From an uncultured delta proteobacterium (GTDB lineage: Bacteria > Desulfobacterota > Binatia > UBA9968), in the NCBI GenBank assembly GCA_963816145.1, contig CAWFJP010000003.1, forward strand, positions 768,001 through 832,000: a DNA stretch of 64,000 bases, written 5' to 3'. Made by a program: the position numbers and the translations under genes. The notes beneath the pieces were generated by a model. The model was not told where the DNA came from. It made no database searches and was given only the letters and a program-made list of their open reading frames with translations. Numbering within the stretch: the first letter of the stretch is position 1; the number at the start of each line of letters is the position of its first letter. Below, in pieces: positions 1-64,000 of this stretch.

Positions 1-639
1 CGCGCCGACACTCCGATCAAAAACATTGATGACTGGCGCAATGCCAAGGAGCCGCCCAAATGCGGCAGCACCGGCACTGGCAGCACCGGCCATTACATCC
101 CGCGCCTACTCGAAGAAACCCTCGGCATCAAGACCCAGATCGTCAGTGGCTATCCCGGTGCGCCGGACATCGAGCTGGCCATCGAGCGCGGCGAAGTGTT
201 TTGCTGGTCACCGCTCAAGGCCACCTACTTCGGCCGCGAGCCCTATCGGCGCTGGCATAAAACCGGTTACGTGCGGGTTCTGGTCCAAACCGGCGCCAAG
301 CGCGATCCACGGCTGAAGGACACGCCGACGCTGGATGAATTGATGCAGCAATACAAATCTCCCGAGCCGGCCCGCCGGCTCGCCAAGGTGATTCTCACCG
401 CCGCCACCTTGGGCCGTCCCGTCGGCACCGCGCCAGGCGTTCCGGCGGATCGGGTAAAGATCCTGCGCGACGCCTACGCCAAAGCCATCGCCGATCCCGA
501 GCTGCTCGCCGAAGCCGCCAAACAAAACTGGGAAGTCGACGCTACCCACGGCGACGAGCTGCAAGCGTTGTCGAAAGAAGTCATGGCTCAGCCCAAAGAA
601 ATCATCGAGCGCATGAAGTGGGTGCTCGGGCGGGAATGA
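1..639 (+). CDS. tctC: Tripartite tricarboxylate transporter substrate-binding protein (TctC/Bug family), 5'-truncated by window edge
   Basis: Frame +1 is open from base 1 (RADTPIKNIDDWRNAKEPPKCGSTG...GYPGAPDIELAIERGE...PTLDE...RPVGTAPGVP); close paralog of 686-1763. Confidence 0.85.
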   Translation, partial: RADTPIKNIDDWRNAKEPPKCGSTGTGSTGHYIPRLLEETLGIKTQIVSGYPGAPDIELAIERGEVFCWSPLKATYFGREPYRRWHKTGYVRVLVQTGAKRDPRLKDTPTLDELMQQYKSPEPARRLAKVILTAATLGRPVGTAPGVPADRVKILRDAYAKAIADPELLAEAAKQNWEVDATHGDELQALSKEVMAQPKEIIERMKWVLGRE

Positions 640-643
640 TATC

Positions 644-675
644 AATTTTGGATTCTCGATTTTAGATTTTGGATT
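644..675. repeat. Short TTTTGGA/TTTTAGA-type tandem repeat arm
   Basis: aattttggattctcgattttagattttggatt directly after the stop codon; same family at 1771-1883, about 14205-14226 and 60706-60728. Confidence 0.7.
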
Positions 676-685
676 GACGGGCTCC

Positions 686-1763
686 ATGCATCGACTATTG
701 CTCTTGACGACAAAGTTTTTCGCATTCTTCTTCGTCCTGACCCTCGAATTCTTGAACCCCTTGAACCTTGAACCGGCGGCGGCGCAAACGCCGCCCTTCT
801 ATCAAGGCAAAACACTCAAGATCGTGGTCGGCTCGGCATCCGGGGGCGGTTACGATCTTTGGGCGCGTTTACTGGCGCTCCATATCGGCAAACATATTCC
901 CGGCCACCCGACCGTGGTCGTGCAGAATCTGCCGGGAGCCGGCGGTTTGGTTGCCGGGAATTTTGTTTATGGTCTAGCCAAGCCTGACGGCCTGACCATC
1001 GGTGCGTTCAACCCGGCGCTCTATTTCGAACAACTGGTCGGCAAGCCGGAGAGCAAGTTTGATTGGACCAAGTTCAGCTGGATCGGCTCGCCCGAGAAAA
1101 ACGACGCTTTGCATTACATCCGCGCCGACTCGCCGTATAAAACCATCGACGATTTGCGCAATGCCAAGGAGCCGGCCAAATGCGGCAGCACCGGCGGCGG
1201 CACCACCGCCCACTATTTTCCCCGGCTGCTCGAAGACACCCTGGGCATCAAAACCACCCAGGTCACCGGCTATCAGGGCGGGTCGGAAATCGATCTCGCC
1301 GTCGAACGCAACGAAATCATCTGCTGGACGCCGCTGATCGCGACCTACTTCGGCCGCGAGCCTTACAAGCGCTGGCACAAGACCGGTTTCGTTCGCGTCG
1401 TCGTCCAGACCGGCGACAAACGCGACGAGCGCTTGAAGGATGTACCAACGCTCACCGAACTGATGCAGCAGTACAAAACTCCAGAGGCCAGCCGCCGGCT
1501 CGCCAAAGTGGTCTTGACCGCCGCCAACCTCGGCCGCCCCATCGCCGGCCCGCCGCGCCTACCGGCGGAACTGCTAAAAACTTTACGCGACGCCTACGCC
1601 AAATCGATGAAAGACCCCGAGCTCCTCGCCGAAGCCGCCAAGCGCGGCTGGGAAGTCGACCCCCATACCGGCGCCGAACTCGAGACGTTGGCGAAGGAAG
1701 TCATCAACCAGCCCAAGGAAGTGATTGAGCATTGAGCGGATGAAATGGGTGCTGGGAAACTAG
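686..1763 (+). CDS. tctC: TctC/Bug-family binding protein; last 8 codons shifted out of frame by a 7-bp duplication (ORF as sequenced ends at 1735)
   Basis: FYQGKTLKIVVGSASGGGYD, VVQNLPGAGG, AKPDGLT motifs. ATTGAGC occurs at 1724-1730 and 1731-1737; removing one copy gives VIERMKWVLGN*, matching the upstream paralog. Confidence 0.85.
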
Positions 1764-1770
1764 AGCCGCC

Positions 1771-1883
1771 AATTTTGGATTTTAGATTTTGGATTTTGGA
1801 TTAGGGGAAAAGAGCGTGAAGAAAAGATCTTGGATGCGATGGCTAGATTCTTCTTCCGATAATCCAAAATCGAAAATCCAAAA
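1771..1883. repeat. Inverted-repeat element (TTTTGGA)n ... (AATCCAAAATC)n overlapping the start of an ABC binding-protein gene
   Basis: Left arm aattttggattttagattttggattttggatta (1771-1803). Right arm taatccaaaatcgaaaatccaaaa (1860-1883) encodes NPKSKIQK. Confidence 0.8.
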
Positions 1884-2876
1884 GCAGCCCCGCGGACCAA
1901 AATGGGGATGGCTTGTTGCCCTCGGCGTCGCGTTCGCAATGGGTGGCGCCGTAGGCGACGCGCAGCAGCAGGCAAAGGTGTTTAAGATTGGCTGGCTCGC
2001 TATCGGTAGCGCCACTTCAATCTCCAGGTATCAGGCGTTCCGGCGTAGCCTCCCTGATCTCGGCTACGTTGAGGGCAAGAATATCTCATTCGAGTTTCGA
2101 TCGGCAGACAACAAGCTCGCCTCGCTTCCCGCGCTAGCTGATGAGTTGGCCCGTCTCAATGTTGACGTAATCGTCACACGCGGCACGCCTGAAGCCCTAG
2201 CTCTCAAAAACGCTACCAGGACAATCCCCATCGTTTTTTACGATGTGACGGATCCAATAGCGGCGGGGCTGGTTGACAGCTTGGCCCGGCCTGGTGGAAA
2301 CATCACGGGGTTTTCCGGCATGGAGGCAGTGTTGGCGGGCAAACGATTGGAGTTACTCAAGGACACCCTTCCAAAACTCTCCCGCGTTGCGGTGCTGTGG
2401 AATCCGCAGGATCTTAGCTCCGCGCAACAATGGAAAGAAAGCCAACTGCCGGCACGAGCACTGGGGCTGCAACTTCATTCCATGGAAGTAAGCAGCGCCG
2501 ATAAATACGAGAACGCGTTCAGAGAGGCAATGAAAGCGCGGAGTGGCGCTCTCGCTGTGATAGCTGGAGCGGCTGGAAGACTCTAACGGACAGAAGATCG
2601 CAGATCTGGCAACAAAAACTCGGCTGCCAGCGATATACCCTCGTACTACTTTTATCGACAGCGGCGGGTTGATGTCCTACGGACGCGACCGAGAAGAGGG
2701 CTGTCAAGCGGGTACCCATTATGGTCGACAAGATTCTCAAGGGAACCAAGCCCGCCGACATTCCTGTCGAGCAGCCAATGAAGTTTGATTTGCCAATTAA
2801 TCTAAAAACCGCCAAGGCACTTGGACTGACGATTCCACCGCTTGTGCTCACGCGGGCGACGAAGGTGATCAAGTAG
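1816..2876 (+). pseudogene. ABC transporter substrate-binding protein (ABC_sub_bind family), two frameshifts
   Basis: LGYVEGKNI, DPIAAGLVDSLARPGGNITG, KRLELLK in frame to about 2575. RLPAIYP..GGLMSYG follows in a second frame, and [18 protein letters not shown]...RATKVIK* in a third (shift about 2700). Confidence 0.8.
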
Positions 2877-2926
2877 GCGCGAGGCTTGAGGCGAAAGGCG
2901 TGAGCAAGATGATGAGAGGAAAGCCG

Positions 2927-3906
2927 ATGATAAGCAGAATCGCCTGCCGACTGTTGGCTGCTTCCATTCCGCTTTTTGTTTCTCAAACCGACGCACAGCA
3001 GCCGGCAAAGGTTGCAAAGATTGGCTGGCTCGCCGTGCGGCCGGCGTCTGCTGCTTTCGCGATCGAGTCATTTCAGCGAGAATTCGGCAAACTCGGCTAT
3101 GTTGACGGGAAGAACATAGTTTTCGAGTATCGATACGCTGAGGGTAATCTCGACCGACTCCCTGCGCTAGCTGACGAACTTGTTCGTCTTAAAGTTGATG
3201 TGCTCATCGCGCCCAATACTCCGGCCGCGTTAGCCGCTAAGAACGCTACCAGATCTATCCCCATCGTTTTTATAGACGTAACCGACCCCATCGCGGCTGG
3301 GCTGATCGATAGCCTGGCGCGGCCTGGCGGGAATATCACGGGGTTTACTACCATTTGAGCAGTGCTGGCCGGCAAAAGACTTGAGTTGCTAAAAGAAACC
3401 GTTCCCAAGCTCTCCCGCGTCGGGGTGCTGTGGGATCCACAAGGACCAAGCTCTGGGCAGGTTGGAAAGAAAGCCAACTGCCGGCAAGAGCTCTGGGCTT
3501 GCAACTTCATTCCATGGAAGTCAGCAGCGCTGACAAATACGATGCAGTGTTCAAGGAGGCAATGAAAGCGCGCGTCGGCGCTGTCGCCTGGATGGCGTCC
3601 CCGCTGGGCGACCTAAATCAAAGGGATACGGTCGAACTAGCGAAGAGATATCGCCTGCCGACAATTTATAGTCGGCAACCGGTTGTCGAAAATGGCGGCC
3701 TGATGTCTTACGGTCCCGACCGGGACGAACCCTTCAGGCGCACCGCCGTTTTTGTCGACAAGATTTTGAAGGGAACTCATCCATCCGACATACCAGTCGA
3801 GCAGCCAACCAAGTTCGAATTGGCGATCAATTTAAAAACTGCCAAAACACTCGGCCTGACTATTCCACCGCTCATGCTCACGCGGGCGACGAAGGTGATC
3901 AAGTAA
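2927..3906 (+). pseudogene. ABC_sub_bind family binding protein with internal stop and frameshift
   Basis: In-frame TGA at 3356-3358 (TTI*AVLAGKRLELLKE) and frameshift near 3460; C-terminus VEQPTKFELAINLKTAK...RATKVIK*. Confidence 0.8.
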
Positions 3907-4026
3907 ATGCAGACAACAGGCACACAGGCAATAGGCAATAGTTAGAACTTCTCATTGCACTCAGCCCAGACTCCACGGTATTCATAACCCGCGCGATTGC
4001 TCAAAATAACCATGAGGTGATTCTGG

Positions 4027-5121
4027 ATGCGTGGAATAAAAGATTTGTTCAAGAGTTCAAAAGTTCAAGGGTTCAATCGGATTCTTCTCGGTATTCTTTT
4101 TCTGACCCTTGAACTTTTGAACCCTTTGAACCTTGAACCGGCGTCTGCGCAGCAGACGCCCTTCTACCAAGGCAAAACCATCACATGGATCGTCGGCAGC
4201 AAGGCGGGCGATGCTTATGATCTTTATCCGCGCCTGCTGGCCGAGTATCTGCCCAAGTATATTCCCGGCAATCCCAATATTATCATTCAGAACGTCGGCG
4301 GCGCGGCCTCGCTGATCGCGGCCAACCAAGTGTACAGCGTCGCCAAGCCCGACGGATTGACTCTCGGCGCGATCTATCCGGCGCTTTATTTCGATCAACT
4401 GGTGAAACGGCCGGAAGTAAAATACGACTGGAATAAATTTTCCTGGATCGGCAGCCCGGTGAGTTCCAACCACATGATGTACATGCGCGCGGATACACCC
4501 TTTAAAACCATCGACGACCTGCGCACCGCCGCGCAGCCGCCGAAATGCGGCTCCAGCGGGGTCAATTCGACCGGCTACTACATTCCCAAACTGATGGAAG
4601 AAGCGATCGGCGCCAAGATCGAAATGGTCGCCGGCTATCCGGGTGGCCAGGATATCGAACTTGCGGTCGAGCGCGGCGAATTAGTGTGCCGATCGTTTAC
4701 GATCACAACGTTCCATAGCCGCGAGCCGTTTTTTACCTGGCGCAAGAAAAACTTCGTCCGCGTGCTCTACCAAACTGGCACCAAGCGAGACCCGCGCTTG
4801 AAAGACGTGCCGACAATGTATGAGATAATGGATCGCTACAAGACACCGGAATCGGTGCGCAAGCTCGCCAAGGTAATCCTGATCGCCAGTGATTTGGGCC
4901 GGCCTATCGTGGCGCCGCCGGGCGTGCCTCCAGCGCGCTTGAAAACCATCCGCGAGGCCTTCAACAAAGCGGTCGCTGACCCGGCCTTCTTAGCCGACGC
5001 GGACAAGCGCAAGCTTGAAATCGATCCATCGTCTTGGGAAGAGATGGAATCCTTGGCCAAGGAGGCGATGGCGACGCCGCCTGATGTTGTCGATAGAATG
5101 AAAAAGATTCTCGGCATGTGA
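4027..5121 (+). CDS. tctC: TctC/Bug-family binding protein
   Basis: Signal peptide ..ASAQ, FYQGKTI, IIQNVGGA, AKPDGLTLG, GYPGGQDIELAVERGE, PIVAPPGVP. Confidence 0.9.
   Translation: MRGIKDLFKSSKVQGFNRILLGILFLTLELLNPLNLEPASAQQTPFYQGKTITWIVGSKAGDAYDLYPRLLAEYLPKYIPGNPNIIIQNVGGAASLIAANQVYSVAKPDGLTLGAIYPALYFDQLVKRPEVKYDWNKFSWIGSPVSSNHMMYMRADTPFKTIDDLRTAAQPPKCGSSGVNSTGYYIPKLMEEAIGAKIEMVAGYPGGQDIELAVERGELVCRSFTITTFHSREPFFTWRKKNFVRVLYQTGTKRDPRLKDVPTMYEIMDRYKTPESVRKLAKVILIASDLGRPIVAPPGVPPARLKTIREAFNKAVADPAFLADADKRKLEIDPSSWEEMESLAKEAMATPPDVVDRMKKILGM
4047..4138. repeat. GTTCAA x4 / TTGAAC x4 inverted-repeat array inside the signal-peptide coding sequence
   Basis: GTTCAA at 4047, 4055, 4063, 4071 and TTGAAC at 4109, 4117, 4126, 4133. 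Equivalent arrays at 5169-5257, 6286-6374, 7405-7493; right arm only at about 744-773. Confidence 0.85.
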
Positions 5122-5133
5122 CGTAATCCAAAA

Positions 5134-6243
5134 ATGAGGTCTTTCATGACGCAACGAACGAAACATCCGTTCAAAAGTTCAAACGTTCAAACGCTCAAGG
5201 TTCTCGGGCTCGTGATTTTTTCCGTCGTTGAACTTTTGAATCCTTTGAACCTTGAACGGGCGTCTGCCCAGCAGACGCCTTTCTATCAAGGCAAAACCAT
5301 CCGGATCATCGTCGGCAATCTGCCGGGCGACACCCATGACATCTTCGCCCGCGCTTACTCGCGCCACATGGGCAAACATATTCCCGGCTTCCCTAACATT
5401 GTCGTGCAAAACATGCCCGGAGCCGGCGGCATGATCGCGGCCAACCATGTCTACAACGTCGCGAAACCGGATGGACTGACACTCGGCTCCCCGTCCCCGG
5501 CGCTTTATTACGCGCAACTGGTTGGCCGGAAAGAGGTCAAATTCGATTGGCCCAAGTTCAACTTCATCGGTTCGCCGGAGCGCAATGGTCACTTGTTATT
5601 CATGCGCTCAGACTCGCCCTACAAAACTCTCGACGACATCCGGAAAGCCAAGGAGCCGCCCAAGTGTGCCGCTACGGGAGTTGGCACCAGCGGCCACGAC
5701 GTGCCCAAACTGTTCGACGAGATGATCGGCTTGAAGTTCAACCTGATCACCGGCTATCCCGGCGGCGCCGAAATGGATTTGGCCATCGAACGTGGGGAAG
5801 CGGTATGCCGCGCCATTACCGTGGCGGCGTTCTTCGCCCGAGAGCCATTTGTCACCTGGTACAAAACCGGTGTCGTGCGTGTGCTTCTGCAAACCTCGCG
5901 GCAGAGAAATCCGAAAATTCCCGATGTGCCGACTTTGTTCGAGCTCATGGAGCAGTACAAAACGCCGGAGATCAAGCGCCGCCAGGTGCTAGTCTATCTC
6001 GGCGTCGGCGGCTTCGGCGCCTGGCCGATTCTCTCCACACCCGGAATACCCGCGGAGCGCGTGACGACTCTCCGCGAAGGGTTCAGCAAAACCATGAAAG
6101 ATCCGGATTTCTTGGCGGAAGCGAAAAAAGCCGGTTGGGAGATCCGCCCCACCAGCGGCGAAGATTTGCAAGCGCTAGCGAAGGAAGTCATCGACCAGCC
6201 ACCGGAAGTGGTCGAGTGGCTAAAAAAATTATTGGCGAAATAA
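5134..6243 (+). CDS. tctC: TctC/Bug-family binding protein
   Basis: FYQGKTIRIIVG, VQNMPGAGG, AKPDGLTLG, GYPGGAEMDLAIERGE; start could be 5146. Confidence 0.9.
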   Translation: MRSFMTQRTKHPFKSSNVQTLKVLGLVIFSVVELLNPLNLERASAQQTPFYQGKTIRIIVGNLPGDTHDIFARAYSRHMGKHIPGFPNIVVQNMPGAGGMIAANHVYNVAKPDGLTLGSPSPALYYAQLVGRKEVKFDWPKFNFIGSPERNGHLLFMRSDSPYKTLDDIRKAKEPPKCAATGVGTSGHDVPKLFDEMIGLKFNLITGYPGGAEMDLAIERGEAVCRAITVAAFFAREPFVTWYKTGVVRVLLQTSRQRNPKIPDVPTLFELMEQYKTPEIKRRQVLVYLGVGGFGAWPILSTPGIPAERVTTLREGFSKTMKDPDFLAEAKKAGWEIRPTSGEDLQALAKEVIDQPPEVVEWLKKLLAK

Positions 6244-6262
6244 ATTTACTGAGAGAGGCTCT

Positions 6263-7360
6263 ATGGCACTTCAATTAATCACGTCGTTCAAAAATTCAAA
6301 GGTTCAAACGTTCAATTTTCTCGGATTCTTGCTCCTCTCCGTCGTTGAGCTTTTGAACCCCTTGAACCTTGAACGGGCGTCTGCCCAGCAGGCGCCTTAT
6401 TATCAAGGCAAAACCATCCGCGTCGTCGTCGGCTATCAGGCCGGCGACTCGCACGACCAGTGGGCGCGCACCTACACGCGTTATCTCGGCAAATTCATTC
6501 CAGGCAACCCCACCTTCCTGGTGCAAAACATGCCCGGCGCCGGCGGCATGATCGCCGCCAACTACATCTTCAACGTCGCCAAGCAGGATGGCTTGACCAT
6601 GGGCACCATCGGCGGCGCGCTTTACTTCGCCCAATTGATTGGCCGCAGCGAAGCAAAATACGACTGGAACAAATTCACCTGGATCGGCACGCCGGAGAAA
6701 AGCGGCTTTCTCGTCTTTATGCGCACCGACGCGCCCTATAAGACTCTCGACGACCTGCGCACTACCAACGATCCGCCGCGCTGCTCGGCCACCGGCGTCG
6801 GCAGCAGCGGTTACGACATTCCGCGCGTTCTGGAAGACACGGTCGGAATGAAGTTTAAAGTCATCAGCGGTTACCCCGGCGGTGCCGATCAAGATTTGGC
6901 AATGGAGCGCGGCGAAGTGCAATGCCGAGCATTTACCATCGACGCTTTCTTTGGCCGCGAACCCTTTCCCACCTGGGTGAAAAAGGGCTTTGTCCGCGTC
7001 ATCATACAGATGGAACGCAAGCGCCACCCCAAGCTGCAGGACGTGCCGACGCTCTGGGAGCTGATGGATCAATACAAAGTGCCGGAAGCGAAGCGGCGGC
7101 TCGCCACGGTTTATTTGAACAGCGGCCTGTTCGGTTCTCGCCCCATCGTCTCGACACCCGGCCTCACCGCGGAGCAAGCGAAAATTCTCCGCGAAGCCTA
7201 CGTCAAGACGCTCAAAGATCCGGAATTCCTGGACGAGATCACCAAGCGCGGTTGGACGGTCGATGCCGTGAGCGGCGAAGATCTGCAGGTTCTAGCTAAG
7301 GAAGTCACGACCCAGCCGCCGGAAGTCATCGATTGGCTGAAAAAACTGTTGACCAAATAA
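6263..7360 (+). CDS. tctC: TctC/Bug-family binding protein
   Basis: RBS GAGAGG, YYQGKTIRVVVG, VQNMPGAGG, GYPGGADQDLAMERGE. Confidence 0.9.
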   Translation: MALQLITSFKNSKVQTFNFLGFLLLSVVELLNPLNLERASAQQAPYYQGKTIRVVVGYQAGDSHDQWARTYTRYLGKFIPGNPTFLVQNMPGAGGMIAANYIFNVAKQDGLTMGTIGGALYFAQLIGRSEAKYDWNKFTWIGTPEKSGFLVFMRTDAPYKTLDDLRTTNDPPRCSATGVGSSGYDIPRVLEDTVGMKFKVISGYPGGADQDLAMERGEVQCRAFTIDAFFGREPFPTWVKKGFVRVIIQMERKRHPKLQDVPTLWELMDQYKVPEAKRRLATVYLNSGLFGSRPIVSTPGLTAEQAKILREAYVKTLKDPEFLDEITKRGWTVDAVSGEDLQVLAKEVTTQPPEVIDWLKKLLTK

Positions 7361-7390
7361 GCCGAAGTAAGAAGGCGAACGAGGTCGGTC

Positions 7391-8476
7391 TTGAAAATCA
7401 TTTTGGTCAAAAGTCCAAAGGTTCAAAGGTTCAACGTTCTCGGGTTCTTGATCCTCTCCGTGCTTGAACTTTTGCACCCTTTGAACCTTGAACGAGCGTC
7501 AGCACAGACGCCCTACTATCAAGGCAAAACCATCCGGTTCATCGTCGGCTACCAACCCGGTGACAATCACGACCAGTGGTCGCGCGCCTATGCGCGCTTC
7601 ATGGGCAAGTATCTTCCCGGCAATCCCAACTTTCTCGTGCAAAATATGCCGGGCGCCGGCGCGATGATCGCGGCCAATCATATCTACAACATGACCAAGC
7701 CGGACGGCTTGACGCTCGGCACCCTCGGCGGCGCCTTGATCATGGCGCAGATCACCGGCCGCAAGGAAGTGCAATTCGATTGGTCTAAGTTCGGTTGGAT
7801 CGGCACGCCGTACCGCGCCGGTCATGTGCTGTTCATGCGCAGCGATACGCCGGTCAAGACCTTGGAGCAACTGCGCCAGACCAACGACCCGCCGCGCTGT
7901 TCCGCCACCGGCGTTGGCAGCACCGGCTATGACATTCCGCGCTTGCTCGAAGACGCCTTCGGCTTCAAATTCAAAGTCATCAGCGGCTACCCAGGTGGCG
8001 CCGATCAAGACCTGGCGATGGAAAGAAACGAAGTGCAGTGCCGCGCCATCACCACCGACGGTTTCTTCGGCCGCGAGCCGTTTATTACATGGTACAAGAA
8101 AGGCTTTGTGCGTATCTGGCTGCAAACCGAAAAGCAGCGCCACCCCAAAGCCGCTGACGCGCCGACGATTTTCGAGTTAATGGATCAATTCAAGATCGCC
8201 GATACCAAGCGGCGCTTGGTGCATACTTACTTGGGCTTGTGGGGCTTTGGCTCGATGCCGGTGATCACTTCGCCAGGATTACCCGCCGAGCGCCTGACGA
8301 TGCTGCGCGACGCTTGGGCCAAGACCTTCGCCGATGCGGAATTTCAAGAGGACCTCGCCAAGCGAAACTGGGAAGCCCGGCCGGTATTCGGTGAAGAACT
8401 GCAAAATCTCGCCAAAGATGTAGTCAATCAGCCGCCGGAAGTCGCCAGCGCGCTGAAACGAATTCTCGGTCAATAA
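7391..8476 (+). CDS. tctC: TctC/Bug-family binding protein
   Basis: GAGG RBS with TTG start; YYQGKTIRFIVG, VQNMPGAGA, close paralog of 6263-7360. Confidence 0.9.
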   Translation: MKIILVKSPKVQRFNVLGFLILSVLELLHPLNLERASAQTPYYQGKTIRFIVGYQPGDNHDQWSRAYARFMGKYLPGNPNFLVQNMPGAGAMIAANHIYNMTKPDGLTLGTLGGALIMAQITGRKEVQFDWSKFGWIGTPYRAGHVLFMRSDTPVKTLEQLRQTNDPPRCSATGVGSTGYDIPRLLEDAFGFKFKVISGYPGGADQDLAMERNEVQCRAITTDGFFGREPFITWYKKGFVRIWLQTEKQRHPKAADAPTIFELMDQFKIADTKRRLVHTYLGLWGFGSMPVITSPGLPAERLTMLRDAWAKTFADAEFQEDLAKRNWEARPVFGEELQNLAKDVVNQPPEVASALKRILGQ

Positions 8477-8513
8477 TATAGACTCGGTAAATCAAGTTTT
8501 GCGGCTAATTCTG

Positions 8514-8542
8514 TTGACGGTCATCGCTAGATGCGATAAGCA
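8514..8542 (+). promoter_or_regulatory. Possible sigma70 promoter for tctA
   Basis: TTGACG-17 nt-TAAGCA about 40 bp upstream of the ATG. Confidence 0.35.
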
Positions 8543-8580
8543 GCATGAGCCGCTAACATACGCGGCATCAGGAGACTTTC

Positions 8581-10080
8581 ATGCTTGACGCTTTTATCAG
8601 TGGATTTTGGCAAACCGTCGCATGGCCGGCCTTCGGCTACATGCTGATCGGTATCTCCATCGGCTTTTTCGTCGGCCTGCTACCGGGTATCGGCGGCTTA
8701 TCGACGCTCGCGCTCATGCTGCCATTTTCCTACTCGATTAAGGAGCCCATCGCAGCCTTCGCCTTTCTGCTTGGCATGTTGGCCGTCACCGGCACCACCG
8801 GCGATTTGACTTCGATCTTGTTCGGGATCCCTGGGGAGGGGTCCTCCGCCGCCTTGATACTCGACGGCTACCCAATGTCAAAAAACGGTGAGGCCGGCCG
8901 CGCCTTGGGTGCGGCGATCATGAGTTCAGTCCTCGGCTCAGTCATTGGCGCCCTGTCGCTGGCGTTATCGATCCCGATCATGCGGCCGTTGGTACTGCTG
9001 TTCGGCTCGCCGGAACTGTTCATCATCGCCATCATGGGTATCACCTTCATCGGCACATTGGCCGGACCGTCGCTCATCAAGGGGCTGCTCGCCGGCGGTA
9101 TCGGCCTCATGCTCGCCTCAATCGGCGTCGACCCGCAAACCGGCTCGTTACGATACACCTTCGGCACGCTCTATCTTTGGGATCGGCTTGATCTCATCCC
9201 GGTGGTTGTCGGCATGTTCGCGATCCCCGAGATCGTCGATCTCGCGGTGCGCGGCACCAGTATCGCCAGTGACAAACAAGAAAAGCTCCACGGCGTCATG
9301 GAAGGCGTCAAAGACACCTTCGTCCACTTCTGGTTGGTGGTGCGATGCAGCTTGATCGGCGTCTATTTCGGCGTCCTACCGGTGCTCGGCGCCAACGTCG
9401 CCCAATGGATATCCTATGCGCACGCAGTGCAAGGCTTGAAAGACAAGTCGCGCGCCGGTAAAGGCGCCATCGAAGGCCTTCTTGGCCCCGGCGCGGCTAA
9501 TAATTCGACACGTGGCGGTGATCTGATCCCAACGATAGCATTCGGCATACCGGGAAGCGGAGCAATGGCTTTGCTGCTCGGAGCGATGTTGATCGTCGGC
9601 TTGAATCCCGGCCCGGAGATGCTCAAGTCCCGTCTCGATGTCACATTCTCGATGGTCTGGGTACTAATCCTCGCCAACATCATCGTCGCGGCACTGTGTT
9701 TCTTGATCTTGAACCACTTGGCTGCGCTGACGTTTATCCGCGGCGCATTATTGATCCCGTTCCTGTTGTTCTTGGTATTCATCGGATCGTTCACCGCTAA
9801 TAACGACCTCGCCGACATCGTCGTCACGCTGCTCTTCGGGATCATTGGCTACTGCATGGTCAAATTCGGTTGGCCGCGGCCGCCGCTCATCCTCGGCCTT
9901 ACCCTCGGGAAAATTGCCGAAAACTATTTGTGGATCTCCACGGCAGCTTACGGCGCCAAATGGCTGCTCTTCCCGACCGTAATGGGCCTCATCGCCCTCA
10001 CCATATTCACCGTTGCCTACCCGACCATCAAAGAACGCATGGGCAAAGCGAAGTACGAACGGCCAGAGGACGCGGTGTAG
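8581..10080 (+). CDS. tctA: Tripartite tricarboxylate transporter large permease TctA
   Basis: 499 aa, highly hydrophobic; GLLPGIG, SILFGIPG....DGYPMSKNGEAGRALG, AANN...G.LIPTIAFGIPGS, PGP motifs. Confidence 0.93.
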   Translation: MLDAFISGFWQTVAWPAFGYMLIGISIGFFVGLLPGIGGLSTLALMLPFSYSIKEPIAAFAFLLGMLAVTGTTGDLTSILFGIPGEGSSAALILDGYPMSKNGEAGRALGAAIMSSVLGSVIGALSLALSIPIMRPLVLLFGSPELFIIAIMGITFIGTLAGPSLIKGLLAGGIGLMLASIGVDPQTGSLRYTFGTLYLWDRLDLIPVVVGMFAIPEIVDLAVRGTSIASDKQEKLHGVMEGVKDTFVHFWLVVRCSLIGVYFGVLPVLGANVAQWISYAHAVQGLKDKSRAGKGAIEGLLGPGAANNSTRGGDLIPTIAFGIPGSGAMALLLGAMLIVGLNPGPEMLKSRLDVTFSMVWVLILANIIVAALCFLILNHLAALTFIRGALLIPFLLFLVFIGSFTANNDLADIVVTLLFGIIGYCMVKFGWPRPPLILGLTLGKIAENYLWISTAAYGAKWLLFPTVMGLIALTIFTVAYPTIKERMGKAKYERPEDAV

Positions 10081-10093
10081 GCCGCGTCCGGCA

Positions 10094-10124
10094 GTCACGG
10101 GTTACGAGTCTCGGGTTTCGTGTT
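10094..10124 (+). repeat. Tandem heptamer run after the tctA stop
   Basis: GTCACGG GTTACGA GTCTCGG GTTTCGT GTT. Confidence 0.55.
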
Positions 10125-10269
10125 AAAACGGTACCCGAGATTTTTTTTGTCCAGTTCGATCATTGCATGATCAATCTAGAACCCGGAGCCGCTTCATAGC
10201 AGTTGACAGCGACTTGCTTTCAGTGGGATAAGCAAAGCATCTGACAGATCCAAGGGAGGACATCCAATT

Positions 10270-11934
10270 ATGGCTCATGATGTAGTCATTAAGAACGGCA
10301 ACGTCATCGACGGTAGCGGCAGTCCGGCTTTCCAAGCGGATGTTGCCATCGATGGCGACAAAATCACCGCCATCGGTAAAAATCTCGGCGGCGGCTCGAA
10401 GGAGATCGACGCCAAAGGGCATGTCGTCGCGCCCGGTTTCATCGATTCGCATACCCACATGGATGCGTTCGTCGTCCAGTACCCCAACGGCAACCCGGTA
10501 GTGAACTATGGCGTCACCAGCATCGTCATCGGCGACTGCGGCGCCTCCTGCGCGCCGGTGCCGCCCAAGCCCGAGCCGCGCAAAGTTTTGGTCGAATACC
10601 TGCGCCGCGTGCTCGACAAATATGTCGACGACAAAGATTGGCGCTGGAATACTTTCGGCGAATATTTGAACTATCTTGAAGGCAAGATCGCCATCAACTG
10701 TTTGCCGCTCATGCCCCACTCTCCAGTCCGGTTAACTGTCATGGGCGAAGCCGCCTACCAGCGCGCCGCCAATCCCGAAGAGCTAAACGCCATGAAGGCG
10801 ATGGTGCGCGAAGGCATGGAATTGGGCGCCATTGGCTTCTCCACCAGCCCGCGCGGCGGCCCGGCAATTCACGCCGGCACACCGAGCACCTTTGCCGAGC
10901 ATCAAGAGATCATCGAACTCGCCAATGTCGCCGCCGAGTACAAGGGCTGTTTTCAATTCAACGGCTTCCAGATGGTCCTGCAACCGGAGTCCGGCGTGCC
11001 GGAGATGCTGACCAAAATCAAAGCGCTGCAGATCGGCAACGAGTTCCGTGTCCGGCCCGGCGCCAAAGCCGCAGGCATGGAATCGATTAGATACATGGAA
11101 GAAGCGCAAAAGCGCGGCCAAGATATTTACGGCGTCGTCATTCCGTACCAGCATATTCGGCGATTTAACCTGGATGACTGCTTCCTATTCAACGGCCTGC
11201 CGACCTGGGAGGCGATTAAGAACTCCAATGATCTCAAAGCCAAGTTGAGCGACAAAGACACCCGCCGTAAGATCGAACAAGAGCGCATCGCCTGCCAAGG
11301 CAAGCTCGAGTTTCCCGAATGGCATGGCTGGGACCGCGTCGTGTTCGAGCATCTGGAAAAACCGGAACTCAAGAAACTCGAACAGAAGAACATGGCTGAA
11401 GTCGCCCGCCTCACCGAGAAACAACCGGTGGACGCCTTCTTTGACATCTGGATCGAGGACAACTTCAACTCGCAGATTCTCTATCACGGCCTCGCCAACG
11501 CGCATCCCGAACTGCTCGCCGAGATGATCAAGTCCGACACCAGCTTGATCGGCACCGACGTCGGCGCCCATCTCGACCGCTTCTTCTGGCATGGCGCGCC
11601 AACCAAGATCCTGGGCTACTGGCGCCGCGAGAAACATCTCATGAGCTTGGAAGCCGCCGTGCACAAACTTACAGGCTATCCGGCGAAAAAACTGCGCCTC
11701 AACCGGGGATTGGTGCGAGAAGGAATGCCGGCCGACGTGACGGTGTTCGACGCCGACAAGATCGACGATTTGGTCAGCAAAAAACTCCCCGACATGGTCG
11801 ACGCTCAGGAAGTGCAACGCCACCCGCCCGGAATGAAAGCCGTGCTGGTTAACGGCGCCACCGTCGTCGAAGACGGTCACTGCCTCGACGTTTTCCCCGG
11901 CAAAGTGCGCCGTCAGCAACTCTGCCTGAACTAA
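10270..11934 (+). CDS. N-acyl-D-amino-acid deacylase-like amidohydrolase
   Basis: DVVIKNGNVIDGSG, APGFIDSHTHMD, SLEAAVHKLTGYPA, RGLVREGMPADVTVFD, VLVNG. Confidence 0.85.
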   Translation: MAHDVVIKNGNVIDGSGSPAFQADVAIDGDKITAIGKNLGGGSKEIDAKGHVVAPGFIDSHTHMDAFVVQYPNGNPVVNYGVTSIVIGDCGASCAPVPPKPEPRKVLVEYLRRVLDKYVDDKDWRWNTFGEYLNYLEGKIAINCLPLMPHSPVRLTVMGEAAYQRAANPEELNAMKAMVREGMELGAIGFSTSPRGGPAIHAGTPSTFAEHQEIIELANVAAEYKGCFQFNGFQMVLQPESGVPEMLTKIKALQIGNEFRVRPGAKAAGMESIRYMEEAQKRGQDIYGVVIPYQHIRRFNLDDCFLFNGLPTWEAIKNSNDLKAKLSDKDTRRKIEQERIACQGKLEFPEWHGWDRVVFEHLEKPELKKLEQKNMAEVARLTEKQPVDAFFDIWIEDNFNSQILYHGLANAHPELLAEMIKSDTSLIGTDVGAHLDRFFWHGAPTKILGYWRREKHLMSLEAAVHKLTGYPAKKLRLNRGLVREGMPADVTVFDADKIDDLVSKKLPDMVDAQEVQRHPPGMKAVLVNGATVVEDGHCLDVFPGKVRRQQLCLN

Positions 11935-11957
11935 GACGTTTTACTGACCGTTTTCCC

Positions 11958-12006
11958 TTCCCTTCTCCTCACCCTCTCCCGTTCCGGGAGAGGGTTGGGG
12001 TAAGGG
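11958..12006. repeat. CCCTCTCCC...GGGAGAGGG palindromic (REP-like) element
   Basis: ccttctcctcaccctctcccgttccgggagagggttggggtaaggg; relatives at 29902-30073, 32469-32516, 38075-38125. Confidence 0.75.
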
Positions 12007-12042
12007 ATTTTTAATTTCATCTAAAGAAGGATTACGACAACC

Positions 12043-13041
12043 ATGAAAGCCTGTGCCATCGATGTTCATCACCACTATGTGCCGGAGAGTCTACTGGAAG
12101 AGGCGAAAAAACGCGGCCAACACCTGGGCGTCACCTTGACCGAGAAAGACGGCAATCGCTCGCTCTCCTTCGCCGGCGGACCGCCGTTTCTCCTGCATCC
12201 GGAATTGCCGGCCATCGATCAGCGGCTCAAGATGATGGAGGACTCCAGACTCGCCATGGCGGCCCTGGAAGCGCACACGGCGACTTTAGGATACCGGCTC
12301 ACCGGCGAGCAGGGCGAGAACTGGTGCAATGTCTACAATGACGGCATCGCCGAGTTGGTAAAAAAATATCCCGACCGTTTCGTCGGCATGGCCTCAGTGC
12401 CGCTGCAAGATCCGGCGCGTGCTGCGAAAGTGTTGGAGCGCGCGGTGCGCGATTTGAACTTTCGCGGCGGTTATATCGGCACCAACGTCAACGGCAATTA
12501 CTACAACAGCGACGAATTCGATCCGTTCTGGGCCAAAGCCCAGGATCTCGGCGTCATGGTGGTCATGCACCCCGAAGATGTCGCCGGTTCTGAAAAGATG
12601 AATCCCTTCGGGTTAAAATTAATCTGCGGCAACCCTGCCGACAGCGCGCTCTGCTTCGGCATGATGACGTACAGCGGTGTGTTCGACCGTTTCCCCAATC
12701 TCAAACTTTGCATCCTTCACGGCGGCGGCTTCTTCCCCTACCATCTCGGCCGCTTCGACCAAGGCTGGGCCGTCCGGGCCGGTCCCCGCGCCGCCAAGGC
12801 GAAGATGGCGCCGAGTTCCTATTTAAAAAATATTTACTACGACAACATGATCTACCGCCTCGACACGATCAAATACCTGATCGGACTCGGCGGCATCGAT
12901 CACATCATGGTCGGCACCGATTACCCTTACGATCTCGGCGACTGGGATGCGGCTAAGAAAGTCGAACAACTGGACATTCCAGAAGCCGACAAGATGCTGA
13001 TGCTGGAAGGCAACGCTAAACAGCTTCTACGGATCAAATAG
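12043..13041 (+). CDS. Amidohydrolase-2 family (ACMSD/decarboxylase-like) protein
   Basis: IDVHHH, RFVGMASVPLQDP, VMHP, GVFDRFPNLK..LHGGG, GTDYPY, GNAKQLL. Confidence 0.9.
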   Translation: MKACAIDVHHHYVPESLLEEAKKRGQHLGVTLTEKDGNRSLSFAGGPPFLLHPELPAIDQRLKMMEDSRLAMAALEAHTATLGYRLTGEQGENWCNVYNDGIAELVKKYPDRFVGMASVPLQDPARAAKVLERAVRDLNFRGGYIGTNVNGNYYNSDEFDPFWAKAQDLGVMVVMHPEDVAGSEKMNPFGLKLICGNPADSALCFGMMTYSGVFDRFPNLKLCILHGGGFFPYHLGRFDQGWAVRAGPRAAKAKMAPSSYLKNIYYDNMIYRLDTIKYLIGLGGIDHIMVGTDYPYDLGDWDAAKKVEQLDIPEADKMLMLEGNAKQLLRIK

Positions 13042-13101
13042 CGGCGTTCGCGACGCCGTTAACGCGTCGGTTTAATCAGTCCCCAAGACTGAATCATCGG
13101 C

Positions 13102-13378
13102 TCACCACGAAGTCACGAAGAGCACGAAGTTCGGAAAAATTGTCCGAACCCTTCGTGTCCTTCGTGCCTCCATAGAAAATACCTGTGCAGGTATGATCCG
13201 GGCGACGAATTGGTACGAGGTTTCCGTCATACCGGCGAAAGCCGGTATCCATCCCCTCCCGCCCCTGGATGCCGGCCTTCGCCGGCATGACGAGTGAAGG
13301 AAAGAACGATGTGGAGGGGGGTTCCTTGCAATTTCATCCTCAGTTGACGAGCGTAAGCTAATGAACACTTCGTGATGA
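13102..13378 (+). mobile_element. Composite nested palindromic miniature element, about 280 bp (copy 1)
   Basis: Outer CACGAAG/CTTCGTG arms and inner GTCATACCGGCGAAAGCCGGTATCCA...TGGATGCCGGCCTTCGCCGGCATGAC (13226-13291); homologous inverted copy at 33726-34008. Confidence 0.75.
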
Positions 13379-13385
13379 ACAAGCC

Positions 13386-14237
13386 TTAACGTGAAACTAG
13401 AGTACCGCGAAATTTGCTATCCACTCCCGACTTCCGCGCGAAACCTTCAATCACAGCGCCATCCACTATACCGGTGTATTGCATGCCGCCAGCGGCAAAC
13501 GCAATCTGATCGCCGCGCAGTCTCCCGGATACCGGCACGGTAGTGCCGCCGCTCGTCAAGGTCCCAGAAAAGCTTTGGTAGCTCTGCTTGATGACCAGCT
13601 CGCCTTGGAGTAGCTTCCACCGGCCGGAAACTTTAGCCGGCACGATCCACAAACGGCCGGAGCAGAATTTTTCACAGCCAGCCTCAGACGAGAAACTCTC
13701 ATCGGGATTCCAGTCGCCAATGGCGAAGGTGTTGGCGACTACACGGGCGCCCGGCTTGAGCGCGAGAAGTTTAGGCCGCAGGCGGATATTCATCTCCGGG
13801 GTCAGAAATAATACCACCACGGTCGCTTTCGAAAAATCCGCTGCGAATACATCGCCGCGCTCGAATGTCGCGCGGTCGCTGACCCGCTCTTTGGCCGCCA
13901 AGCTCTTCGACAACTCGACCAGCTCGCCATTGTACTCGATGCCATGGGCGCGCGCGCCGCGCTTGGCCGCCGCAATGACGTTGCGCCCGTCGCCGGAACC
14001 GAGATCGACCACGAAGTCCTGCGGCGTCACTGCGGCGACATCGAGCATTTTCTGCACCATCGCCTCGGGGTTACCGACCCAAACGACATCTTTACCGAGC
14101 TGCCCGGACTTGGGCTGGTAAATTTCACCCGCGTGGGCGAGCGAACCGGCCGCTAAGATCATGATGCATGCGCTGGCAAAGGCGCGAACTCGCCATCGTC
14201 GATCCTCAATCATCGATTTTGGATTTCCCGCGACCAA
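13386..14237 (-). CDS. Class I SAM-dependent methyltransferase-fold protein with signal peptide (start uncertain)
   Basis: VVDLGSGDGRNVIAAAKRGARAHGIEY; leader ending LAHA; paralog of the two upstream genes. Confidence 0.85.
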   Translation of the reverse strand: MVAGNPKSMIEDRRWRVRAFASACIMILAAGSLAHAGEIYQPKSGQLGKDVVWVGNPEAMVQKMLDVAAVTPQDFVVDLGSGDGRNVIAAAKRGARAHGIEYNGELVELSKSLAAKERVSDRATFERGDVFAADFSKATVVVLFLTPEMNIRLRPKLLALKPGARVVANTFAIGDWNPDESFSSEAGCEKFCSGRLWIVPAKVSGRWKLLQGELVIKQSYQSFSGTLTSGGTTVPVSGRLRGDQIAFAAGGMQYTGIVDGAVIEGFARKSGVDSKFRGTLVSR

Positions 14238-14238
14238 C

Positions 14239-15060
14239 CTACTTGGCTTGCGTTGCCGTCCAGGTACCGCCGGAACTCAGAGTCCCTTCCATGCTGTTGC
14301 CGCTGACCTGGCCGACATAAACCACGCCGGCGGCGTTGAACAGGATCTGATCGCCTTTGAGTTTGCCGTTGGCGATTGGCGTGACCTCGTTGCCGCTTTT
14401 CAGCGTGCCGGTAATGAACTGATAACTCTGCTGTAACGTTAATTCGCCCTGCGGCAACTTCCATGTGCCGTCGACCTTCGCCGGCACGATCCATAAGAGC
14501 GCTGTGCACCAGTTGATGCATTCGCTATCGAGAGTATCGCTGCCATCTTCGTGCCACTCGCCCATGGTGAACGTGTTCGACACGATGCGCGTGCCCGGTT
14601 TCAAGTCGAGGATTTTCGGCCGCAATTTGAGATTGATCTGCGGCAGGAGAAACATCGTGATCACCGAAGCCTTGGAAAAATCGCTCTCGAACAAATCTTC
14701 CTTGGCGAAGGTCGCCCGCTCGCTCACTCTGGCGGCAGCGGCGTTGCGCTTGGATAGCTCGACCATTTCCGGATTGTATTCGATGCCGTGGGCGCGGGCG
14801 CCGCGCTTGGCGGCCATGATGACCGTGCGGCCATCGCCGGAACCGAGATCGATCAGGTAATCGCTCGCCGTGACGTTGCCCAGGTTGAGCATCTTTTCGA
14901 CCAGCTCATCGGGTGTCGGCACCCACACCACATCTTTCCCCGGCTGACCGACGCGTGGTTCAAACCCGCGCGCAGGCTGAGCATGAGCCGGTGACGCTGC
15001 TAACGAAGCGGCGATAAGGAAAGCGAGCTGCCACGCCAAAATCATTTTTCTCACCCGCAT
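14239..15060 (-). CDS. Class I SAM-dependent methyltransferase-fold protein with signal peptide
   Basis: RBS AGGAG, MRVRKMILAWQLAFLIAASLAASPAHA, KDVVWVPTP, LIDLGSGDGR. Confidence 0.88.
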   Translation of the reverse strand: MRVRKMILAWQLAFLIAASLAASPAHAQPARGFEPRVGQPGKDVVWVPTPDELVEKMLNLGNVTASDYLIDLGSGDGRTVIMAAKRGARAHGIEYNPEMVELSKRNAAAARVSERATFAKEDLFESDFSKASVITMFLLPQINLKLRPKILDLKPGTRIVSNTFTMGEWHEDGSDTLDSECINWCTALLWIVPAKVDGTWKLPQGELTLQQSYQFITGTLKSGNEVTPIANGKLKGDQILFNAAGVVYVGQVSGNSMEGTLSSGGTWTATQAK

Positions 15061-15132
15061 GTTCGTCTCCTGGCTCAACCGCACGCAATCCCGAGAGCTG
15101 CAGACTCTATCAACTGGGAGTCCAATCTTACT

Positions 15133-15249
15133 CCGTCACCCCGGTGAAAACCGGGGTCCATCTCCATCTCCTTAACCTGGATACCGTTCTTCAACGGTAT
15201 GACGGACGCTGTCCGTCACCTGGATGCCGGTTTTCACCGGCATGACGGA
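15133..15249. repeat. GTCA...TGAC REP-like hairpin cluster (one left unit, two right units)
   Basis: ccgtcaccccggtgaaaaccggggtcca ... tggataccgttcttcaacggtatgacgg ... tggatgccggttttcaccggcatgacgg. Confidence 0.75.
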
Positions 15250-15310
15250 TTTACGTTGGCTCGCACGCGATGGAATCGACCGCCCTTTTGCGAGCTGTTT
15301 TTTTGCACGA

Positions 15311-16123
15311 CTATTTCCCCGCCCGCGTCGCCTTCCAATTGCTGCTCGACTTGGCCTGTCCTTCGATTGAATTACCGCTGACCCGGCCAGAGTATTCGAC
15401 CCCGCCGGCGCTAAACGTGATTTGGTCGCCGTTGAGTTTGCCGTTGGCGATCGCCGCGCTGCTATTGCCGGACTTCAGCGTACCGGACAGCATCTGATAG
15501 GTCTGTTTCAGCGTCAGCTCGCCCTGGGGCGTCTGCCATATGCCATCGACCTTGGCCGGCACGATCCACAGGTGAGCCGTGCAATATGAGACGCATCCCT
15601 CCTTGACGGTTGCGGTTTCGTCGGCGCTCCAATCGCCCATGGTGAACGAATTGGAAACGATGCGCGTCCCGGGCTTTAAATCGAGAATCTTCGGACGCAG
15701 GCGGATATTGATATCCGGCAACAAGAACATCGTGATCACTTGCGCCTGGGAGAAATCGCTCTCGAACAAATCGGCTTTCATAAAGCTCGCTTTGTCGCTG
15801 ACGCCTTCCTTGGCGGCGTTGCGTTTGGACAGCTCGACCATGTCGGGATTGTACTCGATGCCAAGCGCTTTGGCGCCGCGCTTGGCGGCCGTTATCACCG
15901 TGCGGCCGTCGCCGGAGCCAAGATCGATGACATAGTCGTTCGCCGTCACCTTGGCCATGTCGAGCATCTTGTCGACCAGCGCCTGCGGTGTCGGCACCCA
16001 GATGACGTCCTTACCCTCCTGGCCCACCTGCGGTTGGAATTCCTGCCCGGCTTGGCCGGCGGAGGAGCTGCTGGCAAGGCAGAATAGAATCGCGAAAGTG
16101 GCCCACATCGTCGTGCGTTTCAT
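15311..16123 (-). CDS. Class I SAM-dependent methyltransferase-fold protein with signal peptide
   Basis: MKRTTMWATFAILFCLASSSSA, KDVIWVPTP, VIDLGSGDGR; start 16123 or GTG 16129. Confidence 0.88.
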   Translation of the reverse strand: MKRTTMWATFAILFCLASSSSAGQAGQEFQPQVGQEGKDVIWVPTPQALVDKMLDMAKVTANDYVIDLGSGDGRTVITAAKRGAKALGIEYNPDMVELSKRNAAKEGVSDKASFMKADLFESDFSQAQVITMFLLPDINIRLRPKILDLKPGTRIVSNSFTMGDWSADETATVKEGCVSYCTAHLWIVPAKVDGIWQTPQGELTLKQTYQMLSGTLKSGNSSAAIANGKLNGDQITFSAGGVEYSGRVSGNSIEGQAKSSSNWKATRAGK

Positions 16124-16313
16124 TTGCACTCCTTAAATAAACAAATGGTTGTTTCAAACGTCTCACGGCGTAAACAAAATGTCCAGTAAAACGCCCTCTC
16201 GGAGCCGCGACATCGTTGGTTTGCTTCGCCATCTCCATCGATGATAAAAAATGACGCAACGCACGCGGCAGCGCGTCGTACCAAATCATTTCAACTGAAT
16301 AGGAGACCGTTTC

Positions 16314-17468
16314 ATGCGCCGCCGAGCCGACTACCCGACCTTTCCCGACGAAGAACTCAACCGGCGCCACCAGGCTTTCCACGGCTTAATGGAGCAGGAA
16401 GGGGTCGATGCTGCGCTCATTTACGGCAGCGGCCGCTATTCATCGGATATTTATTGGCTGAGCGATTGGCCGAGCAGTCGCGAAGCCTATCTGCTTATGC
16501 AAACCGGTAAAGACCCGGTGATCTTGATGCAATTGTTCAACCACTACCCGATGGCCCGGGTGATGTCGTGGATCAAGGATCTGCGTTGGGCCGGTGCCAA
16601 TACCACCAACAGCGTCGTCGATCTATTTGCCGAGCGTGGCTTGGAGTCGAGGAAGATCGGCCTGGTGGGCGCGATTTCCTATCAAGTCTACAACCGGCTG
16701 CGCGATAAATATCCCAACGCCAGTTTCGTCGATCTTGGCGGCAAACTGCGCATGATGCGGACGATCAAGAGCCCGGCCGAAATCGAACGTATTCATCTCG
16801 CCTCCAAGCTCACCGATCAATCGATCCAGGCGATGGCCGAAGGGCTACGCGAAGGCATGCGCGAAGACGAGATCCCCGCGCTCATCGAGCCGGTCTATCT
16901 CAAAGCCGGCGGCTACGCCGGCATTCACTTCATGAGCAGCATGCCCATGCGCAGCCCCGACTTCTGCGTGCCGTCGCAGTTTCATTCGAATCGAAAGCTG
17001 CAAAAGGGCGACGCCATTATCAGCGAGATTAGCGGAGCTTACTCGGGTTACAGCGGGCAGATCCACCGCACCTTCTCCATCGGCCAAGGTCCGACACCGG
17101 AGTGGCAGAAAATGCATGACGCGGCCATGGAGGCTTTCGATATTTTGTCGAAGGTCATCAAAGACGGCGCGACGACCACTGAAGCGGAAGAAGCCGCCGA
17201 GATCATCCACCAGCGCGGCTACAGCACCTACGACGATCTCGTCCACGGCGTCAATCAGTATCCGCCGATCTTCCAAACCAAAACGCGCAAGCGCCACGAC
17301 TCCCGCGAAATCACCTTTCGCGAAAACATGGTCATCGTCATCCAGCCCAATCTGATGACCTACGACGAGAAGATGGGCTTACAGTTCGGCGAGACTTTGG
17401 TAGTGAAGCGGAACGGCTGCGAGAGTTTGAATGCCTATCCGCGGCAGTGGGTGACCTGCCAAGGATGA
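16314..17468 (+). CDS. M24 (Xaa-Pro peptidase/creatinase) family protein
   Basis: N-terminal creatinase-like domain, RTIKSPAEIE, GY...IHRTF, HG, GETLVV; RBS AGGAG. Confidence 0.85.
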   Translation: MRRRADYPTFPDEELNRRHQAFHGLMEQEGVDAALIYGSGRYSSDIYWLSDWPSSREAYLLMQTGKDPVILMQLFNHYPMARVMSWIKDLRWAGANTTNSVVDLFAERGLESRKIGLVGAISYQVYNRLRDKYPNASFVDLGGKLRMMRTIKSPAEIERIHLASKLTDQSIQAMAEGLREGMREDEIPALIEPVYLKAGGYAGIHFMSSMPMRSPDFCVPSQFHSNRKLQKGDAIISEISGAYSGYSGQIHRTFSIGQGPTPEWQKMHDAAMEAFDILSKVIKDGATTTEAEEAAEIIHQRGYSTYDDLVHGVNQYPPIFQTKTRKRHDSREITFRENMVIVIQPNLMTYDEKMGLQFGETLVVKRNGCESLNAYPRQWVTCQG

Positions 17469-17599
17469 GATTACCGATATATTAGTCCGATTTCGGAATA
17501 GACCTTGCCAAGACATAGAGACCTTTGTTCATCCCATCCGACCTGGGAGACCTAATGGCAAGTCGTGTGTGCGAAGGCTGTCTTATGATTGCAACGGGC

Positions 17600-18607
17600 T
17601 TAATCCGGTGGAATATACCAGAGCATCGCATGAACGCCGCCGCTAGCCGAACAAGCATATCCACCGACATAGGTTGCAGCTCCCCCCACACGCCAGATAG
17701 AACTGGCGTAACTGCATGATGAGTATTGGGATGGCGGCAAAATGTTGTGAAGATCTGTAAATGTTCCGGTCGCAAGATCCCAGACGCCGGCGCGAGAATA
17801 CCCATTGGAATCGATTACGTATCCGGAGGCCCAGCCCTGACTGACTCCCGTGAGAATCGACTCGTTGTGCTGGGCGGGATGAAGGTCGGTAAAACTGCCA
17901 GTTGCGAGATCCCAAGCGGCTGCATGGTTAATCGGCGGCACAATTATACTCGCCAAACTCGCAACACCGACGGCCATATTGCCATGCAATCCGTAAATCG
18001 CCGACCCCCAATAAACTGCAGGGTGTCTGTCGACATATGAACTCGACGACCCGTTCCAGGTAGCGGCACGTCCATCGACAACTCCCGCCTGCGTCTTGGA
18101 ATACATGGCGTAGACACTGGAAGAATTATAACCCGATGGATGAATAATTTTTGCGCTACTAGTAACGCTTGACCAGTAGGCTGCTTTGGCTGCTCCGCCA
18201 ATTACAGTTTCGCCTCCGAAGGCGCTGTTCCACAAGGCCCTCGCAACGGAACCGGTTGCTTTCGCTGGAAGCTGAAGCGGCGTTGCGGTTTTTGGATTGC
18301 CGCTCCAAGCGGTAGCGACATTAAGAGTCTTATACGGGGCAGACCCAGCCTGATTAACACCATCGGTGGCGTAAATAAGTCCTGAATACGGCACCACCGA
18401 GCCAGGACTTCCTTGCCAGCGAGCTCCGATGTCAGACAGATATCCATCCGATGTCATACCCACTTGATCAGTGGCGGAAACTCCCCGTAAGTATGACCCC
18501 GCCAATGCCTTGGGGGGATTCAGATCCCTATAGTGCCATTGCGCATGGACCAAGGTTGCCGACAACAAAGAAGCAGCGACGAAGAGCCAACTCAGAAATC
18601 GATTCAT
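17600..18607 (-). CDS. Secreted beta-repeat (HAF-like/beta-propeller-like) hypothetical protein
   Basis: RBS GGAGG, signal peptide ending VHA; repeats HAAAWDLATGSFTDLHP / RAGVWDLATGTFTDLHN; lower GC than neighbours. Confidence 0.7.
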   Translation of the reverse strand: MNRFLSWLFVAASLLSATLVHAQWHYRDLNPPKALAGSYLRGVSATDQVGMTSDGYLSDIGARWQGSPGSVVPYSGLIYATDGVNQAGSAPYKTLNVATAWSGNPKTATPLQLPAKATGSVARALWNSAFGGETVIGGAAKAAYWSSVTSSAKIIHPSGYNSSSVYAMYSKTQAGVVDGRAATWNGSSSSYVDRHPAVYWGSAIYGLHGNMAVGVASLASIIVPPINHAAAWDLATGSFTDLHPAQHNESILTGVSQGWASGYVIDSNGYSRAGVWDLATGTFTDLHNILPPSQYSSCSYASSIWRVGGAATYVGGYACSASGGVHAMLWYIPPD

Positions 18608-18752
18608 AATTGACCTCCTCGGAGAGCAGGCGGATTGAATATGGAACATTTGTAGCAAAATCGGTTTTCAACCGTCAACAACAAATTTTCCGGCATCTCA
18701 ATCGACCTCCGTAAATCTATTACGAGTCATTATGCCCGCTCGTTGCCGGTCC

Positions 18753-19628
18753 TTACCCGGCCAGCGATATCACCACAGTCCCGGACACTACAGCGACCGC
18801 ACCGGCGACCGTGCGCCAGTTGAGCCGCTCGACGTCGCGGAGAAACAGCCAGGTTCCCAAGACGATCCACAGCGGGCTCGTCGCGACGATGGGCGAGACG
18901 ACAACGACATGCCCGACGCTCAGCGCGACGATCACCAGCAGAATTCCCAACGTCTCGAAAGTTCCGGCCAGGAGAAACGGTCCCAACGCACGCCGATCCC
19001 ATACCGGCTTTTGTTTTTGTCCGGGCAGCAACGTCGCGCTCGCCAACCAAGGCAACGCGACGATGCCAATCACTGCGGCGAGATAGAGCGGCTCGTTGGC
19101 GAGACCGAGCGTGTAGCGGCGCAGCGGATGGCTGACACCGGCGAGCACGGCGGCCCCCAACGGATAAGCCAGATGCCACCAGCGAAACGATGGCGCCCGG
19201 TTATCGCTCTGCCAAGAGATCAGCGTTACGCCGGCGACGATGAGAATAGTTCCGGCGATCACCGGCAGATTGAGCGGCTCGCCAAGAAATAAGATCGCCA
19301 GCGACGTGCTGAACAGCGGATGGGAACCGCGCAAAGTCATTCCCGCCGCCGCGCCGACGAGATGAATGCCGGCGTAGGTGAGAAACCGCAGCACCGGCTG
19401 CAGCAAACCGCTCAGGAAAAACAAGAACAGCACCCACCAAGAAACTTCGGGAACGCCGCGAAAAATCAGCAATGCAATCCACAACGCCACGGCATGAATC
19501 GCCACCGAAACCAGCGTGACAGTGATCGGCGTCGAGTAACGCAACCCACGCTTGGCTGCGATCCCAGAAATTGCGTATGACAGCGCGGCGCAGAGTGCGA
19601 TCAATTGCGGCGGGATGTCGGGCAGCAT
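18753..19628 (-). CDS. DMT/EamA family transporter
   Basis: About 10 TM helices, PLFSTSLAILFLGE, VVSPIVATSPL...FLRDVE. Confidence 0.9.
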   Translation of the reverse strand: MLPDIPPQLIALCAALSYAISGIAAKRGLRYSTPITVTLVSVAIHAVALWIALLIFRGVPEVSWWVLFLFFLSGLLQPVLRFLTYAGIHLVGAAAGMTLRGSHPLFSTSLAILFLGEPLNLPVIAGTILIVAGVTLISWQSDNRAPSFRWWHLAYPLGAAVLAGVSHPLRRYTLGLANEPLYLAAVIGIVALPWLASATLLPGQKQKPVWDRRALGPFLLAGTFETLGILLVIVALSVGHVVVVSPIVATSPLWIVLGTWLFLRDVERLNWRTVAGAVAVVSGTVVISLAG

Positions 19629-19764
19629 CGCGATGATTGGGTCGAGAGATGGAACGATATTTTTGTGACGCGCACCCGTCGGTTATATCTGAACCGCAGC
19701 GATATGCCACATGAGTTGTTGGGTTAAGCTAAGCTGCGCGAAAACAAACCACGGGGCTCCATCG

Positions 19765-19947
19765 GTCATACCGGCGTAGGCCGGTATCCATCTTCGCCTA
19801 GAGGCTGTGTCGCAACTGTCATTTCGAGGTGAAGCCGAGAAATCTTTTTTTCGTATGTGGCTGAAAACACGAGATCCCTCGCTGCGCTCGGGATGACAGA
19901 TGTGGGGCATTTGCGCATTACGACACAGCCTCCTGCGCCGGAATGAC
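19765..19947. mobile_element. Three-layer nested element: REP host containing a 132-bp TIR element (19801-19932) that itself contains a REP doublet
   Basis: TIRs GAGGCTGTGTCGCAA / TTACGACACAGCCTC; near-identical 132-bp copy at 29924-30055. Confidence 0.8.
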
Positions 19948-20027
19948 AAAAAGATAGGCCAGCATCGAAAGGAGAAATTCCAAACTTAAAGAATTGAGTT
20001 CCGACACGCCAAATTTCGCCAACTGCG

Positions 20028-20057
20028 TTGACAGACTTCGACTCACTCAGATAGGTT
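20028..20057 (+). promoter_or_regulatory. Possible sigma70 promoter for the MFS gene
   Basis: TTGACA-18 nt-TAGGTT. Confidence 0.35.
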
Positions 20058-20102
20058 GAAACCCATTCGCCCTACCGCAACTCTCACGACCCCCATGCAC
20101 CG

Positions 20103-21380
20103 ATGATCGGCAAACTCAAAGGACATCTTAACGGTCTATTTTACGGCTGGCGCATGATCGGCGTCAGCTGCGCGATCCGCGTCCTCGGCGGAGGGCTGCA
20201 CGCCTACGGACTATCGGTTTTCTTTCTCCCGGTGACTCAAGAACTGGGGCTGACGCGCACGGCGACCTCGCTGGTGTTTTCCTTGGCGCGCGCCCAGGGC
20301 GCCATCGAAGGACCCATCGCCGGTTACTGCATTGATCGCTTCGGCCCGCGTCCGGTCATTGCCATCGCCGTGGCGCTGGCCGGCATCGGCTATCTCCTGC
20401 TCGCCGGCGTGCACAGCTACGCCATGTTGCTGATCGTCTACATGGGCATCATCTCGCTGTCGTACCAAGCCGGTTTCATGGACGCGACGATGGCGGTGGC
20501 CAACACCTGGTTCATCCGCAAGCGCGCCCTGGCGATGTCAATCACCAGCGGCTCAATTGCTCTAGGCGGCGCGTTGCTCACCCCATTTCTCGCCTACGCC
20601 GTGCATACCTGGGGCTGGCGCATCGCCTCGATCGGCTCTGGCATCGCTTTTTTGCTCGCGGGCATGCCGCTGTCGCTGCTGATTCGACGCTCGCCGGAAA
20701 GTATCGGCCTATTGCCCGACGGCGCGCCGCTCGAAGCGAAGACCGCCAGCAACAATGAAACCAGAGTCGCAAGGCAGACGGCGATCGCAAGGGAATACAC
20801 GTTGCACGAGACATTGCGCACACATCAATTTTGGCTGCTCACGTTCGCCACCAGTTTTCGCGCGATCTGTTCCAGCGCCGTGCTGGTTCACTTCGTGCCG
20901 ATCCTGGTGTGGAAAGGTTACAGCGAAACCCAAGGAGCATTCTATCTAGGCGTCATCGCATTTTGCGGTATGCCGACACATTTACTCATCGGTTGGTTGG
21001 GTGACCGTTTATACAAGCCCCGTCTCATGGCCGGCTTCATGCTGCTCGGTAGTCTGTCGGTCTATTTATTATTTCACGGCCGGCAAACCTGGCAGCTGTG
21101 GCTCGCCGTGTTGCTCTTCAGCGTCTTCGAGGGGCTGTTTCCGGTCACGTGGGCCACCGTTGGAGATTTTTTTGGCCGAACAAACTTCGCCAAGATTCGC
21201 GGCAGCATGAGCTTTCTCTACACCTGGGGCAGCGTCCTTGGTCCGGTGATCGCCGGATCGATCTACGACCGCACGAAAAGTTATGCCGCACTGTTCTGGG
21301 TTCTATTGATCATGTGCGGGGTCACCGCGGCGCTTTACGCCATGATGTTCCAACCCAAACCCCGCGCCATGCGCAATTGA
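20103..21380 (+). CDS. MFS transporter
   Basis: FYGW start motif, GYCIDRFGPR, GWLGDRL, GPVIAGSIYDRTKSY; about 12 TM. Confidence 0.92.
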   Translation: MIGKLKGHLNGLFYGWRMIGVSCAIRVLGGGLHAYGLSVFFLPVTQELGLTRTATSLVFSLARAQGAIEGPIAGYCIDRFGPRPVIAIAVALAGIGYLLLAGVHSYAMLLIVYMGIISLSYQAGFMDATMAVANTWFIRKRALAMSITSGSIALGGALLTPFLAYAVHTWGWRIASIGSGIAFLLAGMPLSLLIRRSPESIGLLPDGAPLEAKTASNNETRVARQTAIAREYTLHETLRTHQFWLLTFATSFRAICSSAVLVHFVPILVWKGYSETQGAFYLGVIAFCGMPTHLLIGWLGDRLYKPRLMAGFMLLGSLSVYLLFHGRQTWQLWLAVLLFSVFEGLFPVTWATVGDFFGRTNFAKIRGSMSFLYTWGSVLGPVIAGSIYDRTKSYAALFWVLLIMCGVTAALYAMMFQPKPRAMRN

Positions 21381-21389
21381 GCGAATCCA

Positions 21390-21872
21390 GTGAAGCAAAG
21401 TTTTTTCCGCGTCGGCAAAACCTGGGCGCCGGTCGTCATCTGGATGGCGCTGATATTTACTTTCTCCACCGACTGGTTCGCCGCCCCCAACACTTCATCG
21501 TTCTTCGGACCGCTGTTGTCCTGGCTGATTCCGGGAATTGCAGCCGAGAAAATTCAGATCATTCACGCCGCGCTACGCAAGCTCGGCCATTGGACCGAGT
21601 ATTTCATTTTGGCAACCTTCTTGGCGGCCGCGTGCCAAACCCAATGGCCGAAGCAAACCCGGCAAAGCCGCTTTACCGCTAGCGTGATGATTGCCACGCT
21701 CTATGCAATCAGCGATGAATGGCACCAATCCTTCGTGCCCAACCGCAGCGCTAGCGCCATCGATGTAACGATCGATGCCTGCGGCGCAATCTGTGGAGCA
21801 TTTTGGGCTCGGTACTGCGACCGAATTCCTGCGAAGCGCGACAAAGCCCAACAAGATGCGAAAAAACCTTGA
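21390..21872 (+). CDS. VanZ-like family membrane protein
   Basis: WMALIFTFS, RKLGHWTEY, YAISDEWHQSFVPNRSAS..DV.ID. Confidence 0.85.
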   Translation: MKQSFFRVGKTWAPVVIWMALIFTFSTDWFAAPNTSSFFGPLLSWLIPGIAAEKIQIIHAALRKLGHWTEYFILATFLAAACQTQWPKQTRQSRFTASVMIATLYAISDEWHQSFVPNRSASAIDVTIDACGAICGAFWARYCDRIPAKRDKAQQDAKKP

Positions 21873-21909
21873 CAACTTCGGCGCAAATCGCGAGGATAGA
21901 ACCACGTTA

Positions 21910-22497
21910 ATGCACCGATTCACGCCATTGAAAACAGTCTCAGAACAGCAAATTCACCGCGCGACAACTTTCACCGTCCTGCTGGTCATCATGCTGCTTG
22001 GCTACGGCTGCAAATCGTCGGAACCGATCACAGCCGGAATGTTTTCGCCGCCGCAGTCCCTCAGCGGCACGGCGACTCCCGCGGCGGCCCGTTCGCTTTC
22101 CTCGATGGAAGCGATCAGCCGCGGTGTCGCCGCCGTCACTCCGCCGGGAGCGGCATTGAAGGATGTCTACTATCAATTCGATAGCGTCGAACTGGAAGGC
22201 GACGCGGTCGAGATCTTGAAGAAAAACGCCGAGTGGTTGAAAGCCAACCCCAAGGTGCGCGTCGAAGTCGAAGGCCACTGCGACGATATCGGTTCAGCCG
22301 AATACAATCTTGCCCTCGGCGCCAAACGCGCACAATCCGCCAAGGATTTTCTCGTCAGCCAAGGCATCGCCGCCGAACGCTTGGTGACGATCAGCTACGG
22401 CAAAGAAGCCCCTGCCTGTTTTGAACTCACCGAAGAATGCCGCGTGCACAACCGCCGCGCCCGCTTTGTCATGTTCACCGAAGTGCCGACCTCATAA
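21910..22497 (+). CDS. pal: Peptidoglycan-associated lipoprotein / OmpA-domain lipoprotein
   Basis: Lipobox LGYGC, VYYQFDS, VEGHCDDIGSAEYNLALGAKRA, ISYGKE.P, NRRA. Confidence 0.8.
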   Translation: MHRFTPLKTVSEQQIHRATTFTVLLVIMLLGYGCKSSEPITAGMFSPPQSLSGTATPAAARSLSSMEAISRGVAAVTPPGAALKDVYYQFDSVELEGDAVEILKKNAEWLKANPKVRVEVEGHCDDIGSAEYNLALGAKRAQSAKDFLVSQGIAAERLVTISYGKEAPACFELTEECRVHNRRARFVMFTEVPTS

Positions 22498-22508
22498 AAG
22501 AACAACCC

Positions 22509-22626
22509 GTTCTAATCGTTTCAACCGTTCAAGCCGTTTCGAACCGCTTCCGGAAAAAGACTGCACAAGCCCAAAATTCGGATAATTGTTTTTTGAACGG
22601 CTTGAACATTTAGAACCACTTGACCT
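22509..22626. repeat. Free-standing GTTCAA/TTGAAC inverted-repeat element between convergent genes
   Basis: gttctaatcgtttcaaccgttcaagccgtttcgaacc ... tttgaacggcttgaacatttagaaccacttgacc. Confidence 0.7.
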
Positions 22627-22635
22627 CGCTTATTC

Positions 22636-25218
22636 TCATTCATACCCGATCGCCGTGACCACGGGTGTCGCTGCGGCCTTTTTAGCTGGTCCATAACCGG
22701 CCAGGAGACAGAGTACAACCGTGGCACTGACGACCAGACCGGCTACGTCGTAGGGGTAGTAGAACTGGAACGTCCATCCGGTAAGCAGTTTAGTGTTGAA
22801 AACCACATGGTGATACGCCATCACACTGCCGGCGAACAGACCAAGGAGTCCGCCGATCAGGCCCATCCAGCCGGCTTCCATTACAATGATACGACGTATT
22901 TGGGACTGGGTCGCGCCGATGGCGCGTAGGACGCCGATCTCGCGGGTCCGGTCGAGAATCGACGCGAGCAGCGTGTTGATCACGCTGAAGATCGCCACCA
23001 CCAAGGCGACGATTTCCACGGCATAATTCACCACGAAGGACTGCTCCATGATCCGCAACACGGCGTCCTTCAGTTCGCGGTGCGTGCTGATAAAGAGCTG
23101 ATACTTCTCTCCATAGCCTTCTTTGATCTTTTGAATCAGCGCCGCCATGTCGACACCAGGCTCCAACCAGAGATCGAAGGCATCGACCAGTTGGTCGCGC
23201 CAATACTTCTTATAGAGCGCGCGATCGATCAGCACGCTGCCGATGTCGGACGAATAGTCGATATAAATGCCCAGCACTTTGAAAGTCACCGGCCCTGAAG
23301 GCGTAACGAGCTCGAAGCTATCGCCCACCTGCTTGCCGAAGCGGGTTTGAAAACTTTCGCTAACCACAGCGCCCTTGCCTTCGCCCATTTCACGCAGCGC
23401 GCGAGCGCCATCGCCTTGCGCCATCGGCAAGGTGCGCACGCGCGCCGATTCGACGGCGGAAAACGACTCGACGACGATCGGCCGTCCTTGATAATTCGCT
23501 CGGACCAGACGGTATAGATCGACAATTTTCACGCCCGGCAGCCCGCGCAGCCCGGCCGCCGGCTCTTCGCGCAACGAAACATTCCGCGGGCCGGCAGTGC
23601 GCGCGCCGGAGCTAATGATTATATCGGCGGTCACCATTTGATCGACCCACGCGAGCAGCGACCCACGCACGCTGTTGACGAAGGCGGCGATGGTGAAAAT
23701 GGCGGCCAGGCTGACAATCATCGTCGCCACCGTGATTCCTGAACGCAATGGATTACGCCGCAGACTGTCCGAAGCCAAACGCGTCTCTACCCATGACACG
23801 CCCGGCAGCGACAGCGTCGATCGCCATAGTATTTGCGCTACCTGACGGACGATGAGCGGCGCGAAAAAAGCCAGGCCGAGGAGAAAGATCAACATGCCGA
23901 CGACACCGACGCTGAATTGGCGCACCGATCCCGTGAGTCGCGGCGCTAGAACAATCATCACCGGCGCGATTGCCATAGAGAATATCCCAAGCCGGGTTGC
24001 CCAGGATTTCCTGGCGGCAAACACCGGCCGCCACACGGCTTGGCGGGCATTCTCCAACGGGCTGATGCGCAGCGCTTCGATGGCCGGATGGCAAGCCGCC
24101 AACAAGGCGACCCCGACGGCACTGGCAAGGGCGATGCCGAGCTCGCGCGGCGACAAACTAGTTCCTTCCAAGCCAATGGACGAATATAGATTGCGCACGG
24201 TTTCGCCGACGGCCAACAACGCCCCTTGGGCCAGAGCCCAACCGATCAGACAGCCGATGATCGCGCCGACGAGCGCCAGAATCAGCGCCTCGGCGACGAT
24301 CAGCCGCAACAGTTCGAAGCGGCGCATGCCCAGGCAGCGCAGGGTGCCGATCTCGCGCCTGCGTTGCACGATGGAGACCGAAACCGTGTTGTAGATGAGA
24401 AAAAAGCCGACGAACAGGGCGATCAAACTGACGAAGAAAAGACCGACGCGAAACGATGTCAGCAACGACTCGATTTGCTCGCCGCGTTTTTTCGGCCGCT
24501 CGACCTCGGCCGCGCCGGCCAACCGCTGGCGCAGTCTGGTTTGGACCGTTTCGACGCTCGTTCCAGTTTCGACGGTCAGATCGATGATATCGAGTTTGCC
24601 TTCCTTGCCGAAGGCGAGCTGCGCGACCGGCAAGTCCATCAAAGCAAAGTTGCCGCCGAAAACACGCGCCGTCCCCTCTTCTTTGAGCAAAGCGCTAACT
24701 CTATAGTTCTGCTTGCCCTGGCTCGTGTTGAGCTCCAAGGCCGAGCCGATGGATAATCCCAAGCGCCGGGCAAATGACTCAGTGACGGCGATGGAGTCCG
24801 GCCGGGCGATGAAATCGAGAGCTTTGTCGAAACCAAAACCATCGCCGGCAAACTGATGGTCGCGCATGGTGAAATCGGTCAGCAGGTCGACGCCGTAAAT
24901 ATACAGCCGTTCGGCGCGCACACCGCTCACCGGGAGAAAACCGTCGACCGCGGCAGCGACTTCAAGAACTCCCTCAGTGTCGCGCACCAGCGGCAGCAGC
25001 GCCTCAGCCATTCCGCTTTCGCTATTGGAGACTTGCAGCACCGCCTTACCGGCGATCTGCTCGATTGTCGATTGAAACGAAGTCGTCAACGCGCGATTGA
25101 CCAGCGCGATCGCGACAATCACCGCGACACCCAACGCCATACCCAAGAAAGTCAAGAACGTGCGCAGCCGATGATGCCGCACATGGCGCCAGGAGATGGT
25201 CTTGATGAGTCGAAACAT
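22636..25218 (-). CDS. ABC transporter permease, FtsX/MacB-like (two FtsX domains)
   Basis: RTFLTFLGMALGVA, RRREIGTLRCLG, RTREIGVLRAIGA. Confidence 0.92.
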   Translation of the reverse strand: MFRLIKTISWRHVRHHRLRTFLTFLGMALGVAVIVAIALVNRALTTSFQSTIEQIAGKAVLQVSNSESGMAEALLPLVRDTEGVLEVAAAVDGFLPVSGVRAERLYIYGVDLLTDFTMRDHQFAGDGFGFDKALDFIARPDSIAVTESFARRLGLSIGSALELNTSQGKQNYRVSALLKEEGTARVFGGNFALMDLPVAQLAFGKEGKLDIIDLTVETGTSVETVQTRLRQRLAGAAEVERPKKRGEQIESLLTSFRVGLFFVSLIALFVGFFLIYNTVSVSIVQRRREIGTLRCLGMRRFELLRLIVAEALILALVGAIIGCLIGWALAQGALLAVGETVRNLYSSIGLEGTSLSPRELGIALASAVGVALLAACHPAIEALRISPLENARQAVWRPVFAARKSWATRLGIFSMAIAPVMIVLAPRLTGSVRQFSVGVVGMLIFLLGLAFFAPLIVRQVAQILWRSTLSLPGVSWVETRLASDSLRRNPLRSGITVATMIVSLAAIFTIAAFVNSVRGSLLAWVDQMVTADIIISSGARTAGPRNVSLREEPAAGLRGLPGVKIVDLYRLVRANYQGRPIVVESFSAVESARVRTLPMAQGDGARALREMGEGKGAVVSESFQTRFGKQVGDSFELVTPSGPVTFKVLGIYIDYSSDIGSVLIDRALYKKYWRDQLVDAFDLWLEPGVDMAALIQKIKEGYGEKYQLFISTHRELKDAVLRIMEQSFVVNYAVEIVALVVAIFSVINTLLASILDRTREIGVLRAIGATQSQIRRIIVMEAGWMGLIGGLLGLFAGSVMAYHHVVFNTKLLTGWTFQFYYPYDVAGLVVSATVVLCLLAGYGPAKKAAATPVVTAIGYE

Positions 25219-25268
25219 GACTTGATGATCAGTTGAGCCGCAAACCGTTGCCCGCACCACCCTGTTTC

Positions 25269-25342
25269 GTAAGGCGTCAAAGGTGAAGGGTAAGGCATTT
25301 CTGATTCACAACGCTTCACCCCTTACCCCTGGCCCTTTACGC
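25269..25342. repeat. Heptamer inverted-repeat element (GGTAAGG / CCTTACC type) between ATPase and permease
   Basis: gtaaggcgtcaaaggtgaagggtaagg ... cttcaccccttacccctggccctttacgc. Confidence 0.65.
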
Positions 25343-26005
25343 TTCTTCGACTCGCCCATCGCGCAAATAAATCTTCCGGTCGGCATACCCTGCCGCCTCC
25401 TCGCTATGGGTCACCATGACGATGGTGCAACCGTCTTGCTGATTGACCTGGCGCAATAGGTCGAGAATCGCTAGACCGTTTTTGGAGTCGAGGTTACCGG
25501 TGGGCTCGTCGGCGAGCAGGATCGGCGGGTTGAAGGCTAGTGCCCGGGCGATCGCCACCCGCTGGATCTCGCCGCCGGAAAGCTCTTCCGGAAGATGCTG
25601 CTGGCGATGCTGCAATCCGACCTTGGCGAGTAGCGCCGCGGCGCGTTCATCCGCCTCGCTCTTACCGCGGCCGTCAAGCACGAAGGGCAAGGCGATATTT
25701 TCCGCCGCGGACAACGTCGGCAGGAGATTGAAAAATTGAAAGATAAAGCCGATCTTACTGCGGCGAAACAAAGTCACGTGATCGTCCGACATTTGGCCGA
25801 TCAAGCGGTCGTCCACCAGCAACTCGCCGCTAGTGGGCCGGTCCAAGCCGCCGATCACATGAAGCAGAGTGCTTTTCCCAGAGCCGCTCTCGCCCATCAC
25901 GGCAGCGAACGCACTTCGGGGAATCTCCAGTGACACGCCGGCGAGCGCCGTGATCTGGTTGTCACCCTGCTGGTAGACCTTGCAAACGTCGGTGCAGCGA
26001 ATCAT
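25337..26005 (-). CDS. ABC transporter ATP-binding protein (LolD/MacB-like)
   Basis: GESGSGKST, LSGGEIQRVAIARAL, LADEPTGNLD, VTH. Confidence 0.95.
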   Translation of the reverse strand: MIRCTDVCKVYQQGDNQITALAGVSLEIPRSAFAAVMGESGSGKSTLLHVIGGLDRPTSGELLVDDRLIGQMSDDHVTLFRRSKIGFIFQFFNLLPTLSAAENIALPFVLDGRGKSEADERAAALLAKVGLQHRQQHLPEELSGGEIQRVAIARALAFNPPILLADEPTGNLDSKNGLAILDLLRQVNQQDGCTIVMVTHSEEAAGYADRKIYLRDGRVEEA

Positions 26006-26017
26006 GCGGTGCGGCAG

Positions 26018-26383
26018 TTAGCAGAACAGCTGGATTGTCGGCACACCCAAAGCAGTAACAGTTTTACGTTGATCTTTTTCTAGCGCCGCAAGATTAGCGC
26101 TAACCCCATCCACCAAAGCATCGACGTTAACACCGAGGTATACCGGACTGTAGGCCTGAAGCTTTTCGATTCCCATGCGCCAGAGCTTCAACGCCCCGAC
26201 AGGTACGCCCTGTTCAAGTTTGTAATAGCCGGCGGCGATTTGAATGATGCCCTGGTAAAATTTGCGCTCCTCGCCATGCTCCTCGAGCCAGATCTCTTCG
26301 AGGGTTTCGTGGCACTCGAAATAGAGTCCGCTATTGAACTCTTCAATGCCCTTTATGAATCGCGGATCATCTTGTAGTTCCAT
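26018..26383 (-). CDS. DUF309 domain protein
   Basis: GIEEFNSGLYFECHETLEEIW...FYQGIIQIAAG. Confidence 0.85.
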   Translation of the reverse strand: MELQDDPRFIKGIEEFNSGLYFECHETLEEIWLEEHGEERKFYQGIIQIAAGYYKLEQGVPVGALKLWRMGIEKLQAYSPVYLGVNVDALVDGVSANLAALEKDQRKTVTALGVPTIQLFC

Positions 26384-26431
26384 AGTCGATTTACCAAGCA
26401 AGCTACGTCGCGTCACTCGTGAAATTCAATC

Positions 26432-26512
26432 TCACCACGAAGGACACGAAGAGCACGAAGTTCGGAATAAAAGTCGTCCCAGCCTTCGTGTCCTTCGTGC
26501 GCTTCGTGGTGA
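26432..26512. repeat. CACGAAG x3 / CTTCGTG x3 inverted-repeat element
   Basis: tcaccacgaaggacacgaagagcacgaagttcgga ... ccttcgtgtccttcgtgcgcttcgtggtga. Confidence 0.85.
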
Positions 26513-26564
26513 AGCATATTTCGGCATTGCCGCCCCAGTCCCTTTGTGGTTAAGTTGTGACACT

Positions 26565-27869
26565 TTGATTACCGAATTCAATCCACAAACTAACCCGAAA
26601 ACCGAACTAGAACTAGATATCGACAGGCTTTCCTATGGCCCCTACGGCGTCGGCCGCGTGGACGGCAAGGCGATCATGGTTCCCAACAGCGCTCCCGGCG
26701 ACCGCCTGGTCGCCCGGATCATCGAATCGAAAGAGCGCTACGCCATCGGTGAAACCGTCAAAATCGTCACGCCATCGCCGCTGCGCCAGACCCCGCCTTG
26801 CCCCTATGTCGGTGACTGCGGCGGCTGCACCTGGCAACATATCGGTTACCCAGAGCAACTCAAGGCCAAACAGCAGAGTGTCGCCGACGCCCTGCGACGC
26901 ATCGGCAAACTCGACAATTTTGATCTAAGACCGATCATCGCTTCGCCCAGCGCAGAGCATTATCGCCGGCGCATTCGCCTCCAGGTGAGCGCGGTAAAAC
27001 GCCTCGGCTTCTTCAGCACCGCCTCTCACCATATCGTCGAAATAGATAACTGCATGATCGCGGCACATCCCGTGAATGCCGTCATCGCCCGGCTGCGAAC
27101 TTGGCTCGACCAACTGGCTACGACCATCGAGCACATCGAGATCGTCGCCGGCGACGAGCCCGGCCAAACCGTGATTACGGTTGCAGCCACCGACAGCTTA
27201 AATAGTCGCGACGAAGAGCTCTGCGCCCGGCTCGTCGACGCCGGCAATCGGATCGATGGCGTCATCGTCCATGGCAATGATTGGCGCAAGACCTGGGGCA
27301 ATCCATCGATCACCGTCGCGCTGCAAAATGACCTGTCGCTCAAACTCGACGCCGACACCTTCACTCAGATCAACGCCGGCGCGAACCGGCTGATGCTGAA
27401 CCAACTCCTCAAAGCTGGCGCGTTCGACAAACAGGATCGCGTTCTGGAACTCTATGCCGGCGCGGGTAATTTCACCTTGCCGATGGCCAAGCTGGTGCGT
27501 GAAATCACCGCCGTCGAGGGGTTTCGCAATGCTGTCACCAGCGGCAAGCTCAACGGCCAGCGCAACGCCATCGACAACATCCATTGGACCTGCGCCCCGG
27601 TGCCGCGGACCGTGTCCCAGTTAAAAAAACAGCGACTAAACTTCACCAAGATCGTCCTCGACCCGCCCCGTACCGGCGCCAAGGGGATCGAGGCCGACAT
27701 CGCCGCGCTCGGGGCTAGTATGATCCTTTACGTCTCGTGCAATCCCGCCACCTTGGCACGCGATCTCGGCGCGCTAAATCAACAATGCTACAAACTCCAG
27801 TTCGTTCAACCGATTGACTTTTTCCCCCACACCTTTCATGTAGAATCGTTAGCCGTAATGATCCGATGA
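26565..27869 (+). CDS. rlmD: TRAM-domain 23S rRNA m5U methyltransferase (RlmD/RumA family); start approximate
   Basis: CPYVGDCGGCTWQH, FTQIN, LELYAGAGNF, LDPPRTG, YVSCNPATLARD, DFFPHTFHVE. Confidence 0.85.
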   Translation: MITEFNPQTNPKTELELDIDRLSYGPYGVGRVDGKAIMVPNSAPGDRLVARIIESKERYAIGETVKIVTPSPLRQTPPCPYVGDCGGCTWQHIGYPEQLKAKQQSVADALRRIGKLDNFDLRPIIASPSAEHYRRRIRLQVSAVKRLGFFSTASHHIVEIDNCMIAAHPVNAVIARLRTWLDQLATTIEHIEIVAGDEPGQTVITVAATDSLNSRDEELCARLVDAGNRIDGVIVHGNDWRKTWGNPSITVALQNDLSLKLDADTFTQINAGANRLMLNQLLKAGAFDKQDRVLELYAGAGNFTLPMAKLVREITAVEGFRNAVTSGKLNGQRNAIDNIHWTCAPVPRTVSQLKKQRLNFTKIVLDPPRTGAKGIEADIAALGASMILYVSCNPATLARDLGALNQQCYKLQFVQPIDFFPHTFHVESLAVMIR

Positions 27870-27879
27870 GGAGGAACCC

Positions 27880-28866
27880 ATGGCGAAAGTTTGGTTTGTG
27901 CTTCTAACTCTAACTGCCCTTTGCTTAAGCGGTCAAAGTGCCGGCGCCGCTGCGGCGCCGGACCGGCTCGTCGGCTTGCACTCAGCGCAAGTCATGTCGC
28001 AGTCAATGCCCTGGATCGCCCGCGAAGCGGGTTTGTTTCAGAAATATAATCTCGACTTCAATTTAGTTTTCATCCCTTCGTCGCCCGTCGCCACCGCAGC
28101 CACGATCAGCGGCGATGCCGATATCGGCGTTACCGGCGCCGTAGGCAATGTGCGCGCCATCGTGCAAGGCAACAAAGATTTAGTCTTCATCGGCGGTATG
28201 AAGAACTTCTTGACTCATAGCATCATGGGCAAAGCCGACATCAAAAGTCCGCAAGATCTCAAAGGCAAAAAAGTTGCGGTTGGCCGATTCGGCGGCAATA
28301 CGCACTATTTTGTCATCCAGGCACTCAAACGCTTTGGGATGGACGCGGCCAAAGACATCCAGACGATCCAGACCGGCGGCGGGCCGGAGACCGTAGCCGC
28401 GCTACTCGGCGGCACCGTCGATGCCGCGGGGTTGGTAGCTCCCGGAGATTTTCAGGTCGCCTCGCAGGGTTATCGCTACGTCGTCAACGGCTTTGACTTG
28501 AAGATTCCCTACGCAGCGACCTGCATCGTCACCCTGCGCTCCCAAATCAACAAGCGCGGCCTGGTCATCGGCCGCTTCATGCGCGCCATGGCTGAAGCGA
28601 GCAATCTGATGCATAGCGACCGAGCGTTGGTCTATCGAGTGCTTGGCAAATATCTGCGCATCACCGACACGAAAGTCCTCGATGCTGCATACAATTCCGA
28701 AATCGCCGCCATCGAACATAAGTTGGCAATCCACGATGCCGCGCTGCAAGCATCCCTAGACGAGATCGCCCCCATCGACCCGCGCGCTAAGAATATCAAG
28801 ACCACTGACATGATCGATCGGCGCTATCTGGTCGAATTGGACAAGAGCGGGGTGTTTGGTAAATAA
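27880..28866 (+). CDS. ABC substrate-binding protein, SsuA/THI5 (NMT1) family
   Basis: PWIAREAGLFQKYNLD, DLKGKKVAVGRFG. Confidence 0.85.
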   Translation: MAKVWFVLLTLTALCLSGQSAGAAAAPDRLVGLHSAQVMSQSMPWIAREAGLFQKYNLDFNLVFIPSSPVATAATISGDADIGVTGAVGNVRAIVQGNKDLVFIGGMKNFLTHSIMGKADIKSPQDLKGKKVAVGRFGGNTHYFVIQALKRFGMDAAKDIQTIQTGGGPETVAALLGGTVDAAGLVAPGDFQVASQGYRYVVNGFDLKIPYAATCIVTLRSQINKRGLVIGRFMRAMAEASNLMHSDRALVYRVLGKYLRITDTKVLDAAYNSEIAAIEHKLAIHDAALQASLDEIAPIDPRAKNIKTTDMIDRRYLVELDKSGVFGK

Positions 28867-28900
28867 GCGGAAGGCGCGAGTCCGAAAGAAATCGCTTTCA

Positions 28901-29890
28901 ATGAAGGCCATCGATATCCACCATCACTATGTGCCGAAGCAATTGATCGACGAGTCCAAAAAACATGGCAAGTCGCTTGGGGTAGAAGTTACCGAGGAAA
29001 AAGGCAGCTGGGCGCTGTCCTTCGCCGGCAGCCACCCGCATCGTCTGCAGCCGCCGATCTTCGATGTCGGCGGACATCTCGCGATCATGGAACGAGGACA
29101 AGTCAGCCTAGCCACACTCGAAGCCAACACCAACAGTCTGGGCTATCGCTTGAACGGCGCCCAAGGGGAGGCCTGGTGCAATCTTTACAATGATTGCACC
29201 GATTTATTGGCGAAGCAGCGCCCGGATTGTTTCATCGGCATGGCCGTGGTGCCGCTGCAAGACGGCGCGCGCGCGGCGAAAGTACTGGAGCACGCCATCG
29301 TCGATCTCAAATTTCGCGGCGCCTTCATCGGCACCAACGTCAACGGCCAATATTATAACGTCACCGACTTCGATCCGTTCTGGGCCAAGGCCCAGGAGTT
29401 GGACATCATGATCGTCATGCACCCCGAGCATATCGCCGGCGCCGAACGCATGACCCAGTACGGTTTGAACGCCGTCTGCGGTAATCCCGCCGACTCGACG
29501 TTGTCGCTCGGCTACATGTTCTACAGCGGCCTGTTCGACCGCTTTCCCAATTTGAAGATCTGCGCGTTGCACGGCGGCGGCTTTCTGCCCTTCCATCTCG
29601 GCCGCTTCGACAAAGAATTCGTCACCGGCCAAAAGACCCGGCCGGCGCAGGCAAAAAATCCGCCTAGCGCTTATCTCAAAAATCTCTACTTCGACACGCT
29701 GGTCTACGATGTCGACACGCTGGAATATCTGAAAGCCAAAGTCGGCACCGACAAACTCATGCTCGGCACCGACTACCCCTATACCCTCGGCGACTGGATG
29801 GCGGTGGAAAAAGTCCAGGCGTTACAATGCTCGGACACCGACAAAGACGCGATCTTGGAAGGCAACGCGAAGCGATTGCTGAAGTTGTAA
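28901..29890 (+). CDS. Amidohydrolase-2 family protein, paralog of 12043-13041
   Basis: IDIHHH, VPLQD, VMHP, FDRFPNLK..LHGGG, GTDYPY. Confidence 0.9.
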   Translation: MKAIDIHHHYVPKQLIDESKKHGKSLGVEVTEEKGSWALSFAGSHPHRLQPPIFDVGGHLAIMERGQVSLATLEANTNSLGYRLNGAQGEAWCNLYNDCTDLLAKQRPDCFIGMAVVPLQDGARAAKVLEHAIVDLKFRGAFIGTNVNGQYYNVTDFDPFWAKAQELDIMIVMHPEHIAGAERMTQYGLNAVCGNPADSTLSLGYMFYSGLFDRFPNLKICALHGGGFLPFHLGRFDKEFVTGQKTRPAQAKNPPSAYLKNLYFDTLVYDVDTLEYLKAKVGTDKLMLGTDYPYTLGDWMAVEKVQALQCSDTDKDAILEGNAKRLLKL

Positions 29891-29923
29891 AACACGAGCG
29901 ACCCTTGCCCTAACCCCCACTAC

Positions 29924-30055
29924 GAGACTGTGTCGCAACTGTCATTTCGAGGTGAAGCCGAGAAATCTCTTCTTCGTATGTGGCTGAAAACACGAGATCC
30001 CTCGCTGTGCTCGGGATGACAGACGTGGGGCATTTGCGCATTGTGACACAGGCTC
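29924..30055. mobile_element. 132-bp TIR miniature element (copy 2) inserted in a CCCT..AACCC/GGGCGAGGG-type REP
   Basis: GAGACTGTGTCGCAA ... TTGTGACACAGGCTC; interior nearly identical to 19801-19932. Confidence 0.8.
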
Positions 30056-30084
30056 TACGCGGGCGAGGGAACCCGACTCAGATC

Positions 30085-30160
30085 GAAACGATTGGAACTA
30101 CTGGAACCACTATCTCTCTGACGATTTGAACGTTTTGAACGGCTTGAACGTTTTGAACGG
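30085..30160. repeat. TTGAAC 9-bp-period tandem arm
   Basis: tttgaacgttttgaacggcttgaacgttttgaacgg directly 3' of the stop of the minus-strand amidohydrolase. Confidence 0.75.
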
Positions 30161-30162
30161 GC

Positions 30163-31092
30163 TCAGATGTTTAAAAGTTTCTTCGCATTCAAATAATAAA
30201 TCTTCTCCTTATCCGCCTTTGGCACGTCCAACTCGTCCATCGCCTTGAGCGTCATCGGATAAAATTGATCGTCCTGCCCGGCGCGGCCATGGGGGTAATC
30301 GGCGCCGAAGAGAATCTGCCCCGCGCCGACGGTATCGTACACGAGTTTGATGAACGGCGCGCGAATCGGTCCGGCGGTGTCGTAAAAGATTTTCTTGAAG
30401 TATACTTCCGGCTCTTCCTGACATAGCGGATTGCCCTCGCGCCAGTTGAGCCGGTCGAGGTAACAGAGAATCATCCCGCCCAAATGCGACGCGATCAGTT
30501 TCAATTCCGGATAGCGGTCGAACATGCCGGCATAGACGATGCGCGCGATCGCCAGAGTCGAGTCCGTCGGCCAGAGAATTTTTTGGTGCAGCGAGTATTT
30601 GTCCCAGTTGGCCTGGCAGGGCGCGTTGGACGGATGGAGAAACAACGGCTTTCCGCCCGCCGCCAGCGCATCCCAAAACGGTTTGAACTCAGGTTCATCG
30701 ATATACTTGCCGGCGACATTGGTCGGCATGATCACGCCGTCCATGCGTAATTCCTGGTAGCAGCGCGCCAGTTCGGCGACCGCATCGCCGACATCAAGCA
30801 TCGGCAATCTGGCGAAGGAACGAAAACGCTGAGGATATTTAGCTTGGGCGTTAGCGAATTCGTCGTTAGCCACCTGGCAAAGCTCCTTGGCCCGCGAACG
30901 GCTGCCCAACTTTTCCACCCGGCCGGCGGTATTGGACAGCACGCCGATGTCGATGCCGTACTTGTCCATGACATCGAGATACTCGTTGTGATCGAAAGCA
31001 TGCAGGCCGGTGCCGCGTGAATCGTTTTTCGCCTCCGGGAGCAGTTCAAGATATTTTTGCGGAAAGGCGTGAAAGTGCGTGTCGATGATCAT
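30163..31092 (-). CDS. Amidohydrolase-2 family protein
   Basis: IIDTHFH, LFLHP, GMFDRYPELKLIASHLGG, LFGADYP, NAKKLL. Confidence 0.9.
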   Translation of the reverse strand: MIIDTHFHAFPQKYLELLPEAKNDSRGTGLHAFDHNEYLDVMDKYGIDIGVLSNTAGRVEKLGSRSRAKELCQVANDEFANAQAKYPQRFRSFARLPMLDVGDAVAELARCYQELRMDGVIMPTNVAGKYIDEPEFKPFWDALAAGGKPLFLHPSNAPCQANWDKYSLHQKILWPTDSTLAIARIVYAGMFDRYPELKLIASHLGGMILCYLDRLNWREGNPLCQEEPEVYFKKIFYDTAGPIRAPFIKLVYDTVGAGQILFGADYPHGRAGQDDQFYPMTLKAMDELDVPKADKEKIYYLNAKKLLNI

Positions 31093-31148
31093 GGTGCGAT
31101 CCTCCGATATGCGTACCTAGTCGAAGCTGTCAGAAATAAATAACCTTG

Positions 31149-31226
31149 CACCACGAAGACACGAAGAGCACGAAGTTCGGAAATTTTGTAATCTCAACCC
31201 TTCGTGTCCTTCGTGCCTTCGTGGTG
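31149..31226. repeat. CACGAAG/CTTCGTG inverted-repeat element
   Basis: caccacgaagacacgaagagcacgaagttcgga ... cccttcgtgtccttcgtgccttcgtggtg. Confidence 0.85.
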
Positions 31227-31249
31227 AATATCTTTTTCCGATACTACCG

Positions 31250-32272
31250 CTACTTCACCTGGTCGCCATACAGCCGCTTGACGTAGCCGCTCGCCTCGAT
31301 CTCGCGCAGCAATCGGCCATCGACGAACTCGCGCGGATCGACACCGCGCACCTTTGGATTGGTCTCGCTCACCTGAGTGATGCCGAGCTTCATCGCTTCA
31401 AGATCGGGATAGGGAACCCGCTCAAAAGCCGCGGCATAAACTCGCTGAGTCTCCTCCAACATCGAACGGTCGGTGGTATTGGTATATTTGCCAACCACAC
31501 TCATCGCGAAATTGGCGTCGGTCTTGAACCGGTGCGCGGCTTCGATATGGGCTTCGAGCAACCGGCGAACCGCCGATTCCTGAGTGCGCAAGAGCCGCTG
31601 GGTCACGATCACCGACGACAACGGATAGCGATATCCCGCCGTATTGTAATCGACCAACACACGGAAACCCGCCGCCCGCGCGTGTAATACCGCCGGGAAA
31701 CCGAATGTGCCCCCTTCGACTTGCCCGGCTTTAAGCGCGGCAACGATCTCGGGCAATCCACCCGCCTGGCGGATCATGACATCTTTGTCCGGCACGAGAT
31801 TGTTCTGCCGCAGGTATATGCGAGTGAAAAAATCGGTCACCGTGCCGATGCGCGTTACGCCAATGGTCTTGCCGCGCATATCTTCGATGCGTTGGATCTG
31901 CGGCGCGGCCACCGTGAACACCAGCACGCGAGTGACCGGCAAGGCGACGTAAATCGTGTCCGCTCCCGCCAGCCTGGCATCGACCCCAGCCGGACCGCCG
32001 ACCTCGGCAACGTCAATGCTGCCACCCACCAGAGTCTGAACCGCGCGCGCTCCCGACGCGATGTAGACCAGCTCGACGTCCAAGCCGTGGCGTTGAAAGA
32101 TGCCGGCTTCTTTTGCCATCCATGGCAGCGCAAACGCCGCAGTGATCGCAGCGTAAGCAACCCGAAGTTTTTGCAGCCCTTCAGCGGCACCGGCGGTTTG
32201 CCCAGTGGAAAGCAACGCCAGGAAAATTGCCGTGCCGAGTAAATTGTTTCTGGAACAGAAGAATTTCGTCAT
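31250..32272 (-). CDS. ABC substrate-binding protein, SsuA/THI5 family
   Basis: PWMAKEAGIFQRHGLDVELV, DMRGKTIGVTRIG. Confidence 0.85.
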   Translation of the reverse strand: MTKFFCSRNNLLGTAIFLALLSTGQTAGAAEGLQKLRVAYAAITAAFALPWMAKEAGIFQRHGLDVELVYIASGARAVQTLVGGSIDVAEVGGPAGVDARLAGADTIYVALPVTRVLVFTVAAPQIQRIEDMRGKTIGVTRIGTVTDFFTRIYLRQNNLVPDKDVMIRQAGGLPEIVAALKAGQVEGGTFGFPAVLHARAAGFRVLVDYNTAGYRYPLSSVIVTQRLLRTQESAVRRLLEAHIEAAHRFKTDANFAMSVVGKYTNTTDRSMLEETQRVYAAAFERVPYPDLEAMKLGITQVSETNPKVRGVDPREFVDGRLLREIEASGYVKRLYGDQVK

Positions 32273-32325
32273 CGGTTTCTCCTATCTGCGACTCCGTCAC
32301 TTTGAAGTTAGGGTAATCGGAGTTA

Positions 32326-32628
32326 CTCCCGCAAAGGCGCAAAGCACGCAAAGTTCGGAATTGTTGTCATTTCGACCAAAGTGAGAAGTCTTTCCTAGAT
32401 CCCGCGCATCCACTCGGGATGACGGGCCTCGGCCCGTCGCTTAGCGTCTTTGCGCGTTTGCGGGAGATCCCCCTCCTTCATCCTCCCCCGCACGCGGGGG
32501 AGGACAGAGGTGGGGGCACAATGACGCAACTCCAGTCCCGTCGCATTCGCTCCCGACAAGCTTTGCGGTTAAATACCTGATTCCGAATCTCTTCTTCCGA
32601 CCTTCGTGTCCTTCGCGCCTTCGTGGTG
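32326..32628. mobile_element. Composite palindrome cluster: CGCAAAG/CTTTGCG element enclosing a GTCATTTCGAC..GGGATGAC doublet, then a CCCCC/GGGGG REP and a CTTCGTG arm
   Basis: 32326-32516 is homologous to 37936-38125; degenerate relative at 62322-62480. Confidence 0.75.
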
Positions 32629-32638
32629 AAGACTCTTT

Positions 32639-33628
32639 CTAATAATGCCCTTCGTCACCGCCGGCGTCGCCGGGGTCGGTGTCGAAGAACAATTCGTCCA
32701 CCGACATCTCTTTCTTGATCAGGCCCTGCCCATGGCAATAGCGAATAATCGTTTGAAGATTTTTACGATTCGCTTCGCCCAAGCCATAGACCCAGGGATC
32801 GGGGCCCAGGACTTTGCGTTCTTCCTGCCATTGATGGGCGAACCACGCCAGCGGCACGATACGCGGGTTGACCACGCGTTGATAACAGAGCTGCTTGGCC
32901 TTCTCGAAGGCTTTCGCCAGGCTGACCGCGGCCCAGGGATACTTATCGACGATCTCCTGCTTGATCACGGTGACATGCATGATCGGGAAGATGCCGGTCT
33001 GCTGAAAGTACTCTCGCTCGACTTCTTTATAGTTGGGAAACAAGTACGACACCCTCGGGTCGCCAGTGACGATGGGCCTGGGAATATAGGGATTGATCAT
33101 CGCCGGGATCTCGCCCTCGGCGAGCATCGTGTCCATATGCTTTTCCGCCGGAATCATTTCGATCTTCAGCCCCGGCGGCGGCGTGAACTCGACATCTTCG
33201 CTGCGATCGACGACCCAGGTGATCGACTGATGCGGCACGCCGTACTGCTCTTCGAGGATGCCGCGCAGCCAGATATTGCCCGCCGGTTGAAAGTTGGTGC
33301 CGCCGACTCGCTTGCCGATCAAATCCTTGGGCGACTTGATGCCGGCATTGACGTTGACGAACGCAAAGCCATGGCGGAAGCGCCGGTGCAAAAACACCGG
33401 GATGCTGGTCACCGCCACGCCATGCTCGCGCGCCATGAAATAAGCGCCGACATTGAACTCGCAGACATCGTATTCGAGATTGCGCGCCATGCGCCAATGG
33501 CGCTCGCGCGGCCCATGGCTGGTCAAAATCACCAGCTCAAGCCCATCCGCCTGCACCGTGCCGTCTTTGAGCGCGCGGATGATTTCGTAATCGCCGCAGG
33601 CCACGGAAAGTTTAAGTTTTGCTGACAT
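32639..33628 (-). CDS. 4,5-dihydroxyphthalate decarboxylase-like protein (periplasmic-binding fold, no signal peptide)
   Basis: LSVACGDY....ALKDGTV, PVFLHRRFRH, W.RGIL.EQYGV, YFQQTGIFPIMH, DPWVYG...NRKNL. Confidence 0.8.
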   Translation of the reverse strand: MSAKLKLSVACGDYEIIRALKDGTVQADGLELVILTSHGPRERHWRMARNLEYDVCEFNVGAYFMAREHGVAVTSIPVFLHRRFRHGFAFVNVNAGIKSPKDLIGKRVGGTNFQPAGNIWLRGILEEQYGVPHQSITWVVDRSEDVEFTPPPGLKIEMIPAEKHMDTMLAEGEIPAMINPYIPRPIVTGDPRVSYLFPNYKEVEREYFQQTGIFPIMHVTVIKQEIVDKYPWAAVSLAKAFEKAKQLCYQRVVNPRIVPLAWFAHQWQEERKVLGPDPWVYGLGEANRKNLQTIIRYCHGQGLIKKEMSVDELFFDTDPGDAGGDEGHY

Positions 33629-33725
33629 CAATCGACTCCTTCAAGCGACTTGCGGTCCTGTAGTGTAGGTTTATGACTCTTCAGGGTTATGTGCGGGAAA
33701 CTGAGCACGACCACCTAGATTGCTT

Positions 33726-34008
33726 TCACCACGAAGTGTCCATGAGCGTACGCTCGTCTACAGAGTATGAAATTGCAGCCACACCCCAACCATCACAGGG
33801 TTCTTCCCTTGATTCGTCATGCCGGCGAAGGCCGGCATCCAGGGGAGGGAGGGGATGGATACCGGCTTTCGCCGGTATGACGGAAGCCTCGTGCCAATTC
33901 GTCGCCCAGATCGTACCTGCACATTTATTTTCGAATGAGATCACGAAGGACACAACGGGTTCGGATAATCCAAACTCCGAACTTCGTGTGCTTCGTGTCC
34001 TTCGTGGT
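33726..34008 (-). mobile_element. Composite nested palindromic miniature element, about 280 bp (copy 2)
   Basis: Reverse-complement homolog of 13102-13378; inner REP doublet at 33816-33881. Confidence 0.75.
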
Positions 34009-34067
34009 AAAAACTCTTTCACACTATACCCAGACAAACCTCGCGTATTGATCCGTCGCTCCATTTC

Positions 34068-35057
34068 TCATTGATACAGCTTCTGCACGAAGCCTTCCTT
34101 TTCAATCTCGTCGATCAAGCTCATGTCGACAAACTCGCCGGGGTTTCTTTGCCCGGCGTTGATCGAGGTAAGTATATTCTTGATCCCTTCCATTTCCGTG
34201 CGCGGCGTTCGTGCCAGGCGATCGGCGAAAAATTTGTAAGTTCCCTCCACTGCTTCGGCGTCGCTGATCTGCAAGTATTTGCGCAGAATTTTCAGGCTGC
34301 CCTCTCGATTGGTCTTGACGTAGTGCATGCCTTCGATCTGCCCTTTGAGAAATCCCTTGATCGCCGCGCGGTTTTGCTGCAAGTCGGTGCGCGTGACGAT
34401 ATTCGACGTGTTGGTGAAAAAACCGAAGTCGCCGATGTCGGCGAGCACGTTCATGCCGAGCTTACGCGCCTGATAGATCTCGGGATAGGACTGCACCGTC
34501 GCATCGACCTTCTTGGTTATCAGCGCAGCCATTCGCGCCGAAGTGCCGCCGGTCTGGAGCATGGAAATATCCTTGGGATCCATTTTCCACGCTTTGATCG
34601 CCATCAGCACTGCCGCGTCGTTGGAGCCGCCGAAGCGATTGATACCGATCACCTTGCCGCGCAGCTGCTGCGGCTCTTTGATCTCAGGACGGGAGACCAA
34701 CAGCATCGGCAATTTATTTTCCAAGGTCGCCACGATCACCACCGGCGCCCCCTGTGTGGCTCCGATCACGGCTGACGAGGCCGCGGTTTGCGTCAGTTGC
34801 AAGCTGCCGCCGACCAGCGCCTGAATGTTGGGCGAGCCGGCTTGGATCAAGATCGTCTCCAGATCGACGCCATACTTCTTGCTGAAACCCAACTCCCGGT
34901 TGACCCACAGCGGCAGCTGATAACCGGCCGTGCCGCCGTAACTCACCCGAAAGCGCATGGCTTCGGCGGCACCAACGTTCACCTGGAGCGGTCCAAAAGT
35001 TAAAACAAACATGATGGCGCAAGCCACTAATCCCCGACGATCTGCCATGATATTCAT
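34068..35057 (-). CDS. ABC substrate-binding protein, SsuA/THI5 family
   Basis: PLWVNRELGFSKKYGVD, QLRGKVIGINRFGG; RBS GAGG. Confidence 0.85.
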   Translation of the reverse strand: MNIMADRRGLVACAIMFVLTFGPLQVNVGAAEAMRFRVSYGGTAGYQLPLWVNRELGFSKKYGVDLETILIQAGSPNIQALVGGSLQLTQTAASSAVIGATQGAPVVIVATLENKLPMLLVSRPEIKEPQQLRGKVIGINRFGGSNDAAVLMAIKAWKMDPKDISMLQTGGTSARMAALITKKVDATVQSYPEIYQARKLGMNVLADIGDFGFFTNTSNIVTRTDLQQNRAAIKGFLKGQIEGMHYVKTNREGSLKILRKYLQISDAEAVEGTYKFFADRLARTPRTEMEGIKNILTSINAGQRNPGEFVDMSLIDEIEKEGFVQKLYQ

Positions 35058-35271
35058 AAGTTTCACCTCGCTACTTTTAGCCCGACAACCGGCGCCGTTC
35101 GGTCCAACCGCCATCAAACCCTAACCGATAGCGACTTCTTGCGTCAAGACGAAGTTCACCGTAGGTCAACTCTGAGCCACCCTAATGGCAAAACAGCACT
35201 GCCGTTCGAGCATTTCCAGCCTTGTGAACGGTAGAAAGTATAAGTATTCTTGAGAGGCAAGGAGACCTCAC

Positions 35272-35571
35272 ATGGGCAAAGCAGCCGACATAGGTACGTT
35301 CATTGTGCTTACTCCAGAGGTTCGTTCTGGCCGAGCGAGGATCGCTGGCACCGGGGTCACGGTACGGCGCATCGTTGAGTGGTATAAGTCGGGCTTGAGC
35401 CCTGAGGAAATTGCTAACGAGATCGGCCATCTGACTCTGGCGCAGGTGTTCGCCGCGTTGGCCTACTACCATGCGAATCGGCAAGAGATCGAAAACGATC
35501 TCGCTCTCGAAAACGATCTCGCCGAGAAGCTGGAGACCAAACGATCGTCCGCCAATGATCACGGCACGTGA
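35272..35571 (+). CDS. DUF433 domain protein (putative antitoxin)
   Basis: GRARIAGTGVTVRRIV, GLSPEEIA, LTLAQVFAALAYYHANRQEI. Confidence 0.88.
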   Translation: MGKAADIGTFIVLTPEVRSGRARIAGTGVTVRRIVEWYKSGLSPEEIANEIGHLTLAQVFAALAYYHANRQEIENDLALENDLAEKLETKRSSANDHGT

Positions 35572-35927
35572 AGATCCGCCTCTACTTGGAGGAAGACTCC
35601 ATGACCCACGCCCTCGTCAGGGGATTACGAGCACGTGGCGTCGACGTGACCACCGCGTTAGAAGGTGACATGATCGAGCGCCCCGATGAGGCGCACCTCA
35701 TCTTCGCGGCCGAAGCGAACCGAACGCTATACAGCTTCAATGTCGGAGATTTCTACCATCTGCACAATAAATTCATCGCCGAACAGCGAGAACACGCAGG
35801 ATTAATTCTCAGCCGCCAGCAACAGTTCACCGTCGGCGAACAACTGCGCCGCCTTCTCAGGCTCATCGCGACGGTGCCAGCCGAAGAGATGAAAAATCGC
35901 GTGGAGTTTCTGAGCGCATGGGGTTAA
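35568..35927 (+). CDS. DUF5615 PIN-like protein (putative toxin)
   Basis: IRLYLEED, LRARGVDV, DEAHLIFA, SFNVGDF, HAGLIL; GTGA overlap with the DUF433 gene. Confidence 0.85.
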   Translation: MKIRLYLEEDSMTHALVRGLRARGVDVTTALEGDMIERPDEAHLIFAAEANRTLYSFNVGDFYHLHNKFIAEQREHAGLILSRQQQFTVGEQLRRLLRLIATVPAEEMKNRVEFLSAWG

Positions 35928-36019
35928 CAATTTGGATTTATCCACATTCCCAGGTCTCGATGAATCGGATTTCTGACAGAAGGCGTACGTGCGCCTTGTC
36001 ACGATTCGAGCCGGAAAAT

Positions 36020-37012
36020 TCACCGAATGATCTTGCTCGCCCGCGCCAATACCTCGGCCGGAATCGTCAGGCCGATCTGCTTTGCGGTCTTGAGGTTGAT
36101 CACCAACTCAAACTTCGTCGGCTGTTCGACGGGTAGATCAGCGGGCTTAGTTCCCTTCAGAATTCTATCGACGTAATAGGCGACGCGCCGGTAGCTATCC
36201 GCCAGGTCCGCGCCGTAGAACATGAGCCCACCGATGTCGATAAATTCTCGGTTGCTGTACACCGACGGTAGCCGGCTCTTCAACGCAAAATCCCCAATCC
36301 GTTGCAGGTTCCGATTCATTCGTCCGCCCGAGGTCACGTAGAGCCCGGCCGGCCGATCCTTCCCTAGTGCAGCGAATACCCTCTCGAAATCGTCCACAGC
36401 CCGTAAACCCAAATACCGAGCGGTTAACCCCAGCCCACGCACCGCCGCTGGGAGATCCTCTTTCACCTCGATCGTACCGGACGGAATGGTCGCATCGTAG
36501 AGAATCGCGACACGACTAAGTTTGGGAACAATATCTTTGAGGATCTCGAGCCGCTTTCCACCGAGTTCTCTCGAAAGGGTTGTGAGGCCGGTGACGTTGC
36601 CCCCGGGACGGGCAAGGCTTTCAACAAGCCCTAGTTCGACAGGATCACCCGAAAGAGCCGCCATAACGATTGGAATCGTCTTGGTTGCATTCTTAGCCGC
36701 CAGGATTGGCCCGGACCCTCCGGCTACAATAATAAGGTCAACCTTGAGCCCCACCAGGTCGGCGATAAGCTCAGGAGCGCGATCGAGCTTTCCCTGCATA
36801 TACCGGTACTCGATAACGATATTCTGTCCATCTATGTAACCAAGTTCGCGCAGGGCGTACCGAATTGCATCCGAACGGAGGGACTCAAGAGTTGGGTTGA
36901 ATGCGGAGAAATACCCGATCCGGGAAACTTTCTTCGGCTGCTGCGCCTCGGCAAGCGAAACACTTACCAGCAGGACAGCTAAGACTAACCGAATCATGTT
37001 TTTCTTTTTCAT
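36020..37012 (-). CDS. ABC_sub_bind family binding protein (start 37012 or 37042)
   Basis: AEAQQPKK, LGYIDGQNI, SLARPGGNVTG, LPVEQPTKFELVINLKTAKQIG. Confidence 0.9.
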   Translation of the reverse strand: MKKKNMIRLVLAVLLVSVSLAEAQQPKKVSRIGYFSAFNPTLESLRSDAIRYALRELGYIDGQNIVIEYRYMQGKLDRAPELIADLVGLKVDLIIVAGGSGPILAAKNATKTIPIVMAALSGDPVELGLVESLARPGGNVTGLTTLSRELGGKRLEILKDIVPKLSRVAILYDATIPSGTIEVKEDLPAAVRGLGLTARYLGLRAVDDFERVFAALGKDRPAGLYVTSGGRMNRNLQRIGDFALKSRLPSVYSNREFIDIGGLMFYGADLADSYRRVAYYVDRILKGTKPADLPVEQPTKFELVINLKTAKQIGLTIPAEVLARASKIIR

Positions 37013-37057
37013 TGGCTCAATTTCGATTCGCTGCCGACTCATTAGCCTTAGATGCTT

Positions 37058-37897
37058 TCAACTTTTGGCGTGAATCCCTGCGCCCATCACATAGTCATAC
37101 AGATTCGCCACGTTTAGCTGCATGACCCGCGGCGCCATGCCGTCTTGCTCCACGTCCATCGGATAACGATCCGTGAGTGCCGTCAGGTTGGCGAGGCATT
37201 CCGCCTTGCTCATACCACGCCCGACGGTATTGCGCACGTAATCCACCCACTCTTGAATGAACGCCTCTTGTTCATTCAAATAACTCTTGTCGCACACTGG
37301 CCCGTGGCCGGGGACCAGCGTCTCTTCCCGCAGCGCGCGGAGCGCATTCAGAGACCTCAGCCAATTATCCGGCTGCCCTTCCTGTATCCACGTCTGTACC
37401 TTGCAGAAAATATTGTCGCTGGTGAAAACCACGCCTTCCTCTTCGACCACAACCGCCGCTTGATACGGCGTGTGGCCGGGCATGTGGATCATGCGGAAAG
37501 TGTGATTGCCGACATGCAATTTCATTTCAGTTTCAAAGGTAATCACCGGCGCATTGGCTCGGTAGTTCTCGAGTAACTTTGGCTCCTCCGGGCCGAAGGA
37601 CGCGACCCGCGCCAGATGCTCGGTCATGTTTGCCGCCAGCATGCGCGCGCGCACCCCCGCGTGTGCCACCACCGGCACGTCGAAGAATGCGTTGCCGGTC
37701 CAGTGATCGCCATGGGGTTCGGTGTTGATAATGTAGCGCAGCTTGCCGCGCCGCTCGATCTCCGCACGTAAGCGCACCGCATCACTCGGCTTGTGCGGCG
37801 TGTCGATGAGGACCAGCCCATCCGAGGTCGTCACCAAGCCATGATTGGCGCCCTTCTGCTGGGTTTCGATGACTACGTTACTCGTCAACTGCTGCAT
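37058..37897 (-). CDS. Metallo-beta-lactamase-fold hydrolase/cyclase
   Basis: INTEPHGDHWTGN, PGHT, FTSD, VPGHG. Confidence 0.88.
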   Translation of the reverse strand: MQQLTSNVVIETQQKGANHGLVTTSDGLVLIDTPHKPSDAVRLRAEIERRGKLRYIINTEPHGDHWTGNAFFDVPVVAHAGVRARMLAANMTEHLARVASFGPEEPKLLENYRANAPVITFETEMKLHVGNHTFRMIHMPGHTPYQAAVVVEEEGVVFTSDNIFCKVQTWIQEGQPDNWLRSLNALRALREETLVPGHGPVCDKSYLNEQEAFIQEWVDYVRNTVGRGMSKAECLANLTALTDRYPMDVEQDGMAPRVMQLNVANLYDYVMGAGIHAKS

Positions 37898-37935
37898 AAG
37901 TGATCCTTTCTGCTGTCATCTCGGAGAAGAATGAT

Positions 37936-38125
37936 TCTCCCGCAAAGGCGCAAAGACGCGAAGCTCGGAATTGTTGTCATTTCGACCGGCGGGAGAAATC
38001 TCTCTCAGATCCCTCGCATCCGTTCGGGATGACGGCCTCCGGCCCGTCACCTTTGCGCCTTTGCGGGAGATACTTCCCCCTCCTCTTTCCTCCCCCGCAT
38101 CGCGGGGGAGGATGAAGGTGGGGGT
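37936..38125. mobile_element. Composite palindrome cluster, homolog of 32326-32516
   Basis: tctcccgcaaaggcgcaaagacgcgaag..gtcatttcgac..gggatgac..ctttgcgcctttgcgggaga followed by ccccctcct..cctcccccgc..gcgggggagg..ggtggggg. Confidence 0.75.
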
Positions 38126-38152
38126 GCGACCTATGTGTTCTTTGTGGTCATC

Positions 38153-39932
38153 TCATCTTCTCCACTCGACCTGCCGCAATACTCCGGTCGCTTCCATATC
38201 CAGCTCGAACTCTCGACCCGATTGCCGGATTACGACACCATACTCGCTGCGAGCGGCATCCATCGAAACATATCCCGAGCGCACGTCGGCGAGCACGCGC
38301 TGCGGATCGCGTTCCAGCGGATTCCAGAAGCCACCGCCACCGCCGACCTCAACGATAAAACCGTCGCCGGCATCGAGCGGCACGATGCCTGGGGTCTTGC
38401 CGGTGCGCATTTTTTCGATGGAACCGTCTTTTCGCACGACGGTGAAACGATTCGCCAACGCCTCCCCGCCGCCGTAGAGTCCCCAGGGCGCGCATAGGCT
38501 CCGCTCCATCGCCGATAACACGTTGCCGCGCGACAGCAAGCGCACCTCCTGGGCGACGCCCAGGCCGCCGCGAAATTTTCCTGGGCCGCCGGAATCCTGG
38601 CGCAACTTACGATGGACGACGATCACCGGCGCCTTGCCTTCGGCCGCCTCCACCGGCGTGTTGTGGGTATCGCCGTCGTTAATACAGAAGGTCGCGTTCT
38701 GGCCGTCCGCGTCGCTCAAGCGCGCCCCAGCCGCCGCCGGAGAGCAGCGGCGGAAAATGGAAAGATCGACCGGTTGCGGGATCAAGACCGAAGAGCCGGG
38801 TCGCCGCCAGATCGGCGTGATGCCCGGCGAGAATATTCTGCGGCGTCGCCTGCGCCAACGCTTTGAAAATTGTATCCGCCACCGTCATCGGCACGGTCAT
38901 CCAGGTGCGCACCGGCGCCGGCTTGGTCGCGCTGACGATCCGACCCGGCGGGAGAATGATTTTCAGCGGCCGAAACGAGCCCTCGTTGATCGGCAGCAAT
39001 AACGGCGTCGTCAAGAATTTGAAAGCTACTTCCGACGCCGAACGCCCAGCAGTCGCGCCGGAGTTGTATGGACCGGCCACCTGCGGGCTCACGCCGCTCA
39101 GATCGACGGTCAATTCGTCGGCCTTTACTTCGACCCGTACCTTGATCGGGATCGGTTTGCCAATGATGACGCCGTCGTCGTCCATGAACGACTCGGCCTG
39201 GTAGACACCGTCGGGAATTTTATCCACCGCGGCACGCGCCAGCTTTTCGCTCTGGTCGAAGATGAGTCTGATACTTTGCTTGAAAGTCTCGGCGCCATAG
39301 CGTTCCAGCAGCCGGTTGAGCCGTCGTTCGCCGGTACGTATCGCTGCGATCTGCGCGCGAAAATCGCCCATGGCGAAGTGCGGTAAGCGGCAGTTGCTCC
39401 GGATGATTTCCGTCAATTCCATGTCCTGCTTGCCGCCTTTGAATATTTTAACGAACGGCATCTGCAAACCTTCAGAAAAAACATCCCGCGTTACCATGCC
39501 CAATACGCCGCCGACATCCTGCCAGTGCCCCATGGACGACGAGAACGCGATCAATTCGTCGTCATGAAAGATCGGCAGCGAAAAGATCATATGGTTCAAG
39601 TGGCTGCCCATCACCTGCGGGTCATTGGTGAGCAAGATGTCGCCGGGATGAATATTTTCCTTGCCCCAATGCTTAAGCTTCGCCTTGATCGCGTCCGACA
39701 AGCCGCGAATGAACATGGGTAGGCCGAGTCCAATGGAGATCGTATTGCCGTCGGCATCGAACAGCCCGACCGTGAAATCCTCCGCTTCATAGATGATCAT
39801 GTTGTAGGCGGTGCGCATGAGATTGGTCTTCATCTCATCGGTGATCGCCACCACGGAACTGCGAATCACCTCGGCGGTGAAGGCATCAACTCCGGCCTCG
39901 CTTTGCGAGGCATTACAGATTGCAGATTCCAT
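38153..39932 (-). pseudogene. Hydantoinase B/oxoprolinase family protein with a single +1 frameshift near 38720
   Basis: EMKTNLMRTAY, HWQDVGG, GGGWGA then LSDADG..NTPVE..DSGGPGKFRGG..GGGGFWNP.ER in the next frame. Confidence 0.8.
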
Positions 39933-40130
39933 ATTTCAAGCTTGTCGACTAAAGCCTTAAAGTCAGCTAGCTATAATTGAGACTCTTTGCTTCATGGACT
40001 CACTGTAATCGAAGAGCTACTATCGATCCACAGAAAGGTTGACGCGCAAATGATAGACGATTTATTGTTACTCATGTTCATGTCCAGGGGGAATACAGGC
40101 ATGGCGTGCCTGCTATAGGAAGCTAGATTC

Positions 40131-40361
40131 ATGGCTAAGAATCCATTATTGACCAAAGAGAAAATAAGAACCAAATACCCTAATCAGTGGCTGCTCCTGG
40201 AAGATTTCGAACTAGATGCATCGACCACTCTGCTCAAGGGGAGAGTAATCGCCCACAGTAAGGATCGCGATGAAATTCATCGCGCCCTTAAGAAGCATGC
40301 GGGAAACCTCTGCGTCCATTTCACCGGCACGGTCGCTCCCGATACTGGAGTTATTTTCTAA
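40131..40361 (+). CDS. Small hypothetical protein (DUF5678-like), upstream partner of an aspartyl protease
   Basis: KYPNQWLL, GRVIAHSKDRDEI, HFTG; TAATG overlap with the next gene. Confidence 0.7.
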   Translation: MAKNPLLTKEKIRTKYPNQWLLLEDFELDASTTLLKGRVIAHSKDRDEIHRALKKHAGNLCVHFTGTVAPDTGVIF

Positions 40362-40765
40362 TGCCCCGAGTGGTGTTCGATCCCTCGGTCTCATCAATTG
40401 TCGTTGACCTCTTAGTTGAAGCCGTCGATGGCCAGTCGTCTCTTGTTATACCCGTCGTGCTCGACACCGGAGCGAGCTTGACGATCTTAGCTACCGATAT
40501 CATGGCCCGGCTCGGGTACGACCCCGCCCATCCCGAGCTCGACCGACAACGGATCGTAACGGGAAGCGGTGTTGAATATGCGCCACGAACCGCCGTACGT
40601 TCCGCGACCGCGATTGGGCAGAAGGTCGCCAACCTCGATGTTTTATGCCACGACCTACCTTCCGAGAGCGGTGTTGATGGTTTGCTGGGTCTCAACTTCC
40701 TCAGACACTTCAAACTCACGATCCGCTTTCGCAAAGGTATTATCGATCTCAGCCGCGAACGTTAA
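40361..40765 (+). CDS. Retropepsin-like (clan AA) aspartyl protease
   Basis: VLDTGASLT and DGLLGLNFL motifs. Confidence 0.88.
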   Translation: MPRVVFDPSVSSIVVDLLVEAVDGQSSLVIPVVLDTGASLTILATDIMARLGYDPAHPELDRQRIVTGSGVEYAPRTAVRSATAIGQKVANLDVLCHDLPSESGVDGLLGLNFLRHFKLTIRFRKGIIDLSRER

Positions 40766-40828
40766 TCAACTTCTCCTGAGTTACACCGAGCGAGACCGCA
40801 GATTGTTTTCACGCCTTCCGCCTCACGT

Positions 40829-41818
40829 CTACTTGATCACCCTATCCGCCCGGAACAACACCGATTGCGGGATGTTAATACCTAACGCCTTCGCCGTCTT
40901 GAGGTTGATGTCAAACTCGAACTTCGTCGGTTGTTCGACCGGCAAGTCGGCGGGTTTTGTGCCTTTCAAGATTTTGTCGACAAAAGTCGCGGCGCGGCGA
41001 AACTGCTGCATATCGTTGGCTGAATAGGACATCATTCCGCCGGCGTCGACCCAAGCGCTGCCTTCGAACATCGAGGGCCATCGATGCTTGATCGCCAGCT
41101 CGGTGATCCGCTTCGAGTTATAGAAGATCGGGCCGTTGGTAATCGCTATGAGCGCTCGCGCGCCCGCCTTGATTCCGGTTCGGAACGCGCCTTCGATGTC
41201 CGGAGTGGATCCGCGCACGGTGAGTGATTGAAGCTCAAGCTTCAGGGCACGCGCTGCGGACTCATAGTCTTTATAACCCGTAGCCGACGCCGACTCGTCC
41301 GCATCCCGAAGAATTCCTACGCGCCCTAACTTCGGAACCGCTTCCTTGAGCAACTCCAGCCGCTTCCCGCTCAGGTCTCGCTGGAGGGTGGCGAGTCCCG
41401 TGATATTCCCGCCCGGGCGCGCCAAGCTCTCGATCAGCCGTTCCGAAACCGGATCGATTTGACTCACCATTATGATAGGAATCGTTTTAGTCGCCTCTTT
41501 TGCCGCGCGGATGGCGGCTACCATCGGTAAGACCATAACGTCGACCTTGAGTCGCACCAGTTCACCGACCAGCCCGGCTATAGGCTCCTGTTTACCCTCC
41601 GCGCCGCGAAACTCAATCACGAAGTCTTTGCCGTCGACATAGCCGAGCGCGGCCAAGCCGCGCCGCAATTCTTCGACGTAAGGTCCGGGTTTGGCGGCGC
41701 TGCCGGTTCCGGAAATATAACCGATACGGGGAATGTTCTTTGCCTGCTGGGCGCTGCTGCGCGAAGCAACCGCTAGTAAGAAAGTTACCAGTAAAGCGAT
41801 AAGTAATTTATGAATCAT
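40829..41818 (-). CDS. ABC_sub_bind family binding protein (array)
   Basis: Signal peptide, IPRIGY, SLARPGGNITG, RAATFVDKILKG, RADRVIK*. Confidence 0.9.
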   Translation of the reverse strand: MIHKLLIALLVTFLLAVASRSSAQQAKNIPRIGYISGTGSAAKPGPYVEELRRGLAALGYVDGKDFVIEFRGAEGKQEPIAGLVGELVRLKVDVMVLPMVAAIRAAKEATKTIPIIMVSQIDPVSERLIESLARPGGNITGLATLQRDLSGKRLELLKEAVPKLGRVGILRDADESASATGYKDYESAARALKLELQSLTVRGSTPDIEGAFRTGIKAGARALIAITNGPIFYNSKRITELAIKHRWPSMFEGSAWVDAGGMMSYSANDMQQFRRAATFVDKILKGTKPADLPVEQPTKFEFDINLKTAKALGINIPQSVLFRADRVIK

Positions 41819-41850
41819 TAAGCCCTTCTTACTGTTGCCTATTGCCTTCT

Positions 41851-42832
41851 TCAGCGGATTACTCGATCCGCTCGTGCTAACACGTTGGGCGGCACGGTCA
41901 AGCCAATCTGCTTGGCGGCTTTCAGATTGACGGTGAATTCGAATTTCTTCGGCTGCTCTACGGGAAGATCAGCGGGCTTGGCACCTTTGAGAATCTTGTC
42001 GACATAAGTCGCGGCGCGGCGGAAAAGTTCGGGATAGTTGGTGCCGTAAGTCATTAAACCACCGGCCTCGACATACTCAGGTCGGGCGTACGCCGCCGGC
42101 AAGCGGAGCTTGGCGGCAAGATCGACAACTTGTTGACGTTTGAGATTGAGGATCGGATTGCCCAGCACCATGAGTGCGTCGGCGCGCCCCTTGGCGGCGG
42201 CGCGAAGAACCGGTTCGATATCCTTGGCATCTTGAACATCCAGATAACGCAAATAAATTTCTTATGCGCCGGCTGCCAGCACAGTCTCTCGCAGAGGCTT
42301 GCGCATCCCCGGGATTGGTCGAATTACCAATCACGGCGACACGCGAGAGTTTGGGCTTGATTTCCTTCAGCAGCTCCAGTTGTTTGCCGCTCATTTCCGG
42401 TGAAAGAGCCGAAAGACCCGTAATGTTGCCTCCAGGTTTCGCCAAGCTAGCGACGAAGCCGCTGCCGACCGGATCGGTATCTTGGGCCATAATGATCGGT
42501 ATCGTCGTCGTCGCCTCCCTCAAAGTGCGCGTTATCGTCGGCCCGGCCGAGACAATAAGATCGACTTTCAGACGCACCAGCTCGACAGCGATCTCGCTGC
42601 GCCGCTCGGGCTTCAAGTCTGCGGAGCGCCACTCGATTATAATGTTCTTACCGTCGACGTAACCGAGCTCGCGCAGACCCTGGCGGAATCCGTCGACGCG
42701 CGCCGCGATTGACGTCACCGGTGAGTCGGACTCAAAGCCAATTCGCGGAACTTTCGCCGGCTGCTGCGCGCGGGCGGAAACAGTTGGCAGCAACAAAGCT
42801 GTCAGCAACCAAACAAATATTTTTCTTTTCAT
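41851..42832 (-). pseudogene. ABC_sub_bind family binding protein with frameshift and stop
   Basis: +1 base near 42295 (GDAQA|LRETVLAAGA) and in-frame TAA near 42263. Confidence 0.8.
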
Positions 42833-42894
42833 TTTTTGTCTCCCGTAGTTTGCCCGCGCTTTGCTCTTCCTACTGACTTCTCACTTTTAACTTT

Positions 42895-43869
42895 TCACCG
42901 AATTACTTTGTCCGCCCGCGCCAGCACATTCGGCGGAATCGTCAAGTCGATCTGCTTAGCCGCTTTTAGATTGACGATGAACTCGAACTTCTTTGGCTGT
43001 TCGACGGGAAGGTCGGCGGGCTTGGTACCTTTCAAAATCTTGTCTACGTACGCCGCGGCGCGGCGGTACAAGTCGTCAAAGCTGACGCCGTAACTCGCCA
43101 GCCCTCCTGCTTCGACAAATGCTGCAAAGGGGTAGATCACCGGGAGCCGACTCTTTGCCGCGGTGTCGACAACTTGTTGTCGCTGTGAGTTGAGGACCGG
43201 TGACAGTAATGCGAGCACGGCTTCAGCCCGTCCCTTAATTGCGCTACGAAATGCGCTGTCAACATCCTTGGGGCTCTGTACGTCGATATAGCGATGCGTC
43301 ACTGCCAACGCGCTGGCGGCGATTTCTGCCTCCTTCCGCATTTGCGCCTGCCCTGGAATATTCGCAGTACCGAGGATCGCCACCGCCGAGATTTTTGGCG
43401 CGATCTCTTTGAGCAGTTCCAGTTGTTTGCCGCTGATCTCCGGGGCGTAGGTTGCCAGTCCGGTAATGTTGCCGCCGGGTCGCGCCAAACTGGCGACAAA
43501 TCCTGTCGCCACAGGATCGGTATCCTGTGCCATCACGATGGGGATCGTCGTCGTTGCGTCCTTGGAGGCTCTGGTCGCCCCCGGACCTCCAGTGACAATG
43601 ACGTCGACCTTGAGCCGCACGAGCTCGGCCGCGAGCACGGGGAAGCGATCGAGTTTGTCCTCGGCATAGCGATACTCGATGAGGATGTTTTTCCCCTCGA
43701 CATAACCAAGCTCGCGCAGCCCCTGGCGCAGCGCTTCGATGCGTGTGGATACGGCCGTAGGATCTGAACCCAGGAATCCGATGCGCGGTATCTTCGCCGG
43801 CAGCTGCGCGGACGCGCTAAGCGCCAAGAGCAAAGCGCTAAGCGTAAGAAGGATGACATTGCTTCTCAT
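42895..43869 (-). CDS. ABC_sub_bind family binding protein (array), MRSNVILLTLSALLLALS leader
   Basis: Family motifs; ends VLARADKVIR*. Confidence 0.9.
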   Translation of the reverse strand: MRSNVILLTLSALLLALSASAQLPAKIPRIGFLGSDPTAVSTRIEALRQGLRELGYVEGKNILIEYRYAEDKLDRFPVLAAELVRLKVDVIVTGGPGATRASKDATTTIPIVMAQDTDPVATGFVASLARPGGNITGLATYAPEISGKQLELLKEIAPKISAVAILGTANIPGQAQMRKEAEIAASALAVTHRYIDVQSPKDVDSAFRSAIKGRAEAVLALLSPVLNSQRQQVVDTAAKSRLPVIYPFAAFVEAGGLASYGVSFDDLYRRAAAYVDKILKGTKPADLPVEQPKKFEFIVNLKAAKQIDLTIPPNVLARADKVIR

Positions 43870-44012
43870 ATGTTTTCTCCGGTTTCTTGCCCTTGGCTCT
43901 TTCCCCTTTGCCTTTGCGGTTTGACCTTGAGTCCAAACCTCGTGGTGAATACGGGCGACTCATCGCACATACAAAAATTTTCCGAGTCGCCTTACCCCTT
44001 ACCCTTCACGCC

Positions 44013-44051
44013 TCACCGTAGTACTTTGTCCGCCCACGCCAGCACATCGGG
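44013..44051 (-). pseudogene. Orphan 3' end (12 codons plus stop) of an ABC_sub_bind gene
   Basis: Minus strand CCCGATGTGCTGGCGTGGGCGGACAAAGTACTACGGTGA = PDVLAWADKVLR*, against consensus PNVLARAD(R/K)VIR*. Confidence 0.75.
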
Positions 44052-44080
44052 CTAGTCGTACCCGCGTCTTGCCAGCCAAA

Positions 44081-44125
44081 TTGACAGGGCGGCATTTATG
44101 CAATATGGTTATTAATATTAACCCA
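44081..44125 (+). promoter_or_regulatory. Sigma70 promoter and probable operator of the TA module
   Basis: TTGACA-17 nt-TATGGT, overlapped by the AT-rich inverted repeat GGTTA-TTAATAT-TAACC. Confidence 0.6.
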
Positions 44126-44146
44126 TTACTTTGATGAGGATAATTG

Positions 44147-44452
44147 ATGCCAGCCGTCAAAAAACAATATGAAGTGGTCAGCGTTTCGTTGCCCCGCGAA
44201 TTGGTGCAGCGCGCCAACGCGGTGATTCCGAAAGCGCGCCGCAGCAAGGTCATCACCAGCATGCTGACCGCCTTCCTCGATTCGGTTGCCCGCAAACAAT
44301 TGGAGCGTGACTACGCCGATTATTATGCCGGCCGCTCCGGCCGCGATATCGACGAGGAAAAAGAGCAGCTTGCCGAGTGGCGATTGAGCGACGCCGAGGC
44401 CTGGAGCATCCTTGAAAAGGAGGAGTCGCGTGGTCGCGGTGCGGCGCGGTGA
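44147..44452 (+). CDS. Ribbon-helix-helix-type antitoxin
   Basis: VVSVSLPRELV...RSKVI, acidic C-terminus; overlaps the toxin gene. Confidence 0.75.
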   Translation: MPAVKKQYEVVSVSLPRELVQRANAVIPKARRSKVITSMLTAFLDSVARKQLERDYADYYAGRSGRDIDEEKEQLAEWRLSDAEAWSILEKEESRGRGAAR

Positions 44453-44774
44453 TGTCGTGCTGGTCAATCTCGATCCAACCATCGGCGTCGAGATCAAGAA
44501 AACCCGGCCCGCCATCGTATTGTCCAACGACGCAATCAATCAATACAGCCAACTGGCGGTGATCGTGCCGTTGACCAAGAACATCGCCCGGCTCTCGCCC
44601 AGTCACACGCTCATCGCCAAAGGAACCGCGCGCCTCACTTTTGCATCGAAAGTCGTCACCGAGCAGATCAAAGCCGTCGACAAGCAACGCATCGTCAAGC
44701 GGCTGGGAAGCTTGCCGGCAGCCCTGCTCGCACAAGTCGAGCGCGCCGTCAAAAATACTCTGGCGTTGCCGTAA
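44430..44774 (+). CDS. mazF: PemK/MazF family toxin (endoribonuclease)
   Basis: RRGDVVLVNLDPTIGVEIKKTRPAIVLSND, VPLT, EQIKAVDKQR; RBS AGGAGG. Confidence 0.92.
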   Translation: MVAVRRGDVVLVNLDPTIGVEIKKTRPAIVLSNDAINQYSQLAVIVPLTKNIARLSPSHTLIAKGTARLTFASKVVTEQIKAVDKQRIVKRLGSLPAALLAQVERAVKNTLALP

Positions 44775-44815
44775 TCTCCTCACCCACTCGCGGGTTTTGC
44801 CATCCTCCCCAGTTA

Positions 44816-45790
44816 TCATCGAATCACCCGATCCGCCCGCGCCAACACGTTCGGCGGCACCGTCAAGCCGATCTGCTTTGCGGTCTTGAGGTTGACGAAC
44901 AACTCGATCTTATCGACGCCTTCCACCGGCAGATCTTTGGGTTTAACACCGTTGAGAATGCGCTGCACATACTTCGCCGAGAGCCGCCCGACTTCGTGAA
45001 AGCTGACGCTGTAACTCGAAAAGCCGCCGCTTATGACAATACTTTGCCGTGGGAAACTTGTCGGCAGCCGCTGGCGATTTGCAATATCGATAATGAGCCT
45101 CGATTGATTGTCCACTTCCGGGTCCGCCACGGCGAAAAAAGCATCGGCATCCCCGGCCTTGAGGGCGTGAATTGCTGCCAGGAGTTCTTCAGTCGAACTG
45201 TAGTGGCGTTCGATCAACCGGAGGCCCAGCTGCGCTGCCGCCTCGCGCGCGGCCTTGGACGACTCGATAGCGACGGTCGTGCGCGGATTGTACAATGTAA
45301 CCACTCGCCGGAGCTTGGGGACGAGCTCTTTTAACAGCTCCAACCGCTTCCCGGTCAGATCAGCGTCGCGGTAGTAAACCCCGGTAAGCCGGCCTCCCGG
45401 CGCAGCAAAGCTATCGACCAAGCCGAGAGCGACGGGATCGGTACCGGCACAGAAAACCAGTGGGGTATTTGCCGTCGCTCGCCTTGCGGCGATCGTACTG
45501 CCGGTCGAACTGGCATAGATGAGATCGACATTGTCTTGCTCAAACTTCTTCGCCGCCGCTTGCGCCAGCTTTGCATCACCCTGCCAATCTTGCACTGCCA
45601 GCACAAACTGTTTGCCTTCTTCAAGACCGAGCGGCTTGAGACCGCTTTTCAGACCATCAATGATCTCATACCATGCATCGCCGGGAACCAGCGCGCCGAT
45701 TTTGAACACTTTTGCCGGCTGGGCTGCGCTGATCGATGCAGTTGCCAGGAGTAAAACCGCCGCCCACAAACCAAAAAAGCTTTTTCTCAT
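44816..45790 (-). CDS. ABC_sub_bind family binding protein (array; divergent member)
   Basis: GLEEGKQF, DPVALGLVDSFAAPGG, NLKTAKQIGLTVPPNVLARADRVIR*. Confidence 0.9.
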   Translation of the reverse strand: MRKSFFGLWAAVLLLATASISAAQPAKVFKIGALVPGDAWYEIIDGLKSGLKPLGLEEGKQFVLAVQDWQGDAKLAQAAAKKFEQDNVDLIYASSTGSTIAARRATANTPLVFCAGTDPVALGLVDSFAAPGGRLTGVYYRDADLTGKRLELLKELVPKLRRVVTLYNPRTTVAIESSKAAREAAAQLGLRLIERHYSSTEELLAAIHALKAGDADAFFAVADPEVDNQSRLIIDIANRQRLPTSFPRQSIVISGGFSSYSVSFHEVGRLSAKYVQRILNGVKPKDLPVEGVDKIELFVNLKTAKQIGLTVPPNVLARADRVIR

Positions 45791-45846
45791 AGGTATTTTC
45801 CGCGTCCCGAAACTCTTACTGTTGCCTAGTGCCCAATGCCTTTTGC

Positions 45847-46923
45847 CTACTTAATCACCCGATCCGCCCGCGCCAGCACGTTCGGCGGTACCGGCAGGCC
45901 GATTTGCTTGGCTGCTTGCAAATTGACGATGAACTCAAATTTAATCGGCTGCTCCACTGGTAAGTCGGCGGGTGTTCTGCCTTTGAGAATTTTGTCCACA
46001 TAGACGGCCGCGCGCCTCGACAAGTCCGTGAGGCTCGCCGCATAGCTCATAAGTCCACCGGCATCGACAAATTCTGCGCTGTTGTAGATCGCCGGGAGCC
46101 GGCTCTTTGCCGCGAGTTCGACGATCTCGGTGCGCTGAGCAGTGGCTAGGCCGCCCGCCAATAAAATAAGGACTGCGTTAGCCCGCCCCTTGCTAGCAGC
46201 TCGGAATGCAATCTCAATATCCTTGGGACTTAGTATGTCTAGGTATTGAACCTTCACTCCGAACGCCCCTGCGGCAAGTTCCACTTCTTTTAACGATTGT
46301 GGGTTGGACGGTTCGGTCGAATTCCCCAGGACGGCCACGCGGGAGAACTTAGGAACGGTCTCCTTTAGAACCTCCAGTCGTTTTCCACTAAGCTCCGGTG
46401 CGAGCGACGACAATCCAGTGATATTTCCGCCAGGCCGTGCAAGGTTAGCGACGAACCCGCTGCCTACTGGATCGCCTTCATTGGTCATGACAATGGGAAT
46501 CGTCGAAGTTGCCTGCTTAATAAGAAGACGGGTTACTGTCGGACCAGCCGAGACGAGGATGTCGACCTTGAGCCGCACTAGGTCGGCCGCAAGTTCACTC
46601 AGGCGATCGGTTTTTCCCTCTGCAAAGCGCCGCTCGATGGCAACGTTTTTCCCTTCGACATAGCCAAGCTCACGGAGCCCCTGCAGGAATGCCTCGATGC
46701 GGCCTGCGTAAGCCGCAGCGCTAGTCCCGCCTAGGTATCCTATCCGCGGGATTTTCGCCGGCTGCTGGGCCTGAGTGGGGGAGCCGGGAGCAAGGAGCAG
46801 GGAGCAAAGAGCAAGAAAGACTGTGGCACATAGGCCACGCGCTAGAAGTAAAGCGTTAAACGAGATTTCCAAGGTTTGTTTCCTCAGTGAGGTTTCCTGT
46901 GTGTTTTCTGGCTCCTTGCCCAA
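45847..46923 (-). CDS. ABC_sub_bind family binding protein (array; start uncertain)
   Basis: Family motifs; the leader LALCSLLLAPGSP is encoded by a TGCTCCY heptamer arm. Confidence 0.88.
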   Translation of the reverse strand: MGKEPENTQETSLRKQTLEISFNALLLARGLCATVFLALCSLLLAPGSPTQAQQPAKIPRIGYLGGTSAAAYAGRIEAFLQGLRELGYVEGKNVAIERRFAEGKTDRLSELAADLVRLKVDILVSAGPTVTRLLIKQATSTIPIVMTNEGDPVGSGFVANLARPGGNITGLSSLAPELSGKRLEVLKETVPKFSRVAVLGNSTEPSNPQSLKEVELAAGAFGVKVQYLDILSPKDIEIAFRAASKGRANAVLILLAGGLATAQRTEIVELAAKSRLPAIYNSAEFVDAGGLMSYAASLTDLSRRAAVYVDKILKGRTPADLPVEQPIKFEFIVNLQAAKQIGLPVPPNVLARADRVIK

Positions 46924-46939
46924 ATCCCCCTGCTCCCTG

Positions 46940-47929
46940 CTATTTTAGGACCCGATTCGCCCGTGACAGAAACTCCGGCGAGAGCGATAGTCCGATCTGT
47001 TTTGCCGCCTTCAAGTTGATGACAAACTCAAACTTCGAGGCCTGCTGCACCGGCAAGTCAGCTGGTTTGGCGCCCCTCAAAATCTTGTCGACGTAAACCG
47101 CCGCGCGCCGGTAGAGGTCATTGAAGTCCGCACCGTAAGACATGAGCCCGCCGGCTTCGACAAATTCATCCTGTGGGTAGATCGCCGGTAAACGGTGATT
47201 ACCGGCAAGCTCGACGATGCGCTTTCTTTCGGCCACAAAGCGGTTAGTAACGTACGTCATGATCCCGCCCGCCTGTTTCTGCTTTGCAATTTGAAAAGCG
47301 CTTTCTACACCTTTGGAGTCGGGTTTAGTTTCGATCTCTTCCAATTTCAGTTTCAGTGCCGAAGCCGCGGCCCTGAGTTCTTTCATTTGAAGATTCCCTG
47401 CCTCGCCGCTTCCTGGCGGCCGCAGAAGTCCGACACGGGCGAGCTTGGGGACCGCGTCCTTGAGTATCTCCAGCCTCTTGGTATTCAGCTCCACTGCTAG
47501 ACTTGACAGCCCCGTGACGTTGCCTCCGGGCCGGGCCAGACTGGCAACCATCCCTTCACCTACGGCGTCCGCGGGGTTGGTCATGACGATCGGGATGGTA
47601 GTTGTGGCTTCCTTCGCCGCCAACACCGCAGCTCCGGCTGTGACCAAGATCAGATCAACCTTCAGCCGGACCAGTTCCGCGGCGAGGCCAGTCAGCCGCT
47701 CTCGTTTTTGATCGCCGTAGCGGTATTCGAAGGTGAAACTTTTTCCCTCGATCCATCCAAGCCTGCCCATCTCCTGGCGGAACGCATCCAGGTAGTCAGC
47801 GTTACCGGAAGCCGTGCTTGCGGTGAGGAATCCTATTCGAACAATTTTCCCTACCTGCTGCGCATTGGCGGCGGGGGTGGAAACAAGAATGACGCTTGCC
47901 AGGAACCAGTTGAGAATCGATTTCATCAT
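46940..47929 (-). CDS. ABC_sub_bind family binding protein (array)
   Basis: Family motifs; ends RANRVLK*. Confidence 0.9.
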   Translation of the reverse strand: MMKSILNWFLASVILVSTPAANAQQVGKIVRIGFLTASTASGNADYLDAFRQEMGRLGWIEGKSFTFEYRYGDQKRERLTGLAAELVRLKVDLILVTAGAAVLAAKEATTTIPIVMTNPADAVGEGMVASLARPGGNVTGLSSLAVELNTKRLEILKDAVPKLARVGLLRPPGSGEAGNLQMKELRAAASALKLKLEEIETKPDSKGVESAFQIAKQKQAGGIMTYVTNRFVAERKRIVELAGNHRLPAIYPQDEFVEAGGLMSYGADFNDLYRRAAVYVDKILRGAKPADLPVQQASKFEFVINLKAAKQIGLSLSPEFLSRANRVLK

Positions 47930-47975
47930 GCATTTTGCTCCGATGTTTTTACTAATAGCGGATCGCTGACGACTG

Positions 47976-48968
47976 TCATCGAATAACCTTGTCGGCCCGA
48001 TACAGCAGCGACTGCGGAATCGTCACGCCGATCTGCTTGGCGGTCTTGAGATTGAATATCAGCTCGAACTTTGTCGGCTGTTCGACTGGCAGGTCGCCGG
48101 GTTTAGCACCTTTTAGGATTCTGTCGACGTAGTATGCGACGCGGCGGTAGCTGTCCGCCTGGTCCGCTCCGTAGTACATAAGCCCGCCTTCAGTTACATA
48201 TTCGCTTCTGCCGTATACTGACGGTAACTGGCTATTTAGCGCAAAGCCGACGATCCGTTTCTGATTGGAATTCAGCAGCGCGCCCGTGGAAACGTAGAGT
48301 CCATCCGGGCGCTGCTTGCCGATCGCGGCAAAAACCTTCTCGAAATCATCCTGGCCTCGCACCTGCCAGGTTTGGATGGTCATCTTCTGCGCACGTGCCA
48401 CGGCTGGCAGAACCTCTTTAAGCTCCGATCCGGCAGACAGAGTGCTTTCGTCGTGGAGAACCGCGACGTGGGTAAGTTTGGGGACGGCTTCTTTGAACAG
48501 CTCCAACCGCTTCCCGCCTAGTTCAAGGACGAGGCTTGTCAGACCGGTGACAATACCGCCCGGACGAGCGAGGCTTTTAACGAAGCCTGCTTTGACAGGA
48601 TCGACACCACCGCCGGTCATGATGATGGGAATCGTCTTGGTCGCATTGATGGCGGCCCTGAGCAGGACGTCGCCGCCTGCTACTAAGATGATATCGATAT
48701 TGAGACGCGCCAACTCCGCCGCAAGTTTAGGGAACCGGTCGCTCTTCCCCTCCGCATATCGGTACTCAATGGCGATGTTCTGTCCTTCGATGTAGCCCAG
48801 CTCGCGCAGACCCAGCCGCACTCCTTCCGCACGACTGGAGTCGTTAGCTGGATCCCGCGCCGATAGATAACCTATCCGCGGGATTTTCCTCGGCTGCTGC
48901 GCAATGGCGACCATGGCATTTATCAGCAAGACAGTAACCAGTCCCCAGAAGATAGTTTTCTTTGTCAT
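47976..48968 (-). CDS. ABC_sub_bind family binding protein (array)
   Basis: MTKKTIFWG leader; family motifs; similar to 36020-37012 (ADSYRRVAYYVDRILKG). Confidence 0.9.
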   Translation of the reverse strand: MTKKTIFWGLVTVLLINAMVAIAQQPRKIPRIGYLSARDPANDSSRAEGVRLGLRELGYIEGQNIAIEYRYAEGKSDRFPKLAAELARLNIDIILVAGGDVLLRAAINATKTIPIIMTGGGVDPVKAGFVKSLARPGGIVTGLTSLVLELGGKRLELFKEAVPKLTHVAVLHDESTLSAGSELKEVLPAVARAQKMTIQTWQVRGQDDFEKVFAAIGKQRPDGLYVSTGALLNSNQKRIVGFALNSQLPSVYGRSEYVTEGGLMYYGADQADSYRRVAYYVDRILKGAKPGDLPVEQPTKFELIFNLKTAKQIGVTIPQSLLYRADKVIR

Positions 48969-49013
48969 GGTCTTCACTCTTACTATTGCCTGTTGCCTCA
49001 TGCCTGTTGCCTA
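48969..49013 (-). repeat. AGGCANN x4 heptamer spacer starting in the stop codon
   Basis: TAGGCAACAGGCATGAGGCAACAGGCAATAGTAAGAGTGAAGACC-ATG; near copies at 51034-51080, 54229-54273, 55255-55299, 62521-62566, 45791-45849, 41819-41850. Confidence 0.85.
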
Positions 49014-49994
49014 CTTAATCACCCGCTCCGCCCGCGCGAGCACATTGGGAGGTATGGTCAAGCCGATTTGTTTTGCCGCCTTGAGGTTGAACACCAGATC
49101 GAACTTTATCGGCTGCTCTACCGGAAGATCGGCCGGCTTCGCGCCTTTAAGAATCTTGTCGACAAAGATCGCGGCACGGCGAAACAAGTCGTTGGTATTC
49201 GCTCCGTAGGTCATCAAGCCACCGTCATCTACGTAGTCGACCCTGGGATAAATCCCCGGCCAGCGGTTTTTTGTGGCGAGCTCGACGATCTGTTGGCGAT
49301 GGGTGTTGAAAACGGAGCTGGGCATCACGAGCAACCCTTCCACCTGTTTTTTCCCTGCCGACAGAAACGCTGGCTCGATGTCGGGAGCATTTCTGACGTC
49401 GAGATAAAATCGCTGAATGCCGAACCCTTGGGCGGCGCGATCGGTCTCGCGCACCGCTTGCGGATTACCCGGTTCGGTTAGATCCCTCAACACCGCCAGC
49501 CGTGCAAGTTTCGGCATGACTTCCTTCAGGATCTCCACTTGCTTGCCGCTCAACTCGGTGGTCAGGTTCGCCAATCCGGTAACGTTGCCACCGGGCTGGG
49601 CCAGACTAGTGACGAATCCCGACCCGACCGGATCGTTGTCCTGGGCCATGACGATGGGAATCGTTGCGGTCGCTTCCTTGGCCGGCCGGGTTGCCTGCGA
49701 ACCGGCGGTGACGATCACGTTAACCTTGAGCTTCGCCAAGTCGGCGGCCTGGTCGGACAGCCGATCGACCTTGCCTTCACCGTAGCGGTACTCGACCACA
49801 ATCGTCTTGCCCTCGATATAGCCACGCTCGCGCAGTCCCTGGCGAAATGCCTCGACGCGACTAGAGATGGAAGCAGCGGTGCCAGCACCCAAAAAACCGA
49901 TTCGCGGGATTTTCGTTGACTGCTGCGCTTGCGCGGACACGCTAAGCGCCAAGAGCAAAGCGCTAAGCGTAAGAAGAATGACATTGCTTCTCAT
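49011..49994 (-). CDS. ABC_sub_bind family binding protein (array), MRSNV leader
   Basis: Family motifs. Confidence 0.9.
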   Translation of the reverse strand: MRSNVILLTLSALLLALSVSAQAQQSTKIPRIGFLGAGTAASISSRVEAFRQGLRERGYIEGKTIVVEYRYGEGKVDRLSDQAADLAKLKVNVIVTAGSQATRPAKEATATIPIVMAQDNDPVGSGFVTSLAQPGGNVTGLANLTTELSGKQVEILKEVMPKLARLAVLRDLTEPGNPQAVRETDRAAQGFGIQRFYLDVRNAPDIEPAFLSAGKKQVEGLLVMPSSVFNTHRQQIVELATKNRWPGIYPRVDYVDDGGLMTYGANTNDLFRRAAIFVDKILKGAKPADLPVEQPIKFDLVFNLKAAKQIGLTIPPNVLARAERVIK

Positions 49995-50049
49995 ATGTTT
50001 TCTCCCGTTTCTTGAACTTGTCTCTTTGCACGATACCCCTTGCGTTCTA

Positions 50050-51033
50050 TCAGCGAATCACCCGATCCGCCCGCACCAGGACGTTCGGCGGGATCGTCAG
50101 TCCGATCTGCTTGGCAGCTTTCAAATTGACGATGAAGTCGAATTTTTTCGGTTGCTCGACCGGAAGATCGGCTGGTGCCCTGCCTTTTAGAATTTTATCG
50201 ATATACGTCGCCGCGCGCCGGTATAAGTCAGTAAAACTCGCGCCATAGGTCATAAGACCACCGACTTCGACAAATCCGAGTTCGTTGTAGATCGCTGGCA
50301 ACCGGCTCTTTGCCGCCAAGTCGACGACCCGTTTCCGCTGTGAGTTAAGCACGGGCCCGCCCATCAGCAGCGCCGCGTCAGCGTGTCTCTTGGTCGCGGC
50401 TTGAAATGCAGCTTCGAAATCTTTGGCATCCCTTACATTCACGGTTTGAATCTGCACCTTGAGCGCCCGGCCGGCGAGCTCCGTCTCTGTCAATTGTTGC
50501 GCGTAGCCCGGATTGGCTGGTTCTCCGAGCACGGCGACCCGCGCAAGCGTAGGCACGACATCTTTCAAAAGTTCCAATTGTTTGCCGGTAATTTCTGGAG
50601 CCAGCACGGATAAACCGGTCACATTACCTTCGGGCCGCGCTAGGCTGGCGATAAAGCCATTTCCGACTGGATCAGTATCCTGCGCCATCACGATTGGAAT
50701 AGTTTTTGTCGCCTGCTGTGCGAGACGGGTTACCGTCGGTCCCGCCGATATCAAGATGTCGACCTGGAGATGTATCAGTTCCGCGATCAGCGCTGGAAGC
50801 CGATCCATTCGCCCGTCTGCGGAGCGCCACTCAAACGCAATATTCTTTCCTTCTATGTAACCAAGTTCGCGCAGCCCTTGGCGCAACGCTTCGATGCGGA
50901 CGGAGTTTTCGGCGAGTGACGGACCAATCACGTACCCAATGCGAGGAATTTTTGTCGGCCGTTGCGCCTTGGCCAAAGGGGCTGCCGCTAGCATGACAGT
51001 CATCAGCAAACCGATGACAATTTTCTTGGCCAT
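50050..51033 (-). CDS. ABC_sub_bind family binding protein (array)
   Basis: MAKKIVIG leader; family motifs. Confidence 0.9.
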   Translation of the reverse strand: MAKKIVIGLLMTVMLAAAPLAKAQRPTKIPRIGYVIGPSLAENSVRIEALRQGLRELGYIEGKNIAFEWRSADGRMDRLPALIAELIHLQVDILISAGPTVTRLAQQATKTIPIVMAQDTDPVGNGFIASLARPEGNVTGLSVLAPEITGKQLELLKDVVPTLARVAVLGEPANPGYAQQLTETELAGRALKVQIQTVNVRDAKDFEAAFQAATKRHADAALLMGGPVLNSQRKRVVDLAAKSRLPAIYNELGFVEVGGLMTYGASFTDLYRRAATYIDKILKGRAPADLPVEQPKKFDFIVNLKAAKQIGLTIPPNVLVRADRVIR

Positions 51034-51080
51034 GGTTTTCTCGCTTACTATTGCCTGTTGCCTCATGCCTCACGCCTGAT

Positions 51081-52064
51081 TCAGCGAATCACCCGATCCG
51101 CCCGCGCCAGCACGTTTGGCGGGATTGTCAGGCCGATCTGCTTCGCCGCTTTCAGATTAATGACGAACTCGAACTTCATCGGCTGCTCGACAGGAAGATC
51201 AGTGGGCTTTCGACCCTTCAAAATCTTGTCGACATAGGTGGCAGCGCGCCGGTACAGGTCTGCGAAATTGACCCCGTAGGCCATCAATCCGCCGTCCTCG
51301 ACAAATTGCCTTGTATTATACATTGCCGGCAGATGCAGCTTAGTAGCGAGTTCGGAAATCGTTTTTGAATTTCGAGTCATTACCGGACCCGCGGTGATAA
51401 GAAGCGCCTGGGCGCGATTTTTTTTTAAATCGTCGAAGGCGCGGTCGATATCTGCGGCACTCTTGATCTCGTAAGGCCGAATTTGGTTTCGTAGCGCCTT
51501 GGCCGCGGTCTTTACCTCCTCATTCATAACACTTGCAAGTCGGTCAACGTCTATATTCCACAGCACCGCAACTAAGCTGATCCTGGGGACCGCCTCATTC
51601 AGCAGCTCCAACTGCTTGCCCCACAAACCGGGACCCGCGCTGTTTGAGAGGCCGGTCACGTTGCCGCTTGGCCGCGCCAGGCTTTTGACCAGACCTGCAC
51701 TAATAGGATCGCCGATGCCCACCCCGACAATTGGAATCGTGCTAGTTACCTGGGCCGCGGCGCGACTGGCTCGAAGGGTTGTCGTAAGTATAACGTCAAC
51801 ATTTAGCCCGACGAGTTCCCCCGCAAGCGTCGGCAGCGCGTCAGGCTTTCCTTCGGCATAGCGGTACTCGATACTGATGTTCTTGCCCTCGACGTAACCC
51901 AGATCACGCAGCCCCTGGCGGAATGCTTCCAAGTGGGGTTGATCTTTCGAACCCACAAAGAGAAATCCTATGCGCGGAATTTTCTTCGCTTGCTGCGCCT
52001 GAGTAGGGGCACTTGTCGCTAGAAAGAGAAATGCTAGTAGTAACCAAAGAAATTTTCTCATCAT
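51081..52064 (-). CDS. ABC_sub_bind family binding protein (array)
   Basis: Family motifs. Confidence 0.9.
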   Translation of the reverse strand: MMRKFLWLLLAFLFLATSAPTQAQQAKKIPRIGFLFVGSKDQPHLEAFRQGLRDLGYVEGKNISIEYRYAEGKPDALPTLAGELVGLNVDVILTTTLRASRAAAQVTSTIPIVGVGIGDPISAGLVKSLARPSGNVTGLSNSAGPGLWGKQLELLNEAVPRISLVAVLWNIDVDRLASVMNEEVKTAAKALRNQIRPYEIKSAADIDRAFDDLKKNRAQALLITAGPVMTRNSKTISELATKLHLPAMYNTRQFVEDGGLMAYGVNFADLYRRAATYVDKILKGRKPTDLPVEQPMKFEFVINLKAAKQIGLTIPPNVLARADRVIR

Positions 52065-52112
52065 AAAGTTTGCTCTCGAAGTTTAACTCACGCCTACCGC
52101 CTCGCGCCTTGC

Positions 52113-53094
52113 CTATCGAATCACCCGATCCGCCCGCGCCAGCACATTGGGCGGGATCTTCAGGTCCGATCTGTTTCGCCGCTTTGAGGTTGACGATGAA
52201 CTCGAACTTCTTAGGTTGCTCTACCGGTAGGTCACCGGGCTTGGCGCCTTTTAGAATTTTGGCGACGTATGTGGCAGCGCGGCGGAACAAATCGGTGAAG
52301 CTCACGCTGTATGTGATGAGTCCGCCGTCTTCCACCCACTCTGGCGCGTAATATATTGCTGGGAGCCGGTCCTTTACTGCAAGTTCGATAACCCGTGTTC
52401 GATAAGCATTGATAACAGGCCCGCCCAGGAAAAGCACTGCGTCAGCTCGCGCCTTGCTTGCAGCTCTGAAGGCAGTCTCGATATATTTAGGATCATGCAC
52501 GTCAAGATATTGAACCTGCACCCCAAACGCGCCAGATGCCAGCTCAATCTCTTTTAACGATTGCGCGTTGCCCGGTTCCTTTGAACTCCCCACAACGGCC
52601 ACGCGCTTGAACTTAGGAATAATCTCTTTCAAAAGTTCCAATCGTTTTCCGCTCAGCTCCGGCGCTAACGTGGACAATCCAGTGATATTCCCCCCGGGCC
52701 GCGCCAGGCTTGAGATGAATTCATTGCCAACAGGATCGGGATCCTGAGCCATGACAATGGGGATCGTACTGGTTGCTTCCTTGAGGGGACGGGTTGATGC
52801 CGGACCGCCTGTGACAATGACGTCCACCTTGGACTGCACCAGATCGGCCGCGAGCGCTGGAAGTCGATCGAGTTTCCCGCCTGAATCACGCCAGTCAATA
52901 AAAATGTTTTTCCCCTCCACATAGCCAAGTTCTCGCAGACCCTGTCGCAATGCCTCAATCCGAGCGACATTAGCGGACAGGGAGCCGCCTAGATATCCTA
53001 GCCGGGGAACTTTCGCCGGCTGCTGCGCCTGCGCGGCCGCGCTAAGCGCCAAGAGCAAAGCGCTAAGCGTAAGAAGAATGACATTGCTTCTCAT
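52113..53094 (-). pseudogene. ABC_sub_bind family binding protein, MRSNV leader, +1 frameshift near the 3' end (about 52165)
   Basis: KQIG|LKIPPNVLARADRVIR* continues in the shifted frame. Confidence 0.8.
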
Positions 53095-53244
53095 ATGTTT
53101 TCTCCAGTTTCGTGAACTTGTCTCTTTCCCCTTTGACTTTGCGGTTTGACCTTGAGTCCAAAACTCGTGGCAAATACGGGCCACCCGTCGCAAATACGAA
53201 AAAACTCCGAGTCGCCTTACCCCTGACCCCTTACCCTTCACGCC

Positions 53245-54228
53245 TTACCGTATTACTTTGTCCGCCCGCACCAGGACGTTCGGTGGAATAGTCAGGTCGA
53301 TCTGCTTGGCAGCTTTTAGATTGAAGATGAGCTCGAACTTAATCGGCTGCTCGACTGGCAAATCAGCGGGCTTTGCTCCTTTCAAAATCTTGTCCACATA
53401 CGTAGCGGCACGCCGGGCCAAATCGTTGGAGTTGGCGTCATAGCTCATAAGTCCGCCGTCCTCGACGTATTCGTTTGTCGGGTAGGTTGCTGGAAGCCGG
53501 TGCTTTGCTGCCAGTCGGACGAACTGTAGCCGCTGGGAATTCAGCACAGGACCGCGCAATACGTAGACTGCCTCAGCGTGTCCGTTGCCGGCGGCTTGAA
53601 ATGCTCTCTCGATATCTTTGGGCCCAAGTATGTCAAGGTATTGAACCTTCAACCCGAGCGCGGTGGCAGCAACCTCAGTCTCTTTATGCGACTGTGCATT
53701 ACCTTGGTTGCTTGAAGTGCCGAAGAGCGCCACGCGGGAAAGCTTAGGCAGTATTTCTTTGAGCAACTCCAGTCTCTTTCCAGATAGGTCGGTCGTCAGC
53801 GAGGATAATCCGGTGATATTCCCTCCCGAGCGCGCAAGACTGGTCACGAAGCCGTTGCCAATGGGGTCGGGATCTTGTGCCATGACAATCGGAATCGTCG
53901 AAGTTGCTTGCTTGGCGGCGCGTGTCGTTGTCGGCCCATGCGATAGGATGATGTCGACCTTGAGGCGCACGATCTCGGCCATGAGCGCAGGCAGCCGATC
54001 GAATTTCCCATCAGCAGATCGATATTCAATGACAATGTTTTTGCCCTCGACGTAACCAAGCTCGCGCAGTCCTTGAAGGAAGGCCTCGTGACGGGATGCA
54101 ATCGCGGAAAGTGGTTGAGCCGTGACGATGCCGATTCGCGGGGTTTTCGTCGCAGGCTGCGCGTGGGCAAACCCGGCAGTAATTACCAAGACCGTTGTCA
54201 GCACACCGAGAACCATTTTCTTAGTCAT
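53245..54228 (-). CDS. ABC_sub_bind family binding protein (array)
   Basis: MTKKMVLG leader; family motifs. Confidence 0.9.
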   Translation of the reverse strand: MTKKMVLGVLTTVLVITAGFAHAQPATKTPRIGIVTAQPLSAIASRHEAFLQGLRELGYVEGKNIVIEYRSADGKFDRLPALMAEIVRLKVDIILSHGPTTTRAAKQATSTIPIVMAQDPDPIGNGFVTSLARSGGNITGLSSLTTDLSGKRLELLKEILPKLSRVALFGTSSNQGNAQSHKETEVAATALGLKVQYLDILGPKDIERAFQAAGNGHAEAVYVLRGPVLNSQRLQFVRLAAKHRLPATYPTNEYVEDGGLMSYDANSNDLARRAATYVDKILKGAKPADLPVEQPIKFELIFNLKAAKQIDLTIPPNVLVRADKVIR

Positions 54229-54270
54229 GGTTTTCTCCCCTACTATCGCCTGTTGCCTAATGCCTATCGC

Positions 54271-55254
54271 CTACCTAATCACCCGATCCGCCCGCGCCAA
54301 TACATTGGGCGGGATCGTCAAGCCGATCTGCTTGGCTGCCTTCAAATTGACGTCGAATTCGAACTTCTTGGGTTGCTCTACGGGGAGATCGGCGGGCCTG
54401 GTACCTTTCAAGATTTTGTCCACGTACGTGGCGGCGCGCTGAAAAATATCGGTAAAGCTGGCGCCGTAATACATGAGGCCACCGGCGTCAATATACTCTG
54501 GCTGCGCGTACACCCCGGGCATACGGTTCTTTACCGCGAGGTCGACAATCTGTGTGCGGTGAAGATTGAGCACAGGACTACCGAGCACGACGATCGCGTC
54601 GGCACGCGCCTTGCTCGCGGCTGCAAATCCCGTCTCGATGTCCTTTGGCTTTTGTATGTCCAGGTACTGAATCTGCATTTTGAACGCTGCCGCGGCGAGT
54701 TCGATCTCTTGTAGCGATAGTGACGTGCCTGAACGGGTCGAACGACCGAAGACAGCGACGCGGGATAGTCGGGGAAATATCTCTTTTAGAATCCCGAGTC
54801 GTTTACCGCTTATTTCCGCGGCAGGAGTGGACAATCCGGTAATGTTGCCGCCCGGTCGCGCCAGGCTGGCGACAAAGCCTGCGCCGACAGGGTCATCATC
54901 AAACCCCATGACAATTGGAATCGTCGAAGTTGCTTCCTTGGCGGGACGGGTTGCCGTCGGACCGCCCGATACAATGATGTCGACATCGAGCTGTACGAGT
55001 TCGGTCGCAAGCTGCTTCAAGCGATCTAGGTCGCCATTGGCAAATCGATATTCAACGACAATGTTTTTCCCCTCCACGTAGCCAAGCTCGCGCAGGCCCT
55101 GACGAAACGCTTCGACGCGGGATGCGGCAGAGGTGGCCGAAGAAGCACTTAGGTATCCTATCCGCGGGATTTTCCCTGGCTGCTGCGCCTGGGTAAACGG
55201 AGCAGCCGTATGCAAAATAATTGTCAGTAACCCGAGAACAATTTTCTTGGTCAT
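54271..55254 (-). CDS. ABC_sub_bind family binding protein (array)
   Basis: MTKKIVLG leader; family motifs. Confidence 0.9.
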   Translation of the reverse strand: MTKKIVLGLLTIILHTAAPFTQAQQPGKIPRIGYLSASSATSAASRVEAFRQGLRELGYVEGKNIVVEYRFANGDLDRLKQLATELVQLDVDIIVSGGPTATRPAKEATSTIPIVMGFDDDPVGAGFVASLARPGGNITGLSTPAAEISGKRLGILKEIFPRLSRVAVFGRSTRSGTSLSLQEIELAAAAFKMQIQYLDIQKPKDIETGFAAASKARADAIVVLGSPVLNLHRTQIVDLAVKNRMPGVYAQPEYIDAGGLMYYGASFTDIFQRAATYVDKILKGTRPADLPVEQPKKFEFDVNLKAAKQIGLTIPPNVLARADRVIR

Positions 55255-55296
55255 GGTTTCCTCTCTTACTATTGCCTGTTGCCTAATGCCTCTTGC

Positions 55297-56295
55297 CTAC
55301 CTGATCACCCGTTCCGCCCGCACCAACACGTTCGGCGGCACTGTAAGACCGATCTGCTTCGCAGCTTTTAAGTTGACGATAAACTCGAACTTCTTTGGCT
55401 GCTCTACCGGCAAATCTGCGGGTTTGCGGCCTTTCAATATCTTGTCCACGTACGTTGCCGCGCGCCGGTATAGATCGGGACTGCTCACGCCGTAGCTCAT
55501 GAGTCCGCCAGCCTCCACATATTCCAATCTTTCATACATCGCTGGAATCCGGCTCTTTGCCACGAACTCGGCAATGCTTGTTCTGCGCGCCGAAAGGATG
55601 GGGTTGTTGAGAGCCAGAATCCCGTCCGCCCTCCCCTTGCTGCTGGCTGAGATTGCCGTCGCGATACCCTTAGTATCGGTCACGTCTTCGTATTGGACCT
55701 GCACGCCATACGCCCCAGCCGCTAGTTCGGTTTCTTTTAACGCTTGTGCGTTGCCTGGCACGGTCAAATTGCCGAGGACAACCACACGGGCAAGCTTCGG
55801 CACGACCTCTTTGAGAAGCTCGAGTCGTTTTCCGCTCAACTCCGAGGACAGGGTCGATAACCCAGTGATGTTGCCGCCTGGTCGCGCTAAACTGGCAATG
55901 AAACCGTTGCCAACCGGATCGCTATCCTGCGCCATGATAATCGGCATTGCCGCCGCAGCGCCTTTGGCGGCGCGGGTTGCCGGCGAACCGGCGGTGACGA
56001 TGACGTCGACCTTAAGTCGTATTAACTCGGCCGCCAGCGCTGGGAGGCGTGCAAATTGTTCCTCCGCGTAGCGAGATTCGATAACGATGCTTTTCCCCTC
56101 GATGTAACCAAGCTCGCGCAGACCTTGCCGGAAGGCTTCTATGCGGTCCGATAATGCGGCAGGGGTGACGGCTGCGAGAAATCCGATCCGTGGAATCTTT
56201 TTTTGGTCCTGGGCTTGGACGCCAGTAGAAGTTGCCAGGACGACAATGATCAGTAACCAGACAAGAAGCGATTTCATCGTGGAATTGTCTCCCAT
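55297..56295 (-). CDS. ABC_sub_bind family binding protein (array; start 56295 or 56277)
   Basis: Family motifs. Confidence 0.9.
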   Translation of the reverse strand: MGDNSTMKSLLVWLLIIVVLATSTGVQAQDQKKIPRIGFLAAVTPAALSDRIEAFRQGLRELGYIEGKSIVIESRYAEEQFARLPALAAELIRLKVDVIVTAGSPATRAAKGAAAAMPIIMAQDSDPVGNGFIASLARPGGNITGLSTLSSELSGKRLELLKEVVPKLARVVVLGNLTVPGNAQALKETELAAGAYGVQVQYEDVTDTKGIATAISASSKGRADGILALNNPILSARRTSIAEFVAKSRIPAMYERLEYVEAGGLMSYGVSSPDLYRRAATYVDKILKGRKPADLPVEQPKKFEFIVNLKAAKQIGLTVPPNVLVRAERVIR

Positions 56296-56326
56296 GATTC
56301 TTCTGACAATTGATCGCTGCCCTCTG

Positions 56327-57313
56327 TCATCGAATCACCCGATCCGCCCGAGCCAGCACATTGGGCGGGATCGTCAAACCGATTTGCTTAGCGGTCTTCA
56401 GATTTACCACGAACTCAAACTTGGTGGGTTGTTCCACCGGCAGTTCAGCGGGCTTGGCGCCCTTGAGAATTTTGTCAACATAGATCGCCGCGCGCCGCAT
56501 ATTGTTATTGAAATCCGGTCCCCAGGACAGGAGTCCGCCCGCCTCGACGTAGGTTCGGTCCGGATAAGAGCTCGGCAAGCGATTTTTGAGCGCCAGAGCG
56601 GCGATCTGCGGCCGCTGATCCGCACTGACCCCGTCGCTGAACAAGAACATACCGCCCACATGCTGCGCGGCCATGGTTTTGAATGCGTTCTCAAAGTCGC
56701 CGGTCTCTCGGAATGGGACGGGGATGAGCGTCACTTTCAAATGGCGCGCCGGCCCTTCCAAGTTCTTCAGGTAGAGTTGGTGAGCGGCATTAGCGCTGTT
56801 AAAGAGCACCGCGACCCGCGACAGCTTGCTCAACGACTCTTTCATCAACTCCAGACGCTTGCCGAAATTTTCCTCGCCGGTGTCCATGCTCAATCCGGTG
56901 ATGTTGCCACCTGGACGCGCCAGGCTGGCGACCAAGCCCGTGCCGATCGGGTCGTTGCCGGCGGTCATGACAATCGGGATAGTTGACGTCGCTTGCTTCG
57001 CTGCCACAATCCCCGGGTTAACTCCGGTGACAATCACATCGACGTTGAGCCGAACGAGATCCGCAGCCAGGCCAGGAAGGCTTTCAGCTTTTCCGTCGGC
57101 GAATCGGTATTCGATTGAGAGGTTCTTGCCCTCTTCATAACCATGTTCGCGCATCCCCTGCTTGAACATATCGAGACGGCTCTGACCCTGCTCCAGCCGT
57201 GTCGGCCACAGATAGCCGATGCGGTAGATTTTGGCCGGTTGCTGCGCGTCGGCGAAGGAAATAGTTGTCAGAATTACAGTTGCCAGTACCCAAACGGATA
57301 ATTTCTTGATCAT
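56327..57313 (-). CDS. ABC_sub_bind family binding protein (array)
   Basis: Family motifs. Confidence 0.9.
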   Translation of the reverse strand: MIKKLSVWVLATVILTTISFADAQQPAKIYRIGYLWPTRLEQGQSRLDMFKQGMREHGYEEGKNLSIEYRFADGKAESLPGLAADLVRLNVDVIVTGVNPGIVAAKQATSTIPIVMTAGNDPIGTGLVASLARPGGNITGLSMDTGEENFGKRLELMKESLSKLSRVAVLFNSANAAHQLYLKNLEGPARHLKVTLIPVPFRETGDFENAFKTMAAQHVGGMFLFSDGVSADQRPQIAALALKNRLPSSYPDRTYVEAGGLLSWGPDFNNNMRRAAIYVDKILKGAKPAELPVEQPTKFEFVVNLKTAKQIGLTIPPNVLARADRVIR

Positions 57314-57363
57314 GATTTTCCCTTCATACGCTCTTGTCTATTGCCTCGTGTCTTTTGCCTTCT

Positions 57364-58344
57364 TCAGCGAATCACCCGATCCGCCCGCGCCAATACATTC
57401 GGCGGAATCGTCAGGCCGATCTGCTTGGCGGCTTTGAGATTTATGACGAAGTCGAACTTCATCGGTTGTTCCACCGGCAGATCCGCGGGTTTGCGGCCTT
57501 TCAAAATTTTATCGACGTAGGTCGCCGCGCGGTGCCAGTGACCGAGGCTGTCCGGCGCATAACTCATGAGGCCTCCCGCATCGACCCATGCAGACGATAT
57601 ATACATCGCTGGCAACTTTTTTTGGGTTGCCAAGTCGATGATCCGTGCTCGGAACGTACCGAACCCTGGAATCGGGGTGGTAGTTAGAGCCTGAGCGCCC
57701 GCGCTTTTTGCTGTATCGAAGGCGCTCTCAAGATCGTCAACGCCTTTGACACCCATCGAATGAAGCCGTAGTCCCAATGATTTGGCCACGGCCTCGGCCT
57801 CGTTGAAACGCCGGCCAGAACCGCTCGCGTTGCTCCACAGAAACGCCACTCGCGTAACTTTAGGAAATGCTTCTTTGAGTAGCTCGAGACGCTTGCCGTT
57901 CAACTCTGGGGCGAGCAGCACCAACCCCGTGACGTTCCCGCCGGGCTTAGCCAAGCTGGACACGATCCCGCCACCGACTGGATCGGAAGCCGTCGCGAAT
58001 ACAATGGGGATTGTTTTGGTCGCATTTTGGGCGGCCCGAATAGCGGGGCCGGAGGTGGTGACAATGACATCGACTTTGCGACGGACCAAATCGTCCGCAA
58101 GTCCAGGGAGAGCATCAAGTACTCCTTGTGCATACCGGTACTCGATAACGATGTTCTTTCCTTCAACGTAGCCCAACTCGCGCAGCCCTTGCCGGAAAGA
58201 ATCAAAATCCCTCGCGTAGCCGCTCTGCATCCCAGGAACCAACAAACCGATCAGCGGCGTTTTCGCAGGCTGCTGTGCCGCGGCGGAACGGCTAAGCGCC
58301 AAGAGCAAAGAGCAAAGGGTAAGGAAGATTAGTTTTATCTTCAT
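57364..58344 (-). CDS. ABC_sub_bind family binding protein (array)
   Basis: MKIKLIFLTLCSLLLALS leader; family motifs. Confidence 0.9.
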   Translation of the reverse strand: MKIKLIFLTLCSLLLALSRSAAAQQPAKTPLIGLLVPGMQSGYARDFDSFRQGLRELGYVEGKNIVIEYRYAQGVLDALPGLADDLVRRKVDVIVTTSGPAIRAAQNATKTIPIVFATASDPVGGGIVSSLAKPGGNVTGLVLLAPELNGKRLELLKEAFPKVTRVAFLWSNASGSGRRFNEAEAVAKSLGLRLHSMGVKGVDDLESAFDTAKSAGAQALTTTPIPGFGTFRARIIDLATQKKLPAMYISSAWVDAGGLMSYAPDSLGHWHRAATYVDKILKGRKPADLPVEQPMKFDFVINLKAAKQIGLTIPPNVLARADRVIR

Positions 58345-58384
58345 GGCGTATCCATTAGCTCTCTCCACTCGACACTCGTCCCTC

Positions 58385-59368
58385 TCACTTGATGACTTTG
58401 TCGGCCCGATACAGCACCGACTGCGGGATCGTGATACCGATCTGCTTAGCCGCCTGGAGATTAATGACCAGCTCGAATTTCATCGGCCGCTCCACTGGAA
58501 GGTCAGCGGGCTGGCGCCCCTTTAGGATCTTATCCACATACGTCGCGGCCCGCTTGTGCATATCAGCGTAATTGGGACCATAGGACATCAAGCCGCCGGC
58601 CTCGACCAGTTCCAGGTACGCGTACACACCCGGTAAGTGGTGTTTGACGGCAAACTCCATGATGCGCGTGCGGTTATGCAGAAAGACACGATCCGCCAAC
58701 ACCAGCAGCGCCCTCGGTCGCTGTTTGAGGATCTGCCCGAACGCATGATCGAACTGCTCCTGCGCTGGCACGTCGAGGTACAGTACTTTCATGTGCAACG
58801 CCGCGGCGGCGAGCTCCACCTGTTTCTTTTCGATCACATGAAACGCATTTTTCGAATTCCACATCACGGCGATGTGGGAGAGCTTGGGAATTACTTCCTT
58901 AAGTAACTCGATGCGTTTACCCTCCAGTTCCGGTGAGATCGAAGTCAAACCGGTGATATTCCCGCCGGGCCGGGCCAAGGAAGCGACGATGCCGTTGCCA
59001 ACGGGATCGCCGACGGCGACCATGACGAGAGGGATCGACGTCTTGGCGTTCTGGTACGCCTGGGTGGCGGGTGTGCCGGCAGTAACCACCACATCGACCT
59101 TGAGAGCGATCAACTCGTCGATGAGCGCGGGAAAGCGCTCATAGTTTCCTTCGGCCCAACGATACTCGATCAAGATATTTTTCCCCTCGACGTAGCCGAG
59201 GGCGTGCAACCCCTCGCGAAAAGCGCCGATCAGATTTGCCTCAAGGGCAGCAGTGGAGTTTCCCAAGAAGCCTACCCGAGGAATTCTTTCAATGTGTTGC
59301 GCCTCGGCAAATGAACCAGTAGCCAGAAGGGCAGTAATCAGTAAGCAGACAAGCGTCTTTTGGGTCAT
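58385..59368 (-). CDS. ABC_sub_bind family binding protein (array)
   Basis: RBS AGGAGG; family motifs. Confidence 0.9.
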   Translation of the reverse strand: MTQKTLVCLLITALLATGSFAEAQHIERIPRVGFLGNSTAALEANLIGAFREGLHALGYVEGKNILIEYRWAEGNYERFPALIDELIALKVDVVVTAGTPATQAYQNAKTSIPLVMVAVGDPVGNGIVASLARPGGNITGLTSISPELEGKRIELLKEVIPKLSHIAVMWNSKNAFHVIEKKQVELAAAALHMKVLYLDVPAQEQFDHAFGQILKQRPRALLVLADRVFLHNRTRIMEFAVKHHLPGVYAYLELVEAGGLMSYGPNYADMHKRAATYVDKILKGRQPADLPVERPMKFELVINLQAAKQIGITIPQSVLYRADKVIK

Positions 59369-59425
59369 TGGATCGGCTCCTCCTTTGCTGTTGACTGTTT
59401 ACTGCTTATTGTTTGCCGCTCACTG

Positions 59426-60690
59426 TCATCTAATGACTCTATCTGCCCGCGCCAGCACAGTCGGCGGGATCGTCAGACCGATTTGCTTGGCGGTTCTGAG
59501 ATTGACGACCAATTCAAACTTGACGGCTGTTGGACAGGCAGTTCGCCCGGTTTTGTTCCCTTCAAGACCTTGTCCACATAACCCGCAGCGCGCCGGAACA
59601 TGTCGGGAAAACTCGGGCCGTAGGACATCAGCCCACCCGCGCCCGTTACCCAATCGGATTGATTGTTGACTGTGGGTAGCCGATGTTTCACGGCGAGATC
59701 CGACAAACGATTTCTGTGGGCATAGAGAAACGCCGACGGCAATAGGATCATAGCGTCAGCGCGCTGTTTGGCTGCCACTTCGAACGCAGCGGCGAAATCG
59801 GCTGGGCCGCCGACTTTCAGTACCTGCAGGTTGAGTTTTAACGAACGGGCCGCATCCTCGGTAGATTTCAACTGGCCGATGTCATTTGCCGGGTCCACAA
59901 GAGCGGCGACGCGGCTCATTCGCGGCAAGATTTCTTTTAACAGCTCCATCCATTTGCCTGGCAGCTCATCGGCTTGACTGGCAAATCCAGTTAGGTTGCC
60001 TCCGGGCCGCGCGAGACTTTCCACAAGACCAGAGTCCACAGGGTTGACGACAGCGGGCATAACGATCGGGATCGAGCTGGTCGCCTTCTTCGCCGCCAAG
60101 ATCGGGCCCGGACCTGCGGCGACGATGACATCGACGGAAAGCCGAACGAGATCCGCGACCAAATCTGGCAGGCGTTCGTTTTTTCCCTCGGCCCAACGGT
60201 ACTCGAGAGTCATGACCTCCGGCAAAGCCGGAGGCTTGGCGTTTGCTGGCCCCTCAAAGGGGCCCTTTCGCAAACGGCAAAGATAAGATTTTGCGAACAT
60301 CGATTCTGAAATGTCATTTCCTCTGGCTATTGCCGATGACTTCAAAGCGCCTTCGTTGCGAAATGACTTGTTCACGCTATTCGCTGTTTTACCACCTACG
60401 CAAAAGTCAAACTTTGGGTGTCCCCCGGCAAAGCCGGGGGTTTACCAACGATTAATTATGTTTTTCCCCTGGACATATCCGAGATCTTGCAACCCCTGCA
60501 CGAACGCATCCACCAAGGGATCGGGAGGCGATCCTGTGCGCAAAATACCGACGCGCGCAATCTTCGCCGGCTGTGCCCACACAGCCCCATATATTGCAAA
60601 TACGATAATAAAGCTGACAACCCACGCCCTTTTGAGTTTTATACTATCGGACGAAGAATTTAGGAATCGACCTAAACGCGGAGTATTCAT
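59426..60690 (-). pseudogene. ABC_sub_bind family binding protein interrupted by an IS200-like miniature element, plus a -1 frameshift near 59522
   Basis: GYVQGKNII | 246-bp insert | LEYRWAEGK; PVQQP|KFELVVNL. Confidence 0.85.
60208..60453 (-). mobile_element. Non-autonomous IS200/IS605-type miniature element (PATE-like), 246 bp
   Basis: Subterminal hairpins GTAAACCCCCGGCTTTGCCGGGGG and GCCTCCGGCTTTGCCGGAGG plus GGCCCCTTTGAGGGGCC; no TSD; exact removal restores the reading frame. Confidence 0.8.
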
Positions 60691-60755
60691 GCATTTCTCC
60701 CCAGTCCAAAATCGCAAATCCAAAATCGTTTCGTCTAGGCCCTTACCTTTCACCC

Positions 60756-61736
60756 TTACCGAATCACCCGATCCGCTCTGACCAACACGTTCGGCGGGAT
60801 CGTCAGGCCGATTTGTTTGGCTGCTTTTAAGTTGACGACAAACTCGAACTTCATCGGCTGCTCCACCGGAAGCTCGGCGGGCTTGGCGCCCTTGAGAATT
60901 TTGTCCACGTAAACTGCGAGACGGCGATGCAGATCAGCCAGGTCGGCCCCATAGGACATGAGACCTCCAACGTCGACAAACTCGCGGTCGTCGTACATGG
61001 CGGGGAGTTTGCTCTTTGCCGCAAGCTCGGCGATCCGCTTTCGATTGTTGACGATCAGCGGGTTGCGCAGCACGATGAGAGCGTGGAATTGTGCCGTCGT
61101 TGCCGATTTAAATGCACCTGCGAAATCCGTAACTGCTCGCACCTCCACCGAGTGGAGTTGTAATCCCAATGCGCGGCTTGCCACCTCAACCTCCTTCCAT
61201 TTCACCGCTGCGTCAGGGGCGGTAGGGTTTCGCAGCACGGCTACGACACGAGCCTTGGGAACCGCCTCTTTAAGAATTTCCAGCCGTTTACCAATCAACT
61301 CCGTCGATATCGAGGTCACCCCGGTAATGTTTCCACCCGGCCGCGCCAAGCTGGCGACCAGTCCCGTCGCAACCGGATCGTCCGTGCTGCGCATAACGAT
61401 CGGGATCGTGGTCGTGGCGTCCTTCGCCGCATGCGCCGTCGGCGGACTCATGGCGACGATGACATCGACCTTTAGTCCGACAAGCTCCGCGGCGAGCGCT
61501 GGGAGCCGATCGAGTTTCCCTTCCGCATAGCGGTATTCAAGCGCAACGTTCTTACCCTCGACATATCCTAGTGCGGCCAAACCCTGGCGGAACGCCTTGA
61601 TGTCGGCCGACTCGTCAGGAGATAACGCCATCAGCAAACCCAAGCGCGGCATCTTCACCAGCGGCTGCGCCTTGGCGACAGTGCCAGTCGCCAGAATGAT
61701 TGTTGTCAGTAACCAGAAAACGATTTTTCTCTTCAC
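60756..61736 (-). CDS. ABC_sub_bind family binding protein (array)
   Basis: Family motifs; GTG start. Confidence 0.9.
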   Translation of the reverse strand: MKRKIVFWLLTTIILATGTVAKAQPLVKMPRLGLLMALSPDESADIKAFRQGLAALGYVEGKNVALEYRYAEGKLDRLPALAAELVGLKVDVIVAMSPPTAHAAKDATTTIPIVMRSTDDPVATGLVASLARPGGNITGVTSISTELIGKRLEILKEAVPKARVVAVLRNPTAPDAAVKWKEVEVASRALGLQLHSVEVRAVTDFAGAFKSATTAQFHALIVLRNPLIVNNRKRIAELAAKSKLPAMYDDREFVDVGGLMSYGADLADLHRRLAVYVDKILKGAKPAELPVEQPMKFEFVVNLKAAKQIGLTIPPNVLVRADRVIR

Positions 61737-61780
61737 CGTTTTCGACCCTTCATTTTGCCTTTTACCTTTTTACTCTTACC

Positions 61781-62045
61781 TTACCGGATGACCCGATCCG
61801 CTCTGACCAACACATTCGGCGGGATCGTCAGGCCGATTTGTTTGGCGGCCTTGAGGTTGATAATCAATCTTCGTCGGATGTTCGACGTAACAATGACTTT
61901 GGAATGCTTCCTGAAACGCCTTGAACCGCGGCCAGAAAGCTGGCCCGGGCACCAACACACCGATGCACGGAATTTTCGGTATCGGCTGCTGCGCTCAGAC
62001 CGGCAATGCATGCGCCAGAACAAGGACCGCTGCTAACCGAATAAG
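61781..62045 (-). pseudogene. Internally deleted relic of an ABC_sub_bind gene
   Basis: LAAVLVLAHALPV*AQQPIPKIPCIGVLVPG...KAFQEAFQSHCYVE is joined directly to HPTKI../INLKAAKQIGLTIPPNVLVRADRVIR*. Confidence 0.8.
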
Positions 62046-62321
62046 CCTTACCCGCCCCATGAATAGCACTCCTCCAATTTACGAATGGAAATGACGAAGA
62101 GAATACTCGTACCCATTCTTGACGCTTCTAACGCACAAACAATGCCACCAGTTGTACATGCATAATTAACCCTAGTGAGCTGAATTAACAAAGAAAATCT
62201 TATCGTCGATCGGCGCCGCCTAGAAACTCGATCGGGACCAAGAGTAGTCGATTTGCTACTCGGTGTAGCAAAAATGCGACACCAGACGGGGCTGCGGAAA
62301 GTTGGGATTAAGAAATTATTT

Positions 62322-62480
62322 TCTCGCAAAGGCGCCAAGGCGCAAAGCTTAGGGGGATAAGTGCAAATTCGCTTCAGTCGATAAGCTCGGAATAAACTTC
62401 GTGAGATATTATTTTTGAGCGCCGCGCATTCGTTCCAGATCACGGGCCCTGCCCGTCGCTTTGCGCCTTGGCACCTTTGA
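62322..62480. repeat. Degenerate CGCAAAG/CTTTGCG inverted-repeat element
   Basis: tctcgcaaaggcgccaaggcgcaaag ... gcccgtcgctttgcgccttggcacctttg. Confidence 0.65.
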
Positions 62481-62563
62481 TGAAAACTGTCGTTAGCTAG
62501 ATCGAAGCTGCTTTGAGCATGGTTCCCCTCTTTAACTGTTGCCTGCTGCCTATTGCCTATTGC

Positions 62564-63544
62564 CTACCGAATGATCCGATTCGCCCGCGCCAGCACCTCC
62601 GGCGGTATCGTTAGATTGAGTGCTTTGGCCACCTTTAAATTGACGACAAACTCAAACTTGCTCGATTGCTCGACGGGGATATCGGCAGGTTTGGCGCCCT
62701 TGAGGATCTTGTCGACCATCGCCGCGACGCGTTTGAAAGGCTCAACCTCGTCGGCGCCGTAGGACATCAAGCCGCCTTGCTCGACGAAATCTTCGCGATA
62801 GTAGATCGCCGGCAAGTGAAATTTGGCCGCCAGCGCGATGATCTGCTTCCGGTCAGTGGATTGAGACCGGCGGTGTCGTGTTATAGCGAGAGCCACGCTG
62901 CCCATCTTGACGGCATCTTTGAACCGATTCTCATAGCTGTCTGTAGCGCTGATTTTCATGGAGTAGAGCTGCAGCCCCAGCTGGCGCGCAGCGAGTTCGC
63001 TTTCTGTCCACTGCGGATCGATTCTTCCAGTTGCTGGATACCACAAGACGGCCACACGAGGGAGTTTGGGGATTGACTCCTTGAGCAACTCCAATCGCTT
63101 ACCTGCTAGGACTTCCGCCATACTGAAAAAACCTGTGACGTTCCCTCCGGGGCGCGCAAGGCTGGCCACCAACCCCCGAGCAACCGGATCCGCCGGCGAA
63201 TCGGTGAACACGATGGGAATCGTCTGGGTAGCCTTTTTTGCGGCCAAGCCGTCATTCGGCCCGCCCGCGATGATGACATCGACCTTGAGCCGAACCAGCT
63301 CATCGGCCAAGGCAGCGAGGCGCTCGGGTCGTTCTTCCGCATAGCGATTCTCGAAGGTTATGTTCTTGCCCTCGACGTAGCCGAGCTCGCGCAGTTCTCG
63401 GCTTATCGCGTCATGGCTAAAGGTCGAGCTCGATAATCCTCCGCTTAATCGCCCGACGCGATAAACTTTCCCCGCCGGCTGCGCCTGCGCCGAACAAACG
63501 CTCGCCACACACACCGCCGCCAGTAAACAGCCCGTAAGTTTCAT
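62564..63544 (-). CDS. ABC_sub_bind family binding protein (array)
   Basis: MKLTGCLLAAV leader; family motifs. Confidence 0.9.
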   Translation of the reverse strand: MKLTGCLLAAVCVASVCSAQAQPAGKVYRVGRLSGGLSSSTFSHDAISRELRELGYVEGKNITFENRYAEERPERLAALADELVRLKVDVIIAGGPNDGLAAKKATQTIPIVFTDSPADPVARGLVASLARPGGNVTGFFSMAEVLAGKRLELLKESIPKLPRVAVLWYPATGRIDPQWTESELAARQLGLQLYSMKISATDSYENRFKDAVKMGSVALAITRHRRSQSTDRKQIIALAAKFHLPAIYYREDFVEQGGLMSYGADEVEPFKRVAAMVDKILKGAKPADIPVEQSSKFEFVVNLKVAKALNLTIPPEVLARANRIIR

Positions 63545-63600
63545 GCTTCTGTGCTCCGCTCCAGGAATCTCACTCACGCCTCGCGCCTCATGCCTCATGC

Positions 63601-64000
63601 CTATCGAATCACCCGATCCGCCCGCGCCAGCATCTCCGGCGGGATCGTCAAGCCGATTTGCTTCGCAGCTTTCAGATTGATGACGAACTCGAACTTCGTC
63701 GGCTGCTCTACGGGGAGATCGGCAGGCCTGGCACCTTTCAGGATTTTGTCCACGTACGTGGCGGCGCGCTGGAAAATATCGGTAAAGCTGGCGCCGTAAT
63801 ACATGAGGCCACCGGCGTCAATATACTCTGGCTGCGCGTACACCCCGGGCATACGGTTCTTGACCGCGAGTTCGGCAATCTGTGTGCGGCGAAGATTGAG
63901 CACAGGACTACCGAGCACGACGATCGCGTCAGCACGTCCCTTGCTAGCGGCTGCGAATGCCATCTCAATGTTTTTTGGCTCGTGTATGTCCAGGAACTGA
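63601..64000 (-). CDS. ABC_sub_bind family binding protein, 5' part beyond the window
   Basis: C-terminal third, nearly identical in part to 54271-55254. Confidence 0.88.
   Translation of the reverse strand, partial: QFLDIHEPKNIEMAFAAASKGRADAIVVLGSPVLNLRRTQIAELAVKNRMPGVYAQPEYIDAGGLMYYGASFTDIFQRAATYVDKILKGARPADLPVEQPTKFEFVINLKAAKQIGLTIPPEMLARADRVIR

Follow-up and report, generated by a model that had tools for sequence, protein, structure and literature searches.

Four consecutive tctC genes in the genome of an uncultured delta proteobacterium begin with a GTTCAA array and its inverted TTGAAC counterpart, placed where a signal peptide is expected, and this raises the question of how a palindromic repeat came to occupy the export leader of a gene family, and in what capacity it is kept there. 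The window analysed here is the whole stretch of 64,000 nucleotides, which contains five tctC genes on the forward strand: a tandem group of four starting at positions 4027, 5146, 6263 and 7391, and a fifth at 674. All five match the PF03401 TctC profile with 32-71 bits (curated cut-off 27), and their relatives in the PDB are the TBP, BugD and TTT binding proteins (E 7e-7 to 2e-4), with alignments to these TctC-family structures beginning only at query residue 43-54. A TctA gene lies in the same window at 8581-10080.

From the start codon to the mature protein, each of the four tandem genes presents a GTTCAA array (the left arm), a T-rich loop and a TTGAAC array (the right arm). In the first paralogue (gene 4027-5121; PF03401 E 1.2e-13), an SD-like GAGGTG and an ATG start (4014-4029) stand in frame upstream of a left arm at 4047-4076, in which four exact GTTCAA units with an 8-bp period read FKSSKVQGFN, the putative n-region. 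The 32-nt loop at 4077-4108 reads RILLGILFLT, the putative hydrophobic core, and carries TCGGATTC at its start and GACC at its end, as do the short loops of intergenic copies; the right arm at 4109-4138 holds four exact TTGAAC units spaced 8, 9 and 7 bp and reads LELLNPLNLE. The corresponding leaders of the second paralogue (5146-5280; ATG 5146, left arm 5169-5198, right arm 5228-5257), the third (6263-6396; ATG 6263, left arm 6286-6315, right arm 6345-6374) and the fourth (7391-7513; TTG 7391, degenerate left arm 7405-7434, right arm 7464-7493) contain two to three exact hexamers per arm plus one or two units with a single mismatch. In the gene at 674-1735, the leader (686-796) has no left arm, and its right arm lies at 744-773. 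A sequence-only reading of this DNA had placed the inverted arrays and the solitary right arm correctly, as well as the translation FKSSKVQxFN, hydrophobic stretch, ELLNPLNLE(P/R)A(S/A)AQ; its description of fourfold hexamers at an 8-bp period holds for the number of exact units in both arms of gene 4027, but not for the spacing of that gene's right arm, nor for the three other genes with their one-mismatch units. Within the window, GTTCAANNGTTCAA occurs eight times against zero expected from 100 shuffles, and the bare hexamer 73 times against 32 +/- 5.

One element had escaped that reading: directly 3' of the right arm, a GC-rich stem-loop covers the Ala-X-Ala codons (4140-4160, 5258-5280, 6375-6396 and 775-795). 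In the first paralogue it has the form GGCGTCTGC-GCA-GCAGACGCC, folds at -17.0 kcal/mol and reads (P)ASAQQTP, that is, Ala-X-Ala and the first putative mature residues; the gene at 674 carries a GGCGGCG/CGCCGCC type, and the fourth tandem gene a weak 5-bp hairpin at 7494-7513. Stems reach five pairs or more in 25 of the 28 leaders and comprise at least four distinct self-complementary sequences, and the mean minimum free energy at this position is -12.3 kcal/mol in leader-bearing genes versus -5.5 kcal/mol in 131 ordinary genes. The centre of the hairpin is displaced by about 2 nt between types, and the alternative stems look like the products of replacement, not of pairwise compensation. Next to arrays outside tctC the hairpin is rare (15 of 270), and at co-directional flanking genes it lies mostly on the opposite side relative to transcription (9 versus 2), so it may not belong to the repeat; we therefore dropped it as a regular module of the intergenic family. 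A terminator or attenuator reading of the hairpin and the FY codons was also rejected: the leader hairpins in 1-10500 are absent from the 13 terminator-like sites of that region, where shuffles gave 14.1.

That the arms are part of the protein code is indicated by their reading frames. In 20 of 29 leaders a start codon in frame precedes the left arm, and 15 of these carry a GAGG-like Shine-Dalgarno motif, so true starts downstream of the left arm, which the earlier reading had named as grounds for giving up its proposal, are not what these genes suggest. The spacing 8-9-7 is found in all four of the four-unit tctC right arms versus none of 60 other arrays, and 9-7 in three of three versus none of 67 others; the closest intergenic spacing, 8-8-7, closes all frames, and the one extra base of the tctC arms puts TGA out of frame and keeps the frame open. 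Length differences between leaders are mostly multiples of three (3, 3 and 9 nt). The alternative that translation starts farther downstream, and that the arms form an intercistronic or 5'-UTR regulatory hairpin, could draw on the in-frame TTG codons within the right arm, on the four of 29 leaders that are frame-broken upstream with their arms intact (C3_766549, C13_67178, L022 and L040a), from which it follows that arms can persist without being translated as one frame, and on published surveys that regard many of the REPs annotated at the N-terminal ends of ORFs as probably non-coding (PMC3733652). A start in the right arm, however, would leave a periplasmic binding protein without a hydrophobic core, and the open frames, upstream starts, length differences and TGA-avoiding spacing all count against it; we regard it as very improbable. 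Apart from the four frame-broken copies, the leaders resemble the translated repeats known as Rickettsia palindromic elements (RPE) in lying inside the ORF, keeping its frame and being absent from homologues.

The homologues make clear how far these leaders depart from the usual form. Of 159 TctC-like genes from this genome and related loci, 131 lack the leader motif and are counted as having ordinary signal peptides, although this number includes one gene, L040 at 522, that is in fact a frameshifted leader. Most are short, with a median of about 23 residues (125 scored) versus about 41 for the leader; a comparison with repeat-free orthologues was among the checks proposed in the sequence-only reading. 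The leader has a median n-region charge of +4 (our own script) and a core hydrophobicity of 2.87, versus 3.01 in ordinary signal peptides (best 10-residue Kyte-Doolittle mean), and Ala-X-Ala is present at a long distance from the core, with a median gap of 13 residues versus 7. A signal peptidase I substrate is expected to combine a positively charged n-region, a hydrophobic core some 10 residues long or longer, and small residues at -3 and -1 shortly after the core. From these features we infer a Sec-type signal peptide with putative cleavage at Ala-X-Ala.

Constraint at the level of nucleotides is evident in the codons of the arms, where forms that are rare in the mature parts of the same genes prevail (CTT, 9% of Leu; GTT, 11% of Val; AGT and TCA, 8% and 4% of Ser), and these are the codons that preserve the hexamers. 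Among 163 pairs with less than 60% amino-acid identity, the same codon is used at identical residues in a fraction of 0.87 in the right arm and 0.83 in the left, versus 0.53 in mature parts; synonymous sites in the arms thus do not vary freely, and the second ground that the earlier reading had named for giving up its proposal does not apply either. An explanation in which LELLNPLNLE and FKSSKVQ form a functional targeting or pro-peptide motif, with the DNA repeats following from peptide selection, gains from the conservation of the peptide, which is shared by 53 metagenome protein clusters, all of them TctC (49 with PF03401 and four frameshifted TctC fragments without a Pfam match), and which is better conserved than the mature protein, as had been claimed for the ELLNPLNLE region. 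Peptide selection needs no fixation of rare codons, however, and the same DNA arrays abound between genes, while the mature N-terminus (QQTP, QTPP or QAN) changes together with the hairpin sequence; we give this explanation very little credence.

REP and BIME elements are short, multicopy, mostly intergenic palindromes that have been suggested to stabilise mRNA. The family to which the arms belong has the same general character, being a short, imperfect palindrome with 205 clusters genome-wide, mostly intergenic. Among 134 arrays with at least three hexamers, 104 are intergenic, 6 lie at gene edges and 24 inside longest ORFs, a split that rests on our own crude gene caller, and tctC leaders account for 10 of these 24. 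Leader arms are 94-97% identical to intergenic copies over 31-33 nt. Among 24 genomes of the same genus, 21 contain 8-bp arrays and 13 the tctC-type right arm, and 16 genomes from other families in the order contain neither; the right arm has 55 matches, including 4 in G000 (14 genomes in all), and all four isolated matches inspected are tctC. The host of the leader family is one soil-bacterial genus. These results support a derivation of the leader arms from a genus-specific repeat family, in which case an export signal would be encoded by a copy of an otherwise intergenic palindrome and the same bases would serve as repeat and protein code. The free copies reported at 22509-22626 and 30085-30160 are real, and both lie between convergent genes, but they belong to a related subfamily with a 9-bp period (the second a TTGAAC array) and not to the 8-bp subfamily of the leaders, whose intergenic copies are found elsewhere in the genome. 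The family differs from REP/BIME in its arms, which are 6-mer arrays with 1-3-nt spacers, in the absence of an evident GTAG or CGTC tag, and in showing no association with RAYT: of seven PF01797 matches, six were taken together with the 1.5 kb to either side, and these flanks contained no arrays, so that a link to RAYT or IS200 was rejected on the basis of six Y1 transposase genes. Some REP/BIME copies likewise overlap ORF ends or sit inside ORFs (PMC3733652).

The arrays might instead be putative sites for a DNA- or RNA-binding regulator, with co-regulation of tctC as their primary role and coding as a secondary one. A period of 8 bp is out of step with the helical repeat of DNA, which counts against this reading, and binding sites alone leave the GC hairpin unexplained. 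In its favour, the hexamers are conserved singly and not as base pairs, and two genes, at 674 and C3_767676, have kept a right arm but show no left one. The architecture is that of the class 1 "predicted global regulator binding sites" of Geobacter metallireducens, likewise multicopy, with four tandem octanucleotides arranged as opposite-strand pairs at variable distance (Aklujkar et al. 2009, PMC2700814); the consensus there is GTTGCTYN versus GTTCAANN in the tctC family, and the supplement legend is silent on whether any of the Geobacter sites falls within coding DNA. The Geobacter assignment is itself a prediction, and no candidate binding protein was identified; we consider this explanation improbable.

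Folding of the leader RNA gave z-scores of -7.2, -4.7, -7.2 and -2.4 for paralogues 1 to 4. Compensatory changes across the paralogues, which the sequence-only reading had proposed to look for, were not found between the arms, where mutated hexamers are uncompensated in the partner arm. RNAalifold returned 8 consensus pairs at -1.5 kcal/mol, none of the 8 with changes on both sides, although hexamers that pair in several registers and misaligned hairpin columns limit this result; a consensus RNA structure of the leader was rejected for want of covariation. In 16 of 28 leaders the sense strand folds more stably than the antisense, and the two differ on average by -1.2 kcal/mol, which is uninformative as a test of strand asymmetry; an Rfam scan gave two chance matches only, far under gathering scores. 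With neither covariation of the arms nor a sense-strand advantage, a function as an mRNA hairpin is something that we infer and do not observe. Action of the hairpins in the transcript, for example as REP-like stabilisers between tightly packed cistrons, is the proposal of which we are least sure, possible but more doubtful than not. One metatranscriptome run contained 5% of the sampled words. Short contigs cover parts of genes 2-4, and one relative's contig covers an ATG, a left arm and a loop; being contigs with possible DNA carry-over and no strand or end information, these data say nothing on transcription, and stretches that no contig covers are just as uninformative.

The distribution of the leader among paralogues points to exchange. 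On a FastTree phylogeny of TctC the leader is not monophyletic: its presence requires 10 changes, at least eight of them forced by well-supported branches. Locus L002 has an ordinary signal peptide, between homologous flanks, in the slot where four orthologues carry the leader, so that the leader is swapped even between near-identical orthologues. Hairpin types agree in 29 of 58 within-genome pairs versus 62 of 348 between-genome pairs. The best paralogue pair reaches an identity of 0.90 in leader DNA versus 0.65 in the mature parts, and the means over 45 pairs are 0.73 and 0.65. Recombination is thus the probable means by which the leader has spread, and of the two possibilities raised earlier for the 5' ends of these genes, a recombination site agrees with the non-monophyly, the swapped signal peptides and the grouping of hairpin types by genome, whereas an mRNA hairpin finds no corresponding covariation or strand bias. 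The same data bear on whether the repeat does anything for its host. Signal peptides accept nearly any charged start and hydrophobic core, so a selfish palindrome could have landed in a disposable leader and been kept homogenised there as a tolerated passenger, with peptide motifs and hairpins having no function of their own. The survival of arms in frame-broken leaders, the lack of compensatory change and strand bias, and a hairpin type that tracks the genome and not the gene lineage are as this account would have it. Yet the cassette is more than an insert, since leader-bearing genes possess no signal peptide besides it; the 8-9-7 spacing, seen in tctC alone, and the enlargement of the T-rich loop have the look of adaptations to coding; and the GC hairpin has stayed self-complementary through at least four sequence replacements. 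We judge a passenger rather unlikely, if the strongest of the alternatives.

Our preferred explanation, which we hold to be moderately probable, is that the repeat was co-opted as a Sec signal peptide and that recombination carried it through tandem tctC arrays. The cassette would be the DNA from the tctC start codon to the first conserved mature residues (FYQGK), with both arms drawn from the genus-specific REP/BIME-like repeat of paired GTTCAANN arrays on opposite strands. Its left arm would encode an n-region rich in Lys, Arg and Ser; the hydrophobic core would come from the enlarged T-rich loop, LELLNPLNLE from the right arm, and Ala-X-Ala, with Gln and the first two to four mature residues after it, from the GC stem-loop. 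Because tctC homology lies both upstream and downstream of the cassette in tandem arrays, one paralogue could pass the cassette to another through gene conversion or unequal exchange, and such copying would keep the cassette repeat-like, swap its subtypes and confine it to tctC. Of the suggestion that a palindromic element was exapted as an export leader, the origin from a repeat is borne out by arm identity, genus restriction and the ordinary signal peptides of homologues; "exapted" and "tolerated but indispensable" are indistinguishable from sequence. Only tentatively would we go further and propose that these signal peptides were born from selfish palindromic repeats and are traded as cassettes, with the palindrome and not the peptide as the unit maintained, homogenised within genomes, swapping subtypes and dictating the first mature residues; the left array would then have become the n-region, the loop the core, the right array the first part of a long c-region, and the GC hairpin, which may lie outside the repeat, what remains of the c-region, cleavage site included.

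Repeat-derived translated segments are already known, and the tctC leaders are variations on them. According to Delihas 2007 (PMC2759123), the signal peptide predicted for YPO1552 is formed in part by the enterobacterial repeat RU-2, and the signal sequences of its homologues from other genera are unrelated, as is also the case for the tctC leader. The RU-2 case described there concerns one hypothetical protein and part of a signal peptide, while the tctC cassette spans the whole signal peptide in a multi-gene family across a genus (55 arm matches, 14 genomes), and goes beyond it in measured codon-level constraint and evidence of paralogue exchange. RPE are palindromic repeats inserted in frame and translated in genes that remain functional (Ogata et al. 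2000, as summarised in PMC10969869 and PMC3733652). Like them, the tctC repeat lies in frame and is predicted to be translated, but in these accounts RPE consist of one conserved sequence some 150 bp long and affect many unrelated genes, mostly within mature proteins, whereas the tctC cassette consists of tandem hexamer arrays and is restricted to the leader of one family. In the open-access papers searched, we found no relevant description of a REP-derived signal peptide beyond Delihas 2007.

For annotation, the N-terminal repeats of binding-protein genes in these MAGs would have to be treated as coding, and assemblies break there, as seen in contigs from three metagenome runs that end at leaders. 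The tctC leaders would also provide a natural, many-copy case of dual coding, a stretch of 120 nt that is constrained as a repeat or palindrome and, at once, as part of a working protein. Ordinary signal peptides in orthologous slots and frame-broken copies would serve as its internal controls. For the TctC family, they may illustrate how non-coding repeats give rise to new signal peptides, which recombination then spreads through tandem paralogues.

The source genome, G000 (7.82 Mb, 56% GC; the window is G000:C3:768001-832000), has as its closest named relatives MAGs from soil and wetland that carry the label Candidatus Binatia or 'Deltaproteobacteria'. Profile matches place a tandem array of TctC-family (PF03401) genes at window 1-8476, with a TctA gene next to it, and the array is broken up by fragments of ABC_sub_bind genes. 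Four of the tctC genes, starting at 4027, 5146 (or 5134), 6263 and 7391, share the same order of elements at the 5' end: a Shine-Dalgarno-like GAGG and a start codon, 5-9 codons, a left arm with GTTCAA repeated every 8 bp up to four times, a T-rich loop of about 30 nt, a right arm of four TTGAAC units at spacings of 8, 9 and 7, and a GC-rich stem-loop 3' of the right arm, absent from the sequence-only reading, followed by the conserved mature start FYQGK. The tctC gene at 674 carries the right arm and hairpin only. The sequence GTTCAANNGTTCAA is present in 8 copies in the window, compared with none in 100 shuffles. Our preferred interpretation, held with moderate confidence, is that this leader is a repeat-derived cassette that now serves these TctC proteins as their predicted Sec signal peptide, and that it has been spread and homogenised by recombination in tandem arrays.

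Within the same array, three ABC_sub_bind (PF04392) ORFs at window 1834-3906 cover positions 16-188, 20-111 and 155-293 of the 293-position profile and resemble pseudogenes that have been truncated or split. Another family of 8-bp arrays (GATTTTGG... / ...CCAAAATC) is found at window 640-672 and 1775-1885; its arms at 1775-1885 flank ATG 1834 of an ABC_sub_bind gene, and the right arm would read DNPKSKIQKQ in the n-region. Contigs from three metagenome runs stop within leaders (window 4131, 5274 and 6369-6391), indicating that the repeat fragments short-read assemblies of tctC arrays, and one metagenome TctC protein, P0034, has a leader with the left arm in duplicate, FKSAKVQGLKVLSHRFKSSKVQRFKV.

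The arms very probably derive from a genus-specific repeat. The G000 genome contains 205 array clusters, belonging to 8-bp and 9-bp subfamilies and typically built as two opposite-strand arrays around a loop of variable length, and the leader right arm matches intergenic copies with 94-97% identity over 31-33 nt. According to a crude gene map from our own gene calling (6715 genes), 104 of the 134 arrays with at least three units are intergenic, 6 lie at gene edges and 24 fall within longest ORFs. In Geobacter metallireducens, opposite-strand paired arrays of four octanucleotides are entered as putative regulator sites in a published catalogue (PMC2700814); that the present arrays are likewise regulator binding sites seems improbable to us. 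The 24 arrays within ORFs comprise 10 tctC leaders, 10 arrays at most 93 nt from a 5' end that is over-extended, 3 close to a 3' end and 1 in an ORF interior. Four of the 10 non-tctC arrays at ORF 5' ends have a likelier in-frame start downstream of the array, and for two more (C29 26088 and C29 352200) the start is ambiguous. Of 24 genomes of the same genus, 21 have three-unit 8-bp arrays and 13 have the tctC-type right arm (55 matches including G000); neither was found in the 16 genomes examined from the order's other families. The unpublished genome G005 enters these tallies by its counts alone. These right-arm matches are mostly about 1.1 kb apart, as tandem tctC genes predict, and all four isolated matches inspected are tctC leaders.

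Elsewhere in G000, GTTCAA arrays at C29:26006-27103 and C29:352175-353278 may encode the basic signal-peptide n-region of two further secreted proteins (MRSKFKVQGSRILQSMAAAW... and ...GSKRSSRSNRSKRLGFAIPL..., with ambiguous starts), and an in-frame 8-bp array (VQGSRVQG) lies at about residue 400 in a predicted ORF of 572 residues at C11:296497-298212 (- strand). Many 9-bp array pairs hold a nested second palindrome, CCCCCTCC...CTCCCCCGCG.CGCGGGGGAG...GGAGGGGG, as at C3:740181-740274 and C8:35157-35242.

We consider it highly likely that the leader is translated as a predicted signal peptide. Ahead of the left arm, 20 of 29 leaders have an in-frame start codon (ATG, GTG or TTG), preceded in 15 of them by a Shine-Dalgarno-like motif at a distance of 4-9 nt, so that true starts downstream of the left arm, which the sequence-only reading had named as a threat to its export-leader claim, are not what we found. 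The other nine leaders comprise two without a left arm, one with degenerate arms but an ATG, one at a truncated locus, one row for an identical copy and four with a broken frame. The spacing of the units bears on the same question: TTGAAC repeated at a constant 8 nt places a TGA in every frame, and no frame is open through the intergenic arms spaced 8-8-7 or 8-8-8. The spacing 8-9-7 occurs in 4/4 tctC arms and 0/60 others, and 9-7 in 3/3 and 0/67; these spacings, found only in tctC, keep the frame open. Leader length differences are multiples of three in most cases. Alignments to solved TctC-family structures begin at query residues 43-54, which fits a mature start right after ASA, residue 42. 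By our own script, the leaders give longer signal peptides than ordinary ones (median 41 versus 23 residues), with a more charged n-region (+4 versus +1), an equally strong hydrophobic core (2.87 versus 3.01) and an unusually long gap from core to Ala-X-Ala (13 versus 7 residues). An untranslated leader appears very improbable beside these starts and spacings.

The leader is also constrained at the nucleotide level. CTT, GTT and AGT/TCA are standard codons of its arms, though rare where the same genes encode the mature protein (CTT 9% of Leu, GTT 11% of Val, AGT 8% and TCA 4% of Ser). In 163 gene pairs with less than 60% amino-acid identity, the fraction of identical residues encoded by the same codon is 0.87 for the right arm, 0.83 for the left arm and 0.53 for the mature part; synonymous arm sites do not vary freely, and the sequence-only reading holds on this point. 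A motif driven by the peptide has, next to this codon use, only a very slim chance of being the explanation. The four window leaders fold with z-scores of -7.2, -4.7, -7.2 and -2.4 against shuffles, and 25 of 28 leaders have a GC hairpin stem of at least 5 pairs. At least four self-complementary stem sequences occur in this hairpin (GGCGTCTGC/GCAGACGCC, GGCGGCG/CGCCGCC, ATTCGC/GCGAAT and GTTGGC/GCCAAT), and they change what is encoded around the putative cleavage site (ASAQQTP, AAAQTPP, AFAQAN, SLAQAN). Its region folds at -12.3 kcal/mol in leaders versus -6.0 in shuffles, whereas in 131 ordinary homologues the corresponding 33 nt do no better than shuffles (-5.5 versus -4.9 kcal/mol). Outside tctC, a GC hairpin next to an array is uncommon (15 of 270 arrays).

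The palindromy of the leader is therefore maintained; candidate causes are selection for RNA stems, a process acting on the DNA, for instance gene conversion or the 'correction' of quasi-palindromes by template switching, and a binding protein. The compensatory changes across paralogs that had been proposed as a check did not appear: among the leaders, mutated hexamers are uncompensated in the partner arm. The sense strand folds better than the antisense in 16 of 28 leaders and is not favoured, and two genes, at 674 and C3_767676 (a further G000 tctC gene), retain the right arm without the left. A function of the hairpins at the transcript level is conceivable, and we hold it only tentatively. 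The hairpins are not terminator-like, which rejects a terminator role; they match no Rfam family, and no link of the arrays to Y1 transposases was found around six such genes.

The leader motif is carried by 28 of 159 TctC-like genes from this genome and 54 related loci, with one more, frameshifted, at 522 of locus L040; the others have ordinary signal peptides, M(K/R)...LLL...AQ(A/T)P, followed by FYQGK. A search of query residues 1-48 against 5.8 billion proteins, covering proteins of 200-637 residues, returned 53 clusters, all TctC. Recombination is the likely means of spread. A FastTree tree built on 152 mature domains requires 10 changes of the leader label, one of them coming from the mis-scored L040 copy, and at least 8 are forced by well-supported branches. 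One orthologous slot holds a leader in four genomes and an ordinary signal peptide in L002, where the end of the upstream gene and the mature region align throughout with the leader-bearing orthologues. Gene 5146 and its near-identical orthologue at L001b have different leader subtypes, FKVLGLVIFSVVELL versus FNRTLIGFLFLTLELL. Hairpin type is the same in 29 of 58 within-genome pairs versus 62 of 348 between-genome pairs, and in 12 of 13 within-genome pairs once G000-G000 pairs are removed. Across 45 pairs of G000 paralogues, mean DNA identity is 0.73 in the leader and 0.65 in the mature part, reaching 0.90 versus 0.65 in the best pair over a leader span that includes the unconstrained loop. 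Every leader in the arrays is flanked on both sides by tctC homology, which would let the leader move by gene conversion or unequal exchange while staying within tctC.

Four leaders have broken frames with arms and mature ORFs intact: L056 (G000:C3:766200-768000; +1 nt in the loop), L057 (G000:C13:66800-68300; 1-nt loss in the left arm), L022 (+2 nt in the loop) and L040 (+1 nt in the GC hairpin). Their retained arms speak for a leader that is merely a tolerated passenger, an explanation we regard as unlikely; the orthologue of the broken C13 gene in genome G004 is in frame, and slippage mutation or misassembly at hairpins could account for the breaks.

Under the cassette interpretation, the leader can be set beside known translated repeats. 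RPEs are described as in-frame translated palindromic repeats (PMC10969869, PMC3733652), and the enterobacterial repeat RU-2 is reported as a predicted part of the signal peptide of YPO1552, whose homologues have unrelated signal sequences (PMC2759123). RU-2 in YPO1552 is one repeat in the predicted signal peptide of one protein, whereas the tctC leader involves a gene family across a genus. What is new is this scale, together with cassette parts that map modularly onto signal-peptide regions, a measured dual constraint and the exchange of cassettes.

Follow-up and report, generated by a model that had tools for sequence, protein, structure and literature searches.

The window, a stretch of 64,000 nucleotides analysed as a whole, comes from the genome of a soil or wetland bacterium of an uncultured Binatia group. 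Its right-hand part is occupied by an array of 22 head-to-tail units of the PF04392 (ABC_sub_bind) family, all on the minus strand (window coordinates 40829-64672). Searching all six frames with an HMM of the array's 17 intact copies returned 26 pieces at C3:808832-832672 (corresponding to 40832-64672), which were resolved into the 22 units, very close to the count of about 22 same-strand paralogs given by an earlier sequence-only reading. Seventeen units are intact, four are frameshifted (u02, u11, u18 and u22) and one is internally deleted (u20). The array does continue past the window edge, as that reading had claimed, but for 672 nt only, and is followed there by a leader region and a split Hydantoinase_B gene. 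The GC content of the array (0.54-0.57) shows no compositional anomaly relative to the genome (0.56). The units, the sequences inserted among them and the downstream flank are as follows.

38153..39932, minus strand: Hydantoinase_B gene spread over two frames, flanking the array downstream
40829..41818, minus strand: u01, intact; last unit along transcription; Pfam 144.6 bits, HMM 1-327
41851..42880, minus strand: u02, frameshift near 42294; two frames, HMM 1-181 and 194-327
42895..43869, minus strand: u03, intact; leader and signal peptide match u08 and u11 at 89-90% identity
43990..44045, minus strand: gene-end relic; a u12-like unit's final 11 codons with stop and heptamer run, 89% identical to 53222-53277
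44144..44452, plus strand: presumptive antitoxin ORF, upstream of and overlapping mazF; assigned by position only
44412..44774, plus strand (opposite to the array): MazF/PemK-type toxin gene, PF02452, E 5e-29
44816..45790, minus strand: u04, intact; most divergent unit, 31-39% amino acid identity to the others
45847..46923, minus strand: u05, intact; open frame from a TTG start
46940..47929, minus strand: u06, intact
47976..49001, minus strand: u07, intact; listed ATG lies within a heptamer run, likely start is a downstream ATG (MTKK...)
49011..49994, minus strand: u08, intact
50050..51066, minus strand: u09, intact
51081..52064, minus strand: u10, intact
52113..53241, minus strand: u11, frameshift near the 3' end; last ~16 codons out of frame
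53245..54228, minus strand: u12, intact
54271..55254, minus strand: u13, intact; only recent duplicate (partner u22)
55297..56295, minus strand: u14, intact
56327..57313, minus strand: u15, intact
57364..58368, minus strand: u16, intact
58385..59368, minus strand: u17, intact; tree sister is a copy from genome G017
59426..60690 (end approximate), minus strand: u18, three frames; broken by a 1-nt difference at 59524 and a 246-bp insertion
60208..60453, strand not applicable: MITE-like insertion of 246 bp with hairpin ends, inside u18
60756..61736, minus strand: u19, intact
61781..62479, minus strand: u20, internal deletion; HMM 295-327 only
62564..63598, minus strand: u21, intact
63601..64672 (window edge at 64000), minus strand: u22, first unit of the array; frameshift near the 5' end

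By inspection, all 17 intact units have their own start codon and signal peptide, and most of them an RBS. The frameshifted u11 still scores 167 Pfam bits (profile 17-278; HMM 1-311), with its 3' motif lying in another frame at 52116-52154. u20 consists of a copy of the array leader joined to the first ~60 and last ~37 codons of a u22-like gene, with 80-82% identity to 64488-65003 and 74% to 63602-63712. The sequences previously described as an orphan gene end and an empty unit belong to u20; the supposedly empty stretch (62033-62563) repeats the leader of the array itself at 80-82% identity.

The toxin-antitoxin module seen earlier was confirmed for its MazF/PemK toxin, whose matches to the NCBIfam ChpB and MazF models fall below their cut-offs; the antitoxin remains presumptive, since its ORF matched no Pfam or NCBIfam family. 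Together, the two ORFs stand in place of almost one whole unit, one border of the segment directly following the u04 stop and the other lying 33 nt ahead of the next gene's stop. At its ends, the MITE-like element matches the sequences flanking a gene for an IS200-like Y1 transposase at another site in the genome. The Hydantoinase_B gene downstream of the array has a paralog on the upstream flank (L001:1020-2793; 74% protein identity). In another genome of the set (G003), the best match to u04 also adjoins a hydantoinase B gene.

PF04392 was assigned above the Pfam cut-off in all 12 array-type ORFs tested, and the nearest solved structures were 3LKV (E 4e-31), 3LFT and 6HNI. The array units are Sec-secreted periplasmic solute-binding proteins of PF04392 (COG2984, TrpX-like type I binding-protein fold), a family for which L-Trp, L-Tyr and L-Phe are listed as ligands in solved structures (PMC10443332, Table 1). 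They share the Pfam family and a conserved C-terminal segment with the TrpX-type ABC binding proteins (NCBIfam NF041285; 3LFT, 3LKV, 6HNI), but score far below the TrpX equivalog cut-off (133-154 versus 390 bits), have no adjacent permease or ATPase and vary from unit to unit in their loops. In the alignment the scaffold motifs are fixed while the loop following IG(F/Y)L is hypervariable, as the sequence-only reading had noticed. No permease or ATPase was found within the array, again in agreement with that reading, and no ABC ATPase or permease was found near the PF04392 genes at any of the 23 loci of the genome that carry them. A diversified repertoire of secreted binding proteins without a transporter of its own is thus borne out.

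The units are old, diverged paralogs. Amino acid identity among the 17 intact units averages 49% (range 31-63%), adjacent units (also 49% on average) are no closer than non-adjacent ones, and only one pair exceeds 70% overall nucleotide identity. We built a tree of 53 full-length copies, comprising the 17 from the array, 21 from elsewhere in the host genome (G000) and 15 from a relative (G017:C6), in which the array members are not monophyletic but scattered among the dispersed and G017 copies. The host genome holds 73 PF04392 matches in 23 loci; it also holds 69 TctC matches against 11 for TctA. All 18 genomes sampled from the genus contained the PF04392 family (a maximum of 218 first-look candidates in one genome); none of the seven sampled from the sister family did. 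Six other genomes of the genus contain a contiguous match to the u07-u06 pair, a u07-like/u06-like two-gene block is repeated in G018:C17 and G004:C2, and comparable arrays occur in several other genomes. The array is hence one locus of a genus-wide, lineage-specific expansion of PF04392.

Superimposed on this divergence are tracts of high identity. Among 60-nt windows at least 85% identical, 21 of 210 unit pairs were found at the 3' end, against 0-4 in windows of the gene body. At the other end of the gene, the leader and signal peptide shared by u03, u08 and u11 contrast with 63-67% identity over the remaining gene (binomial P 5e-10 to 3e-8), while u13 and u22 are 85% identical at the nucleotide level from just past the signal peptide to ~20 nt after the stop. 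These tracts show homologous exchange ending in conserved blocks. The converted segments proposed earlier therefore stand, with some of their end points in the conserved 3' end.

That 3' end had been described as near-invariant in most genes. A 39-nt motif, allowing up to three mismatches, was found at eight unit ends and in none of 100 shuffles, and a degenerate 24-nt version at 18 unit ends; the end is conserved, but "near-invariant in most" was somewhat overstated. It encodes the conserved C-terminal segment of the PF04392 family, which aligns even with 3LKV and 3LFT (Vibrio/Streptococcus structures), and the same gene ending occurs equally in dispersed single copies and in a relative. Orphan 3' ends starting at HMM positions 280-295 were detected in four to five places, a recurrence that counts against purely ordinary duplication, although such detection favors this best-conserved part of the gene. 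Protein conservation does not explain the synonymous identity of the region, which reaches 0.61 over the final 10 alignment columns, where codon usage predicts 0.31, and therefore indicates some DNA- or RNA-level constraint or homogenisation at the very 3' end. This excess is not array-specific: in the last 8 codons, synonymous identity was 0.65 between array units, 0.60 between array and other copies within the host genome and 0.49 between the host and G017.

Between units, the earlier reading had described a heptamer run, an RBS and the next ATG. With a strict regular expression, such runs were found at eight junctions, the remaining junctions having a degenerate run or none:

54244..54271, minus strand: example of a run of 4 x 7 nt behind a stop codon, then GTA(A/G)G, RBS and ATG
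45820-45847, 48984-49011, 51049-51076, 52088-52108, 55270-55297, 62537-62564 and 63574-63601: the other strict-pattern runs

Such runs are thus present at these junctions, but a role as a cassette boundary is not supported, since 83 of the 97 runs in the genome are not adjacent to a PF04392 gene. Just over half (55/97) lie at -40..+10 nt relative to the stop codon of an ORF with 100 codons or more, 16 have a TAG overlapping the run, and 13 head-to-head inverted doublets have spacers of 20-35 nt. The heptamer run is a genome-wide intergenic REP/REPIN-like repeat, single arms of which are carried by the array spacers. Our comparison with REP/REPIN elements, which covers the run and not the array units, relies on the descriptions in PMC3337134 and PMC3116915. 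The likeness lies in a short extragenic repeat of ~100 copies, often just downstream of genes, with inverted doublets and patchy abundance among relatives; unlike the elements described there, the heptamer arm is a direct run of four heptamers without a palindrome, most copies are single arms, and no run lies within 1.5 kb of any of the seven Y1 transposase genes.

The conserved 3' end and the REP-like singlet might together form an RNA-level element acting, for example, on processing, stability or translation and so adjusting the expression of every cistron of a long polycistronic transcript, in an array that would still have arisen by ordinary duplication. The nucleotide excess in the last 8-10 codons of array and dispersed copies alike would fit such an element, as would the runs directly after the stops of many unrelated genes, their frequent distance of 15-30 nt from the next start and the lack of enrichment of terminator-like sites in the array (15, versus 24.7 +/- 5.4 in shuffles). 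However, the boundaries form no stable structure, a good run is missing from about half of the junctions, and the heptamer is rare or not found in some members of the genus with large PF04392 arrays (three in G017, none in G004), which leaves this explanation unlikely.

The sequence-only reading had proposed an integron-like, expandable cassette array, in which single units are inserted and excised site-specifically at a boundary made of the 3' end and the heptamer. Same-strand, uniform and tightly packed units with a toxin-antitoxin module inside are indeed shared with integron arrays, and the clustering of high-identity tracts and of synonymous excess at the 3' end would suit a process directed to that boundary. 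The near-exact replacement of one unit by the mazF segment, with borders near gene 3' ends, is also predicted by a boundary-directed process. Unlike in integrons, though, the contig has no integrase and no attC-like folded sites, every unit is an old paralog of one family, and the boundary motif lies in coding sequence whose conservation is due to the protein, a motif that dispersed copies and PDB homologs also carry. A search beyond the window placed none of the genome's 11 tyrosine recombinase (PF00589) matches on contig C3, and a scan of flanking genes showed no recombinase. As single-stranded DNA, ten boundaries folded no better than shuffles (z -2.36 to +1.70, mean -0.2, one of ten below -2). 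The heptamer run is genome-wide, and other exchange ends at the signal-peptide junction, away from the proposed boundary. Finally, no well-supported, long-sided joint fitting excision of a single unit was found in the contigs of four metagenome runs. A dedicated cassette system is therefore very improbable.

The mosaic tracts (the leader and signal peptide of u03/u08/u11, the converted-looking 3' ends and the body of u13/u22) could also reflect a gene-conversion system of the kind known from antigenic-variation loci, with one or a few expressed units rewritten from the others as a donor library. We consider this highly unlikely: every intact unit carries its own start and signal peptide, overall identity above 70% is confined to one pair, and the product is no surface antigen but a periplasmic binding protein. 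Moreover, putative orthologs in two species preserve the variable loops: 45 columns with <10% identity among paralogs retain 37% between seven reciprocal-best pairs with G017, a comparison weakened by many-to-many orthology.

That repeat misassembly produced the length and order of the array has a negligible probability, in spite of short-read contigs breaking at the conserved gene ends and the mostly fragmented frames of the G018 array, because the units are too diverged for collapse or mis-joining, five junctions (u06|u07, u07|u08, u14|u15, u16|u17 and u17|u18) are bridged in the same order by contigs from independent metagenome runs, and other genomes of the genus have comparable arrays. 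Several frameshifts in the window do differ from the metagenome contigs, which have one base fewer at 42294 in u02 (runs X4 and X6) and an extra T after 59524 in u18 (4/4 runs), and indel errors in the consensus are therefore possible. The MITE-like insertion is also skipped in contigs of X2, X4 and X6.

We thus favor, with a probability of roughly 0.8, a long tandem array of old paralogs that grew by ordinary duplication and homologous exchange as part of the genus-wide expansion. Growth would have proceeded by tandem and block duplication through unequal crossing-over, and remodelling by gene conversion between units, with ends in two conserved blocks, the KIPRIG region immediately behind the signal peptide and the C-terminal segment. 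Decay would have followed from frameshifts, internal deletion, MITE insertion and the replacement of one unit by the mazF module.

Among known systems, the closest is found in the Bordetella Bug family and Rhodoplanes, where orphan TTT solute-binding proteins have undergone a lineage-specific expansion (PMC5994714, PMC5812351). Rhodoplanes sp. Z2-YC6860 is reported to have 434 TTT binding-protein genes; its longest array comprises nine genes, which mostly share <50% identity, and for five of them the nearest proteins lie outside the array (PMC5994714). As in these accounts, dozens to hundreds of periplasmic binding-protein paralogs per genome far exceed the membrane components, and many of them lie in tandem arrays, whose members are mostly at or below ~50% identity and often closest to copies elsewhere; the surplus of TctC over TctA matches in the host genome is a further likeness. 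The present case differs in its family (PF04392, an ABC-type type I fold, instead of TctC), in its phylum (Binatia), in its 22 units against nine and in that a permease of the expected ABC kind adjoins none of the 23 loci. The TTT expansions have been interpreted as duplication and specialisation for sensing or uptake in complex environments (PMC5994714).

For the present array we infer the function, since no partner transporter or sensor was found for its proteins. The units may be co-transcribed, and their products may bind diverse ligands and share a membrane partner. The array does not look like a rapidly varying library; as the units differ mainly in the loops that line the ligand cleft in this fold, it most likely supplies the bacterium with many binding proteins of different, stable specificities.

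The tandem array is real and represents an unusually large case of a known phenomenon, the expansion of orphan binding proteins. It was delineated with an HMM built on its 17 intact copies and run against the six-frame translation, which returned 26 pieces between window positions 40832 and 64672. These resolve into 22 units, all on the minus strand and numbered by window position (in the direction of transcription, u22 comes first and u01 last): 17 are intact, four are frameshifted (u02, u11, u18 and u22) and one, u20, is internally deleted. All 12 open reading frames (ORFs) tested matched the Pfam family PF04392 (ABC_sub_bind) over most of the profile length, with 136-196 bits against a gathering cut-off of 25.9. 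The sequence-only reading, which had counted about 22 tandem ABC_sub_bind genes, was therefore correct in this respect; it was also right that the array runs past the window edge, but only by 672 nt. The GC content and composition of the array are the same as those of the remaining source genome, G000 (7.82 Mb in 31 contigs, GC 0.56), in which the window occupies C3:768001-832000. Besides the units, the array contains the following features:

43990-44045: relic of a gene end, 11 codons
54244-54271: heptamer run (four 7-nt repeats), example
62537-62564: heptamer run, example
60208-60453: MITE-like insertion of 246 bp with hairpin ends, inside u18

The foreign content among the 22 same-family units consists of a mazF module and this one MITE. 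In type II mazEF toxin-antitoxin systems, the antitoxin gene is expected directly upstream of the toxin gene. Of the toxin-antitoxin module suspected earlier, the toxin was recovered (MazF/PemK domain PF02452, 101 bits against a cut-off of 23.1), but the overlapping ORF upstream of it matches no family.

The array is flanked by genes for hydantoinase B, NMT1 binding proteins, an MBL-fold protein and an AMP-binding enzyme. Two paralogous Hydantoinase_B genes, one on each side and 74% identical at the protein level, are both split into two frames. The splits (in window 38153-39932 and in 1020-2793 of L001, the fetched upstream flank) occur at a similar place, while the homolog in the related genome G003 is a single 566-aa frame; pseudogenisation, a recoding site or indel errors in the consensus could account for them. 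Immediately beyond the downstream end of the array, a small ORF on the plus strand, and so opposite to the units, encodes a retropepsin-like aspartyl protease domain (PF13650; window 40361-40765). At the other end, the array leader (L001:823-1020, equivalent to window 64823-65020) contains a short repeat that recurs on many contigs, in both orientations, as dozens of 35-70-nt matches at 80-95% identity; the leader is also, in part, an inverted repeat of itself.

The array consists of old paralogs. Its 17 intact units are 31-63% identical to one another at the protein level (mean 49%), and adjacent units average 49% as well, not above non-neighbours. The only recent duplicates are u13 and u22, with 85% nucleotide identity. 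In a tree of 53 full-length copies (17 array units, 21 copies at other G000 loci and 15 on contig C6 of the relative G017), the array members are dispersed among the non-array copies, several of them being sister to copies from other loci or from G017. Seven reciprocal-best pairs with G017 came out in reversed order relative to transcription, an order that is given no weight because orthology in the tree is many-to-many.

PF04392 has 73 matches at 23 loci in G000. The family was present in all 18 sampled genomes of the genus, with up to 218 first-look candidates in one of them, and in none of seven from the sister family. The arrays of other genomes contain differing mixes of subfamilies, and a two-gene block resembling u07 and u06 is tandemly repeated in G018 (contig C17) and G004 (contig C2). 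Together, the mixed arrays and the repeated block fit a pattern of birth-and-death evolution, which would proceed by unequal crossing-over. The tallies over relatives (family presence, heptamer counts and the u07/u06 block) include the unpublished genome G005, on which no claim is based alone. We also observed a PF04392 array of about 27 kb in G018 (C17, 177-205 kb; stretches L091-L093), where most units are broken into several frames, owing either to massive decay or to an assembly with many indel errors.

An integron-like cassette array, as the sequence-only reading had proposed, is not supported. Integron cassette arrays possess an adjacent IntI-type tyrosine recombinase, folding attC-like boundary sites and cassettes of unrelated origin and function. 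In contrast, no IntI-type recombinase adjoins the array, whose flanks hold metabolic enzymes and other binding proteins, and none of the 11 genome matches to the tyrosine recombinase family PF00589 is located on contig C3, which carries the array. Single-stranded DNA folding of 10 boundaries gave z-scores between -2.36 and +1.70 (mean -0.2), with one of the ten below -2, so that attC-like folding is absent from these boundaries. Finally, all 22 units belong to one family. Ordinary explanations suffice for the two features that had given the array its cassette-like appearance, the uniform gene ends and the heptamer runs.

The conserved 3' DNA encodes ...NLKAAKQIGLTIPPNVLARADRVIR, a segment with aligned counterparts at the C-termini of two distant homologs of solved structure, 3LKV and 3LFT. 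Copies dispersed singly in G000 have it too, as does G017. The conservation is thus primarily a protein constraint of the family. The gene end is also less uniform than had been described, as the exact 39-mer occurs at 8 unit ends with up to three mismatches, whereas a degenerate 24-mer occurs at 18. At the nucleotide level, the final 10 alignment columns reach a synonymous identity of 0.61, where codon usage predicts 0.31; the corresponding values in the gene body are 0.33-0.49 against 0.27-0.42. Over the last eight codons, synonymous identity is 0.65 between array copies and 0.60 between array copies and other loci, 0.51 within G017 and 0.49 between G000 and G017. The excess thus belongs to the whole family in G000 and not to the array; gene conversion over short tracts within the best-conserved part would fit it, as would a role at the RNA level. 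Whether u04 had been converted at its 3' end towards the consensus of the array was assessed against its orthologs: the G017 one differs there, the G003 one resembles u04.

The heptamer runs, taken earlier for a boundary feature of the array, proved to be genome-wide: a strict pattern identified 97 in G000, of which 14 are near a PF04392 gene, and the reversed-pattern control gave none in any genome. Two variants exist, (GGCAAYA)x4 and (GGCRYGA)x4, and GTAAGA usually comes next. More than half (55 of 97) lie within -40 to +10 nt of the stop codon of an ORF of at least 100 codons, 16 with a TAG overlapping the first GGC. Because every heptamer contains TAG or TGA, a run contains stops in all three frames. 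In the array spacers, single arms stand immediately before the ribosome-binding site (RBS), while 13 head-to-head pairs with a spacing of 20-35 nt were found in the genome (for instance G000:C27:21048-21137 and C31:464429-464512).

REP/REPIN elements are abundant short extragenic repeats that form inverted doublets and flank a RAYT (Y1 transposase) gene. In its arrangement, the heptamer run is a REP/REPIN-like repeat, sharing with these elements its abundance, shortness, extragenic location and inverted doublets. It differs in that none of the seven PF01797 (Y1 transposase) matches has a heptamer run within 1.5 kb. Abundance is high in only part of the genus, with 25 runs in G007, 21 in G008 and 23 in G018 but three in G017 and none found in G004. 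A heptamer-sized insertion polymorphism was observed at 58365 in one metagenome. Between 44001 and 64000, searches with consensus patterns that may not fit this phylum returned 9 promoter-like sites, compared with 10.0 +/- 3.1 in shuffled sequences, and 15 terminator-like sites, compared with 24.7 +/- 5.4, so neither search gave a signal.

Traces of exchange between units are concentrated at the 3' end, where 21 of 210 pairs share a 60-nt window of at least 85% identity, compared with 0-4 in windows of the gene body. The leader and signal peptide of u03, u08 and u11 are 89-90% identical, while the remainder of these units is 63-67% identical (P 5e-10 to 3e-8). The similarity of u13 and u22 spans from just after the signal peptide to about 20 nt past the stop codon, and u20 joins a copy of the array leader to the two ends of a u22-like gene, ~60 codons from its start and ~37 from its end. 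Furthermore, the relic-u03 junction is homologous to the u12-u11 junction, which indicates duplication of a two-unit block. One copy of this block was later replaced for the most part by the mazF segment, whose borders lie directly after the u04 stop and, on the other side, 33 nt short of the lost gene's stop. The end points of exchange, at the 3' end and at the signal-peptide junction, thus fall in conserved blocks, the 3' end being one such block among others. Converted segments had been noted before, with breakpoints clustered at the 3' end/heptamer boundary expected of a cassette array; the segments and their concentration at the 3' end hold, but end points are found elsewhere too.

We compared the covered parts of the window with short-read contigs from four metagenome runs. 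Five unit junctions were bridged by these contigs, all in the order of the window, and no unit-removing joint with good support was found among them. Joints skipping thousands of bases had sides of 20-35 nt at 90% likeness and were therefore treated as cross-matches to paralogs or other organisms. The sole joint with long sides corresponds to the absence of the 246-bp MITE from u18 in three runs, the sides of all other listed joints being at most 35 nt. A copy of the MITE with 92% identity is located at C23:78205-78458, and the MITE ends are matched by the sequences on either side of an IS200-like Y1 transposase gene (C29:53351-53707). Single-base differences between the window and the contigs at 42294 and 59524 fall exactly on the frame-change sites of u02 and u18. 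Neither lies in a homopolymer, and the extra base at 59524 was present in all four runs. This points either to genes that are intact in sibling populations or to consensus indel errors.

By inspection of the alignment, all 17 intact units carry a putative N-terminal export signal of typical form, in which a basic N-terminus and a hydrophobic stretch precede an AxA-like site followed by QQ. A start codon is likewise seen in each of them, and an RBS in most. Differences between units are greatest in the stretch that follows IG(F/Y)L and in further loops behind conserved strands, in line with the diversified loops of the sequence-only reading. However, the 45 columns that are less than 10% identical between paralogs are 37% identical between the putative orthologs of the seven reciprocal-best G017 pairs (overall identity 64% between orthologs vs 46% between paralogs). 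This comparison suggests that the variable columns are maintained subfamily-specific sites, and that the loops may not be hypervariable. The ligands given for solved PF04392 proteins in PMC10443332 are aromatic amino acids. Both units tested against the TrpX equivalog NF041285 scored far below its cut-off of 390 bits (132.8 and 153.5 bits).

ABC_sub_bind proteins have been described as members of a trio with a COG4120 permease (BPD_transp_2) and a COG1101 ATPase (PMC5615194). The lack of a permease or ATPase in the array, already apparent to the sequence-only reading, extends to all 23 PF04392 loci, with the nearest ABC ATPase at least 5.4 kb and the nearest PF02653 (BPD_transp_2) match at least 9.3 kb away. 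PF02653, under which the COG4120 permease presumably falls, has only 10 matches in the genome, accounted for by five LIV-type loci with two permeases and two ATPases each; no cognate permease of the single-gene type was found in this genome of ~45-70 PF04392 copies. A neighbour survey covered 80 ORFs within three ORFs of PF04392 genes, out of 189 non-PF04392 ORFs, at 14 loci and the fetched stretch L002. Among the best 25 of 87, the commonest neighbour families were NMT1 binding proteins (5) and two-component parts (3), with no ABC permease. A further look at ten larger neighbours showed them to be of mixed kinds. A TctA gene is found within 10 kb of three of the 23 loci, and a TctC array has broken PF04392 copies inside it.

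It is conceivable, though in our estimate unlikely (perhaps one chance in five), that the PF04392 proteins of this genus have left the ABC system, and that the repertoire docks on a shared partner of another kind, such as TTT membrane proteins or sensor kinases, or buffers the periplasm. In addition, homologous exchange at the conserved blocks beside the REP-like singlets may recombine leader and signal-peptide modules with ligand-binding bodies, which would turn the array into an evolvable receptor bank.

As a separate observation, at L101:8195-13188 (G000:C11:328-333 kb), two genes come after the most divergent PF04392 copy of G000: the first fuses a cyclic-nucleotide-binding domain to a DASS-type (Na_sulph_symp) transporter, and the second encodes a sigma-54 response regulator.

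Other binding-protein families are also numerous in G000, which has 69 TctC matches vs 11 TctA matches. A tandem TctC run at window 4027-10080 continues upstream to G000:C3:758335, with four genes in the window and about 13 in all by coordinates; it ends in a TctA gene and is interrupted by broken PF04392 copies at window 2026-3900. Several NMT1/THI5-like binding-protein genes flank the array on either side (window 31250-35117 and L001:3063-4049), which makes C3:758-852 kb unusually dense, with four binding-protein families. The TctC excess and the NMT1 genes together indicate that several binding-protein families have been multiplied in the organism.

Among described phenomena, the nearest is the expansion, specific to certain lineages, of orphan TTT binding proteins, documented for Bordetella and Rhodoplanes in PMC5994714. 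Such expansions form tandem arrays whose members are at most ~50% identical, often have their nearest kin outside the array and are accompanied by few membrane partners. PF04392 in G000 shares these traits, with the mean identity of 49%, the interleaving of array and non-array copies in our tree and 73 matches at 23 loci. However, the units described here are PF04392 proteins and not TctC, genes for which occur elsewhere in the window, the host belongs to a different phylum (Binatia), and no ABC membrane component is near any locus. The array also has 22 units, compared with the nine genes of the Rhodoplanes array, which was called remarkable. Text searches of PMC and bioRxiv yielded no description of PF04392 arrays.

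Massive expansion of orphan binding proteins, known from few cases so far, thus extends to a binding-protein family of the ABC type and to a soil phylum that is uncultured, with an array more than twice as long as that of Rhodoplanes. A false lead is also removed, since ordinary explanations are available for the uniform gene ends and the heptamer runs. According to bioRxiv 10.1101/2022.03.11.484050, Binatia abound in soil and sediment, and the degradation of aromatic compounds is ascribed to them. The several dozen binding proteins provide a direct handle on what these bacteria sense or import, and the absence of a permease raises a testable question, namely which membrane partner the orphan binding proteins use.
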